Positions 1 to 64,000 of a DNA stretch of 64,000 nt are shown one piece after another. This DNA is from Elsinoe ampelina (lineage: Eukaryota), in contig ML992521.1 in assembly GCA_010093995.1 (NCBI GenBank), positions 1 through 64,000 on the forward strand, given 5' to 3'. Position 1 is the stretch's first letter. Every line of letters starts with the position of its first letter. The translations under genes were made by a program, and so were the position numbers. The notes under the pieces were generated by a model, which was given only the letters and a program-made list of their open reading frames with translations, did not search any database and was not told the DNA's origin.

Positions 1-192
1 TGGCTGATAGTTCTGTTTGAAGTTTGACAGTCGTCGTTTTCGAATCTGGTCGCTGGGTCTCGAGCTCTTTCCCCCGCCAAAACTTTCCCCCACGCAGCCG
101 TTGAACAAGCAGGGCCTTTTTAAGACCGACACGACAACCACCGCCTGGCCTGGCAGGGTTTCTGCAGGTTGTTCTACCAGCATCCATCCAAC

Positions 193-1491
193 ATGCCTTC
201 GAAAATGCACACTCACCCCTCTCGCCTGCAAACCTACCTAGAGCGAGCCACGATACCCGGCACATCACCCCTCGCGGCCTACTTCCTGAAACTGATTGTC
301 GCCAAAAAGTCGAATCTTTGCGTATCTGCGGATGTCACGACCTCGAGAGAATTGCTGGCATTGGCCGAAGAGGTGGGAGATCAAATATGTCTGCTAAAGA
401 CGCATGCCGACATCATCCATGATTTTGGACACAATACTGCACAAAGTCTACAAGCAATCGCCAAGAGAAAGGGGTTCCTCATATTCGAGGACAGGAAGTT
501 CGCAGACATTGGCAGTGAGTCTAGCGTGACTGGGACACTGCATTAGATACATGCTGATCCGGTTCCAGCTACTGTCCAATTACAATACACGGCTGGGCCT
601 CTCCAGATTGTAAGGTGGGCAAACATTGTCAATGCCCATATCCTCCCAGGGGCGCCGATTGTTACAGCACTGGCTCAAGCTGCCGACGATGCTGTGACGG
701 CATACAACACCAGTGTCGAAACCCAGATCTCTGGTCCTCCAGTAGTACATCAGGACGCCGACGACGTGCCGGACGAGCCTCTAGTATCTGGTTCTACCTC
801 CGTGGACGGACAAGATGGAGATTGCCTCTCTTCTGCGGATGAAGAGTCCTCAGAAGACGATGAGCCGGGCAAGACATCCTTCTCGGATGATGATGGCATT
901 GGCGACCTGAACGGCCCTACCGGCCGTCGCTTGTCGAGCGCCAACGGAGGTGAACGCAAGTTCAGCGTCGTATCCGTCAGCACTACCATCTCCACCAAGA
1001 CCGAGCAAATATCACCACAACCGACTCCCCTCCACCACCGCGGGCTATCTCACGGCCTCGAAGGCCCCGACGAAGAATCTGATGTCAAGAAAGCCGTGCG
1101 AGCTCTGGGCGAGCCTCCCATGGCACGTGCCCTCCTCCTTATTGCCCAGATGTCGTCAAAAGGCAATCTCCTAGACCAAGCATACGCCGAAGAGAGTCTC
1201 CGCAACGCTCGTGCAAAGTCGGACTTCGTCATGGGCTTCATCGCTCAAGAATCGTTGAATACCGAGCCTGGCGACAATTTCATCACAATGACTCCTGGTG
1301 TCAATATCTCATCCAAGGGTGACGATCTCGGTCAGCAGTACAACACTCCTGAATACCTTGTTGGCGACAAAGGTACCGACGTCATCATCGTCGGCAGAGG
1401 CATCTATGGTGCTCAAGACCGGAGGGCCGTTGCCGAAGAGTACAGGGTGCGGGCATGGAAAGCTTACGAAGCGAGAGTCGGTGGCACGTAG
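193..1491 (+). CDS. pyrG: Orotidine-5'-phosphate decarboxylase; intron 515-568
   Basis: Motifs KKSNLCVSADV, LLKTHAD, FEDRKFADIG (active site), MTPGV, GQQYNTP and IIVGRGIY. The GTGAGT..CAG intron joins DIG-T-TVQLQY in frame. Confidence 0.96.
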
Positions 1492-1969
1492 AAAGTCTAC
1501 AGGAGGCACGAGATGTTGGGGTGGCTCCTCTACCTTTTTTACTTGCTTCCAGGGGAGGAACTCGAGTCCGCACCGGCGATTTACCAGGATGGTCCGCGAT
1601 ATCGGGTTGGGATTAGGAATACGGTAGAGACTGTTGGATGTTTTGCGATCAAGGGCGATGTACCACCGTCGGACCTGCTCAGGAGCAGGCGCGGTATGGC
1701 AGCTGCGTACAGCAAGCGTTTTTTCTGAAAAACGGTGTAGATGATTTTGATTCAATTCGAGTAACCATTCTCATACTTTCACAATATATCTCCGTGTGCG
1801 TCGTTGGCTCTGCATCTACGAATGTAGTAATTGTCCCAAGAGCTTGTTATGAAACCTCAATAGATTAGCCAGACCTCCACGTCTCTTAGCTGATACGTCT
1901 CTCACGACCATTCCACCCAGACCGTTTCGGAACATATTCATTCAGTAATTACATACATCAAGCCACTAT

Positions 1970-3151
1970 CTACACCTCCACCCTCCTCCTCCAATCCTCC
2001 CCAACCCGTTCAACATCCACGATCTCCACCCCCTTACCCAGCCCCACCATCTCACTCCCCTCCCACCACCCCACCCTCCGCTGCCTACCCGCGTCCTCCT
2101 CCCCTTCCGTCTCAGTATCCACCAGACCTCCCGCGCCATCATCCCCAACCACCACAATCGTCTGCCCCACCCAGCCCTTCAGCCCCTTGAGGTTCTCCCC
2201 GTCAACTCCGCTCAACGCGGGCGTGTCAGCGACGTACACCAACTGCGGCGCCAGATGGCGAAGCATATGCACGTACCCCGTCGGCGTGCTGAACGGGAGG
2301 ATACGCGTCCTGTCGCCCGTCAACGCCGCGCCCTGCGTCGCCAATGCGTCCAACAGACGGGCGCCCGCTCCAGAACCACCAGACAGGGACAAAGTGGAGT
2401 AGCTCCCTCCCAGGGCGTCACTCGTGTTGTTACCCCGAGGATCATACTCGCTCACTCCCGGCGCGTAGATCAGGACGAACAACGCCGTGGTGGCCGGATC
2501 GAAGGACGTGGGCAGATGTGAAAGGATACTAGTGTGTTCTTGCCCGATTATGCTCTCGTCTAGACCTTCTCTTGGCTCGGCGCTCACGACGATCGCGACG
2601 GTGCGTTTGGCGTTGGCGGCTTTGCCTTTGCCTTTGTCGGGCCGGGCCCGGGAGGCTTCTTCGCTCCAGCGTTCGTGGTCGGAGAAGCCGTCTTCGCGGG
2701 CGGAGCGTTGGCGGCGGACTTCGGGGCGGGTGTTGGAGGGGTTGGATGAGGCGGAAGAGAGACCGAGGGCGGCGGCGCCGGCTGCGAGGGCCCCTGTGCC
2801 TGCGGCTACGAGGCGGCCTGCGGAGTCGTAGAGGCCTGGTGAGGCGGAGCGGACGGCTGTGGTGGCGCGGTTGAGGAAGTTGTCGGATTGAGGTGCGGCA
2901 CGGGAGCCTGAGGATTGGGGAGGATAGGGCGGTGGTGCGGACGCTGCTTCGTCGGAGTCGTAGCGGTAGAGTTCCTCGTCGTCGGTGGGTGGGTATGAGG
3001 AGGAGGTGCGACGTTCTGACCAGATCCAGGCTGCTAGTCCGGCAGAGGCTAAAGTCAGAGTGAGGACAAGCGGGGCGTAGGTTGAGACGGTAGAGCGGCG
3101 CGAGGAGGGAGGGCCATATAGAGGTCGTCGGCGACGGTCGTTTCCTGACAT
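1970..3151 (-). CDS. Peroxin 22-like membrane protein (filamentous-fungal Pex22-like)
   Basis: 393-aa ORF with an N-terminal TM segment (YAPLVLTLTLASAGLAAWIWSER) and C-terminal motifs HMLRHLAPQLVYV and GWVGQTIVVVGDDG, which I recall from fungal Pex22-like proteins. Confidence 0.7.
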   Translation of the reverse strand: MSGNDRRRRPLYGPPSSRRSTVSTYAPLVLTLTLASAGLAAWIWSERRTSSSYPPTDDEELYRYDSDEAASAPPPYPPQSSGSRAAPQSDNFLNRATTAVRSASPGLYDSAGRLVAAGTGALAAGAAALGLSSASSNPSNTRPEVRRQRSAREDGFSDHERWSEEASRARPDKGKGKAANAKRTVAIVVSAEPREGLDESIIGQEHTSILSHLPTSFDPATTALFVLIYAPGVSEYDPRGNNTSDALGGSYSTLSLSGGSGAGARLLDALATQGAALTGDRTRILPFSTPTGYVHMLRHLAPQLVYVADTPALSGVDGENLKGLKGWVGQTIVVVGDDGAGGLVDTETEGEEDAGRQRRVGWWEGSEMVGLGKGVEIVDVERVGEDWRRRVEV

Positions 3152-3711
3152 GGTGATCGCTGGTGGGTGGAACCAGGTAGTTGGAATGTTTGCGCCGAGG
3201 CGCTCAAGCGTTGATTTGCTAGAAACTCATACAATAATTCGAGAAATTCATAGAATATAGCACGCACTGCAGTAGTTCACCTGGGTCGGATGCGATTGGG
3301 ACTGTGATATATCGAGTATCTCGTAGAAGTGCAGATGGCTGGGTGATATGCAGCTCCACATGCCTGGCCTCGGGCGCAACTTTTGGCGACAGACGTTGAT
3401 TCGGCAACGCTGATGCAGGAGCTTTGGCCAAGCAAAGCGGAGCCGCATCAAACGCGGTGAGGACTATTCTGCCGGCTTTGGTGTGGGAGTCAGTGATGGA
3501 GAAGGCAATGCTGCCAATCCAAGGCAAACATTGAGATGTACAAAGACACGATCAAGAGACGATGATATACTGGGCGACACGTACTTCGAATCGCACCAGA
3601 ATGATATCGATGGTCGCTCCTCCATCTTGAATCGCCAACATTCTGTCCGCAACTTTACCCCTCCGCTTGCATTGTATAGGGTAGTGCTGGGGCACTCTAC
3701 ATCAGACCGAG

Positions 3712-5382
3712 ATGCCACATTCTACTCTTCCACATCCTGGCTTTCAGGCAGTTGTACTATGCGGTCCAGGTGCATCCCTCGATACATTTACTTCCTCGCC
3801 GAAGGATTTTCCGAAAGCTCTACTACCAATAGCGAATCGGCCTATGGTATGGTATCCTCTTGATTGGTGCTACCGCATGGGAATCACCAATATTACGCTC
3901 ATCACACCTCCCGAATCGGCGCATGCGATCGAGACCGCATTGGCGACGAATCCTCACCTCACATCACTTCCTGCACCAAGGCCAGAAGTGCTTGCGCCAG
4001 AAGGTCTTACGCAAACCACAGGCACTGGCGAGATTTTCAAGCTGGACGAGGTCGCAAAGATCATAGAGGAAGATTTTGTGGTCCTACCGTGTGACCTGAT
4101 ATGTGAGGTGGAAGGTGCAGCTTTCCTGCAGACATGGATGACGTTACAAGGAGGATTAGGAGGCTCGAGCTACAATCGACCTGCACTGGGTGGGGAGAAG
4201 AGCGGCAGACGAGGTGGACTGGCGGTATACTATCCAACAAAAGGCATAGAAGGAATTAGCACCAAGGCGGAGCAGACAGACTTGATTGCTACAGTCGCTT
4301 TACCGAAGAGTGAGCCAGCCCCACCAACTGGCAATCTCAAGGCACATGTCAGCAAGCTCGTAATGAGCGTTCCGAAGAGCACAGTGAAGGATATTCTTGA
4401 AGAGAAAGGTGCGCTCCCGATTAGACACACGCTTCTCAAAAAGTATGGCAAAGTCGACATGAAGACGAGCTGGAGAGATGCACATATCTACTTTTTTCCC
4501 AAATGGGTGCTGGAGATGATGAAGACCAACGATTTTGATTCGATTGCTGAAGACGTCATTGGCTGGTGGGCAAAGGCAGGATGGCAAGAAGGATTGGGAG
4601 ACAAGCTAGGTCTGCGCGAAGTACTCGGAGAGAGCGAAGGCAGCGACGGAGAAGACGGGATGGTTGCGTCTGGCAATCTTGAGGACGAGGTCGATCTTCA
4701 AGGCATGAGCTCAACGAGTGTCAGGTCTGTGCCAAAGAAGCACGAATCGGAAGTTGCTTCGAGAGTCCCAGCTGCGGTGAAGCAAGCGTTGCATCAAACG
4801 CCACTGACAGTACCGCCAATACTGTCATATGTACAGCCATCTTGGACGGCACAACCAGAACAGCCCCTGATCAGGAGAGTTGACACAACAGCTTTACTCT
4901 TATCGATATCTTTACGGCTCGCAAAGCTGCCGTCGACCGCAGAGGCTACCGCTCCATCACCGTTTTCACACCCTGCGAAGGTAGCACACCCCGATATGAT
5001 GCAGAAGCAATCACGAGTATCCGAAGTCGACTCGCTGGTCGCGGAGAATGTGTCCATCGAGTCACGAGTGAACATCAAAGAATCCGTAATTGGTGCCGGG
5101 TGTACCATTGGCAGTGGGAGTCGATTGACGAGATGTCTCCTCATGGACAACGTGGTCGTTGGCGAAGGTGTCACGCTCACTGGTTGCATACTGGGTCGGA
5201 GGTCCAAGATCGAAGCAGGAAGTCGGCTGACGGAATGTGAAGTCCAGTCTGGTTTTGTGGTTGAAGGTGGCACAGAGAGCAAGAGCGAGAAATTCATGGC
5301 TTTCGAAGGTTTGGACGAGGATGCAGCCATGGATGTTGAGGATGGCCAAGGAGATGATGGCGGCTTCGACATTGGATCCTGA
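3712..5382 (+). CDS. GCD1: Translation initiation factor eIF2B gamma subunit
   Basis: N-terminal nucleotidyltransferase-like domain (FQAVVLCGPG, PKALLPIANRPMVWYPL, LPCDL) plus a C-terminal hexapeptide left-handed beta-helix. Confidence 0.92.
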   Translation: MPHSTLPHPGFQAVVLCGPGASLDTFTSSPKDFPKALLPIANRPMVWYPLDWCYRMGITNITLITPPESAHAIETALATNPHLTSLPAPRPEVLAPEGLTQTTGTGEIFKLDEVAKIIEEDFVVLPCDLICEVEGAAFLQTWMTLQGGLGGSSYNRPALGGEKSGRRGGLAVYYPTKGIEGISTKAEQTDLIATVALPKSEPAPPTGNLKAHVSKLVMSVPKSTVKDILEEKGALPIRHTLLKKYGKVDMKTSWRDAHIYFFPKWVLEMMKTNDFDSIAEDVIGWWAKAGWQEGLGDKLGLREVLGESEGSDGEDGMVASGNLEDEVDLQGMSSTSVRSVPKKHESEVASRVPAAVKQALHQTPLTVPPILSYVQPSWTAQPEQPLIRRVDTTALLLSISLRLAKLPSTAEATAPSPFSHPAKVAHPDMMQKQSRVSEVDSLVAENVSIESRVNIKESVIGAGCTIGSGSRLTRCLLMDNVVVGEGVTLTGCILGRRSKIEAGSRLTECEVQSGFVVEGGTESKSEKFMAFEGLDEDAAMDVEDGQGDDGGFDIGS

Positions 5383-6231
5383 ATGTCAGCAGCACCACCA
5401 TCTTTCTCCTCAGTTCTTCGTCCGACCATGACTTCAATGCAGGCACAGCAAAAAGATTGGTTGTTTGAATATCACGACGAGCTATGCTACGCCACGCATC
5501 GTGAGGCAATCGGGGTTGAATTCCGAATGGAGACGAGCATCGTCATTGTATTAGATAGGCAAGAGATATGTGTGGTAGTGAATGGTCGTGCCATTACTGA
5601 GAATGAATCTCAGGAATGAGCTGGCCCGAGTTTGCTGCGGCAAACGGCATGCCGTGCCTGAAGCGAAGGCCTGAGTGCATTGAAATATGTCTAAGGCACA
5701 TGTGACGAACTAGACACGGCATCTATAGCTGAAGGCATCTGAAATGTAAGCGCGCGATTCCAGCGACCATTGCACTGGATAGTGTCCGTGTTACCGCGAG
5801 ACTAGGCTGGGGCTGAGAGCGGGCGATGCTGTGGCTTCATGTTCTAGGCAGTGCCGGCCAATCAGAGATGGACATTGGTTCGAGTGGAGAACTACCACTC
5901 GTCAGGATTGATTCTTTTCTATACAAGTCTCAATGAGGCCAACTGTATTATCATCCTTTTTGTACGCCTTGCGGGCAGTGAATAGCGCAGGCGTGAGGCC
6001 GTGCCTCTTTAATATGTCGGTGCAATGTTTTGTGATATAACCCTGGAAGTATATCCGCGTTGTTCACACGATCAATAGGAAGGGCAAAACAAGCACAAGT
6101 TCTCACTTGTCTCATCACCGTCACACAAAACGAGTCCTTTCACGTGTAAAGATCCATCCCGCTGCGGCGCAGACCAAACTTACCAAACAATCACAATCAC
6201 AGTCGCACAAGCGGTTGTTACTTCCTTCATC

Positions 6232-7353
6232 ATGGCAGCCTCTGTACTTCCCTCCTACACTTCCACCATCTCACGGTGCGATACGTGTCTTTCACGACAC
6301 AGTACACATCAATACTCTTCAGGACAGTGGCTTCCTGATCGCGACGGCATGGATCGCTTTTCAAGCTTCACCTCTCGCGTGAGGCGCAAAATGTCACGTC
6401 GCTCACCATCGCCACCACTGAAAAGTGGTCCTTCGTATTCATCCGACCCTCACGCCACGACTCAGGTATCTCGAAGCGCTCCTCTTTATCCATCTGACCC
6501 TCCGCCGTACTCGGCCCATGCAGCGTCTACATCTATTCCATCCGCCACACCGTTCCCTGCCTCTTCAACGACGAGCACTGCTCGTCCCGCCGCTTCTCAG
6601 GATGACCCATACGCGTTCCTCAGCACGTTCGACACATTGTTCCTCATCGACGATAGCTCCTCCATGCGCGGCTCTCGCTGGACCACAGCCCGCTCTGCAG
6701 TTGCTACCATCGCGCCTATCTGCACAGCACACGATCTTGACGGAATCGATATTCATTTTCTGAACGCTCCGGCCCAACCGTATCACTCCAACGTCACATC
6801 TGCTTCGACTGTCAACGAAATCTTTTCCTCAGTCGAGCCCTTTGGTGGCACTCCCACTGGGCAATGCCTCGACAAGATCTTGCGCGATTATTTGTACCGC
6901 TACGAGAAGAGCGTCAAGCGTTCCTCAAAGCCCTCCAGCCGCCGTGGTAGTCCCGACAGCATGCTCGGAAGGTCAAGACCGGACATCAAGCCCCTCAACA
7001 TCATCGTTATCACCGATGGTGTCCCGACTGACGACGTTGAGAGCGCACTCGTCGCCGCGGCGAAGAAGCTGGACAAGCTTGACGCTCCAGCCTGGCAAGT
7101 TGGCGTGCAGTTCTTCCAAGTCGGCGATGACGAGAGTGCTGCAGAGTCACTCAAAGGTCTCGACGATGGTCTGAGCGAGCTTGCGGGGAAGCCGGTCAGG
7201 GATATGATTGACACTGTGCCTTTAGACAAGAAGACGAGAGGATCCGGTGGCAGGGGTGCGAGTGAGGAGTTGACAGCTGATGGCATCCTTAAGGTTGTTC
7301 TTGGGGCGGTCAACAGGAGACTAGACAGAAGGGAGCAGGGTACACATGCATGA
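6232..7353 (+). CDS. von Willebrand factor type A domain protein
   Basis: MIDAS motif FLIDDSSSM, GGTPTG, IIVITDG and VGVQFFQVG, after a Ser/Pro-rich N-terminus. The start codon is uncertain. Confidence 0.85.
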   Translation: MAASVLPSYTSTISRCDTCLSRHSTHQYSSGQWLPDRDGMDRFSSFTSRVRRKMSRRSPSPPLKSGPSYSSDPHATTQVSRSAPLYPSDPPPYSAHAASTSIPSATPFPASSTTSTARPAASQDDPYAFLSTFDTLFLIDDSSSMRGSRWTTARSAVATIAPICTAHDLDGIDIHFLNAPAQPYHSNVTSASTVNEIFSSVEPFGGTPTGQCLDKILRDYLYRYEKSVKRSSKPSSRRGSPDSMLGRSRPDIKPLNIIVITDGVPTDDVESALVAAAKKLDKLDAPAWQVGVQFFQVGDDESAAESLKGLDDGLSELAGKPVRDMIDTVPLDKKTRGSGGRGASEELTADGILKVVLGAVNRRLDRREQGTHA

Positions 7354-7639
7354 AAGGCGCAAATGGCTTACAAGTGCAATCGTGGGACCAAGCGAATCGG
7401 AGGATAGCGCATTCACTCGGGCTCATTGGGCATACAAGCATAGTGTCCCCCACCGGGACTTTGCAAGTCAATGCGGCGTTTGGGCGTGGTGATGATACCC
7501 CTGGCGATTTGCTTTTTCTCTACCAAAATTTGTTTCTGCTTTAGCTCATCAATCAAAATCTAGTCATCTGAAGTCCGTCATATCAACGGCTGGCTGTCGT
7601 TTTCCATCAATGTGAGATATGGAGAGTGAAAAAAATCGA

Positions 7640-7694
7640 TCACGTGGGTCCGCGTTGCACTTTCCGCGTCCGGTCGCGTCTCACCTCCTCCGCG
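7640..7694. promoter_or_regulatory. Cluster of MCB-like CGCGT elements and an E-box upstream of RDH54
   Basis: TCACGTG at 7640, CGCGT at 7651, 7665 and 7675, and CGCG at 7691, all 100-150 bp before the ATG. Confidence 0.5.
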
Positions 7695-7793
7695 GCTCTC
7701 CATCACATTTCACGTTTTGCCACTCGTGACATCTCTGCTGTTGACTGACACTGAGTCTCTGGTGCATCCGTCCAGGGCCTCTGATCTGCAGCC

Positions 7794-10731
7794 ATGCAAT
7801 TCAAGCCGTTCAAAAGGCCGTCGTTCCTCAGCAAGCCGCCTTCAACGACCCCGGAAGACGAGCCGGCAAGTCCTCCGGCCAAAAAGCGACGTATATCAGA
7901 TGAGAAGGAGTTTCGAAGACCAGTGAAAGAAGAAGTGCAAGCTCCGACACCTTCACAAAATGCTCCGCAATTCCGACGTCCACTTGTGGCGGTTCACAAT
8001 CCATCGCAACCGGACACTTCGCCACCCGATGCTGTTCGGGAACCCAAGAGGATGTACAGCGCTCTATGGTAGGATTTGACCTCGTCATTGTTCGTATCCT
8101 TGAGCTGATTGTTGATGCAGGCGCAAGAAGACAGCCAAAATGCACAAAACCTGGGACGGCGACGGAACCCTGACAGTGGCAGATGGGTATGCCTCACTTA
8201 AGAATGACAAGGGCAAGTATATGGGGCGAACAGCATGCAAGACACCCCTACTGCCTGGATCAGCACTTTCTATCAGCGGCATGGATGTGGAAGTGGAGGA
8301 TGTGCTCTCCGCAGACAATACACTGGACGACGATGAACCTCGAGCAGCTTCCCCACCACCTTCTTCTGCACCAAAACCTACTTTCAAAACTCGTCCGACG
8401 TTGTCAGTGCTGCCTAAGAAGCTGCCTGCGGAGTTACTGGAGAAGGCAAATCGGGCCACGCAAAAAGGAAAGCTTGAATCAAGACAAGAAGCATTCCAGA
8501 TTGCAGCTGCAAACCCACTGGTCCGCACTGGTTCCCTTCTGAATGGCAGATCATCAAGCGGAGGCTCAACAGGACCGGCAGCTAAGCATGATCCGACGGC
8601 AGAAGGAGCCTTGGTCATGAAGCGACCGAAAGTGGCGCCACCTGGCAAGACAATTGTGGATGTCGTTGTTGATCCTGCCATCTGCAAGCATCTTCGAGAG
8701 CATCAGCGATCTGGAGTCTCTTTCATGTATGAGTGTGTCATGGGTATGAGGTGCAAGGAAGGTGCTGGAGCAATCCTTGCAGATGAAATGGGTCTGGGCA
8801 AGTCTCTTCAGACGATTGCACTCCTCTGGACCTTGCTCAAGCAGAACCCCATCTACCGAGATCCTCCAATTGTGCGTAAGGCTATTGTCTTGTGCCCAGC
8901 AAGTGTGACGAAGAATTGGCGGAAAGAATTCAGGAAGTGGCTGGGTTCGGAAAGGATTGGTGTCCTCCTACTCGACGATCAGAAGAAGATCAGGAGCTTC
9001 ACTCGTGGAAAGAGCTATCAGGTACTAGTAGTTGGGTATGAGATGTTCAATCTGATTCAGAAGGATCTTCAGAAGTGTAACGAGATCGACATCATCGTTG
9101 CGGACGAGGGACACAGACTGAAGACCGCAAAGAACAAGACAACCACGGCCATCACAGAGCTGGACATCGAGAGACGTATTGTTCTGACCGGAACTTTGTT
9201 ACAGAACGACTACAGCGAGTGGTACTCCGTGGTCGACTTTGTGAATCCTGGCTTTCTCGGCAAGTACTCGTCCTTCAAGAAGAGCTACCAGAATCCTATC
9301 TTGCGGTCTCGACAGCAAGGAGCAACACTCGAGGACATCGAGAAAGGCGAAGAGGCCGACGCGGATCTGAAGCAGCAGACTGGTAGCTTCATTCTTCGCC
9401 GTACTGTGGACATCCTTGCGAAGTACCTCCCAGCAAAGACCGAGTACGTGGTAATGTGCAGACCCACCGGATTGCAGGCGAGTGTATACGAGAGCATCGT
9501 GGCCTCGGGGACTCTCACTGCCGCCATCGGTCATTCTGAGCTTAATTTGGGGCTCATCAATATCCTCAAGAAGGCATGCAACAGTCCTTCTCTGTTAGCC
9601 GCTCCTCCACAGTCAAGCAGCAAAGCAAACGTCGAAGACGAAGCAGTGAATACCTCCGTCCTCTCGGATCTCCACACCAAGTTCTCGCCAGCTACTCTCC
9701 GTGCCCCTAGCTCAGGCAAACTCCGGGTCCTCGATTCGCTTCTGCTTCACATCTCAAAGTCCACGTTGGAAAAGGTCGTCATCATGTCTAATTACACCAC
9801 AACTCTCGACGTCATCGCCCCATTCCTATCCTCGCAGTCCTACACCTTTGTGCGCCTCGACGGCTCTACCCCAACCGCAAAGCGACAAGACATGGTCGAC
9901 TCCTTCAACAACACCCCAGCAAGCCGACAATTCATCTTCCTCATGTCCACCAAAGCCGGCGGCGTCGGCCTCAACCTCATTGGCGCCTCTCGCCTCGTCC
10001 TCTTCGACGTAGACTGGAATCCGGCCCTCGACCTCCAAGCCATGGGTCGAATCTGCCGCGACGGTCAACGCAGGGCATGCTGGATCTACCGCCTCGTCAC
10101 CAAGGGCGCCATTGAAGAACGCATCTTCCAACGACAAGTCGTCAAGATGGGACTCGCGGACAGTGTAGTCGACAACCGCAAGGGCGAGAGTTCGTTCAGT
10201 CAAGACGAGCTTCGTGATCTGTTCAGGCTCGACCGGAGCGAGGGGTGCAGGACCCACGAACTTCTAGGGTGCCACTGTAACGTTGACGGGAAGACGCCGG
10301 ATTTGGTCGAGGAGGAGAGGCAGAGCACTGATAGCGAGGACGATCTGCCGTTGGAGAGGAAAGGTTTCGTCACTGCTAGTAGAGTCGATAGAGACGACCC
10401 TGATGGCAGTAGGAGTCGGGAGAGTAGTCCTGTGAAGAGAGAGAGGAGGATGAGAGGGTTGATGCTGTATGGGCATTTGGACGCGAGCAGGATGAGGGCT
10501 GAGGCTGGGGATGTGGTAGAAGCTACTGAGGGGGTTCGCGTGGTGGATCCGGACCGGGGGCAGGACAGTGAGACGGAGGGTGAGGGGATGGAGAAGGAGG
10601 ATGAGCAGGAGGAGGAAGGGAAGGGGTGGGCTATCCAGGATGGGATCTTGAGGAAGGTGATTCTCGAGAGTGAGAGCTCGGTTGATTTTGTGTTTGCTAG
10701 GACGAGTGAGAATAGTGCTGCGAAGGGGTAA
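7794..10731 (+). CDS. RDH54: SNF2-family DNA translocase Rdh54/Tid1/RAD54B; intron 8069-8120
   Basis: Spliced N-terminal WRKKTAKMHKTWDGDG motif, and helicase motifs LADEMGLGKS, DEGHRLK, RLDGST, KAGGVGLNLIGASRL and QAMGRICRDGQ. Confidence 0.9.
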
Positions 10732-11177
10732 GGGCTTTCGCTGGAGGTATATGAGGTGCGAGGTCAGCCGGGCTAGGAACACGTTGGGTGGATGGCATGT
10801 GTATCCATGTATAGACAGACCATTCTTAGATCTTGGAATCCAGTGTCGGTATGCACCACATCACGAATCCCATGGAGAAGTTGAGAAGATCCGTCCACAG
10901 CTATGCATGACGAAAGAAGCAGTATGTACAGCAAAGCAACACTTGGCCCCTCACTCGTCCCAGTCTGTCATGAAAAAAACCCCGTCATCAAGCCGTATCT
11001 GGCCTCCTGAGAAGCTGTCTCCTCACGCCATGCAACACTCCAGGAAAGTCGACCAGCGACGCCTGTCTCCGTCCTCGCCACAAAAAAAAAGTATATACAA
11101 ACGCACCACTCTCATGCTCCCTCCCATCCAGCAAGTCCCCAACTCCCCTCTCCTCGTCATCCCCCACCCAGCCTATC

Positions 11178-13547
11178 CTAAAGCTGAAACCCCGCGACCG
11201 TCGCACAGAAATTACTCCTGTTATCCGCGTCCAGCACATTCCCATTCGGCAGGGTCACCATATTGATCGCGGCCTTTGTGCTCAACGCGTACATGTACAG
11301 ATTACTATTCGTCCCCTCGATCTGCGTCATGTGCTGCTGGCAATTATTCGGGTAGACGCAATCTTGCGAGTAGTTCTCGAAGAAGCTGTACATGCCCGCG
11401 CCGTAGACGTAGACGTTGTTGGAGTTTTGGATGCGGAGGCCGAAGGATTTGACGCATTTGGCTTGGCCCGAGGGGCAGAGGGAGAAGTTGGGGTCGGACC
11501 AGGTGGCGTTGGGGGTGAAGGGGGTGGTGGCGAGGGGGTTGCCTTGGTAGTAGGGTGTTTCGGTTTGGATGAAGCCCATGAAGACGTTGGAGGCCTTTGA
11601 GATTTGGTAGTTGTACAGTGTGTTGTGTTCCGAGCTGGTGCCCCAGAACCAGGAGGGGCCGGTGGATTCGACGAGGAGGCCGCGGCCGTTGTAGATGTCG
11701 ATTTGGTTGTAGGGGCGGATGTCGAGCTCGTGGTCCGAGACCCAGAGCCAGGTGTTTTCGAGGTAGACGCCGGAGGCGGACGGGGTGACGTGGAAGAGGA
11801 GGTAGGAGCCGATGCAGGCCGAGTTGGCGCCGTGGGCGACGGTGGGGTTCTTGGTGCATTGGGTTGATTGAAGGTCGGTGCCGGCGGTACCGCCGATGCG
11901 GAAGTGGACGTCCCAGAGGCCGGAGGCGCCGGGGGTGGATTTGAGATTCCATTGCATCATAATGGCGCCAGGGGCAGGGCCTTTGGTCTCGAACATGAGG
12001 TCTTGCATCTCGACGGAGCCAGACTGGCCTGGTGTGCCGACTTGCCAGAAGGGACGTGGGTTGCGCTGATCGCCGAAGAAGGAGCCGGAAGCGAAGATGA
12101 GAGGCCAGTGCTCGCCGACGATCTTGATATTAGGTGGGACGACAATGGTGGAAGTGATGACATAAGCACCATGGTCGATGTAGAGGATCTGACCACTGGT
12201 GATGGCAGCCATGGCACGCTGGAAGGCGGCGGTGTCATCAGCAACACCATTGCCGACGGCGCCGAAGGATCGGATGGAGATGAAGTTGCCGACGGCGACG
12301 TTCTGGTACTGAGGCTTGGAGCGAGTGAAGAACTTGCCAGAAGAGTCCAAAAGCTGGGCAGACTTGGTAGGAGCAGCGTTGCCGCCTTGGATGCGGCGCC
12401 CGGAAGCTGAGTTGTAGTAGCGTCCCTGTGCCCAGGACTGAATGACACGGTTACCAGCGAGGATCTGTCCGTTGTTGGCATTGACGACAGCGTTGGGTAC
12501 ATTGGTGCTCATATCGACGTTGTCGATGACCAAGCTGCCACCCCCGTTCGGGACAGAGACAGGGTTGAGGGTAAAGGCGGTCTTGATACCGATGGGGGTG
12601 TTGCTGATCTTGGAGTCCATCATGATGACTGAACCTACGGTCTGGTTGGCGGGTCCGTTTGACATGTCAAGACCGATACCGCAGTTGTTGATGGTGACGC
12701 CAGCCATGGTCCAACCCCAGTTCCAGTTCATGAAGATGGCTGTTTGAACGTTGTTGAAGACCAAATTCCTGGTGGTGAATTGCTGGGATCCATAGAAAGC
12801 ACCATACTGGCCACCGTTGAAGGTAAGATCGGACATGAACCCGCCAGACCCGTTGTCCATGAAAATTCCAAGCTGTTTGCTACCAGAACCGGGGATCATG
12901 TTGAAGACAATGTTCTGGAGAGAGGTAGCCTGGGCAACCTGCCAGTGAATGCCGGCACCGGCTGTTTGGGGCATGGCGGTCAGGTCGATGACAAAGTTGC
13001 GAACCTGACGGAAGAAATTGTTCTGGTTAGTGAACCAGTTCACGCCATTGGCGTCGTAGGGGTCGGCATCGATGACGGCCATGCCCTGGAAACTGGCAGC
13101 AGCCTTGATTGTAGGGGGGTTGACAGCGTCTCCGATCAGCTGAGAGTAGTAGTACTGGATGATTGGCCTGCTGACAAGGTAGGTACCAGGCGGGAAGTAG
13201 ACGATGGCTGGAGTGACGGTAGTAGAGTCACATCCCTGTCCGCAACGACTCCCAGAAGAAATGGCAGCGTTGATGGCATCGGTGGAGTCTCTGGCGCCAG
13301 TAGGATCGGCGCCGAAATCGGCGACGACATTGCGATAGAGCTTGTAGCCAGAAGGAGCGTAGTTTGTGAGAGCTTGACGTTTGATGTTGGCCAGCCAGTA
13401 GCTGGAGGATTGACGTGCTACCAGGTCTGACTTCTTGACATGGACAGCAGCGTCCGGCGCGGCGTGTGCGAGAGGGGAAGCAATGACAGTAGACACCAAG
13501 AGGGAGGCGACCAGCGCAAGCAGGGATGTACCCTTGAATGCAACCAT
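11178..13547 (-). CDS. Secreted GH55 exo-beta-1,3-glucanase
   Basis: Signal peptide MVAFKGTSLLALVASLLVSTVIASP, two pectate-lyase-like beta-helix modules (YRNVVADFGA.. and FGAVGNGVADDT), and motifs NQNNFFRQVRN, GIHWQVAQATSLQN and QTETPYYQ. Confidence 0.93.
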   Translation of the reverse strand: MVAFKGTSLLALVASLLVSTVIASPLAHAAPDAAVHVKKSDLVARQSSSYWLANIKRQALTNYAPSGYKLYRNVVADFGADPTGARDSTDAINAAISSGSRCGQGCDSTTVTPAIVYFPPGTYLVSRPIIQYYYSQLIGDAVNPPTIKAAASFQGMAVIDADPYDANGVNWFTNQNNFFRQVRNFVIDLTAMPQTAGAGIHWQVAQATSLQNIVFNMIPGSGSKQLGIFMDNGSGGFMSDLTFNGGQYGAFYGSQQFTTRNLVFNNVQTAIFMNWNWGWTMAGVTINNCGIGLDMSNGPANQTVGSVIMMDSKISNTPIGIKTAFTLNPVSVPNGGGSLVIDNVDMSTNVPNAVVNANNGQILAGNRVIQSWAQGRYYNSASGRRIQGGNAAPTKSAQLLDSSGKFFTRSKPQYQNVAVGNFISIRSFGAVGNGVADDTAAFQRAMAAITSGQILYIDHGAYVITSTIVVPPNIKIVGEHWPLIFASGSFFGDQRNPRPFWQVGTPGQSGSVEMQDLMFETKGPAPGAIMMQWNLKSTPGASGLWDVHFRIGGTAGTDLQSTQCTKNPTVAHGANSACIGSYLLFHVTPSASGVYLENTWLWVSDHELDIRPYNQIDIYNGRGLLVESTGPSWFWGTSSEHNTLYNYQISKASNVFMGFIQTETPYYQGNPLATTPFTPNATWSDPNFSLCPSGQAKCVKSFGLRIQNSNNVYVYGAGMYSFFENYSQDCVYPNNCQQHMTQIEGTNSNLYMYALSTKAAINMVTLPNGNVLDADNRSNFCATVAGFQL

Positions 13548-13572
13548 GTTTCTGGTAGTGCAAGTTGCAGAG

Positions 13573-13771
13573 CTGAAGAGAGCAACGTCAGTGGATGCGA
13601 ACAGAAAGAGTGTGAGTTGCTGCGAATGAATGTAAAAGGTCGAAAACGAATGATTGTTAAGGAGCGACAATTGAATGAGTGACTGAAGCAGAGGGGGTAC
13701 ACGAGGTTGGGAGGAATGCGAAGGGGGTAGGACAGGATTTGTACGATGGTTGGAGGAGGTGGACCACTCAC
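13573..13771 (-). other. Probable 5'-UTR intron of the GH55 gene
   Basis: Minus-strand GTGAGT donor at 13771, CTGAC branch plus polypyrimidine tract and CAG ending at 13573, about 25 nt before the ATG. TATAAA lies at 13900-13905 on the minus strand. Confidence 0.55.
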
Positions 13772-15955
13772 GCTGAATGTCTGGTTGCTGTCGTGGCAAG
13801 GTGTGGTATCAGTCGGGCCAGATGCGCAGGGAATGCGTTTCAGATGCTCGTGGAGCTGCAGCTGATGGTATGCAGTATTGGTCGGCGACCATTGCGGCCT
13901 TTATACAAGCGAGACATTCATTATACCCCTCACCTCTTCTCCCACCCCATCTCACCGTCTGTACCTCTACGCTCGGTCATCAAGCCATACCAACATCGCG
14001 TAGATGACCTTGTGATCAATCCGCGGACAGCTCATGGTGAAGCCATTTTGGCAAACGCAGACTACGATGGCAAAAGCTTGTGACGTGGTAGTTGCGCCGC
14101 GCTAGATGATGAGACGGCGTATTCGCAAGCGCATGACGGGAGGAACAGCTCCATACTAAGGAAGCCCGTCCCTTGACAGAATTGATCATTTTCTTCCAAT
14201 GTTACGTGAAGAAGCGTGATGCCGCGTGAAAGGTTGGAAAATGCAGTGCTAGGAGATGCGGGACGCGCTGTGATTGGTCGATGACGAATCGACGTTTGGC
14301 GGCTAGTCCTTCCACCGGCAAAGGCAAGATGGTCAAGGGGACGGGCAATGAAACACTTTTTCCCTGAATGTGCTCAGATGTCTGTTTCTACTGGCCAGTA
14401 CTGTCATTTCGCATCACCCACACCACCCTCACGGGCCTTGACTTGGTCACCCATGCACAGAACAGCTGCCGCAGTCTCCGCAGACTCCGAGCACTTGGGG
14501 ACCCAGCACGAACACGATCGACGAAGCTAGCAAGGCGATCCAGACAAATCCCCCACTCTTCCGCCGGCGCGCCCTTTGCTCGCCCACTTTTCCATCGCAA
14601 TAATCCATGGAAGTGTTCCTGACTATCAAATTGGCCCCTTCTACCAGATTCTTGTCGCTGACGACTCCCGCCCAGTCAGGAGGAGCCTGCCAGAGGTAAG
14701 ATGCGCGTCCAAGGGGCTCTTCACAAGCTGCGGCTCGCGACTGTTTCGAACGCGACCAGAAAAGATCACTGCAGATCCCTTCTGCTGCTCCAGTGGACAT
14801 CGCCATGTGCCCCGGTCAGGCGGCGACCTCTACTCCAGACTCCAGACTACCACCAGTCACTCCGTCATTAGGACCTGACACTGGCATATGCTCGCTAATG
14901 CAGGTTCACAAACCTTGACCACCTCAAGAATCTCTTGGCCTCAGGCTTTTTGGACAAAATGGTGCGGGGTTTGAGGGTCACGCTGCAAGCGATCCTTCTA
15001 GCGCTTCTAGAAGGACACCAGTCTCTGCTTGGCCCTATACTAGTCGCCTCCTCAAATTTCCTACAGCTTCACTTGCTCCAACATAGCGCTAGAATTTCGG
15101 TCGACTACTTTTGCACCATCACGCGACCACTGCCACCATGTAACCTTGCCCGCAGCCAGCACAATTTCCTACCAGCCGTCCACTCGATTTTTGCCACTAA
15201 GCGAGTCTGACCGCTTCATTGACAATCGACATGACAGCCACCTCGATCATCGCTTCCTTGCCCTTTCTCTTGGATCCTCTAGTGCATTCAGTATCTGGTA
15301 TTCAATCTATCACTCTTCATGGTGGCTTGCTCAAACCATGCACCGAAGTCTTCCAGAAGCTCGCTAGAAGGATTGCACGGCGCTAGAAAAGCTTGCGAAG
15401 CACCACCCTCCACCCACATCAGCCCTAGAAACGCCAGCTTCGCGAGACTATCATCTCCACGATCGCTTGGTAGTATAAGATCGGTCGGGAAACGGCTCAT
15501 AGGCCAAGCCGGTGATGCAACTTGCAAGGACCGTGCTGACGGCGTTATCAGTCTTCACCTTTCGACACGGACCTCATGCTGCAAAGAGAGTCCCCAATGG
15601 ACTCAGCTGGGGATGCATACTGGGGTGCATGACCGCTCCCACATCCCACGGCTCCCCCAGACTTCTCCAGACGCCTCGTGTGAGAAAATGTACGTCGTCC
15701 ATAAGTGTACTATTGGAGGGCTCGAGGTCATTGGTAAGCGGGTCGTGATTGAGAAGACACTTGATTTCATGCTGGGTATTATCGACCGTTACCGTAGCTA
15801 CTGCTTGCTATCCATGCTGCATGTTTCTGTTCCGTAACGCCTTGCTATTGTTAACATTCCTTTCTTCCCTTTAGCAATCTCATGACCAAGACCTCTTGGT
15901 CTGCGCGTCCCAATAGCCAAAGCGCTCGAATTCCTCATGTATCCCCTCAGCCACC

Positions 15956-17737
15956 TCAGGACCCGACAACAGGCACCTTCGACCCCTCCAACACCTCACT
16001 CGTCAGCCTCTGCAACATGGCCAAGTCGACCCCCTTGCCTTCCCTACTGAACCCCATCTCGTCCATCACACCCTTTGTCACCCACCCAAGCTTCGCGAGC
16101 CACTGGAACACCCACTCAGGCTTCTTACGCCTCATGAATGGCAAGTGGATGATGAGACTCTTGACTGGCCTTCTCGGTCCAAGCTCTGTGTCTGGTGCAA
16201 TCTCGACGCCAGCAGGAGGATCACGCGGCACCTCCCTATCCAGCAGGTGAAGTATAGTCTTCATCAAAGCGGTACCGACGCCTTTCTTGGTGTGATGAGG
16301 TGAGACATAGACTTCGACTTCGCAGGTATAGCGGTACATGCCGCGTGGGTCGTTGTAGTCATCCGCGTAGACCATGCCGACGACGGTTGAGGTGCGGGCT
16401 CGGACAGCGACTAGGAATGGAAAAGAGGCATCTTGAATGGTATGCAGACGGCGTGTCATGGAGGAAATGCTCGTTGGACCGGCGTCAGGGACGCAGACGC
16501 TGTTGAGGACGTGATGATTGTAGATAGAGGTGAGTTGTCCAATGTCCTGGTCAGTCGCGGGACGGATGACAATGTCGATGGGGGGCTTGGTGGAGACCCA
16601 CGGCTCGGGTGTAGCATTCGCCGGTGCAAGTCTTGTTGATGACGTTTCCAAGGTGTCTGGATGCGGCTTGACTGATAGAGGTGGTGAAGGAGGTGCCGCT
16701 CCAGGCTTCATCTGTCCTGTGATGGGCAGTGAAGGGAAATCTGCCTCCCAAGTGGTCGTATTCTGTGCAGGGTTGAAAGTAGGCTCTTCTTGCGGCTTCT
16801 TGTCCCAGGAGAGGCCCGGACGATGACGCTCCTCACGTGCATTGTCCCGACACTGATTGCGTCCCTGCTTGCGCTTGCCTTTGTATTTCTTACTGGCGAG
16901 GTACCTTTTCGCATGAGATTCGGAGCCATGGTCGTTCTCACGTGCGTCTTTTTCAGAAAGAGTCTCGCTATTGGGGTCGATCCGAAGCTTGAGGTTGTCA
17001 CATTCGTCGACGACTGCTGGCATGTAATAAGCACCGGGCGAACAGTAGTAGCGCCAAAACGGTTGCCTCGTTCCGAGAGCGAGAGTGTGGTCGTCTTCAG
17101 TCGCATCTGGTGGCGCAGTGCGGAAGTACTCCCAGAATGAATCAGCGTTCAAGTTGTTCTCGACAGACTCGGGTTTCCAGTATCTTGGAGCAATGTCGCC
17201 CATCATCATGATCTCGGCATTGCCTGTCTTCGTACGTGATGTGCTTTTGCCATTGATAGTGCTCGAGGTGGTGAAGACGGCAAGTATCTCTTTCCCCTTC
17301 ATTGCGAAGCCGTGCTCGAGGGGCATTGGATACAGCTCATCTTTGAGAGCCTCGATGCATCCCTTGTTCCAGGTATGGATGTATGCCTCGGAGATATCAT
17401 AGGAGCGACGACCTTCCCAGTCGACTGGTGCTGGAGCCCAATTTCCATTCCAGTCCACCAAGCCATCACAGCCCTCCGGAACATTGACAGGTGCCCATGC
17501 TGGCCCTTCCCACTTGTGGCTGTTTGCTTCCATGTTCCAGGCAGAATCCCATTCATTAGTGGGTTGTGGAGGCATCGCTGGTTTTTGCTCTACAGGGTGG
17601 CGACGGTTGTTGTAGAAGTTGTTGTTGCGATTGTTCTGAGGATGACGGATTGGATTAGGAGATTGACGTCGTGCAGCTGGCCGAGGTCTCAGTCCTCGAG
17701 GCGCATTGACAGCACGGGACCATTGTTGATTCTGCAT
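15956..17737 (-). CDS. GNAT-family acetyltransferase with long low-complexity N-terminus
   Basis: C-terminal GNAT domain (IRPATDQDIGQLTSIYNHHV, FPFLVAV, EVYVSPHHTKKGVGTALM) resembling the Pat/YncA type. The first ATG is at 17737. Confidence 0.8.
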   Translation of the reverse strand: MQNQQWSRAVNAPRGLRPRPAARRQSPNPIRHPQNNRNNNFYNNRRHPVEQKPAMPPQPTNEWDSAWNMEANSHKWEGPAWAPVNVPEGCDGLVDWNGNWAPAPVDWEGRRSYDISEAYIHTWNKGCIEALKDELYPMPLEHGFAMKGKEILAVFTTSSTINGKSTSRTKTGNAEIMMMGDIAPRYWKPESVENNLNADSFWEYFRTAPPDATEDDHTLALGTRQPFWRYYCSPGAYYMPAVVDECDNLKLRIDPNSETLSEKDARENDHGSESHAKRYLASKKYKGKRKQGRNQCRDNAREERHRPGLSWDKKPQEEPTFNPAQNTTTWEADFPSLPITGQMKPGAAPPSPPLSVKPHPDTLETSSTRLAPANATPEPWVSTKPPIDIVIRPATDQDIGQLTSIYNHHVLNSVCVPDAGPTSISSMTRRLHTIQDASFPFLVAVRARTSTVVGMVYADDYNDPRGMYRYTCEVEVYVSPHHTKKGVGTALMKTILHLLDREVPRDPPAGVEIAPDTELGPRRPVKSLIIHLPFMRRKKPEWVFQWLAKLGWVTKGVMDEMGFSREGKGVDLAMLQRLTSEVLEGSKVPVVGS

Positions 17738-18127
17738 CGTGACTGATGGTGAAGTGAAGCAGTCGACGTGGCAGTGATGACGGAGGAGGCTGATGGTGAG
17801 AGATTGGTGAAGTGATTCAGCCGCGCGGCAACAATAAGAAGGCGACAATAGGATGCCGATGACTCGAGCGAGGAGTTGAAATAGGGTAGGAGATCTGTCA
17901 TGTCAGGCAGCAACGAGCAGAGATTTCATGAGTCTGTGAGAGTTATGGAGTATAAGCCTGTTTCGCAAAGCTTTGTGCTACCGAAATGGGGAGGCTCTGC
18001 AGCTTCCCGCCGGCAAGGAGTGCACAAGCCCAAGGCACGTGACCGTAAAGAAGGAAATTCAGGCTCGAGAACACCGCTACCTGGACTTGACCTGTAATTA
18101 ACTCGAATTGAATAAATCCCGATCGCA

Positions 18128-18932
18128 ATGTTGTCAGTTTTGCGGAAAGCGCGGTTAAAGGATAAGGAGATGAGGATCCTGATGCTGTGAGTCTCGAGGA
18201 GGCGAATGTGAGGTTGAAGTTGGAGCTGACAATGGGCAGCGGGCTGGATAGTGCAGGCAAGACAACGATTGTCAAGAAGATCATGGGAGAAGATGTCTAC
18301 AGCGTATCGCCGACGCTGGGTTTTATCATCAAGACGATCGAGTATGATGGGTAGGTGCACATCATTCCATTCTGCGTCAAAGGAACTGATGAGCGCCACA
18401 GCTACAAACTCAACATCTGTCGGTATTGTAGCCATGGACTCTGTGCTCTTGACTGATCGTCGATAGGGGATGTCGGTGGCCAGAAGACACTTCGAACGTA
18501 TTGGAAGAACTACTTTGAGAAGACAGACACTCTTATCTGGGTCGTGGACTCGACAGACAGGGAGCGGATACAGGACTGTCGGAACGAATTGAAAGGCCTG
18601 TTGCTGCAGGAGGTCTGTCTGGCAGCGCTTTCGTTTGAATGACATCGGCTGATATCGGTAAGCGTCTCATGGGCGCCAGTCTCCTAGTATTCAAGAACAA
18701 AAGTGATATCACTGGTGGGATGAGTGAGGCAGAAATCATTGAGGTGATGGATTTTCATGCCGACGTCCTCAAGCGTTCTAGCGAGACTAACAATATGCAG
18801 GCATTGGGACTCGACTCGATCAAAACACATCGTTGGAAAATCATGACTTGCAGTGCCATCACTGGTATGAATCTCACTGCCGGCTTGGATTGGGTGGTGC
18901 AAGATGCCAAAGACCGACTCTTTCTTTACTGA
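18128..18932 (+). CDS. ARL2: ARF-like GTPase Arl2 (Cin4/Alp41); introns 18187-18239, 18351-18401, 18419-18466, 18613-18662, 18744-18800
   Basis: The spliced product reads [67 protein letters not shown]. Confidence 0.93.
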
Positions 18933-19045
18933 TACCCAGATTGGAAGTTCCTCATACAGCTGGTATGGACATGAAGGCTCTGATCTGTTTTACATCACGA
19001 ATGCATGATAGCTCGGTGTCGCAAATGTTCTCTATCGGGTATCGT

Positions 19046-19993
19046 TCATTCCTCGTCACTGCTGACTTCTTCACCGGCTTCTCTCGCTTGCTCCTTTAAT
19101 CGCTTCTCCCTTTCCCGCTTCTTGTCCAACAACTTTCTCAGATTCTTTGCAACATTGAATGTGCCACCTGTGTCTGTTCCACACGCAGCGCATCCTTTGC
19201 CACCTTTTGACTTGTGCCGTTTGAGAGCACAAGCCTCGCAAAAGTAATGTTTGCATTTGGTCACGACCGGACTCTTGTACGGCTCCCGGCAGATGATACA
19301 CGCAAACGGGATATTGTCCAGCATGCTCTCTTCGTCTTCCTCGTCGCCAGCCTTGCCATTCTTGTTCGCGCCGCCCACCACAGTGCCTTCCAACTTCTTG
19401 CCCTTTGTGACACTCTCCCACTCCTTGTCCAGCTGCCATCCTTGTTTGTAGTCTTCTCGAGCGTGTAGGAACTTGCATGAATCTCCAAAACCGCAGAAGC
19501 CCGTTTGTTTGTAGTCCTTGCAGACATCGGGTGCAAAATCGGTAACGGTGATGGTCCGGATATTCGTGGCAGCCTTGACGGGTCCTGCTAGCTTCTGGGG
19601 CGCGTTCGGATTCTTCTCGATGTAAGACTGGTAATTGCTAGCGCCTTTGTACGTGCCCCGGTCGTCATCTGTCGCATCCTTGGTGCCCGTCGTCTTTGGT
19701 CCGTCAAGCTCTTGCCAGTGAGCAGTTCGAGTGGCATCATCCTGATCTTTAATTGTGGCAGACCGATCACCGGCAAAGGCAGAGCTCTTGCTTAGATCTC
19801 CAGTACTCCTGCTGGTAGCAGCAGTGACCTTGACACCACCAACTTTCCGCCTCTTTACCCTGACACCATTCTCTTCCTCGCTTGAGAAGTCTGGATCTGT
19901 AGCTGAATCTGGTGGAGGAGTTGCGGGGCGTTTCCGGGCAGCGGCACTCTTTCCGGCGCGCTTCTTGAATAAAACGGGAGCAACGTCGGTCAT
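19046..19993 (-). CDS. CWC24: Pre-mRNA splicing factor Cwc24 (RNF113)
   Basis: CCCH finger DVCKDYKQTGFCGFGDSCKFLH followed by RING IPFACIIC..CKHYFCEAC..CAAC. Confidence 0.95.
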   Translation of the reverse strand: MTDVAPVLFKKRAGKSAAARKRPATPPPDSATDPDFSSEEENGVRVKRRKVGGVKVTAATSRSTGDLSKSSAFAGDRSATIKDQDDATRTAHWQELDGPKTTGTKDATDDDRGTYKGASNYQSYIEKNPNAPQKLAGPVKAATNIRTITVTDFAPDVCKDYKQTGFCGFGDSCKFLHAREDYKQGWQLDKEWESVTKGKKLEGTVVGGANKNGKAGDEEDEESMLDNIPFACIICREPYKSPVVTKCKHYFCEACALKRHKSKGGKGCAACGTDTGGTFNVAKNLRKLLDKKREREKRLKEQAREAGEEVSSDEE

Positions 19994-20681
19994 GTTGGTG
20001 AGGATATATGTTGAGTGGCAGCAGTTGGAGTGAAGCGTACTCAAGTTTGGGAATCTTTAAGGATGACTAAGCTCGAGCTTTGAAATCGCGACTGCGTCAC
20101 TTCCGTCCAATGAGAAGCTTTGACAATCACGCACCCTGGTAGTTTCGAAGATGCTTCCTTGCGTGACTATCCATCGGAGCCCTTGACGAATACTGTACGC
20201 ATGATGAGATCGTTGGCTACTTGCCTTGCTAGAAGACCTCCTTTGGCTGTTCTAATCGAGTAGCATGACAATTAGCAAGCATGAAGATGCACAAAGTGCT
20301 TGTCGCGTCCAAAACATCTCGATGTGCCCCGTGCGTTATTCTGGCGTGGATCTCCTTTAGTCACTTTTTAGTGTGTTGATCGGCCCAAAACAATTCGGTG
20401 CTGGCAAATGTGCCATCAGTCGCCCGTCATACCAATCAACTAGGATATTTGCGAATTGCTTCACACAATCCTGTGATTGCGAAACCTAATGCATAATAAA
20501 GCTTACGGCGCCTTCGTCTTCTAGGTGTCATCGCGCGACCACTTTCGGACTTGGGCATCTTTGTCCCGCACACCATTCCCGGCGGCTCTGACTCTCGGCG
20601 CGTTGAAGCCACAACTCGATAGAACGTACCACACCTACCACCTTCGCGAGGATCTCGTCTTTCACGTCTACCACTGCACAT

Positions 20682-23600
20682 ATGGGCACTATGGACGACC
20701 CATTCGTCGAAACACCGCCTCAGGCGCTACCACAACGACATGGCCCTTTCGATTCCGAAGCCTTCGCCAGCTCACCCAGGCAAGCCAAGTTGGCACTGGA
20801 GGCACACATGAAGGAGACAGACAGAAGGATACAAGAAGCCTCGAAAATCGGATCCACGCTCGTCCAGCAGAGAAAGGATCTCGCCGCCCGCATCAAAGAA
20901 CTCGACGGGAAGAAGGACTCTGAAGAGATAGGTCCAGAGCTGAGGAAGAAGCTGGCCGAGTTGGAGCAGGACTATAGCGACATTGGCCGCGAGTCGGCGA
21001 GGGCTTTCCTTCCAAAGTCCCGAATGGCCTCGAGCGATCATGCCATCGATCCTACCAGAAATCTTGCAGATACTACCAGAAGCCCTGCCGTCTTTGCAGG
21101 CATCTCCGGAGCTTCGCCTTCCAAAGTCGCTGTGCCAGCATCCCGGAAACAGCGAAATCAGCCGTCACAACGTGTACACGATATCGAATTCGCCACAGAG
21201 ATCAGCACGTCGCTCTTGTCACAGGTCAGGAACTTGCAGGCTGCCCTGGTAGAGAAAGACGATGCGTTAAGGCTGGAAACATCGGAAAGAGCACACTTGG
21301 AAACCGAGTACACTTCTCTTAGATCTCGACTACGACACCTCGATGACAATGAGCAAAAGTATAAAGACGAGAATTGGAACTTGGAGACACAACTGCAGGA
21401 CATCACAGCTGCCATGAAAGTGGCGTCTGAAAAAGAGCAAAGAGCGAATCAGGCACTCAAGACGGCACAGTCCGAGAAAGAAGCAATGCTCAGAGACCTT
21501 GAAGAGCTGAAGCAGAATCACGGCAAGCTCGGAGATGACTACAGCGCGGCGAAACGTGCACAGGAAGGCGATCTACACATTCTGAGGCGCGATCTAGCTG
21601 GGCATGAGCATGAGAGGGAGCAGCTCCAAAAGAAGATCGAGGAACTCACGTCTCAGAACACCGAGCTGGCACGGGCTATCTCCTATCGTATGAACGCTGA
21701 TGGCAATGGCTTTGACAACCGGCTCGGGTCTGGCGACGATGAATTGACCACAGACCGAGAATTCTCAGAGGCATCGCCACCGGCTTCCCCGACAAAGCGC
21801 GCACCTGGACAGGGTGTCCTAGAGACCGAGACTCTGCGGTCCTCCATCCAACATGCTCACCGAATGATTCAGACGCTCAAGAACAACATCCATCGCGAAA
21901 AGACTGAGAAGCTTGAGCTCAAGCGGATGCTTCAAGATGCTCGTGACGAGCTCGAGAACAAGCGCGGCGACAACAAGCTGAATAACCTCAAAAATCGCAG
22001 ATCCATGCAAGACGCAGCTAAGATGAGGCGTGCTCGAGCAGATCAGCTAGGTGCCAATCGGGTGAGTCGCGAAGAGATCATTGCTGATGATCCTGAGTGG
22101 GAAGACCACGAGGGCGACATGACATTGCGCTCTTCTACAACCCTCCGGCCTCGGAAGCTGTCTATGCCAGGTGCATATCTGCCGTCCGAAGAGTCGACCG
22201 ATGCTTTTGAGACCGCCAACGAAAAGGATACCAGCACCGAGACCGAAGCTTTCCAGACAGGCAACGAAGGCTTTGACGACGAAAGCAGCGGCGAGATCAC
22301 CGAAACAGAAGTGGTTACAGCGAAGCCCGACAAGACAGCGAAGCGACTATCCTCCTTCCCAACCAGTATCCAGACCAAACGTGCTTCCTTCATGTCAACC
22401 GCATCTACGTCTGCAGACGAGGACGATGAAGAGAATCGCACGCCCGTCACTGCGCATCCGAAATACAAGGTGAAGAGCATGAGGACAAGGAGCTTCTTGC
22501 GTGAGGGCTCCGCATCTGCGAACAATAGTCCTGCATTCAGCTCGGTGTACCGCAACAGTCCAGCTTACAGCCAGACGTCTAGCAATAGAGGCACGCCTGT
22601 TGCAGCTGGTCAAAGTCTCGGTGATGAGCTCAACGGCCTTAGTGATGACGAGAGCGTCATGAGTGGGACACCTAGCAAGAGGGTGAGCATGATCTCTGCA
22701 TCATCTAGTCCTCACAAGTCAATACGCACGCCATCCGTCACGATCAAAGCGACCATGGTCGACTCTGGCATGATGACTGAGCCATGGGAGCCCGAGGCCA
22801 AGGAAGAGAAGTCAAAGGGCGTCCTTGCTGCTACCGCCGGAGCGCTTGGTGGACTTGGTCTCGGCTCTCTCTTGTCCAGCAAGTCTGACGAGAAGGAGAC
22901 CGCGGTACCTACGACACCAATATCATCTGTCTTCTCCAACATCTTATCCAGAAATACCGAGCCTGTTCAGCCGGCAACTCCGGAGCCAACGCCAGCTTCA
23001 CCACGTCACTTCGCGTCTCTGTCTGTTCAGGCTACTGAGCCAGTCCGAGCGGAAGCACCTCCTGCATCACCGAGGCATTTTGCATCCATCTTCTCCCAAA
23101 ATACTGAGCCAGTGCATGTCGAGCCTGCACCGCCTTCTCCGCGCGATTTTGCCAAATTCTCCTCCCAGCATACTGAGCCGGTCCAAGTGCCTGCTTCACC
23201 TCGTGGTTTCGCTTCGTATAGCTCACTGAGTACTGAGCCAAGAGCATCACCACTCCCTGAGCCGGTCCCACAACCTGTTCATGGATTCGCTTCTGTCCGA
23301 TCTACGAACACAGAGCCTGTCGAAGTACCTCCTTCGCCGCCCGCTCCGCAAGCCGTTCACGGCTTCGCTTCCTTCAGGTCTACCGGAACTGAGCCTGTTG
23401 AAGTACCTGCCCCAGCGCCAGTGCCCGAACCAACATACGGCTACACTCCCATTCGATCGCATGGTACTGAGCCCGTCATGACACCGACTGAGGAGAAAGT
23501 TGATGAGACATCATTCTTTGCCATGTCTCCGATCAGATCACAAGCATACGAGCCTTGGTCGCCGTCGGAGAACAATGTGCTGTTCCCGCCACGTCGCAGC

Positions 23601-25436
23601 TCGCGCAGACCCGACGCAATCATTCTTGCGGGCGAGGACGAATTGGAGGCTCCCGCAGATAAGCTCATGGACGAAGGCAACGCACGCAGTGTCGGGCAAG
23701 AGAATACAAGTAGAGCACCCTTCTCTGAACTGTCCAACAATGCTGCAGGCGCTTTGCGACCTGGTTCTACTGCATCGAATGGCGCCACAAAGCGCGCAAT
23801 CATCACATCGGACGAGGGCACTCAAACCACGGTCTCTTCTCAAGAAATTGACAGCTTGATGAGGAACAAGAATGCAGTGTCCAATGGGACGAACGTGGCA
23901 TTCGCTGGTGCTGGTGCAGTTCGTCCGCTGGCCAACACTTCCAGTCCTCGACGCTCGTCAGAGCCTGGCCTACGTGTTGACGCCACCGGTGGTCTCCGCC
24001 GTCCAGGTAGTTCAGGCAGTATCCGTCGGTCACAAGACCCTCCTCCACCTCTACCAACAGAGGCATCAGAGAAGATCGCCCTGGCTGGTGGCAGACCCGT
24101 GCAACCATCAGCTGGTTCCATGGGTCCACCACTTCTACCAGCCTCGGCCTATCGCGCATCCCAGCGAGACCCCTCTGTCCGCTCTCGCACATCAACCATC
24201 AACACTGCCCAGAGAGTGGGGTCCGTCCGAGGCGGTCCGCAAAACGGCTCAGTCCGATCCGAGATGCGCTCACCAATCTCGCGCCGCAGCTCTGTTTCGT
24301 CCTTTGCATCAGAGGTTGACCACCGTCTTAATCCCAATGGTGCATTTGCTTACCCGACTGACCTTCCTGCCGGCACTGATCCTCGCATGATCACAGCCAT
24401 TACTCAGACCATGATTGGCGAGTATCTTTGGAAGTACACACGCAACCCACTTTCCTCGAATACCATGTCTAGCAACCGCCATCGTCGTTTCTTCTGGGTT
24501 CATCCATACACCAGGACTCTCTACTGGAGCGAGCACGATCCTTCAACGGCAGGTAAGCAACAGCTCAAAGCTAAGAGTGTTGCTATCGAAGCAGTTCGCG
24601 TCATTACAGACGACAATGCCTATCCACCTGGCCTTTATGCCAAATCTCTGGTTGTTGTGACTCCAGCCCGGGAGATCGTCTTCACTGCTCCAACAAGCCA
24701 ACGTCACGAGACGTGGTTCAATGCGCTCTCCTACCTTCTCCTTCGCACCAGCCCAGAAGACGCCAACGCCAACGCCGCGGTCGGCTCTGTCGTCGACGGC
24801 TCTCCTGCCATCGGTTCCGATCTGACAGAAGATGAGGTGGCCGAGTTCAATCCTTCGTTCGGTGGCGGCCAGCGTGGCACTCGCATGGGTCGACACAGCC
24901 AGAGCTACGTCAGTGTTTCCTCGTACAGCTCCACCGGCACAGGGCGGAGTAGACCTCACTACATGGACGTGCCGACTTTGACACCGACCAACTACAACCA
25001 GCCTCCAGCACAGTACGCTCAGACAGGCACCGTGCGAAGAGATGGTGCACTCAGCCCTGAGCCCCTCGCGAGTCCAATGCGGAGTCCACGCAGTCCCAGC
25101 ATGTCCGGCCGCTTCAGCAGCATGATGAAGACGGTCGGGCGCAGAAGCGTGAGCAGTCGCCGCAGCACCACAGCAGGAGAAGGATTGCGGAGCCAATCAG
25201 CCGAGGATATGCGGAGACAAATCGAGGAGCAGGAGAGGCTAGACCGCATGGAGAACGTGCGGAGTTGCTGTGATGGTGAGTAATCGAGCTTTGCCTTTGT
25301 GGATATTTACTAATAAAGTCTAGGCAAACACGATGTCGGCACATTGACGAAGAGAGGGGAGAGTTTCAGAGGGAGAGGGGGCAGAGGTCATGCGCACCCT
25401 GCGCCGCAGGATCCGGGGAGTGTGAGCTCGCGGTGA
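20682..25436 (+). CDS. apsA: Cortical nuclear migration protein ApsA/Num1; intron 25276-25323
   Basis: N-terminal coiled coil and C-terminal PH domain (ITQTMIGEYLWKYTR, RHRRFFWVHPYTRTLYWS). Splicing restores ENVRSCCDGKHDVG. Confidence 0.92.
22930..23480 (+). repeat. Degenerate intragenic tandem repeat, 8 units of about 20-27 aa (F-A-S..TEPV..P-x-S-P-R)
   Basis: TEP occurs eight times at regular spacing in the translation, and ACTGAGCC recurs in the DNA. Confidence 0.85.
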
Positions 25437-25842
25437 GGCGAGAGGTACGGAAGATGACGGGTGGTTGCAGTAAGATGAGTGGCGGGGGAGGGAAATGGCG
25501 AGAGGAGACGAGGGGTTGACACATGGTTGACTGGCCTTACTACGGCCGACGTCGAGGTTTTTCCTATATGGTTTGCTTTTCCTCTTTTAGCATCTCGAGA
25601 TACCAGATTGTTGTTCCTGTTTATAGATGCGAATTGGTATTGAACATGATTCACGAGAATATCAATTCCGTGTTGTTTCTTCGTGCAGGTACTGCTTGAC
25701 GATCCAGAATAAACACATCTCATCACAAATCACCTGAAAATCTTCCAATGTGCACCGTCATTTACTGACATTTGCCACGATATATACAACCAACCCGATG
25801 CACAGTCCCTTCCACAACCAACCAGACATATACTTCCCTCCC

Positions 25843-27208
25843 TCAAGCCTCCACATCTTTCGTCATCCTATCCTTCCCCAACTCCTTCTCCCACTCCCAC
25901 CCCCTCCAACCAGGCCACAATCTCCACAGTCCCAAATACGGTGTATTAACCGGACTTTCCCCCGTGAACAACAGTAGATCATACAAGAACCCGCCAAACG
26001 TACACCCGAGAAACGGGCTCACGCACGGCACCCAGAAATACCAGTTGCCCGCGCGGAACACGTTCGTCCCGTAACCCAGGATGTAGCTGGTCAGACGAGG
26101 GCCAAAGTCGCGGGCCAAGTTGATGGCGTAGCCGGTCTCCCAGCCGAAACAGGCGCCGATGCCGAAGATGATGAAGAACAGGCCTAGAGGGGTGAGGTTG
26201 CCTGCGCCGAGGTTGCCGTCTAAAAAAGATCAGTATCCACTGCCGGGTGGCGGGGTATAGGAGGGAGAACTTACCGTCCTTGAGAGCGTAGATGAGGAAC
26301 ATGAGCAGCGTGCTCGCCACGAATTCACTGAAGAACTGCCCAGTGGTAGTCATGAATGGCTGGGGGTAAGTGCAAAAGATCCCCGCGGTTGCGTTCTCGC
26401 TGTACCCCGGCACAGTCCTGATGTTGGGCCCGCCTTCGAATTCCGTGATGGCGGACTTGTAGTTGCCGTAGACGACAAAGGCGGCGGCCATGGCGCCGAG
26501 GATTTGCGCGAGCATGTAGGCGGGGAATTTCTTCCAGGGGAATTTGCGGAAGACGCAGTTGGCGAAGGTGACGGCGGGGTTGAGGTGGGCGCCGGAGATG
26601 CCGGAGCAGTAGCTGGTAGTTGTTAGTGTAGTTGTGGTAGTTCTTTGGCTGAGTACTCACACTCCGAGCATGACGCCGAGGCCCCAGCCCCATGAGATGG
26701 ACTGGTAGTCGCCTGCTTCGCCGTTTGAGAGCGTCACTTGGGCTACGACGCCGTCGCCGAACATGATGAGGATGAAGGTTCCCATAAACTCTGCCAGTGG
26801 TTCGCGGATGGCGTGTCGTACTCTCGGCCATACGAGTTGCGGATGTGACTGGGGATTACTCCTCGCTTCTGCTGTTGCGGAACGGTCGATTGTAGGGCCA
26901 TGCTCTGCGTACGGTGGATACTTGGGCGGACCGCCGCTCGATGCTGAACCAGTGCGGTCGCGCATGGTCTTGCCCACGTAGGTGTCGGCTTGGGAGTAAG
27001 GGCTGTCGTGGATGCTGGAACCGTAGGAAGGGGACGACTTCTTCTCAATGTAGTCGGTGTCCATTACTGCCAGATCGTCGGCGTCGAATGGTGAGTAGGT
27101 CTTCTTGGGTGGGGTGTAGGTGTAGGATAAAGGGATCGGAGGATAGCGGTAAGGCGAGTCGTACAGCCGGACTTCGCTCGGGCGGGTGGTGGTGCGTTTG
27201 GGTGCCAT
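25843..27208 (-). CDS. Aquaglyceroporin (MIP family, Fps1/GlpF-like); introns 26613-26660 and 26220-26274
   Basis: AEFMGTFILIMFGDG, ISGAHLNPAVT (NPA), TAGIFCTYP and GYAINLARDFGPR (NLA followed by RD, glyceroporin type). The start may be the downstream ATG near 27064. Confidence 0.93.
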
Positions 27209-30200
27209 GGTGGGGCGAGGCGAGACAAGGCGGGTTATGTAGTTATGATCACGTAGATGATGGGGATCCTTTGGAGGGGTTTGTTGGCTGACTGCTGGAC
27301 TACTGCTGTGCCGGGAGAGATCCTGCGGTCTGGCTGCCGTGGCGGTACGGGGACCGTTGTACTACCTGCACGGCTGGCGACGCTAGAGTGAGTGGTAGAT
27401 GGTGATATCGGCTTGTTATCTCAAGGCAAGCATGCGAGACGGGAGCCGAGATGGTGCTCGAAACGGACTATCGAAAGTTCCTCTTGGGCCGGACGGGTGA
27501 TGAGGTGCATGAACTACGGGCAGACAGGAAGGAAAAGAGGAGGTAGGAATTGGATATAACATGGACTATACCAACCTTGAGTTGAGGGTTCGGACGATCC
27601 CACGACCGGTCCTAGGTACGTAATGGGGCCTTGTCGCCAAATCGGTGGCAGGCGGGAGGGGTCCGGTGGAAGAGAAGAGACGATGTCACAGTCTTGGTTC
27701 GTACAGAGAGTAGCCTGCGGTTGACAGACGAGCCGCGCTACACCGCAGTGGGTCAAGGGCAGTCTGTGCGAAAGTCTGTCTTGGGCCCTTTTGTGGGTTG
27801 AGAGGGGCTGAAAATGGATGAGCGAAAGGGATGAGCTTAAACGACGATCCGGGGTTTGATATAGAGCAGTCCTCGATTTAGATGCAGTCTCTTGGTGATT
27901 CGGGCTCGGGAGCAGTCTCTGAATGTATTGACATGAGTTGAATCTGTCAGTGGATGGACATGGGATACCTCCTTCGATGTATGCATACATTGGTCGATTG
28001 TCTTCTCGATGCACTTGACATTGGTCTAGTAGATTGAGCAGAAAAGTGAAGCTGCTCATCGAGGTTGACACCTCCAGTCCGGTCGACCAATCACAATCCC
28101 ATCGCAAAAGGCGCACACCGCATTGGAAGTTGGCAAATAGAAAGACCCAGCGTCAACGCCGGGCTGCAGCTCAAACCCTCTCAGACAGCCCGCCGATCGT
28201 GGTAGGTATGAGTGACGATCATCAGCACGTCCTCCACAATCGTCGGCGCTCGATGAAAAGCTTGTCTCTACCTCTTGCATTATTAGCATCAGCCCCTCAA
28301 TGTCGTCCTCGTCGTGACGGCGGGGATCAGCGGGGTTGCGGCAATTGAGGAACTCGAGGGACACGTTCAACTGCCAAAGCACAGTCAAGGTTTGTATCTT
28401 GCTCTGGTAGTTTTCTGTCAGTGGGGACTTTAGACCTCACGCGACACCTTTGATAATCGGTCGGACTTTTTTGTCGGGAGGATTTACCCAGAAATGACCA
28501 GCGGTACGGCAGCCCTGGGAATAAAAAAAAATTCAAGGTTTAGCGCGCGCGCCGGCCACGCCGTGAGACAATGTTGTAACTCCCAGTCTTGAGCCGCGTA
28601 AAAGGAAGGCAGAGGTTCCATAATGCTTCTTCCACCGGCGCAAGTGGCGGCGTGCAGTGATTACTATCGGTTTGTCACTTCGACCTCGCATCTTCGGTCG
28701 CGTGGGAGGCCTGTAAATAAAGGGCCGAGATAACAGCGAGACGGCGCAGCACATGAACAGTCAAGGATTGACAGACCTTTCCCCCGAGCATCCCCAACAT
28801 CCCACGTTCTGGAGATCTGGAGCTGGAACTGGAGCTGAAGCTCAACTTACTTCCAGAGCTGTGACAAGTGTACAGTACAAAGCAGTACCTGCCCCCATCT
28901 GCCCAGACGATAATCCCCCAATGGCGCGACTTGTGGTAAATTGAATCTCACTCTACCAGCGGCAATCCCCCTCGAGCTACATTGTACTCGCGCATGTCTG
29001 ATCACCACCCTGCAGCAGAGGTAAACCTGGTAGTTATCAAATCTACCAAAACATGTTCGCATGTGCTTTCATCCTGCCAAAAAATCAGCGAAGTCGTCCC
29101 TGCCGCGACGGTCGCTGTTCGGCGTCGTGATCGCCTCAGCCACCTGCGCTCCTTCTCGAAGCCATGTCGTCAATGGCGCCGCCCCTTCCCCGCAATCGAT
29201 GACTCGTGTGTCCTTCGAGCCAGCTCTTTGCCTGATCATCAAATCGCACACAAGAAAGGCGATGGTATTGTACGAGCACGATTGGCTGGTAGGAGACAGC
29301 TCCACTGTCGCCGAGTGGTGAAAGGATTCCTTCCGCGGCGCAGCATGTCACGGTCAAGAACTTGTCCGACATCGAGGCTTGTGGAGCTGCATCGTGGGTT
29401 GTTCAAAAGAAGTTGATTACTTCCAGCCCTCGGCGTCTGACACCAACATCGTGGCATTCCTTGGATAGCCGATACGAAAGTCTGAGCTCCATATGCAATG
29501 CCACCCTCCCCTCCCGGACCGCCCTGGGCCACAAAAGTAACTTTTGTTGCTGCGTCCAATGCAAATGATATGCAAGTCCCTTATGCCTCGGCTCAGGAAA
29601 GTGTCTCGCTTTGAGACTGTTCCTGTCGCACATGCTGAACTTTCGAGCTGGCAGAATTGAGATCAGCACCTGTCAAACGTTTGTCGACCAGAGCTCGCAA
29701 TATGGTGTCGAAAATGCGAAAATCTGGAATTTCCCTGAGTTGTCCACCCATGTGAGACAAGGACTTGTTTCCGTGCCGCTGTACTCGAGCGTCCTTCTGG
29801 CATCCTTCGTTGTTGGAGCTAGAGCCGCATCGCAAGAATTGATGGCTGAGCACGGCACACCGGGGTGAACATTTGTCCGCAATATCCCGCCAGCAATATC
29901 AGGAGGCTGGCCGAGAAGGCATGTGACAGGTTTTCATTGTCGAAGCTGGCTTTGCCCTCTTTTTGGTCTCTTCTCCGCTCGTCATCCCGGGGTCTATCCG
30001 TGGTTGAGCATCTAGGCAAGCCTGGGCGGTGGGAGCCGCCCTCGTCAAGAATAATGCAAGTCGCGAAATTGTGTCTCAGATGTGAGAATGGTGAAATGTT
30101 CGTTTTCTTCGTTACTCGGAATAGACATGCTATCTAGCCCTGTGCCACGTCCGTCGCCAATGGCGAGCATGTCACCGTCCATTGCAATCCTCCCGCTGCT

Positions 30201-30403
30201 TGACATAGGAGGGGTGCTTGTGCGCTTTTCCCTCGAGACGTCTGTGTGACATGAATTAGGTACACATGAGCGGTAGGCATGGGAGTGAAAACATACCACA
30301 TCGAACTGAACTTAGCTCTGTAATGGCCTTTTCCTTGGATGCCGTACCACTGGATCGACTTGGTTCTGTGAAGAACTGCATGCTGGAACTCTGGACGCAA
30401 CTT

Positions 30404-31763
30404 CTATTCGCGAAACCAGGGATGCTTAAGCAATTCTGCAGCTGTCGGTCTGTCCGATGCATTGTATTGCATCATACGCCTGATGAGCTTGCAGATCTCT
30501 TTGGCATCTTCGTCGTCCACGTCGTCACCTTTCTGCTGTCGAAAGGCATCCTCTAGTGACGGATCGGTGTGTCGCGGTGAGCCGGGCGTGCCGTATGGTC
30601 TGATATGCTCGCCGTTGGGTCCAAACCACCTGTCGTGTCTGGTCCACGCTGACTTGATATTTTCAGGCAAAGGTCCCAGAATATCGTGCATCTGACACAA
30701 GTGAAGATCGTCCTCAAGTTTCCTGGGAGCGCCCAGTGCGAACAGTGGGAATAAGGCCTGTCCTGTGACGAACTCGTATAGCAAGCACCCTACCGCCCAT
30801 ATGTCAATGCCCTTGCCCACGCGAGTATTGCCGAGTATGACTTCTGGTGCACGGAGGGCAACAGGGGTGACGACCTTCTTTGGAGGATCGTCCGAGAAGA
30901 ATGCTTACAAATGTTAGCAAGCCAATACCGAAAGCTGTCACTATGCACTCACCAGATCCGAGATCCGATAGCTTGGCAGAAAAGTCGGGTTCGAGGCGGA
31001 CAAAGTCGCGGAGTTCCTGCCTGACGAACAGCTTCGCTGGTGCCCAGCGATCCTCCAACCCGTCGATACGCTTCAGCTTATGTGTTGAGAGGGGTCGATC
31101 CTCGTTCTGGCCTAAGTCGCGCTCGGACAAGAAATCGATATTCTCGACAGGAAACAGTATGTTCCCAGGCTGTACATCGCCGTGGATGACGTTGTTGTCA
31201 TGGAGGAATGCTAATCCAGTAAGCGCACTCCGAGCTAGTCTCTTCGCAATCCATAGAGGGAATCGTCGCGGTCCGTGGGTTTCACTTGGAGTGCCGAGTT
31301 GGTCAACGCTAAAAGGCATGTCGCGGATCATTGATGCTGCTGAAGGGCCCATAGCGGGAAAGACGCAACACAGGTGCTTCCCATTTGGACCTTCGTGGTT
31401 GAACATGTTCAGTGGTAGTGTGACATACTCCGATCTTGGATCAGTGCTGCGAGCAACGGCGAGCCTGTAGAGTAGCGGAAGGTGAGCCGAAGAGCTCGAA
31501 GCTTTGGCAACCATGATCTTCAATGCCACGTACTTAGACGTCAGGAGATCCTTCGCTAGCCACACTGTAGAGAACGAGCCTTCTCCCAGTTTTCGTATGA
31601 CTCGATATTGCTCTCCAAAAACGTCGCCAAGGTTGACAGGGTGGTAACCGCCGGGACGATATTCTTCAGCCCATTCACACGCAGCAATATTCTTTTCAAA
31701 TCTCCGGTTCTTGGTGCGATGCAGATCTACGCTTGTAGGGGTAGCTGGTAATGTGGACGGCAT
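30404..31763 (-). CDS. SRPK-like (CMGC) Ser/Thr protein kinase; intron 30904-30952
   Basis: EEYRPGGYHPV, KLGEGSFSTVWLA, YVALKI, IHGDVQPGN, KLSDLG, LRAPEVIL, DIWAVGC and RPTAAELLKHPW. Confidence 0.88.
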
Positions 31764-32510
31764 GTCTGTGGAATGTTACGTGCGATGGAGTGAAGACAAA
31801 GAAGTACCAGGGTAGTTGTTGGCGACGTATGGGCGCGAACAAGAGCAGGTGCGCAAGGTGCGCAGCCCGGTCGTGATGACTCAGCTTTCTGCCAAGCCCG
31901 ACCCAATACACGTCCCACTGTACCACCTCCAACTACACCTCACAGTTTCTGCTGGCGCTGCAAAGCGTCCCTGGGCATGTTGTTGGTTGTCGCCATTACA
32001 CCGCTAGATTGAGCTACCCCCAAAGAAGAGACCGAGGAAGTCTTGTTTCTAGTTTCGATGCGGCGTACGGTTGACGTTGCTCGGGTGTGCTCGCTCAAAC
32101 AACAAATTCTCACGCTCAAAACAACTTTTTGATATCTGGTGATTAGCGGACAAAAACGTATCTGGTAGTATTGTTGTTCCTCATCCTACCAGTAAAATTT
32201 TATTGGACACAGTTCTACGACGTCCTCACGCGTTGATAACGTCCTCCACGGGGATACCAGCCTCCGACCCGTTTTAAGCTTTCACCCAGTCAGACAGTTT
32301 CATTGCATTCTCCAGGGTTGCAACCCTAGGTCAGGCGAGAAGGAAGAATCCCTGTGGAGGACGTTCTCCATAATAAAATGCCCCGTGCGCTTTGCAGCCC
32401 GGTCAATCCCTACGTCAGCCAATCGGACAAATCTCAGGGCGAGACTCGCGGTGCGGGCTGCGGCCAGGCAAGTCCCAAAGTGACCAGCAAAGACCAGGCA
32501 CGCGGCTTAC

Positions 32511-32711
32511 GCGGGGCAGTCAATCTTCCCACGACATCCACTCTAGCTTAGGTTTCTCCGTGACGATACACGACCGGGACTGGCTCTGTCAAAAGCCACG
32601 AGGTCGGATTCTTGTCCTGCTTGCCCTGCCTTCATATAATCCCACTTGATCCCTGTGTCAGACGCCAATTGCTTTCAGGATACCCCGCTTGCTGCCACTT
32701 TTTTACCCCGC
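32511..32711. promoter_or_regulatory. Three CreA/Mig1-type SYGGRG sites in the glycerol kinase promoter
   Basis: GCGGGG at 32511-32516, and CCCCGC at 32683-32688 and 32706-32711. Confidence 0.5.
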
Positions 32712-32762
32712 CATACCATACACTCATCCCTGCTACCACCAAACTGTTTGGCATAACACAAC

Positions 32763-34463
32763 ATGGCCGAAGAAACATTTGTGGGGTCAATCGACCAAGG
32801 AACAACGTCTTCGAGGTTCTTGATCTTCAACAAGCAGGGCGAGCCCGTCGCCGTACATCAAGAGGTCAGGAACATGCTAGCACGTGAGGCGCAACCACTA
32901 ACCAGCACCAGGAATTCAAGCAGATCTTCCCAAACCCAGGCTGGCACGAGCACGACCCGGAGGAGATCATCTCCTCTGTCAACACCTGCATAGACAAAGC
33001 TGTGGAGAAGTTCACTTCGGCTGGCCACAAGCTGGAGAGCATCAAAGCCGTCGGTATCACCAATCAGCGCGAGACGACAGTAGTATGGGATCGCAAGACT
33101 GGCAAAGCGCTCTACAACGCCATTGTCTGGACTGACACGCGGACCAATGCCGTAGTACATGAGCTTAAAGCCCGCCCTGGCAGCGACAAGCTCATGGACA
33201 TTTGCGGCGAACCTCTCTCCACCTACCCCTCCGTGACCAAGCTCCTCTGGCTCCTCAAGAACATCAAAGAGGTCAAGGAAGTCTACGAGCGCGGCGACCT
33301 TGCTTTCGGCACAATTGACACCTGGCTCATCTACAAGCTCAATGGCGGCCCATCAAAAGAAGTCTTCGTCTCTGATCCAACAAACGCAAGTCGTACCATG
33401 TTTATGGACATTCACACCCTCACCTACAGCGACCACATGCGCGACTTCTTCAGCTACGAGTTCGATTTCAAGAAGATTGCTTTCCCAAAAATCGTCCGCA
33501 GTGCTGACAGTTCTGCTTATGGTGAGCTCTCATCCGGCGCGCTTAAGGGCTTCAAAATCACAGGCTGCTTGGGCGACCAGTCGGCAGCACTGGTAGGACA
33601 AAAGGGCTTCGAGGCCGGCACCGCGAAGAACACCTACGGCACCGGCTGCTTCCTTCTCTACAACTGCGGCAAAGACCCCGTCATCTCCAAGAACGGCCTG
33701 CTTAGCACAGTCGCATACGACTTTGGCCCCGAGCACGGCACACTCTACGCTCTCGAAGGCTCCATCGCAGTCGCCGGGTCAGGCGTCAAGTTCTTGGTCG
33801 ACAACTTGAACTTTGGAGTCGAGAGCAAGAAGATCACCGAGCTTGCAGGCACAGTCAACGACAACGGTGGCCTCGTCTTCGTCACTGCTTTCTCCGGTCT
33901 GTTCGCTCCCTACTGGATCGACGATGCTCAAGGCACCATGTGTAAGTCATTCCCCAGCACTTCCCTGACCACAAACAGTACCATACCAACAGTCCCATAC
34001 TTACTCCTGCCCCATCATCTGCACACAGCCACTTACTCTCCTCCCAGTCGGAATCACCCAACACACCCAACCCGCCCACATCGCCCGCGCCACCCTCGAA
34101 GCCGTCTGCTTCCAAACCAAAGCCATCCTCGACGCCATGGCCAAAGACTCCTCGCAACCCCTCGCATCCCTCAAAGTCGACGGCGGCATGTCCAGCTCGG
34201 AACTGACCATGCAAACCCAAGCCGACGTGACCGGCATCCCCATCATCCGACCCGGCATGCAAGAGACAACGGCGCTCGGTGCAGCTATTGCGGCCGGTTT
34301 GGCAGTGGGCGTGTGGAAGAATCTGAGCGAATTGGACAATGTGAACAACGAGGGGGAGACGGTGTTTGAGCGCAAGATGGAGGACAAGAAGGCCGAGAGT
34401 ATGTTTAAGAAGTGGGAACGGGCGGTGAATATGACAAAGGGATGGTTGGTGGACGATGAGTGA
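32763..34463 (+). CDS. GUT1: Glycerol kinase; introns 32865-32911 and 33942-34047
   Basis: [65 protein letters not shown] and ETTALGAA. Confidence 0.96.
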
Positions 34464-34873
34464 TTTGGTCTTCGAGCCGAGATGAAGCATGGGGATGTGA
34501 GGAGGGTGGGTAGCATTTTGTTGATAATATGAAAGAGATACCTGGATGTTGTATAGGAACGAGGAATCAATGGCTGGCACGGCATCATACTCTGTCTTCC
34601 ACTTCCGACAACGATGTGGTCCTCTCCGCGGCTAGAGGGTCACCAATGACGAGGCCATACATTTGCATTCATCGAGACCTATGCATCGATGGCAAGGCGC
34701 AATGTTGTCAATCCAAGTTGCTCTCACCTCACACACCCAGGCATCACAAGAACCCAGTCCCACCACCCACAAGGCACATCTCTCGTCTCGGTAGTTCCAA
34801 TCGAAAACACCATTCCATATGCCCCAAAGGCGTGACTATCATCATCTAATATAAACCTATTCACCATCATCAA

Positions 34874-34905
34874 CCATCCCCTGCCCATCCCCTGCCCATC
34901 CCCTC
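34874..34905. repeat. Short 11-bp tandem repeat (CCATCCCCTGC), about 3 copies
   Basis: The sequence reads ccatcccctgc ccatcccctgc ccatcccctc. Confidence 0.8.
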
Positions 34906-34980
34906 CTCATCCCCCCTCTCCTCTCCCATCCCTCACTTCCCTCCCTCCCTCCCTCGCTTTCCTGAAAGAAACATGTCATG

Positions 34981-35050
34981 ACCACCCTCCCTCCCGTCCG
35001 AAACAAAGACGCGCAACCACCCTCCCTCCCGTCCGAAACAAAGACGCGCA
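34981..35050. repeat. Perfect 35-bp tandem duplication
   Basis: ACCACCCTCCCTCCCGTCCGAAACAAAGACGCGCA occurs twice, at 34981-35015 and 35016-35050. Confidence 0.95.
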
Positions 35051-35328
35051 AAAAGTGGTATCAAGAACCCTCCTCTCCAATCCGCCCTTTTTTTTTGGAT
35101 CCCGACTCTGACCCGCCCCCACCGTGTGATTGAAAAACATGAAGACAAGAAATGAAAAAAAGATGTCGTGATATAACCCGTCGTTATCCCCTGCTTTTCC
35201 TCCACCTCCCTCTTACGCTTCTCGTCCCGTCCGAATCCTGCTCTTCCTCTTTCTTCCCAGCTGGTAGTTTCTCGTGTCTCTCTACAGCCCCGTCCAGATC
35301 CATCGCCTGCCACGACCCCAGCAGTCCT

Positions 35329-38300
35329 CTAATCCCTCTGCTCCTCCATCAAACTCTCATCCCCCGCCCCTTCCCTCCAGTCCCTACTCCGCTCATTCAA
35401 CCTCTTGATCCCCGGTATCCTCACGGCCCACAAACTCTCGCTCGGCGTCCGGTACGTGAACCCTCTCTGGCTGCTGATCACCCCTATGGCCTGCAACACC
35501 GCCTTGCGGCTATCCCGCCCGAACACGGCGGGGTGCGTGATCCACTCGAGCGCCATCTCCAGCTCCGCGTCTAGTGCGTGGATGGTGGCCGGGTCGATGC
35601 CGGCTGCCGGGGTGAAGGGGCCGGGCGCCGGTTCGGAGCGCGGCGGGGAGGGGGTGCGGCGGTCGCTTGGGGTCGAGGAGGGTTGGATGGGGGAGGACTG
35701 TTCGGAGCCGGTGTTGGAGAGATTTGGGGTAGGGGGGAGTCGGGCGGAGGGTGGGGGAGGGAGGGGTGGGAGGCCGCCTTTGCCGAGGCCTTTGAGGATG
35801 GTGCGGGTTTCGGTGAGGAGGTGGTTGGCGCGGTCGGCTTGGTTGCGGGAGACGAGCGTGAGGGCGCGCATGAGCATGTCGCTGGTTAGGAGCTCCATGC
35901 GGCGTTGGACGACAGAGGGGTGGGGTGGGATCGGGGGGGAAATGGGCTTGCCGATGCTGGCTTTGCGGGTGTTGGGGAGCATGGTGATGGCGAGGAGGGA
36001 GGGGCGGGGGAGTTGAGCGCTGGAGCCTTGGCGGAGTATGTCGCCCCATGAGAGGTCGGCTTGGATGAGGGGTACTTCTTCAACGGATGCAGTGCGCATG
36101 TCGTCGCTGTCGAGGGGGCCGCCAAGGGCTTCGAGGCCAGATACAATGGTATCCCAGGGATCGCCCGAGACTTGCTCGGGGGTTGATGTGTCGGGTGCGA
36201 TGGCGAGCTGTACGAGGATATCTCGCTTGTCGCCGAATCGAAGATCGCCAAGTGATGCTTCTGCATCTCGTCCAGTGGCGCGCTTGATGATTTGGAGCGC
36301 ACCATTGATCTTGACGAATTTTGCCGTCGAGCCTTCTGGGAGACGAAGTTTCAGACGAACGTTCTGGTGTGAAGTGCTTTGAAGAGAGCCGAGGCAGCCG
36401 GCGATGCACTCTCTGAGCATCATCCAGTCCTTGACGTAAGTGTAGGTAGCCTTTGTCCTAGTGGATAATTCGATCATGGTATCTGGCTTGTGCGTGAGAC
36501 CGAGACCGAAAGAGTGGATGGTGATTCTGGAAATGGTTAGTATGATTGAACTCTCATAAAGATGCCTGAAACTTACTTTGCAGCTTCAGCGCGAGAGACG
36601 ACAAAGTCGACGCTCTCGCTGTCTGAAGTGGCCGAGTCGCTAATGAGCAAGATGCTCGAAAGCGGATTCGACGACTTGCGCTGCATCAGCAGATCCATGG
36701 CCACGTTCGCACCCTCGACCACATCAGCTCGTAAGCTCTTCTGGCCGAGCGGCTTGATCGACTCCAGAACCTTGCCCCAGCCATTCCATGTTTTCGAGGT
36801 CATACCGACAATGGGCATGCCACCGCCTGATGATCCGAAAGTTACCAAGCCCATGCGGTCCGACTCGCCCAGGTTGTGTACGAGGAATCGCAATACGTCG
36901 CGAAGAAGAGAGATCTTCAATCCCTGCATCGAGGATGACACAGGAATGACAACCACAATGTCGAGAGGGACGTGCATGGCTGAAGAAGGTCTGATGGTGT
37001 ATGCATCGGTTCTCGAGCTTGTGGTATAGTCTGTGGGTGCAGTATAATTCGACCGACCAGCGCCATGTGATGATTGTAATGAAGAAGCTCGTCTTTTCGT
37101 TGTGTACTCATCCTCATCTGTGCCAGAGTTGTCAAGATCTTCTTCACCGTCGAATGCGGCGATCTGGTTGATGTTGACAAGCGCTCGTCGCCAGGTCTCA
37201 AGCTGATTTTGATCATTGAAGAGCAGGTGGAAGAAAGGTAATTCGGCGACCGAAAGACTCAGAGTGAGAATGGTTTGATCTGCTTGAATGTCAGATTTGT
37301 TCTGGTCGATCTCGGAGAGGACAATCTTACCATGTGAGACCTCCACCTGCTTCAAATGCTTTCTGATCAATATCGAGCCCTTGAGCGTGCACCTCGTCTT
37401 TCCGGTCCGTTGTGATGCAGAGTCGAGATATGGTGATGCCTGTGACTTTCTCTCCTTGACGCAGATCAACATTTCGGTGAAGAGATAGCAATCCAGATCT
37501 TGCCATGAATTGCGATCCTTGCCCACTCGTATGCTGCCGTGTAAGATGAGCTTGCCGAATCTCGCAAAGTCTAGACCGTGCCAGTTGTCGACCTTGTTGT
37601 GCAAATCCTCAGTCACTCTCTGCAGCACTTCGGGTGGATCCCGTGGGAAATCTATGCCGCGACTCCGTAATGACGGCTTGGGCGAAAGCATCTCCTCCGC
37701 AAGTGTGGGTGTCGGTCCTGGTGGTGGTCCTCTTATGTCTTCTGGATCTGGCCTCCATTTTCCATCCATTACTTCCACGGTGACAAGACATGTGAGACTT
37801 TGAGGCTGGCGACTTCGGCTGAGCGTTGGGAACTCGCTGCGGACTGTGACAGATGGGGGCGGTATGGGGTTCTTGCAGTTTGGTCGAGGACTGCTGACGC
37901 TCATCTCCATTGACTGTACATCGTAGTCGTGTTTCCGGCTGGTCGGAATGTGGTTGTCATAATCCACCGCAGAATGTCCACCAGTTGTGCCACTATCGTT
38001 CCGCGCATGTTGTCCATATTGGTCTGTCGATCGTACCCTGCGATAGTCGTGCTCGGAGAAGGTCTGCGAGTTGGACTGGGAGTGTAATGATCTGTTTCCC
38101 CGATAGCCAGGCTCCCACTGTCCAGAACCATGTGCTCTGGGCGATGCCGTGGAGCTCAGATGTGGTGTTCCTCTTAGGTCTGGAGTTTGTCTTATGCTTG
38201 GAGTGTTGCGCAGATCTGGGGTCTCGTGCGGTGTGAGGTTGCTGGAAAAGGCAGGGCTTTGTGAGGATCGGACAAGGAGATTTAGTTTCTCTGTGAATAT

Positions 38301-39093
38301 GTCAGTTCACCGTATGAGTTCATGCGATTGCTCGGCGACCATACCAAAGTCCAGGTTCCCCCCTCTCGTTGTGTCCAGTCCTAGCGGCGCGCTGCATGAC
38401 GGGCAATCTTGCGATTCAAACTCTTTAATATACTCGTAGAAGCATGCCTCGTGGGAGACGTGGCCGCACGATAGCTGAAGAATGCGCTCACCGCGCAATG
38501 TGTGTTCGAGTGGTTCCTCACAGGCAGCGCATTCTGCTCCGATGAATGTTCTCTCCCTCCGGCCAGTCTTTGCTTCAATCATACTGCCGAGGTCGTCCTT
38601 GTATGAAGCGGAAGAAGATCGCGCAGTTCTGGGTCGTTGATTGTATGAATGATCGGACCTGTCAAAGTGGTTGTCCCTGTCTCGGAATGGTGTTTTGGAG
38701 TCGGCACGACTTCTCAGAGACAGACGGTCGTCTTGGACGCTCGGTGGACCTGCGCGATGATGTGAGTGTCAGGCCTTCTGGAGGTGAGGAGCACTGCGAT
38801 ACACCGCAAGTGGACAGCAAACGGGCGGACAACGGTGCCAGTGGAATACTCTGGGAAAGGCCGTGTCTGGCGGTTTTGCAGCGCACAGGCGACGCACGAG
38901 CGAGGACTACAGTCACTAAGACAGGACGGAACGCACCCTTGTTCAACGGCTCGCGCGAAGGATAAACGTCGTACCAGTGGTGTTTTGGATTTTTGTGAGT
39001 AGAGGAATTCCTGGACGTTGACCTCTGCTGCGGGTACCTGCTGGAGTTTGAAGTCTGATAGCGTCCGGAAAATGGGTTGGAGAACTTTTGCAT
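35329..39093 (-). CDS. RING-H2 + PH-like + vWA protein (Far1/Ste5-type architecture); introns 38291-38344, 37280-37330, 36527-36576; 5' exon structure uncertain
   Basis: RING CAACEEPL..CGHVSHEAC..CPSC, PH-like FGKLILHG..CYLFTEMLICVKE, and vWA PLDIVVVIPVSSSMQGLK..ILLISD. The downstream exons join in frame. The start at 39093 is tentative. Confidence 0.8.
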
Positions 39094-42000
39094 TGGGCGC
39101 GATACGGAGGGGAAGGGCCCCAAAGAGATCAGGGGCTAAAGGTACTACCAGAACAGCTCTCTGGACGTCGAAGGAACAGGTACCGAAATAGGGAAGCGTC
39201 CAAGGCAATAGTTGGGACGAAGCGAGCCGCCAAAAGGTGTGGTGTCTTTGCGCCCGGACCGTGGATGGAGGAAGAGTGTGGGCTTTGGCGGGCTCTGGCA
39301 GTGGGCTCTGACACTGACACTGACACTGTGGGAAGGGTGGCCGCCACAAGCTCAGCGCAAGGCGATTGGAGGGGCGAGACGCTGCGGATGCGGGACCTGA
39401 TAGTTTTTGTGCAGAAAAAGTAAAGGAAGGAAGGTCGATGTCAAGACAACGATTCATGAGCTGTTCGTTCGTCCTTCTCAGCTTCGCTCATGGGCGATTG
39501 TTCAAGATTGCTACGCCAGGACGGCAAATTGACCAGCTGCAATTAGCACTGCTAGCACGACTCGGGCTCCTCATCTCGCGTGTCCGGATGTTGGCCCTGA
39601 CTCGAGCCGGCCCAGCGCACTAGTCCGACCAGAAGTTCAGAACACCAGGAGATGTACACCTACAGAAGCCCATTCGCAAGATCCAGGCCGGCAGTGATCC
39701 TGCCAGAATCTCATCTCACGGATCGATAGTCCTCATCTCTCTCAAATACGTGCTCAGCCTCGTCCCTTGGTTCGGTCATTGTACATGGTTGTTGTACACT
39801 ACCAGCTGAGGGCCTTATAGCACTCATCCGTCATGGGACCGTCATTGCTAGAAGAATACCATGCCATGTCACTTGGCCTGCAATATAATCCCGCAGAACT
39901 ATACAAGAATACCGCGGTGGCCATATTCGCAATCTGTTCTTATTCGCTGCCGGTGGGTGTTGGTCGGTTGAGCTTGGCTTAAAAGTGTCGATCCGGTCTT
40001 CCACCGGGCAAAGAGTCCGCTAATGGGAGGCCTCCCTGTTAGTACCCTGAAGCTAACCACAAGCCCAGGACCAGAGGACTCATAGCGCCGATCATGTTCG
40101 CTTTCGTGGTACTGCATCCGAGCTCTGTCCGTGAAAGGACATCAAGTCGAGCCCGTCCGCATTATTCATCGCTGCAGATCGTGTCGACTGCACTTCGCAT
40201 GGAGGCTGGCCCCATGCGCGTTGAGTACCGTTGCGTGTCGTTGAACCATGTGCTCTGTATTGAACGTAACGAGCGACCATGTGCGGGACAAGCATCGCGT
40301 GGCTGGAGAAGCGGTTGCACTACTGCTGTGCCCTCGTTGGAACTGGCCTCTGCCCTGCGTTCTGTCACTGTCGCCGTCATCATTATTGACATGCTCAAGG
40401 TCACTACCAGCTTCGGCGTCCAACAGATGTGATGTCACCAGTATTGAGGGCCAACCCAGATATTTCGTGTACCTACCAGCTTCTTCAACAACGACGCGGT
40501 CCGGCCTCCTGTACGAGCCCTCGACCGCGATTGCGAGACACGAGAAGCTTGGAAGATTGCAGGTGTCTTCCTCCCGGCCTTCGAAGGTGCGGATCTCCCA
40601 AACGGCGGCATTCAGCAGCCACCAAGCTCTCAACCTTGATAACGTGTCACCACCGGTGTGTGAGCTACCATCCGCCAGCCAGATTGCCCGTCTCTAGTGA
40701 ACCAATCCAAGGCTGCCAATCGATATCCAGATTGCGACTCAGTACGGCGGCACGGTCCAATTGTTCGCTGCATGCTTCAAGACTTCATTTCTTCGAGAAA
40801 CCTTGGTGTTTCCTTGATCTTCGCGGATCACTCTTAGCAGATAAGTTAGGGCTGATGGCGAGCAATGTCCGAATGGGTCTTGTCGTTCAACACGAGGGGT
40901 GCGCAACAATGCAACTCAATGGTCAGACAAGAGTGAACGTAATCGTCAAGGCTCTATTCTTGCACTCTGATTCAGCAACCACTCCTTGCCTGCACAACCC
41001 GACTCCTTGCATTCGACCTGCCCATCGTCATCACCACTCTTCTCGAACATTGGAAAATCGTGAGGTACCTACCGGAGCCGCAAAGGTCTGCAAAGAATTC
41101 GAGATGCGGACTACCAGAAAGGGTAATCACGGCCGTGCAGAAGTCCTGTATGTGTCGATCATCTGGTAGTTCTTCATCATGCACGATGTCTTCGCTCTTC
41201 AGCCTTAGTGACGAGCAAATGCCGACCAGTCATCTGCGATTCAACGCTTCGCTAAGCGACCATACGCGCCCGTTGCGAAGTATGTGTCTCTTCTACGTTG
41301 TGTCCCTTCCTCGTTACTCCCGCGCATCGCCGTTGTCTTTCTTTCGGCACTCTTGCAATTAACCTCTGAGTCAATTGGCCTTCCAGATCCTTCCATGCGC
41401 GGTCCATGGCCTCTTCATCCTCGATCTCGCGCTTCTAGATGCCATGATGCCGCGGACTTACTCCACGCCTGGACGTTGCAGATATTCAAGGTTGTACCAC
41501 GATCAGCCTTATATCACAGCGGTCTCGGCTGTTGGTATCTTTTGTTCCTTAGCCTACACTTACTTGTACAAGGCATCTTCCAATGACTGCCTGAATCACG
41601 AGAAAGTAAGTCTAGAGATGTGAGTTACTGCAGCCGACCTCGCCCATAACTACATCGATCATGAACTACGTTCGGGCTTCAACTTGTCTCACTGTCCTTC
41701 GCCATCGTCATGTACTGTACCATGATCTAGCGAGCCTGTCATCTTCTCCTTCTTGATTTGTCTCTACTGCCCCAACGGTGACAGCCACGGACTGCTTCAG
41801 GCTCACAGATCATATGAGTAAACCAATATTGGATAGCACAATCTCATTCAGCTCGTTCCAGCGAGGGATGCAAACTACCAGCCCGCGGCCCAGAATGCGG
41901 CAAGCCTTGCACCATCGCAGTTGCGGTCGGGTTGACGACTTCCATGTCATTCATGACCACATACTCGGCTCTCTTGTATTGTGAATGTCGATTTCCGGCA

Positions 42001-42187
42001 GTAGAGAGATTCGAGGAGTAGCGCCACGAAGGACCGTAGATAGCTGACGTCGGGAGGCATGTGATGCTCATCTGGGTAGTCTCGCGTTTGAGCCTCCCGA
42101 ATTTGCGCCGGAAATGTGAGCCACTCAACATGACCAAATGCAAATGCTGTGATACTTCAATGCCACTACTATGATCACCTTTCACTT

Positions 42188-45100
42188 ATGGACATTCGCA
42201 GTGCTGCTTTTCAGCGAGTAAGCTCTCATCCATCATACAACTGATATAGTTTGACTGATTCTACAAAGCTCAAACCAGTATGCGTCGAATTGAATCAAGC
42301 AGTCCTTGATGTACAAGGTCGCTCAGGTAATCCGGCACATGTCACAGAGCGACTTCATAGATTGCGTACGACTCTTGGCCAACTACCTCAACAGTCTCTC
42401 GATAGCAAGCTCGCTGAATATGTCTTCGTCCCTTTATCACATGTCCTGAGGTTGACCCAGTCGCTGCCGTTCGAGGCCGTCGAACTGACCTTTGAATGTC
42501 TGGCCGTACTCCTTCGAGACGGCTGGCGTGAGAAAGTCGTCGGCCCACTGGCAGCACAGCTACTGATACTTTTCACCATCACTGTGGACAAGTCAAAGCC
42601 AACGTCTGGGTCAGGACCAGCCAAGAACGCTTCACGCCTGCATGATGGCGGCCCTTCGCAAGCTCTGCTTGTGGCGGTACTCTCCTGTCTAGAACATCTA
42701 CTTCATGGCCTAAGCAGCACCGAGAAAGGAAGAGCACAACTACTGGAATCAAGCACGGTACCGAATCTTGGTCAAAGTGTCGTCGTCATTCTAGAGGTGC
42801 TGGTTTTTTCCGATCAAGCAGCTACCCAAGTCGCTGCTAGCAAGGCCCTCGATAGCCTTGTCCGAAGCATTGGACATGATCACCAGACCCTGGCAAGCTT
42901 TCTTCCTGGCATCGTCTCATCCTTGACAAAGGTCCTCACTCCGAGCACTCAGATACGGCGGTCATGGAAAGTTCTCAGCAACAGCCTTCGAACTCTGAAA
43001 CTCCTGCTGCTCGGGACAGTATGCAACAACGCTGCAGTGGAAGCTGGTATCACCTTGACCACTCCATCAGAAAACCCCGGACTAGACATGGATACAGCTG
43101 CTTCAGGAGACCGCAACAAGGGTAATACTACACTGCAGGACAGTACACGAAGCGCCACAGCACCAAAGCTGGGTCGACCATGGCTAGAGGCCACTGCAGG
43201 CCAACTCAAACTAGCACTGGCGAACATCAACAGATTACACTCCCATGATCGTCAAGAAATCAGACTCGATCTTTTTGACCTCTATTTAACCATCGTCCGC
43301 GACTGCTCTCAAACTCTCCCGAACTGCCGGCAAATGTGCTTGGAGGTCCTTACCATTCTCTCCGAGGATTCGGCCGCTGGCGACTCCAAGGCTCAACTTT
43401 ACGAAGCTCTGAGGACAACAGCAGACCTTTCAAACAGTCTACAGTCGACGCTAAGAGATTGGGCTGTCTCTTTGCCTCGAGTTCTTGGAGGTGCCGACGA
43501 GGATAAGAAGAATCGTCGCTTGAAGCAGCTGTTCACTGCATACAACATGCTAGTAGACAGCGGACAGGAGACTCGTACGGTTGAGGATCTGATTATTGTA
43601 GAGCTCCCCGAGTTTGTCAACACGATTCTAGGAAACAGGGTTGGAACTCGTTCGACCATTTCCGAGGTGCCTACCGTCCGCTTGGATGATCTTCCTATCA
43701 TGTTGCACGGTCGAGGGTCCTTGACATTTGCAGATCCCCTGTCAAGCAACGTACATCAGCTTTCATTACTCCGTTCGATACAGCGCCAATTGCAACACCT
43801 GTCCGATGTCGATCGTTTGGCAGCTGTTGCCGAGGCATTTGGCTCACTGGTCAGAACTACGGAAGGAAATCTCCGAACTTCTGCTTTTTACCTTGCTCTA
43901 TCCTCTTTGCGTACCACTTCCGACGCCGACGCCTTGTTCAACCTAGACACGTCACCATGGCGGGATGACTTGCTTGCAGATCTGTATGACTTTTCAGTCT
44001 CGATCTTGACCGCTGGCGACCCAAACGACAGCCGGAACACCCTGTTAGCGATCGAGACTGTCGCAATGCAATCCACGGCATTAGGTCAAGCATTCAGGCC
44101 TGAGCTGCTCGACGTTTTGTACCCTGTCCTGTCCTTCCTCGCCCCGTCAGATCCCCGGATCACCAATCATGCCATCACCTGTCTGAATATCATGGCTCAA
44201 TCCTGCGAGTACGCGTCCGTCAAGGATCTCGTTGCTGAAAACGCAGACTACATCACGAATTCCATTGCGCTCAAGCTCAACGCATTCGAGGTAGACCCAG
44301 AAGCTCCTCAGGTCCTGGTGATTGCTGTGAATCTTGCAGGGTCAGATCTGGTTCCTTATCTCGGAGACACTGTTGACTCGATCTTCGCCATTCTGGACGA
44401 CTATCATGGGTACGAGAAGCTAGTCGAGCTGCTCTTCGGTGCCCTGCGAGCCATAGCCAAGCAAGGCGCACAAGAGCCACGACTACAAATCGAAGGCTCA
44501 AAAGCGAAGGAAAGCTCATCCTACCAACCATACTGGACGCCCACTAAAGACATCGCATCTCTCGCCATCCGCCTCAAGGAGAGGAAAGCCAAGCGTATGT
44601 CATCCCCTGCTTTTCCTTCCCTCGACCTCCTCCCATCTTTCACCGTCTTCCCTCCACTGTCTTCAACCACATACTAACCCCCCTTCAGACCTACCCTTAC
44701 CCCCCGATGATTCCCCCAACGGACCCCCCGACGACCCCCCAATCTCCATCCCCCCCTCCTCCCCTCCCCTTTCTTCCCCCCCTCTCCCCTCGGACGCCAC
44801 CCCCGTCCTCCCCGCCCCCCAAACCTACCCCCTCCTCCTCCGCATCTCCTCCTTAACAGCACACTACCTCCCCTCCCCCTCCCCCTCCCTCCGTCTCTCC
44901 CTTTTGACTCTCCTCTCCGACATCCTCCCCTCCCTCGCCGCCCACGAAGACAGTTTCCTCCCGCTCGTCAATACTCTGTGGCCTGAGATCGTGAGCCGGC
45001 TTAGGGATGAAGAGCCGGGTATCGTGGCTGCTGCTCTTAGGGTGATTGAAGGCATGGGCAGGGAGGCAGGCGGGTTCATGAGGGGCAGGGTGAGGGATGT

Positions 45101-45542
45101 TTGGCCTGAGTTGGTGAGAGTTGGGGGGAGGGTGATGAGGGAGGTGGATGGGGATGCAGCTGATACGAGACGGGGAGGAGGGGCAGGGAGAGGAGTCGGG
45201 AGGGAAGTGGAAGTGAGGGATAAGACTGGTATGGCGGTGGGGTTGACCAGACGTATGGAGGTGGGGTACGTGGATCCTAGTGTCAAGGGCATGTGGGCGG
45301 CGCTGAAAGGGGTGATGGTTGTTGCGGTTAGGGACGTGGGTATTGGGGAGGATATGTTCGAGGACGCACTTGGTTTGTTAGGGCCGGTTGAGGGAATGGA
45401 TGAGGAGGAGAGGAGGGTGCTGGAGGGGGTGATTGTGGGGGCGGTGTGGTTGGCGAGGTATAAGGAGGGGATGAAGCTGGATGTGCCTGAACGGATAAGG
45501 GAGACGGTGGGAATGTATAGGTGGGCTGGCGTCACGGCGTAG
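42188..45542 (+). CDS. TTI1: TEL2-interacting protein 1 (TTT complex HEAT-repeat subunit); introns 42218-42268 and 44595-44688
   Basis: Spliced N-terminus MDIRSAAFQRLKPVCVEL, and motifs LAEYVFVPLSH, LASFLPGIVSSLTK, ENADYITNSIALKL, LDDYHGY and FLPLVNTLWP. Confidence 0.85.
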
Positions 45543-45731
45543 GGCATTGCAAAGAAAGTGTGGGATAGACTAATTCTGCCGTGTACAATATCCTACATGT
45601 GGTATGGCTACTTCTCCACAACCGAGCAATCTGCTTCCCGTCCTCCCCTGCCCCTGTCCACAATATCATCCCATATTCCATGTCCTACATCCCATTCTTC
45701 TTCTCCTTCTCTTACCCCCCCTGTCCCTCCC

Positions 45732-46786
45732 TTACGACCCCGCCTTCCCCTCGTCAACAAACGGCACCTTCATCCCCTCCGCCTCCCTCTCCACCTCCCT
45801 CCTCCCCCTCCACGGCACCCCAAAGCTCCACTTGCCCGCCACAAACTCCTCATCCCCCATGTCCCCCAACGCCTTCGCCCCCCTCCTCATCCACCCCACG
45901 ATCTCCGCCAACGCCACCGCATCCACCCCCTCCTTTCCCCCAAACACATTCCTCCACACCGCCGCGCCCAACACCGCGTCCCCCTTGATCACCCCCTCGT
46001 CGTAACTCATCACGTTCCCGCGGTACGTATCGTACATATCCTTCAAATACCGACTCCTGATCCCGCGCGAGGTGATGTTGTGCATACCATCCATCTTCTC
46101 CTCCGCGGCGTAGAAAAAGTGATCCAGCAGTTGCTGGGACCATTTCCGTTCGTGCTCCGCGGGGAACATGCGCAGGCGGAGCTGGAGGAGATACAAGTGG
46201 AGGATCGTCAATTGGGACCACGTGCTGAAGGTGGGCGGGAGGGAGTAGGCGTAGTGCCATGTTTGCTTGCTCAAAGGGAAGAAGATGTCTTCGCCGGCGC
46301 TGGTTTTGAGGGGTTCGGGGGGCGCGGATTTGTTGTAGGGAGAGCGGGAGGGGACGGGGCCGCCGGGGGAGGTGGTGGTGGAGGGTGGGGTCGTGGAGGG
46401 GGCCGTGCCGCTGTAGTCGCCGGCTGAGGAGCAGGATTTGAAGAGCGATTCGGTGGTGCCGTAGGCGGCGTAGGGGGCGGTTGCGGAGCCGATGGAGCCT
46501 TGTTTGCGCAGGGTGGAGGCGAGTTTTTGGATCGAAGGGGCGTCGGGCGGTGGGACGGGAGAGGGAGCTGGGTCGGAGGGAGGGGAGGAGGGTGTGCTGG
46601 CTAGGGAGCGGGAGGGGGATTGGAAGGCGCGGTGGGAGGAGCGGAGTGCTTCGTTGCGTGTCGCGAGCTGGTAGCGAAGGGCCTGTGGATGGTCAGTGAC
46701 GGTCATTGTGGTTGTCCGGTGTGCAATACCTGTGATCGCGTCCTCGCTCCTTGCGCTATCGCAGAGTAACACTGCCTGCCGGACAT
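45732..46786 (-). CDS. CBP3: Ubiquinol-cytochrome c reductase assembly chaperone Cbp3; intron 46683-46729
   Basis: PTFSTWSQLTILHLYLLQLRLR, YDEGVIKGDAVLGAAVWRNVF, and an Arg/Ser-rich presequence-like spliced N-terminus (MSGRQCYSAIAQGARTRSQALRY). Confidence 0.9.
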
Positions 46787-47403
46787 GATGTGCTGGACAA
46801 AGAGTGTGTGTGGTGCAAAGATCAATGTCGTGAAGTTGACGATCTCCAAATTTTTGAGCTTCACAGCTCCAAGACAAAATGGTCATGACATCACCAAGCA
46901 CTATTTCATCTTCACAATTACGATCTTGGGCGAGGGCCACGTTCAATGGCGCACAGATGATTGAGAAGTACCGTTATCCATTCGACACTACTTCTTTGCT
47001 ATCTAGGCCATCCGCGCCAGTCATGACCAGCGCCTTTTCTCATCGACGAATACCCCTACCCTAAAATTGCCTACAGAAGAAGCGAATGTCTTGTGGAATA
47101 AAAAGCTCAACAGACAAGTTTTGAAATGTGCAACCCTTTCATATCGGCGTCACAGACACGGCCATGATGTGCTCGACAGCCGGTGCCGACATGTGCCGTC
47201 GTCGTGGGTGGATCATTCTCGAGAATGAAGCTCGTAGGAATAAAGGCACGCTGTTCAAAAGTCGTGCGGCAGACTATTCTGATACATGTGCTGAAAGTCC
47301 CGTTTCGAAGTGAAGAATATGTGACGCTTTCGTGTCTCGTTTCCGCTGCATTGAATGCTCAAATACCTCCTCAAACAGGAACCTGCCACTTGACCATGCC
47401 GCT

Positions 47404-50400
47404 CTACTGCATGCCGTTCCTGTTCACTCGGCCTCTGCGCTGACCGTTCATGCCTTGTTGCTGTTGTTGTTGCTGCTGCTGCATCGCCATGTAGTTGGGC
47501 TGGTATTGAGTGTTGTACATTCCATTGTTCATGCCCATACCGCCCATGGGTCCAAAACCGGGAGGTGCGAAGCCAGCGCCCATCTGTCCTGCGACGGGCG
47601 AACCCATGCCTAGACCGGCTTGCGGTAGTGGCGATCCGTTCATGCTTGGGCGACCGAATGGATCCATGCTCGGGGAGGGCGACCCAAAGCCGCTCATCGG
47701 GACTGGACTCTGGTAGTATGCGCCTTGCTGGCGGGCTGCAGCGGCTTGTTGTTGTGCCATCAGCTGTTGTTGATACTGCATCTGCTGTGCCGTGATGGGC
47801 GTGACATTCGGAAGTGGTGGAGTGTGCGTATATGATGGAGTCATCATGTATGGGTCGAAAGTGTTTGACGAGTCTACGCTTGCAGTTCTCTGCGCCGACC
47901 CTCCCATCATCTGATCCATCTGTTGAGGAGACATGCCGTAGGGGGATTGACTGGCAAGATGAGGTAGATGTCCATTGGGCATGCGACCTCTTGACACAGA
48001 TCGTGTCCTGCTTGCATCGCGACTTCCGGATGCTCCACCGTGACGGGTGGAGATACCCACTTCATCCATCAGTCTCTTGTAGCCTTGTTGCGGCTGAGCC
48101 TTGAGCCTGATCAAGACATTGCGGACGTTTTCCAGAACCTGTGGTCGAATGTTCTCCTCTAGGAATGGTGTAGTGAGCACCTTGAAGACGAAAGTGGCGC
48201 CGCATGTCTGATCGCTCAAGATATCCTGCAGAGTGGACGACTCTGGTGAGAGGAAGAGGGCGCGCAGTACAGCGTCCCGGGCTTCCGGCTCGCTTCGCTG
48301 GTTGATGATTTTGAGGACTGTGAGGTAGGCGACCTTGTGTGTGCACAGATGAACCAGATGGGCAATCAAACGTGGCGCGAGCACAGTCCGTCGGCGTGGG
48401 AATGTGCATGTGTCGAGGAACCATGTCAAGAGGAGCGCTCCGTTGGCATTGGTCGCGAGCTGAACACTGTGCAGTGCGATAGCAGAAGCCATCATCCTCT
48501 GCTGATCCTTAGTCGCAAAGTGGCTCTCCAGACACGCACGCATTGCTCTCGCGCCGAAGCGACCTTGAGCTACCTCCCAGAGCTTCTGCAGCATGGCGTC
48601 AAAGATGAAATCGTTGATCGGAGCGGCGAAGCGTAGGCAGCACTGCATGACGTAGTTGCCATACTGATCCAAGAAGAGCTGGACAGCGTATGGTCGAAGT
48701 GCATCTGCGATGAGCTGCATCTGCGCTGGGGTTTTGGCAACGTCGATGATCTTCTGGGCTGCCCATGTACCATTCTTATGAATGCCGATACTGGCCAGGT
48801 GTGGTCCAAGCTCACTCAACATCGCTTCCTTGATGGGCTCAGAGCAGAACTCGAAAAGCTTCTGCACGACCGTATTACCCAGGTAGTCCGAGGCCAGCTC
48901 AGCGATCTCAGGAAGCATCTCCATAGCAATGTTCTCGATCTCGACTTGTGAGCAAGTGTTGTTATCGATGCGTTTTCTGATCTCTCGAAGTCGGGGAGCG
49001 TCATGCATGCGGTTCGGGCTTGGCTCAGCGACTGGCGGAATCTCGCCATGGTACAAATCATAGCTGATTGCGTTCTCGATGAGGGTCGCAATACGACCCT
49101 GCTCGTCTGCAGTCGCGCCTAATTCTGCCACGATCGATGTAAGGTCGCTGCGAAGATCACGCAACCTAGGCGTCTTGAGCGCAGCGGCAGCGGTCTCAGC
49201 ATTGATGTTCGCATTTGGTCGAAGGGTTGCCATGGCAGGAGCCAGCATACCACTATCACCGCCGTCCGAGCGGAACGGGTCTGGACTGGGCGAAGGATAT
49301 GCATCGCCTGGACCAGGGGTACCGGCAGCGCTTGGTGCCTTTGCATAGCCAATCCTGACAGCTCCGGCGCCAGGGAAGATCTCCTTGTTGTGAAGCTGCG
49401 CCTTTGCCTGCACAGCACTGTCGACGTTCTCGAAGTTGACAAATCCGCAGCTCTTGTGGGTCAGGACACGGCTGGATTCGATCGGTCCGAATTGCGAGAA
49501 GATGACGTTCAAGGAAGACACGGTCGTCGACGGGGGAATATTGCCCAACCAAAGTGCTCGTGTGGGACTCTCCAGAAGTCCATCGTCGCCTGTATCAAGC
49601 ATGCCTTGGGATTGAAGCTGCATCTGCCGAACGGAGTCCGCAAGACTATCCATGGCACCTGCGCTCGAATCGTCCAGATCGTTGACAGAAAAGCTATTGT
49701 CCAACCTTGACGGCGTTGGCAGGTAGCTCCTCAGCATCCTGTTTGATGGGGCTTCCACCATACCTGCTGTGCGGGCACGGGGTCTGCTAGCGGAGGCAAG
49801 CTGTGTAAAGGCCTGTACTTCGAGGTTGTGCTGTCTAACAGCCTCTTGTAGCGCAAGTGCCTGGGCGGCTGACACATCGGCAGATGGTGTCAACGGAGCT
49901 GTGTATACATCGTTATATGGCTCCAATCCTTCTTCTTCGTCATCGGCATACTTCTCCTTTGCATTGACCGAGTACGATCGGAAGCGGTTCGCATTGCGAT
50001 TCATTTGCGCAGCAAGCTGAGCAACGAGGGGGTTCTGCAAAGGTGCCTGGCTGCCGCTGGACGATGCAAACCCTGGTGGCGCCGGAGTGTCAACAAGGCC
50101 TAGATAGTCCAAGGTTTTCACGTCGTTGTCGGCAAAAGAGTCTCGCGAAGACTGCGCTGGGGATGACGGGGCCCCTGAGGAGCGAATGCTCTGAAGAGTA
50201 TTCGCACGGGAACGGGGTGCCTGCCATCCATTGGCGAAGAATTGCGGGCCGAAAGCCCCCTGAGAGCCGAGCAGATTTGCTCGCTGGGGCATCGATCCGG
50301 CACGAAATCGCGAGAGCAGGTTCTGTGTCTGAGCCGGGGACAATGAGGAGCCGAGGATACCGTTCGCAGTCATTGGAGAGGGCCCAGCATCGAGAGGTGT

Positions 50401-51037
50401 GTTCAAGGGAGAAGCCTGAGAGCTGCCACTCTGGGGTGCTCCTAGACCACCGAGTGGGTTCGGCCCTGGAAAGCGAGAAGGAACGGTTCCAGCTCTGGCG
50501 CGGCGCTGTTGGGTTGCAGCTGGTGAGGTCTGTGCTTGCAAGGAGGATTGGTCGAATTCAGGGAAGCTGTCGCTGCTCGGCGACTCGGGGATGGTCTCCC
50601 TCAAAGGAGTAGAGTGTCCGCTGCCAGTAGGCGGTGGCCCCCAGACCTGCGGGTTGAGGCCCTCTTGCGCCTGGATCTCGCGAGCTCTGTTGCTGTATCA
50701 GTATGTTTCTCTTATTGATAGTCCACCCACCTCCGAGCGGAAGACTTCAAGCTTCTTGTACCACAACGCTCGTCGATTGAAGGTATGCCACAACTCACCT
50801 CTTTGGAAACAGGCGGCTTCCCCCATAGTCCTTTGAGGGAGAGCCTGCACCTGTCCTATTTACCATGCCGCTTCCTGTCACGCTAGCCATGCTGTTACCA
50901 AGTGGATATCTCAAGTTGGTCGAGGCGCTTTCAGATGGAGAGGCACCTGTCGAAGATGAAGTGCGTATCTGATTGAGATTTGCTTGTGGTAGTGGACCCA
51001 AGTCCAGCTTGTGATCCGGTCGTGAGCTTGCAGGCAT
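47404..51037 (-). CDS. JSN1: Pumilio-family RNA-binding protein with RRM (Jsn1/Puf2-like); intron 50687-50798
   Basis: RRM TRALWLGNIP..KSCGFVNF, PUF repeats (SDYLGNTVVQKL, HKNGTWAAQKII, DQYGNYVMQC) and a Q/M/G-rich tail. The splice gives SRLFPKRAREIQAQEG. A short terminal intron cannot be excluded. Confidence 0.88.
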
Positions 51038-52361
51038 TTTCGAATGTCGTTTGTGATGAAAAGTGTTCGTCAAAGTCGATTAAGAATAGCCAGACTCGAG
51101 GCTAGTCTGGAGATAGGCGGATGGATCAGCCTTGGTAGCAATGCAGAGAGCATCCACCAGGACAGTCTCAATAGAGGAAGGTCAATGAGGATTATGGACC
51201 AGCTCTTTCTCGTGTAGTTTAGACGCTCATGTCTTGCTCGAAAGGCTGACAGCTTGATAGGACGAGGTCGAAGGGAGTGACTGTCGAGTCGAGCTCGAAG
51301 AAGAAGACGAAATTGGTAAGGTATTAAGCCCTGGCTGACGACGCTTGGATGGCAGGGCAAATTTAGTACTATTAGGCGAGGTTGAAGAATGCCAGAGGAG
51401 CACGCCCTAGATTAATTACCAGAACTGAAAGACTCTCTGTGATGGCAGGAGGTGGTAGGTTGGAGGAGAGAAATCGAGTGAGCTCTTCCAGTCTTCAGGG
51501 GCGTGTGCGTCTGCGTTTGGTGGGCGGCTGATCCACCCGTTCGCGAGCAACGTTGCACACGAGCAGAGGGCGATGCCGAATATGATTTGACCGTCCAGCG
51601 GAGGCAGGCTGTGAGAAGGCTGCGGAGCTGAGCGCCAGGCCAGAATGTACGGATCAATGGAGTGCGAGTGAGCAATGTCGAAAAGGACAGACAGGTGAGC
51701 GGCTGGGTCCTTGGGTCTGGTAGGACGCAGCTGCGGTTCTTGGTCGTCCGTCCAGTTGTGCGCCTTGTGGGAACAAGCACAAGGTTGAGAATAGTCGAGT
51801 GAGGATGTCTCGAAAATTGACCAAGAGAGGACAGCTCGTTCTTAATTCGCTGCCTCGGCTTTTGGTTCTAGTTTGATCTTCACGGAGAGAGAGAGTCTCA
51901 AGCAAAAGGCCCGACAGTTCTCATCATCTGGTCAAAGTACTAGGACGACCTTGTCATGTAAAGCGATCAATTCAGTCACAACCTGTTCGTTGCCAGCAGC
52001 CTTTCTTCCGTTCCGCACAGAGGACCTCTCCACTTGCAAGGGTCTCAAGGCCGAACGATCCAGCAACCTGAAACAAACAGTGGAGGGGTTTTGCGAAACA
52101 CGTCGACACTTTCATTTGGCGAGAGATTGATGTGTCTTGGCAGGTACAGAGGGAGGACCTGAGGTACTCTGCTCGCCACTGGCACTCAATTTGATCGACC
52201 ACGGCAAATTTGTCAAGTTTTCCACACCTGTCACAAGATGTAACAAGTTGACACTATTCAGGCTGTCTTTCTAATGTCCCAACCTCGTAGCATCCGAGAT
52301 GACATCGCCACAGGATTTGTACAGTCCGCAACGGTGAGCGTCGGTGGCTGCCCAACTCCCC

Positions 52362-54128
52362 CTAATAGACATAAAGGACCAGAGTGTCTGGGTCCTCTTC
52401 CTTCATTTTCTTGTTCTTCCGCTGCAAGCTGATGCGCATGACCCACGTCGATGCCACAGCAATAGCCGAGAACGCAATCGCTGCCATCCATGCCTTGAGG
52501 AAACGCGGGTTGTCGCTCGACGGCCATAGGTAGGGGGTGTAGATACTACTCATGTTACCCAGACTGTTGCACAGTGCGAGCGCAACCGCTTTCTTCTCAG
52601 GTGTCTGACCCATCGTCGCGCTAGTCCATCCGAGCATGATGTTGTTGATGCCAAAGGAGAATGTGACGAAGATGAAGATGGCAACGAAGCGTGCTGCGAC
52701 ATTGGTGGTGACAGCTGGGATGATGAAGCCGATGATGATGAGCGTCTTGAACACGGTGATGTGCCAAGTTCGCTCGTTGTACTTGCCAGACGTGTAGGAC
52801 ATGACAATTGCCATCACGGCGGCCAACAAGTACGGAGGACAGGTGAGGGCAAGCGTGATCGTTGTGTTATATCCGAGCGTCCTGACCACTGTCGGTAGGA
52901 ATGATTGGAAACTCACTGACGAGATGTGTGTATTGTACATCAAGCAGAATACCCAACATCTCCAGTCAGCCAGCGCTTGTTTGAGACCAAGCCAGACACT
53001 GGTAGCTTCTTCGCGCTGCGTGGTGTCGGCAGCGATACGATTGTGAGCTAGCAAGCGCTCTTTCTCACTCAACCAGCGAGTCTGAAGGGGGTGATCCGGT
53101 AGTAAGAAGAAAGACACAAATGCGACCAGGATCGAGAGACCGCCCTGGATGATGAAGAGCCTGGTCGGAATATCAGCTTTCTGTTGTGTCGACATGTCTT
53201 GCTGTACTACATACCATTGCCAACCTGCGAGACCGCTGACGCCCGAGAGACCAGCAAAGACACCGGCAGAGATAAGACCAGCGAAGCTAGAGGCAATCAT
53301 GTTGCCAGTGTAGAAGATGGCCATGCGAGAAGCAATCTCTTTCTTGGTGTAAAACAGCGATAGGAGGAAAAGGGCGCCAGGGTAGAACTGTTGTTCTCTC
53401 GTCAGTCCTGGTAGTTCACATCATGATTCCCCAGCACTTACAGGCGCTTCGGTCACACCAAGCATGAAACGACATGCTAGCATGCCACCGAAATTACTAG
53501 CCTTGAATGTCAAGAGGCAGACGATCGACCAAGCCATACAGAAGCCTGGTAATTGTTAGTGTTTGCGAGGTAGATTGTAGCGTATACCCACCTCCTAGAT
53601 ACCAAGAAGGTCTGACACGATTCAATATCATGTTGCTGGCTGTGCATACATTAGTACCCCCGGGGCCTATACTACCAGGTGTGATAGTGCCACGTACGAA
53701 TCTGTCCAGCAATGTAGCCAACAAACAAGATCGAAATGAGGGTGTTGTACTCGGTGCCCTTAAGACCTAGATCGGCATCCAACGTGTTGAGCTTGGCATT
53801 GACGAGAGCGTTACGGTCGAGGAAGTTGAAGAAGTACATGATCCAGAGGATGGGCTATAGTCCTGCCTCAGCAATGATGGTATGGAGAGGAGGGTGCGAT
53901 ACCTACCAGGATGGTTCGATCGAGCTTCTTCACTAAAGCTATCTCTTCAGGATTCGTCTTACTGCGTGCGCCGAACTCGTCCAGCTTTGCATCAACTCCG
54001 ACCTTTGCGAGTGTGATGTCGTTGTCATTGGTATGAACCCTTTCGACATGACCACCCTCCGTTGCAGTCTTCTCATTGTCAGTGGTAATTGTTGCAGCCT
54101 GTGGTGAGCTGCGCCCGAAGATGGCCAT
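52362..54128 (-). CDS. MFS transporter, anion:cation symporter family (Dal5/Tna1-like); introns 53855-53906, 53640-53697, 53546-53591, 53388-53441, 53161-53214
   Basis: LVKKLDRTILP, NFLDRNAL, QIPSNMIL, RFMLGVTEAPFYPG, GWQWLFIIQG and LTCPPY. All five introns restore frame. Confidence 0.9.
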
Positions 54129-54988
54129 GATGACTTTGGCGGAGGAAACAGATGAACGAGAAAGAGCACAACGGTACTTGACCTCGATGAACAGCCAGGC
54201 AAGTTCCTCGTAATATACTTGCTTGTCCCACCGCCATCATGACGCCCCCGACGACGTTCCAAGGATGGCCCAGAGTGGCCAACCCTTTCTGAGCATCTTG
54301 TTTCGAGAGAAGTGGCTTGAAATTGCTTGGTATTTGTCTCGTAGCGCAAAGCTTTGCCTCTTTTGTGGTCGAAAGTCTTGTGCTTCCCCGGACTTCCCCT
54401 ACTCTTGTTCTTATACCAAGAACTGCTCCCCAGATCTCGCCCCAAAAGGCCCCGCAGATGACCCGGGGTCGGACCTTTCTTTAAGCGGTGCGGCCGATCC
54501 ATTATCCTGCTCCCTCTGTCCGACAGACACAGCAGTCACAAAACCAGATGAGGTTCGAGAGAAGAACAAGCCATCAGATTGATGAAGCTGGACGCTGTGA
54601 ACGCTCAAAGACGAAGCGGGGGAAATTTTGCTTCGATTGGTCGCGCGGCACGAGGTCAATGATAAAAGGCCCCTCGGGCGTGCAAAGCGAAAAGCATCAC
54701 GTGACGACCGCTTGCATGCCGATGGATCATTCTCCGTTGATAAAATTACTACTAGGACTTGCAGAAGCACAGTAACTTTAGATGGATTAGATTGATGTAC
54801 AATGCATCCGGGCTACACAATTAATGCAGGGGAATCAGCTCTGCAGGACCTTGACATGGCTCTGTCTATCATCGTCGGCTTCGATCCGTTGGCCGTGGTA
54901 GTCTGCGCCAACGCCGAGATATCTCCGGCTTTATGAACTTTTGACGTTCGGCGCGACCTGACACGATCTGTACATCCGCCCGATTACG

Positions 54989-56782
54989 ATGTCCGACGAT
55001 GACAGCAGCGATGCTAGCTCATCGCCGCCACCAGAAACACTCATTGCTGGACGCGCGCGACGAACGACTGCCGGCAATCGCTTGTCACACCTCCTGCAAC
55101 ACCTGGATGATGAGGACGTGAAAGCAGATCTTTTGGCCGACGAGCAAGATGACCAGAACGACTACTCTGCATCAGAGGATGGCGACGCTGATGTTGCATT
55201 CGACTCTAGTGATGACTCCGACGACGAGGCTAAAGAAGGAGGAGACGATGAGCTGGCCGGCGAGAAGGAATTACAGAAGCAAGAACGAGTCGAGTCAAAG
55301 CGGAAGCGCAAAGCGCGAGAGCTCGTTCGCGTACAGCCTCTCAAGAAGAAGGTCAAGATCGTAGAAGAGCCAGTGGTCAGCGAAGACAATCCACCACCAG
55401 CGCCTTCGAAGAAGCTGGAACGATTGAGCTCTTCGCATCTTGGTCCTGTTCGGCAGTCTTCTCGGTCCCAAACGATTGCCAGCGCCAAGGTCACTGAGGC
55501 GAGAGTCAAGGAGAACAAGAAGCGGGCCATCAGAACGCAGGAGATCATGCGTATAGCGGCAGAGAAGAAGGCAGCAGAAGCCGGACCAGAGCTCACGCAG
55601 GAAGATCGAATGGCGCGAGCACTGCAAATCGAAAAGGTCAACAACAAGAGCTTGAACAGATGGGAAAAATCTGAACAAGAACGCCTTCGACTGCAGAGGG
55701 AGAAGCTGGAAGCTATGCGGAACAGGAAACTTGACGGACCACTCATACGCTATTGGAGCGGACCTGTTCAATGGACATGGCGAGAAGGGCCAGATGGACC
55801 GGTCTACGCTCGTTTCAAGTATCTCAGGGAGCCGAGTCAGAAGAACAAAAAGTCCGACAAGCACGAACTTGAGGACGGGAAACAATCTCGACGGCAATCT
55901 CTTGCAAAGGTCCAAGTCATTGAGGAGACAAATGCACCTGACGGCGGCGACGCAGCAGTAGAGGCATCGACTACGAAGGACGAAGAAATGACAGACGCAC
56001 CTCCTGCGCCGGCCGAAGCACCACGCTCAGCAGATGGGAAGACTGCCCCTGCCAAGTATCCGTCTTCCACCACTCCAGCGATCTCACACAAAGACGCCGA
56101 ATCCTCCTTCCTGGACGGCATCCAACTCTACGCCACAGACACCCCTTCACGACCAGGCCCCGAAGCCTCCCGACCCTCCATCCTCATCTCGTCCGCAGAC
56201 GCCCCCACGCTCATGGCACCCTACACCTCACCTCCCCTAGGCTACCACCCCTCCATGCCACCCTACGTCCCCATTCCCTCCCTCCCCGGCACCCACGGCT
56301 CCCACCTCCCCCTCCACACCTCAATCGCCACCCGTGTCCTCCTCACCCTCTCACAATTCCCCAACCTCCCCTCCTCCCCGCCTCCCACCCGCAAAGCCCC
56401 CACCACCGACCCCCTCCTCACCACGCACCTCCTCCCGGACTCCCACCCCCCTCTCTCAGCCGAAGAAAAACGCTACCTCACCACCCGCGCCCGCTCCTCG
56501 AAGAACAACCTTGATGTCCTCCCTGCTCCGCCCGCGCGTCCCACGTGCGCCATCACCGGCCGTGTGGCGCGGTTCCGGGACCCGAAGACGAGGTTGCCCT
56601 ACGCGGATATGCCGGCGCACAAGGCGATTCAGAGGGTGTTGGCGAACGGGTGTGCGTGGAGTCCGTTGCTGGGGGCGTGGGCGGGGATTGTAGGGGAGGG
56701 GACGTTGGGGAGGACGGCGAGGGGGGTGCCGGCGGGGTGGTGGAAGGGGGAGGTGGGCGAGAGGGAGGTCATTGAGTTGTAG
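54989..56782 (+). CDS. VPS72: SWR1 complex subunit Vps72/Swc2 (YL1 family)
   Basis: LIAGRARRTTAGNRL, an acidic region, LTQEDRMARALQIEKVNNKSL, and the YL1-C motif CAITGRVARFRDPKTRLPYAD. Confidence 0.9.
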   Translation: MSDDDSSDASSSPPPETLIAGRARRTTAGNRLSHLLQHLDDEDVKADLLADEQDDQNDYSASEDGDADVAFDSSDDSDDEAKEGGDDELAGEKELQKQERVESKRKRKARELVRVQPLKKKVKIVEEPVVSEDNPPPAPSKKLERLSSSHLGPVRQSSRSQTIASAKVTEARVKENKKRAIRTQEIMRIAAEKKAAEAGPELTQEDRMARALQIEKVNNKSLNRWEKSEQERLRLQREKLEAMRNRKLDGPLIRYWSGPVQWTWREGPDGPVYARFKYLREPSQKNKKSDKHELEDGKQSRRQSLAKVQVIEETNAPDGGDAAVEASTTKDEEMTDAPPAPAEAPRSADGKTAPAKYPSSTTPAISHKDAESSFLDGIQLYATDTPSRPGPEASRPSILISSADAPTLMAPYTSPPLGYHPSMPPYVPIPSLPGTHGSHLPLHTSIATRVLLTLSQFPNLPSSPPPTRKAPTTDPLLTTHLLPDSHPPLSAEEKRYLTTRARSSKNNLDVLPAPPARPTCAITGRVARFRDPKTRLPYADMPAHKAIQRVLANGCAWSPLLGAWAGIVGEGTLGRTARGVPAGWWKGEVGEREVIEL

Positions 56783-57218
56783 AGTGGTTTGAGAGCGGAA
56801 GTCTTGGGGTTGTGAAGGGAGGGTTTATGGTAGTGGTTGTTAGTGATTGGGTTCATGTGATTATGGAAACGGAAAGCAGGGAGCGGTAGATACCCCGAGC
56901 ATTCGAAAATGTTTCGTCATGCATGTCATGCAGTGTTTCGGTGTTGGTTGTCTGATCAAGCACAGTGTGAACGATAACGTGCTCCGCCATAGACATACTG
57001 GGCACATCACCGTGCAGATTTACTGTTCAGAAGATTTCGATTCGAATGCACTCTACCCCTCAATGAATCATCAACGCCTGTCCGCTACCGTGTCCCATGA
57101 TCTTCGAGACAGACAGTGACGCGGAAGTGCATGCGTATGTTTTTCCCTGGCCGCCGGCCGCCTATGCACCACGACCAGCAGAGCCACTCCATCACTACCC
57201 CAACCATCATCGAGTCGT

Positions 57219-57916
57219 CTATTTGTCCTTCTTGTTCTTCTTGGCACCCTTGGTCTTTGCTGTGCCGCGGAACTCCTTGGATCGGTTCTTCCTTTGCTTG
57301 CCTGTTGGTGCGTCAGTGACTGGTTTCGTCCTTCGTGTCTGCCCTGTTTCGTATTCCATCCATCCAATGTTTGCCCATCGATCTTTTCCTTGTCCATGAC
57401 GTCCTTCTCTTCCCGAAACAATGACAATAAACATGATAGACGTACGTTGCTGCCTAGAAGCCTTCTCGATCTTGGTGGCGAGGCCGTATCTGATGAGCCT
57501 GTATCGGGGCTCGAACTTCTTCATCGACTCGGTGCTCTCGTAGACGAGCGCGAAACCAGTCGTCTTGCCGCCACCGTACTGTGTCCTGAGACCGAAGACC
57601 GAGACTGCATCCTTGGGGGCCTTGTAAAGCTCTGCAAGCTTGTCGCGGAGGTCGTCCTTGGAGACATTGGCGCGGTTGGGGTGGAGAACGTCACTGCGCG
57701 AGAGGGTTAGTGGATGGTTCCTAGAGATGTCGTGTGTATTCGTCTGTATTGCGAAGGGGGCTCCAGTGTCCTCTCGACAGTCGTGGTCGTCTTTCGTGGT
57801 CGAGAGAAATCTGTGCGGTTGTGGATGGGGCAAACTCACACGACCATCTGCTTGCGTCCGAGCAGTGGGTTGCGAATGAACTTGCGCGTTCGGAGAGTAA
57901 CCTGGCCTTCCGACAT
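57219..57916 (-). CDS. RPS24: 40S ribosomal protein S24 (eS24); introns 57694-57839 and 57302-57445
   Basis: The spliced product reads [62 protein letters not shown]. Confidence 0.97.
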
Positions 57917-58125
57917 GATTGCGGTGTTGTCGCAGGTCGAAAGTTGGTGTGTTGGTGATGGTCGCTACAGCGCTGTTCGGCTTGTCGTTGTTGGTCGTCA
58001 AGAATTTGAGGGTGTGCAGCTTCGTGGGTCTTGGTTCTGCCGCGGTTTCGCCGAACAAACGCCAAGATCGAAGATTTTGGTTGGACTTTGCCCGCTCAAT
58101 TGAACAATCACTACAGGTTCCCATA

Positions 58126-59347
58126 ATGGAGGTACATGATGAGGTCAAGATCCTTGTCAGGCAAATCTTACAGCTTGTACCTGCGAAGGAGTTGCGTTGG
58201 CCCACCCCTGACAATATGCGATCATCACAGAACCAACAATTCATCTACACACGCTGCTTCAATACAACAAATCCTCGAACTCTAGGACCTGGTAGGTATC
58301 GCTACTCGGTGCTCAAGCCGCTCGTGAAGAATATCGAAAATGCTATCGTAGATCCTGAAGATGATGTAAGCTTAAGCTACTGGCGTGCCTGACCGAACGC
58401 CGCCTCTTTTCATATCCTTCCTGTTCTGATTCGTCGTCCGTGTTGCAGGAGATCTCAGACCAGCTGCTTGAGGCTTTGTCAGAGCTCATGGTTGAAGAAA
58501 TGCCCTCAGAGATGGACGCCGCGCGGCAACGAAGCTGGGTAACATATGCAACTTCTAACGACGGCAAGGACAGCGATATCGCCATTCTGGAGAGTCGCTC
58601 AGTCATTTCTGGATCCGGCACCACAGGACTCAGAACCTGGGAAGCTGCACTCCACCTTGGATCGTATTTGCTATCATCGAAAGACTCAGCTTTGCCAATC
58701 CGGGGGAAGCACATCCTCGAACTTGGTGCAGGGACTGGACTATTGAGTATCCTATGCGGCAAGACGTTGCAGGCTAGCAGAGTACTTTCAACCGACGGAA
58801 GCGACGAAGTTGTAGAGTCATTGAAAACCAACATTCAAGCGAACGCGATTGAAAGTGTTGTCACAGCTGGTGTTCTGAAATGGGGATGGCACCTCAAGGA
58901 CACGTTGCTCGCGATGCTAGACCCTGACGACCATATTGATACAGTCCTTGGAGCTGATGTGGTAGGCTTGTTCATCGCTGCACATGTGATTGAAGCTTGA
59001 CTGACCATATAAGACGTATGATCAAAGCATTATACCTGCTCTTGTGTCTACCATACGGCACATCTTCGAAGTCTGGCCTCAGGTCGATGTAATAATATCG
59101 GCGACAATTCGGAACGAGGACACTTTTGCCGCGTTTGAGAACGCCTGCCGTAGGTAATCCTTCCCATTTCTGGCTTTGTCTTTGCTGAACCCCATCAGAC
59201 CACAACAAATTCTCACTCATGGAGATCGACTTCCCCGTTCGACCAGTCGATGAGCAGCAACAACTCTTCCACTCTATCTCAACGCATATCAAGATCTTGC
59301 ACATAAGAGCGCCGGAAAGTATCCGCGATCCATTTCGGATAGATTGA
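58126..59347 (+). CDS. EFM3: Protein-lysine N-methyltransferase Efm3/FAM86 (eEF2); introns 58366-58448, 58962-59013, 59149-59198
   Basis: [17 protein letters not shown] motif [17 protein letters not shown] (spliced) and [10 protein letters not shown]. Confidence 0.85.
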
Positions 59348-59350
59348 ATG

Positions 59351-60281
59351 CTAAGACGACTGCATGGCAATGTCGTAGATCTTCTGGCGCTCCTCTTCCG
59401 AAATCGTGTTACGTGGAGCTGATTTGATAAATCTGGCTGGGTTCCCAGCGACCACTGTGTACTCAGCGACATCCTGGCACTAGTCAGCAGACTCTATGGA
59501 TTTTGCCTGGCTTATTTACCTTGGTCACAACACTGCCCGCGCCGACGGTAGACCCTTTGCCTATCGTCACACCTGGTAGAATCGTCACGTTACCACCAAT
59601 CCAACAGTCGTCACCAATGGTAATGGGCTTGCCACCCTCTGGGCCACGAGTGCCGTTCCTTAGATCAGGATCTGTTGGGTGGGTGCCTGAGTAGAGGGAC
59701 ACATTCGGGACGAACAGCACTCTCGATCCGATGGTGATCAGACAGGTGTCGATCATGATGCAATTACAATTGATGAAGACATTGCTACCCAAGCGAACAT
59801 TGATACCATTGTCTGCACGGAATGGTGGACACACCCACGGGTCGTCTTCGAACAGCGCATCGTCCTCGTCATCCGTAGAGCCTTCTTTCCTGGTGGGAAG
59901 TGGACTGTCATCTCCTACGATCCTGCTACTGTCAGCGTCTGATCAAGCACGATACTGCCAACGAGTTGAATCTCGACTTGAAGTCCAGTACATCCCTGAA
60001 CAGTACGCCCAGGACAGATTGAGAAGAGCTCGTCGGTTTTCTTGGGCGTGCCAGCTGATTCGTCCCAAACGTGATGGGTGTAACATTCCAGACTACTACG
60101 TATGTGGCTCCGTCGCTTACCTTCTCCACAACTCAACCTGTCTTCTTCGCGGCTCGTCTTCTGCATTGTTGAATTCCTTGCAGGCCTTGGCGCACTTTTG
60201 TCTTTGTTTCACTAATTCTGGTGTAAAGGCATGATATAGTTCGCCACGAAGGGAGCGTGCTTTGTTTTCCGATAATGCCAT
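59351..60281 (-). CDS. Maltose/galactoside O-acetyltransferase-like hexapeptide-repeat enzyme; introns 59923-60120 and 59474-59519
   Basis: Mac-domain start [60 protein letters not shown] and VVAGNPAR. Confidence 0.9.
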
Positions 60282-60639
60282 TCTTCTGAAAGACTGTAGG
60301 GAGTCTGTTGTGTTTAGATGTAGCACGAAAAGAACCCAGACGGCCCGAGAAGAACTATAATCTGAAATATCGTGACTTGCAACAATGTAGCTTTTGCGAT
60401 CTCTTGATACTATCAGAAGCTGTGTTGGAATGCTTGTGAGCCGCATCCAGCTTTGACCAGCTTCCTTCCGCATTCGGTGTCCACCAACTCTTGATATTGT
60501 TCTCACTATCTTACCTTTATGACTCCATGAACCAGGGACAAATGTCATGATGGATCTACGGGTCAAGAGACGATACCTCCTCGACAGAATACACCCACAG
60601 TGGACCACAGAGCCCTGATCTCCTGCTGCAACAGCAACG

Positions 60640-61524
60640 ATGGCAGAGACCCAAGGTGTCCATCGCCGACATGCGAACGGCGACCCCAATATTTCGGCAC
60701 CTCTTAACGTCACGAGACAATCTGGCGTATCAGCTGAAGCTGCGCAAGAGGCTAGGGAACATGCAGGAAACGACTTCATCAAAAGAGCTATCGAGATGCG
60801 CCAGCAGCAAGTCGTGGACAGCACTTTCTTGCATGGAGGGACACGAGCACTTGACGGAATAGCATTGCACGCCTTTGCTCTCGGCATAGTACTTTCTACC
60901 TCTATTGTAATTGCCGGATGTCTGGCCTGGAACGGACAACAGATCTGGCGCCTGCCACAGTTCATTGCAACACTGGCCATCTTTCATTTCCTGGAGTTCT
61001 ACACCACTGCTAGGTGGAATACGACTACGGCTAAGGTTAGCAGCTTTCTGCTTTTCTCCAATGGCACAGCATACAACATCGCTCACTCGTGCGCCATGTT
61101 TGAGATAATTGTCACTTCGTTACTGGCGCCCAGCTGGCAAGCGAGGTTCTCGGCATGGTACTCAATGCTGTTTGCTGCTTTCCTGGTATTCCTGGGCCAA
61201 TCAGTCCGGAGTGTGGCGATGGCGCAAGCAGGAACCAATTTCAACCACATACCGGTCAAGGAGAGGGTGGAGGGACACAGACTTGTCACATGGGGCGTGT
61301 ACAAGCACTTCCGGCATCCAAGCTATTTTGGGTTTTTCTGGTGGGCAGTTGGTACGCAGCTTTTCGTTGGAAACCTTTTCTGCACGATAGCCTATGCTGT
61401 CGTTCTTTGGCGATTCTTCGATTCACGAATCAGGGGCGAGGAGAAATCCCTCCAGGAATTCTTTGGTGAGGACTACAGGGCGTACAAGGCAAAGACCTTT
61501 ACCAGGATACCTTTCATCAGGTAA
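60640..61524 (+). CDS. STE14: Protein-S-isoprenylcysteine O-methyltransferase
   Basis: FHFLEF, RSVAMAQAGTNFNH, LVTWGVYKHFRHPSYFGFFWW, RIRGEE and YRAYK. Confidence 0.95.
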   Translation: MAETQGVHRRHANGDPNISAPLNVTRQSGVSAEAAQEAREHAGNDFIKRAIEMRQQQVVDSTFLHGGTRALDGIALHAFALGIVLSTSIVIAGCLAWNGQQIWRLPQFIATLAIFHFLEFYTTARWNTTTAKVSSFLLFSNGTAYNIAHSCAMFEIIVTSLLAPSWQARFSAWYSMLFAAFLVFLGQSVRSVAMAQAGTNFNHIPVKERVEGHRLVTWGVYKHFRHPSYFGFFWWAVGTQLFVGNLFCTIAYAVVLWRFFDSRIRGEEKSLQEFFGEDYRAYKAKTFTRIPFIR

Positions 61525-62390
61525 TCATGTGCTCCTCTTGCTTTGACTTGCGCCGGTGGTAGCTTATACTTGCTTATTGCTTGCGCACCACAAGCAGACC
61601 AATCCACGTTTTCAACTCATCTGCCCGCACTTCACATGCACATGCGGTCGCACATCTGCACACAGGACTCCACATCTGATGTGACCACCTTTCACCTGGC
61701 ATGTCGACTGAAAGCCGAGAAGACTCGCGTAGCCACCGAATCTTGCGCGGTGTCAACAGATCCATACCGCGGGCAGTAAGAAGTGAGGAGCAAGAAGAGC
61801 ACGACAACATCATATATTATGATCGTTTGACGAGGTGCAGGTGGTAAGGTTTCCTTTCGATACCCCCTGACGTGCAACGACTGGCCGGCGGACCGTCCTA
61901 CACTGGAAATCAAAGCACATTGAAGTCTTTGTGGTAGGATAAGATATCTGGCACGCCGCTGAGCTTTGTCGTTCGCAGGACCGCGAGTTGATCCTTGTGG
62001 TCGGACAAAGGGCTTCTATAGTGGCTGATGGCCTTTGTGATTAAGGGAGTACATAGTCCGTCCGTAGAACTCGAATATACTACCACAATTGCTCCTTTAC
62101 AATCTCAAAGCCTCGTCCTAAGCAGCCTATATTATCAAACATTTACACAAGGTACGTTGTAAATGGAACGTAGAGGCGTATTTGCTTCTGTTATGTCGTC
62201 CTTGGCACCGAACGGAAGCTTACTCGACCAGCCTTGGAGCGGATCTACACATATAAATTACCTCACTGCAGCGCCCATCCTTCACCAAAAACCAAAGAGA
62301 TGGCTTCGACGATATGAGCGATCCTCCGCGCGAGATATTCATGCACACTTTCGACAAGATCACATACCAATATTCGACCGCGACCCCGCC

Positions 62391-63686
62391 ATGAGCGGCC
62401 TCCTCCAGCTCTCCGACGTGGGCAAACTCGCGCCGAACGATGACACCCTTCAGATCTTCAGAGACAAGCTCACAGATGCTGTGGGCAGTAACAAAAGGGG
62501 CTTTCCAGGCGCACAACCGGTGTCCTTCGCACGAAGACACCTACAAGAATTGAAGGATGCAGAGTCAGTTTCACCGCCTGCTCCACGCTCTCAGAAATTC
62601 GTAGGGCATACTGACAAGTTGCAACCTAGCTATTTCGTCTGTGAGAAGACTGATGGCATCCGATGTCTCCTCTTTCTATCCTTCCATGTCACGGCCGATG
62701 GCAACACCGAGATGGCCTTTCTGGTAGACCGAAAAAACGACTTCTACTTCATCGATAACCCATCCTTCCACTTCCCCTTGCCAAACCAAGCTCCTGACAC
62801 ATTCCATACCGACACGGTCATAGATGGCGAGCTAGTACTTGATACATACCCCGACGGCCGGACCGTTCGACGATATCTAGTTTTTGACTGCCTTGCACTC
62901 GACGGCAAGCCCATCACCAACCGAACACTGGACAAGCGTCTGGGTATCTTTGATGCGAACGTCTTCAAGCCCCAACAAGCACTACTGAACAAATACCCTG
63001 AAGAGAAAGAGCAGCAACCCTTTGAAGTCCGCATGAAGAAGCTCGACCGAGCCTACGGCGTGGAGGGCATCTTCAAAGAAATGCCACTCCTCACCCACGG
63101 CAACGACGGTATAGTCTTCACCTGCCGCACCACCCCCTACAAAAGCGGCACCGACGAAAACATTCTTAAATGGAAACCGCCCCACGAAAACACCATCGAC
63201 TTCAAGCTGCAAATCGGCGCCTTCCCCCGCCTCGGCGGCGACACAAACGGCCACACCTTCACCAACGGCACCCCCACCGCCGACGACTTCGACTACGACG
63301 CCTGCCCATCCTTCAACCTCCTCGTCGGCGAAGGCCGCGGCCGCCACTCCGTCTTCGGCACCCTCTTCGTGTCCGACGACGAATGGACCAGCATGAAAAG
63401 CCTGAACCAAATGCTCGACGCGCGCATCATCGAATGCTACAAAGACAGCCAGGGGAGGTGGCGATTCAAGCGCGAAAAAGACGGCACACCGCGATTTCGC
63501 GACGATAAAGACGATGCGAACCACGTTAGTACGGTCCATAGTGTCTTGGAGAGTATCGAGGATGCGGTGTCCGAGCAGGATCTCATTGCGCATGCCGCGG
63601 AGATAAGGGCGAGGTGGAAGCAGAGGGAGGCTGAGGCGGCAAGGCAGGCGAGGGAGCAGCAGCAGCAGCAACAGCGCCCGGCTTAG
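62391..63686 (+). CDS. CEG1: mRNA capping enzyme guanylyltransferase; intron 62564-62629
   Basis: FPGAQPVSF, motif I VCEKTDG, IDGELV, YLVFD, HGNDGIVF, LKWKP and RFRDDKDDANH. Confidence 0.95.
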   Translation: MSGLLQLSDVGKLAPNDDTLQIFRDKLTDAVGSNKRGFPGAQPVSFARRHLQELKDAESVSPPAPRSQKFVGHTDKLQPSYFVCEKTDGIRCLLFLSFHVTADGNTEMAFLVDRKNDFYFIDNPSFHFPLPNQAPDTFHTDTVIDGELVLDTYPDGRTVRRYLVFDCLALDGKPITNRTLDKRLGIFDANVFKPQQALLNKYPEEKEQQPFEVRMKKLDRAYGVEGIFKEMPLLTHGNDGIVFTCRTTPYKSGTDENILKWKPPHENTIDFKLQIGAFPRLGGDTNGHTFTNGTPTADDFDYDACPSFNLLVGEGRGRHSVFGTLFVSDDEWTSMKSLNQMLDARIIECYKDSQGRWRFKREKDGTPRFRDDKDDANHVSTVHSVLESIEDAVSEQDLIAHAAEIRARWKQREAEAARQAREQQQQQQRPA

Positions 63687-64000
63687 AAGGGGAGGTGGGA
63701 TTCTGGTGCTGGTGCGGTGGCGGCGGGGTGGGCGAGGCAGGGGGATGATAAGAAGTGATGCTTTGAGCGAGACCGGTCGCATGGAGTCACAAGGAAGGCA
63801 TGGTTGGACGACTTTTGATACCCTAAGCGTGGCGTTGGGTTTGCCTGGCATCAGGCACAGGAATGGGATTTGACTTCAATCGCTCATGTGTAGCCAGAAC
63901 AACACTTACGATGCTCACACTCCTGCCAGTGCCAGTGCCAGTGCTCGTGACCATGATAATCATACCACCTAATCCCCACAAAGGGTATCTACTTTTCTGT

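Follow-up and report, generated by a model that had tools for sequence, protein, structure and literature searches.

Sharp C-rich to G-rich switches near gene 3' ends in Elsinoe ampelina: a strong local example of the fungal gene-end GC skew

The window analysed here, the first 64,000 nt of Elsinoe ampelina contig ML992521.1 (assembly GCA_010093995.1, forward strand), carries among others RDH54-like, GH55-like, aquaglyceroporin, glycerol kinase, TTI1, CBP3, VPS72 and CEG1 genes, and towards the 3' ends of these genes the strand composition changes abruptly. A sequence-only reading had marked ten points by eye at which the forward strand passes from C-rich to G-rich, and all ten were recovered as minima of the cumulative (G-C) walk (2459, 10132, 11318, 26077, 34253, 35566, 44976, 46104, 56557 and 63450) with offsets of 0–72 bp; an eleventh, absent from that list, was identified at 16241, and nine opposite switches (G to C) were counted in the window. 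A three-state HMM delimited 23 skewed segments of 53–592 nt with skews of +/-0.43–0.83, amounting to 6808 of the 64,000 nt (10.6%). An absolute skew above 0.5 was observed in 59 of about 1274 intervals of 300 nt, as compared with at most 1 when 30-nt blocks were shuffled and at most 12 when 100-nt blocks were, each 200 times. The sharp switches are thus confirmed as real. Alignment of 140-nt stretches from the 11 switch points showed no common motif on inspection by eye, and no Rfam family reached its gathering score anywhere in the window.

The segments described below are HMM calls, and C-rich and G-rich refer to the sense strand of the gene concerned. The putative PEX22-like ORF 1973-3226 (- strand), for which no Pfam match was obtained, has a G-rich arm at its 3' end (1963–2213; + strand C 0.55, G 0.08), also evident in the stop-anchored profile, and a C-rich arm at 2698–3113 (+ strand G 0.49), the switch minimum being 2459. 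The RDH54-like (SNF2) gene (+ strand) shows a G-rich arm from its 3' end into the 3' UTR (10402–10795; switch 10132), ahead of which lies a milder C-trough at about 9600–10050. In the GH55-like gene (- strand, stop about 11181) the 3' UTR is G-rich at 11104–11178, a C-rich arm spans 11470–11880 (switch 11318), and the 5' end carries a C-rich block at 13554–13762 which makes up the 5' half of the published fungal pattern considered below. The eleventh switch belongs to a GNAT-domain gene (- strand) with a G-rich 3' end at 15933–16087. Further along, the Mcp5-PH gene (+ strand, stop 25283) has a G-rich 3' UTR at 25349–25515, and the aquaglyceroporin (- strand, last exon 25846-26229) is G-rich over its 3' end and UTR (25807–25933; switch 26077) and C-rich in its 5' part (27107–27287).

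The glycerol kinase (+ strand, stop 34460) has its C-rich arm within the FGGY_C domain (33948–34172) and a G-rich arm that includes the start of the 3' UTR (34296–34513; switch 34253). At and past the stop of the Far1-like gene (- strand, 35332) the sequence is G-rich over 34721–35443 in two HMM segments, with an A-rich island of 53 nt (35124-35176) within it; this region represents an extended 3' UTR or else an additional exon, and the C-rich arm of the same gene covers 35609–36025 (switch 35566). TTI1 and CBP3 stand end to end. The C-rich arm of TTI1 (+ strand, 44601–44977; C 0.56, G 0.07) runs from the last intron, whose bounds 44596-44688 are predicted from sequence, into the TPR_TTI1_C domain, and the G-rich arm (44978–45569; G3 0.58) ends 30 nt past the stop (45542). 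The G-rich arm of CBP3 (- strand, 45570–46019; G3 0.78) covers its 3' UTR and last 95 codons, the C-rich arm spans 46161–46648 (C3 0.71), and the switch at 46104 falls inside the Ubiq_cyt_C_chap domain. VPS72 (YL1 family, + strand, stop 56779) is C-rich at 56046–56557 and G-rich at 56632–56889, including 3' UTR sequence, and the capping enzyme gene CEG1 (+ strand, stop 63683) is G-rich over its 3' end and UTR at 63599–63760 (switch 63450).

The switches had been read as lying some 200–600 bp ahead of stop codons, and all 11 do lie 137–596 nt from the downstream stop in the sense direction. Since the zone qualifying under the test with 22 stop codons takes up only 17.2% of the window, the chance of 11 out of 11 is P ~4e-9, and among 100000 random sets of 11 points the best attained nine stop-anchored matches. 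Averaged over 24 ORF ends, the sense skew was -0.21 at -600, +0.30 at -150 to 0 and +0.21 over the 150 nt that follow the stop. A C-to-G switch was called at 11 of the 22 gene ends, and at least seven ends are without any. The genes earlier named as lacking the pattern do lack it, the third-position skew of their last 100 codons being close to zero (GCD1 -0.09, CWC24 0.09, kinase -0.03, JSN1 -0.04, MFS 0.06, putative EFM3 -0.06, STE14 -0.08).

Systematic comparison of site classes places the bias at the level of DNA. At 4-fold sites, where the skew is strongest (a single base reaching 0.67-0.73), the C-rich arms have C 0.73 and G 0.08 and the G-rich arms G 0.67 and C 0.10, the baseline values being C 0.33 and G 0.20. 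Third codon positions flip across the switch as had been proposed, from C 0.71-0.75 to G 0.58-0.78, and the effect decreases from third to first to second codon positions, so that non-degenerate positions are affected too. At 2-fold sites of the G-rich arms only 34% of Y-ending codons end in C (baseline 64%) and 89% of R-ending codons in G, while in the C-rich arms 22% of R-ending codons end in G (baseline 62%) and 88% of Y-ending codons in C; the bias is hence directional and not a plain GC enrichment. The G-rich strand has gained G and lost C at every site class, and the C that remains has no dinucleotide context bias, so no known deaminase signature fits. GC3 is higher in the arms (rho 0.57, p=0.006), and in most units the cumulative walk falls and climbs by similar amounts (for example 199/225, 197/197 and 196/203).

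The earlier statement that introns and UTRs follow the skew holds for the last intron of TTI1, which lies inside the arm (C 0.46, G 0.06), and for eight of nine 3' UTR pieces (sense G 0.32-0.44 versus C 0.05-0.19), and fails for the remaining piece, the first 58 nt past the TTI1 stop (G 0.24, C 0.17). No skew in the arm's direction is present in the CBP3 intron (sense C 0.36, G 0.17), which the called arm does not include. The peptides encoded are rich in P, S, T and L in the C-rich arms and in G, V, R, E, M and W in the G-rich arms, which is to say that the skew pulls amino-acid composition along with it. Arms cover conserved and variable protein segments alike, and faster protein evolution was not seen in them (identity of TTI1 to E. 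fawcettii 0.48-0.72 in arm windows versus 0.29-0.86 elsewhere). Taken together, the 4-fold sites, one intron and most UTRs corroborate the notion of a non-coding layer over the coding sequence that protein selection alone does not explain.

The 66 environmental fungal loci assembled for CBP3 display the same pattern in the same place, in some cases as strongly as Elsinoe ampelina, which accords with the expectation that orthologues have switch positions in common. Median third-position skews across 63 of these loci are -0.21 and +0.48, compared with -0.72 and +0.74 in the window, and the sense skew of the last 300 nt is +0.40 over the 66 loci. The directional signature at 2-fold sites recurs by sign in 55 and 60 of the 66. 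An amino-acid index compared among orthologues ranges from -0.35 to -0.43 (C-arm) and from +0.46 to +0.68 (G-arm) within the Elsinoe clade, and from -0.23 to +0.10 and +0.11 to +0.40, respectively, in outgroups.

A pattern of this kind, held by the sequence-only reading to have no described counterpart in filamentous fungi, is in fact on record. According to the available part of McLean and Tirosh 2011 (BMC Genomics 12:638, PMC3315797), most of the fungi analysed have a coding strand with a C bias upstream and a G bias at the 3' end; the species list includes Aspergillus, Neurospora, Fusarium and the dothideomycetes Pyrenophora and Stagonospora. In the same portions of that paper the skew reaches into UTRs and affects 4-fold sites, non-degenerate sites and amino-acid usage with little change in A/T, its link with expression is very weak (R ~0.07-0.1), that of S. 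cerevisiae is weak, and the authors favour mutational pressure. Each of these traits that could be placed beside ours agrees: the C-upstream, G-3' polarity (24 ORF ends and eight long genes), the 3' UTR continuation (eight of nine pieces), the skew of both 4-fold and non-degenerate positions, and the shift of amino-acid usage along with codon skew. The Elsinoe switches are therefore a strong local example of the known fungus-wide gene-end GC skew.

What differs, as far as the accessible text of PMC3315797 goes, is the form. McLean and Tirosh give modest genome averages over length-normalised genes in a species set to which Elsinoe does not belong, whereas here single genes bear sharp blocks with skews of 0.6-0.8; and in six of eight long genes (5'-to-3' profiles) the deepest C-trough lies directly ahead of the G-peak, unlike their C bias at the 5' end. 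The 3' placement of this trough is possibly a new detail, and neighbouring ORFs of at least 300 aa in the CBP3 loci (n=9 only) show a gradient with no clear trough. No relevant paper on GC skew in Elsinoe was found, and no mechanism study of opposite GC skews was found among the literature carrying the McLean-Tirosh title phrase; subscription journals and supplements may hold more.

C-rich coding-strand skew at transcription start sites has been reported for plants and fungi (Fujimori et al. 2005, PMC555766) and for Leptosphaeria maculans (Bourras et al. 2012, PMC3411245). As presented in the available portions of these papers it resembles the 5' C-rich blocks at 13554-13762 and 27107-27287, unlike the switch blocks, whose anchor is the stop codon. 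In humans, genes with terminal GC skew lie close to one another in gene-dense regions and carry R-loops at their 3' ends (Ginno et al. 2013, PMC3787257, in its available part); they share with the Elsinoe genes a positive skew of the non-template strand at the 3' end, but their skewed blocks lie downstream of the coding sequence in CpG-island-like DNA, whereas the Elsinoe skew crosses the coding sequence after a mirror C block. As to the close arrangement of those genes, the strongest units of our window do lie where two genes converge across a gap of 195-870 bp. Nonetheless, median sk3 was 0.26 for convergent (n=11) versus 0.01 for tandem genes (n=6) in the window (p=0.12), and 0.41 (n=13) versus 0.35 (n=10) in the CBP3 loci (p=0.56), the latter under a crude classification by longest downstream ORF that left 15 of 38 loci unclassified. 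These figures, a trend at most in the window, do not support the idea that a convergent neighbour is required.

Spliced RNA-like contigs from four sequencing runs are identical to the window except for one T>C at 56335, and carry neither strand nor transcript ends. The last-exon contig of RPS24, the convergent neighbour of VPS72, reaches 56766, overlapping the VPS72 contig and lying antisense to the VPS72 G-rich arm. It is far deeper than those of its neighbours, depth being a poor measure of expression, and the skew still follows VPS72.

Strand asymmetry in vertebrate mitochondrial DNA and in mammalian transcribed regions arises by deamination of the exposed strand. The asymmetry in Elsinoe is similar in that one strand is up in G, and slightly in T, and down in C and A at synonymous sites (G-rich strand, 4-fold sites: G ~0.70, T 0.14, C 0.09, A 0.075). 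It is dissimilar in that its sign flips within a gene and purines make up as much as 0.73 of 4-fold sites, which implies that transversions toward G are also needed.

The data show a substitution bias at the DNA level, and not a protein, hairpin or G4 signal. As to its cause, we incline, by a little over an even chance, to strand-asymmetric damage and repair coupled to transcription. In each affected transcription unit the coding strand is C-rich upstream, and its final 150-600 bp of coding sequence, together with the start of the 3' UTR, are G-rich. Because the C|G junction is identical on both strands, genes of either orientation give the same picture on the + strand, and where convergent genes are tightly packed the blocks alternate as C/G/C/G. 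At the gene 3' end the sense strand would be exposed, either as the non-template strand or as one displaced by an R-loop, while 300-500 bp ahead of it the antisense strand would be exposed, conceivably through antisense transcription starting at the 3' end, a step we purely infer. The exposed strand would drift to G by A>G and C>T transitions together with N>G changes, such as arise from insertion of C across from abasic sites. The pattern would accordingly be a footprint of mutation and not an element with a function.

Certain observations were counted on the opposite side. The spread of third-position skew among genes at freely variable sites (-0.32 to +0.75) was counted against uniform mutational pressure; the G-rich arm of VPS72, whose skew follows VPS72 despite the antisense RPS24 contig, against a transcription-coupled explanation; the very weak expression link given in the available part of PMC3315797 against the proposed explanation as a whole; and the depletion of C without dinucleotide context against damage of the deaminase type.

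The alternative with the most substance, albeit an unlikely one, is that the blocks are selected R-loop or pause terminators: G-rich nascent RNA would form R-loops that aid RNA polymerase II termination in a compact genome, and the C-rich block, whose pyrimidine-rich RNA disfavours hybrids, would confine them. R-loop proneness of the G-rich sense strand is possible, and the G-rich arms, 39-55% G over 160-590 nt, lie on the non-template strand exactly at the ends of coding sequences and in 3' UTRs. The convergent placement of the strongest units, the overlapping RPS24 and VPS72 contigs and the closely spaced human genes with 3' R-loops in the available text of PMC3787257 point the same way. Yet the convergent-tandem contrast is not significant in the window and absent in the CBP3 loci, many genes are entirely without skew, and rewriting amino acids in conserved domains over hundreds of bp would be a heavy cost. 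Moreover, against 300 within-arm shuffles of 20 arms, runs of at least three G or C, the G-runs being R-loop initiators, numbered 368 versus 397+/-11 expected and runs of at least four 163 versus 197+/-10 (z -2.6 and -3.5), and G4 motif starts were at expectation (88 versus 96+/-19), so the earlier suggestion of G4 selection does not stand.

A still more doubtful possibility is that the couplets of C-trough and G-peak, each about 1 kb long, are paired, self-reinforcing R-loop zones, with sense RNA over the G-rich arm and an antisense transcript from the 3' nucleosome-free region over the C-rich arm. The displaced strand would mutate toward G and away from C and render the next R-loop likelier, and such a runaway would account for edges being sharp, synonymous sites near-saturated and differences among genes all-or-none.

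Improbable, too, is a footprint of recombination, in which meiotic breaks at nucleosome-free gene ends, followed by damage or biased mismatch repair on 3' single-stranded tails extending a few hundred nt to either side, would leave a mirror skew around each intergenic region or each C|G switch. Meiotic resection tracts are of the same order as the 150-600 bp arms, and the matched drop and rise of the cumulative walk and the raised GC3 would suit such a process. Against the recombination account, the skew of S. cerevisiae is weak in the available part of PMC3315797, and the C-troughs of long genes have no G-rich partner upstream (skew -0.06 left of 44599 and +0.08 left of 56045). S. cerevisiae has strong promoter hotspots, and C. 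albicans has no known meiosis, which also count against it. In the dothideomycete Zymoseptoria intragenic hotspots are described, which is in favour, and GC-biased gene conversion is extremely weak or absent, which is not (PMC5844332, available portions). The hotspot proposal of the earlier reading, taken as plain GC-biased conversion, is contradicted by the preference for T over C in the G-rich arms and for A over G in the C-rich arms; as a candidate it was rejected because the AT-to-GC gain is not general across synonymous classes, with the same direction in the 66 CBP3 loci.

A negative-to-positive skew is the polarity of bacterial origins, and fixed replication origins had been suggested on that ground, but they are hardly credible here, where 64 kb hold 11 switches, the arms measure 150-600 bp, an opposite switch follows each within ~1 kb, all the switches are intragenic and tied to stops, and the same CBP3 position is skewed in 66 unrelated fungal loci whose neighbouring genes differ. 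The suggested long fold-backs of C-rich on G-rich RNA at mRNA 3' ends, or a derivation of the arms from an inverted repeat, can be dismissed with similar firmness. The arms could pair by composition, but the MFE of five units is not below that of within-arm shuffles (z 0.57, -0.22, 0.15, 0.76 and 0.75), inverted matches are only 16-36 nt long, 70-89% complementary, out of register and of low complexity, and one arm contains an intron.

Overall, the discovery is modest, since a pattern of this type had been published before, and its consequences are practical as well as evolutionary. The skew biases codon-usage and phylogenetic models, and it leaves the opposite strand free of stops over long stretches, giving false ORFs by which gene callers can be misled. 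It drives the amino-acid composition of C-terminal protein regions, and conserved domains in TTI1, CBP3 and the glycerol kinase are among those affected. With its sharp blocks and several sequenced species, Elsinoe would be a good system in which to pursue the cause of gene-end skew, and if the self-reinforcing R-loop reading were true, many fungi would have the C-terminal parts of their proteins steadily rewritten by a mutational process.

Across its 64,000 nt the window has a G+C content of 54% and no overall skew, and it is punctuated by sharply bounded blocks in which C makes up about 50% and G about 10% of one strand, or vice versa. With a three-state HMM, 23 skewed segments of 53-592 nt each were delimited (6808 of 64000 nt in total), with a skew, (G-C)/(G+C), of +/-0.43-0.83. 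The absolute skew exceeded 0.5 in 59 of about 1274 300-nt windows, against maxima of 1 and 12 in 200 shuffles each of 30-nt and 100-nt blocks, respectively. Points at which a strand turns from C-rich to G-rich were located as minima of the cumulative G-C walk, by which all ten switches named in the sequence-only reading were recovered with an offset of 0-72 bp, together with an eleventh at 16241. Nine switches run the other way, from G to C: six fall in the narrow gaps that separate convergent genes, one is located at the 5' end of CBP3, and two are intragenic, where a C block has its outer edge. The C-to-G switches were accurately described, and they depart strongly from chance.

Twenty-two genes were assigned strands and ends from Pfam scans that covered 29 long and 119 additional ORFs, and the introns of CBP3, JSN1, the MFS gene and RPS24 were confirmed by spliced RNA-like contigs; those from X7 and X8, sequencing runs labelled with a second organism, are identical to the window. 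In the sense direction, a stop codon lies 137-596 nt downstream of all 11 switches, and since the qualifying share of the window is 17.2%, the chance of this is about 4e-9, which bears out the claim that the switches lie near gene 3' ends. Averaged over 24 ORF ends, sense skew was -0.21 at -600, +0.30 in the last 150 nt and +0.21 in the first 150 nt past the stop. Since C|G reads identically after reverse complementation, the + strand looks alike whichever strand encodes the gene, and convergent neighbours produce a C/G/C/G alternation, as in TTI1/CBP3, GUT1/Far1-like, RDH54/GH55 and VPS72/RPS24.

The strongest units of the window are at convergent pairs, and the median third-position skew (codon position 3) of the last 100 codons was 0.26 at convergent (n=11) and 0.01 at tandem 3' ends (n=6), a non-significant difference (p=0.12). 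Nor was an effect of neighbour orientation, classed by the longest downstream ORF, present across metagenome contigs with fungal CBP3 orthologues (0.41, n=13, vs 0.35, n=10; p=0.56; 15 of 38 loci unclassified), so the gene end itself seems to be what carries the 3' G-richness. Genes differ widely in this measure (-0.32 to +0.75), and seven of those that had been named as flat, JSN1, MFS, kinase, STE14, EFM, GCD1 and CWC24, indeed have a third-position skew near zero. The RPS24 last-exon contig is antisense over the VPS72 G arm with a depth far above that of its neighbours, albeit contig depth is a poor measure of expression, and the RPS24 polarity is not imposed there. The spliced RPS24 contig (56766-57445; intron 57301-57444) reaches 56766, beyond the VPS72 stop at 56779, and the contigs of these convergent genes therefore overlap. 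Elsewhere, a single 6148-nt RNA-like contig at 47006-53319 spans two genes of the - strand, JSN1 and the MFS gene, with introns removed, and may represent overlapping or read-through tandem transcripts or an assembly join. Past the position taken as the Far1-like stop (35332), sense G-rich sequence continues for about 600 nt within 34721-35443 and includes an A-rich island (35124-35176). The stretch is a 3' UTR of unusual length or else a last exon that has been missed, for which ORF 34936-35328(-) would be the candidate, with no Pfam match.

The proposal of a non-coding layer superimposed on coding sequence holds. In TTI1 and CBP3 the skew reaches every codon position, most of all position 3, where C is 0.71-0.75 in C arms and G 0.58-0.78 in G arms; in the TTI1 exon upstream these values are 0.31 and 0.22. 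At 4-fold sites, pooled from 24 ORF segments, sense-C arms have C 0.73 with G 0.08 and sense-G arms G 0.67 with C 0.10, the values outside the arms being C 0.33 and G 0.20. Most of the non-coding sequence in the arms follows: the last TTI1 intron, which falls inside a C arm, is C 0.46 with G 0.06, and eight of nine 3' UTR pieces have sense G of 0.32-0.44 vs C of 0.05-0.19, the exception being the first 58 nt past the TTI1 stop (G 0.24, C 0.17). The CBP3 intron lies just beyond the called arm and leans toward C in sense (0.36, with G 0.17). Encoded peptides track the skew, being rich in P/S/T/L in C arms and in G/V/R/E/M/W in G arms, and the arms cross the conserved domains TPR_TTI1_C, Ubiq_cyt_C_chap and FGGY_C; those of TTI1 are no less conserved than the remaining protein. 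The sense C-rich arm of CBP3 (46161-46648) encodes a P/S/T-rich insertion of about 15-25 residues in Elsinoe and Sphaceloma that outgroups do not have. The arms are also poor in stop codons in several frames, giving ORFs of 240-300 aa in the wrong strand or frame, namely 44867-45592(-), 45543-46424(+), 33885-34631(-) and 62985-63875(-), which could mislead gene callers; the two scanned, 33885-34631(-) and 62985-63875(-), have no Pfam match.

The bias is directional and not a simple GC enrichment. At 2-fold codons in G arms, R-ending codons are 89% G and Y-ending ones just 34% C (baseline 64%), while in C arms Y-ending codons are 88% C and R-ending ones just 22% G (baseline 62%); G is thus gained on one strand and C lost from it, even in competition with T and A. 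Purines make up 0.73 of 4-fold sites on the G-rich strand, so transversions toward G are involved besides A>G and C>T transitions. The C remaining on that strand has no dinucleotide context (rho AC 0.93, CC 1.11, GC 1.00, TC 1.01, CG 1.01, CA 0.94). The sole difference across the four runs that gave RNA-like contigs is a T>C in run X4 at 56335, in the VPS72 C arm, which is toward C (n=1).

Comparison with other fungi was made through TTI1, whose C-terminal 283 residues (44691-45539) are 100% identical to an Elsinoe ampelina protein, and CBP3 (45735-46679), 92% identical to that of E. batatas; the window belongs to E. ampelina, the fungus of grapevine anthracnose. An amino-acid index, the G-C content forced by amino acids in each arm of the CBP3 alignment, gave for five Elsinoe/Sphaceloma proteins -0.35 to -0.43 over the C-arm and +0.46 to +0.68 over the G-arm columns, and for 13 outgroups -0.23 to +0.10 and +0.11 to +0.40. 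A metagenome-contig scan gave 80 fungal CBP3 loci of 35-52% identity. The position of the arms is common to these orthologues: where 40 or more codons could be aligned in each arm (63 loci), third-position skew had medians of -0.21 in C-arm and +0.48 in G-arm columns, the signs found in the window; about ten loci approach the window's -0.72 / +0.74 and two duplicate loci slightly exceed it. Over 66 non-duplicate loci, sense skew was -0.25 to -0.30 near the 5' end, +0.40 in the last 300 nt and +0.1 just past the stop, and the 2-fold-site signature was found again in 55 and 60 of the 66. The same HMM placed 13.5% of these loci in skewed states and at least one block in 49 of 66, figures for loci picked around a patterned gene and not a genome average. 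In most of 12 non-Elsinoe TTI1 orthologues from other classes, an amino-acid-level trough lies 200-250 residues from the C-terminus (median index -0.39), and terminal G-bias is much weaker than in Elsinoe. Since this stretch is well conserved, the trough there may in part reflect the protein.

Six of eight long genes (RDH54, GH55, GNAT, Far1-like, TTI1 and VPS72; not Mcp5-PH and JSN1) reach their deepest C-trough immediately ahead of the G-peak at the gene end, some 250-1000 nt before the stop, with skew returning toward zero farther upstream. A feature that keeps a fixed distance from the 3' end, on its upstream side, would have to be positioned from that end, which may implicate antisense transcription or a chromatin phasing that starts at the 3' nucleosome-free region.

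With modest confidence, a substitution bias that is strand-asymmetric and linked to the transcription unit is put forward as the most likely cause, a selected R-loop terminator and a break-repair footprint being its main rivals; four functions proposed in the sequence-only reading are rejected or disfavoured. That gene 3' ends carry a selected R-loop terminator is doubtful; the G arms have a composition that would favour R-loops, and their nearest functional analogue is the human terminal GC skew with R-loops (as described in PMC3787257). On the G4 side, dominant-base runs of >=3 and >=4 are fewer than in within-arm shuffles (z -2.6, -3.5) and G4-type motifs are as expected (z -0.4). The boldest reading, in which R-loop zones in sense and antisense, anchored at the 3' ends of genes, form a pair that reinforces itself, is unlikely. 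A break-centred footprint, with damage on single-stranded tails, seems quite improbable; the C block of long genes has no G-rich partner upstream. In its form as plain GC-biased conversion it is contradicted by the 2-fold sites of both the window and the CBP3 loci, and such conversion is described as extremely weak or absent in Zymoseptoria (PMC5844332). Folding energies of RNA from five units are no lower than those of separately shuffled arms (z 0.57, -0.22, 0.15, 0.76, 0.75), and just short, out-of-register, low-complexity inverted matches were found, against mRNA fold-backs. A skew of the replication-origin type is excluded by 11 units in 64 kb with arms of 150-600 bp, every unit at a stop, and by recurrence of the CBP3 pattern in dozens of fungi with different neighbours.

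Sense C-skew at fungal start sites is described in PMC555766 and PMC3411245, and McLean and Tirosh (2011, PMC3315797) reported that fungal coding strands favour C at the 5' ends of genes and G at the 3' ends, in a species list that, despite the title, includes filamentous fungi and two dothideomycetes. As that paper presents it, the skew extends into UTRs, is similar in size at 4-fold and non-degenerate sites, alters amino-acid usage, involves little A/T effect and has a very weak link to expression; position-dependent mutational pressure and an adaptive CTP-shortage idea are both left standing there as causes. The pattern it describes is a ramp, whereas six of the eight long genes of the window have a trough. 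Among the accessible papers in which its title phrase occurs, no mechanistic follow-up of that paper was found, nor was anything relevant on Elsinoe GC skew found among accessible papers. Judged from the CBP3 orthologues, the pattern is evidently not special to the E. ampelina genome, and the window is a strong new instance of a described fungal pattern, not a new phenomenon.
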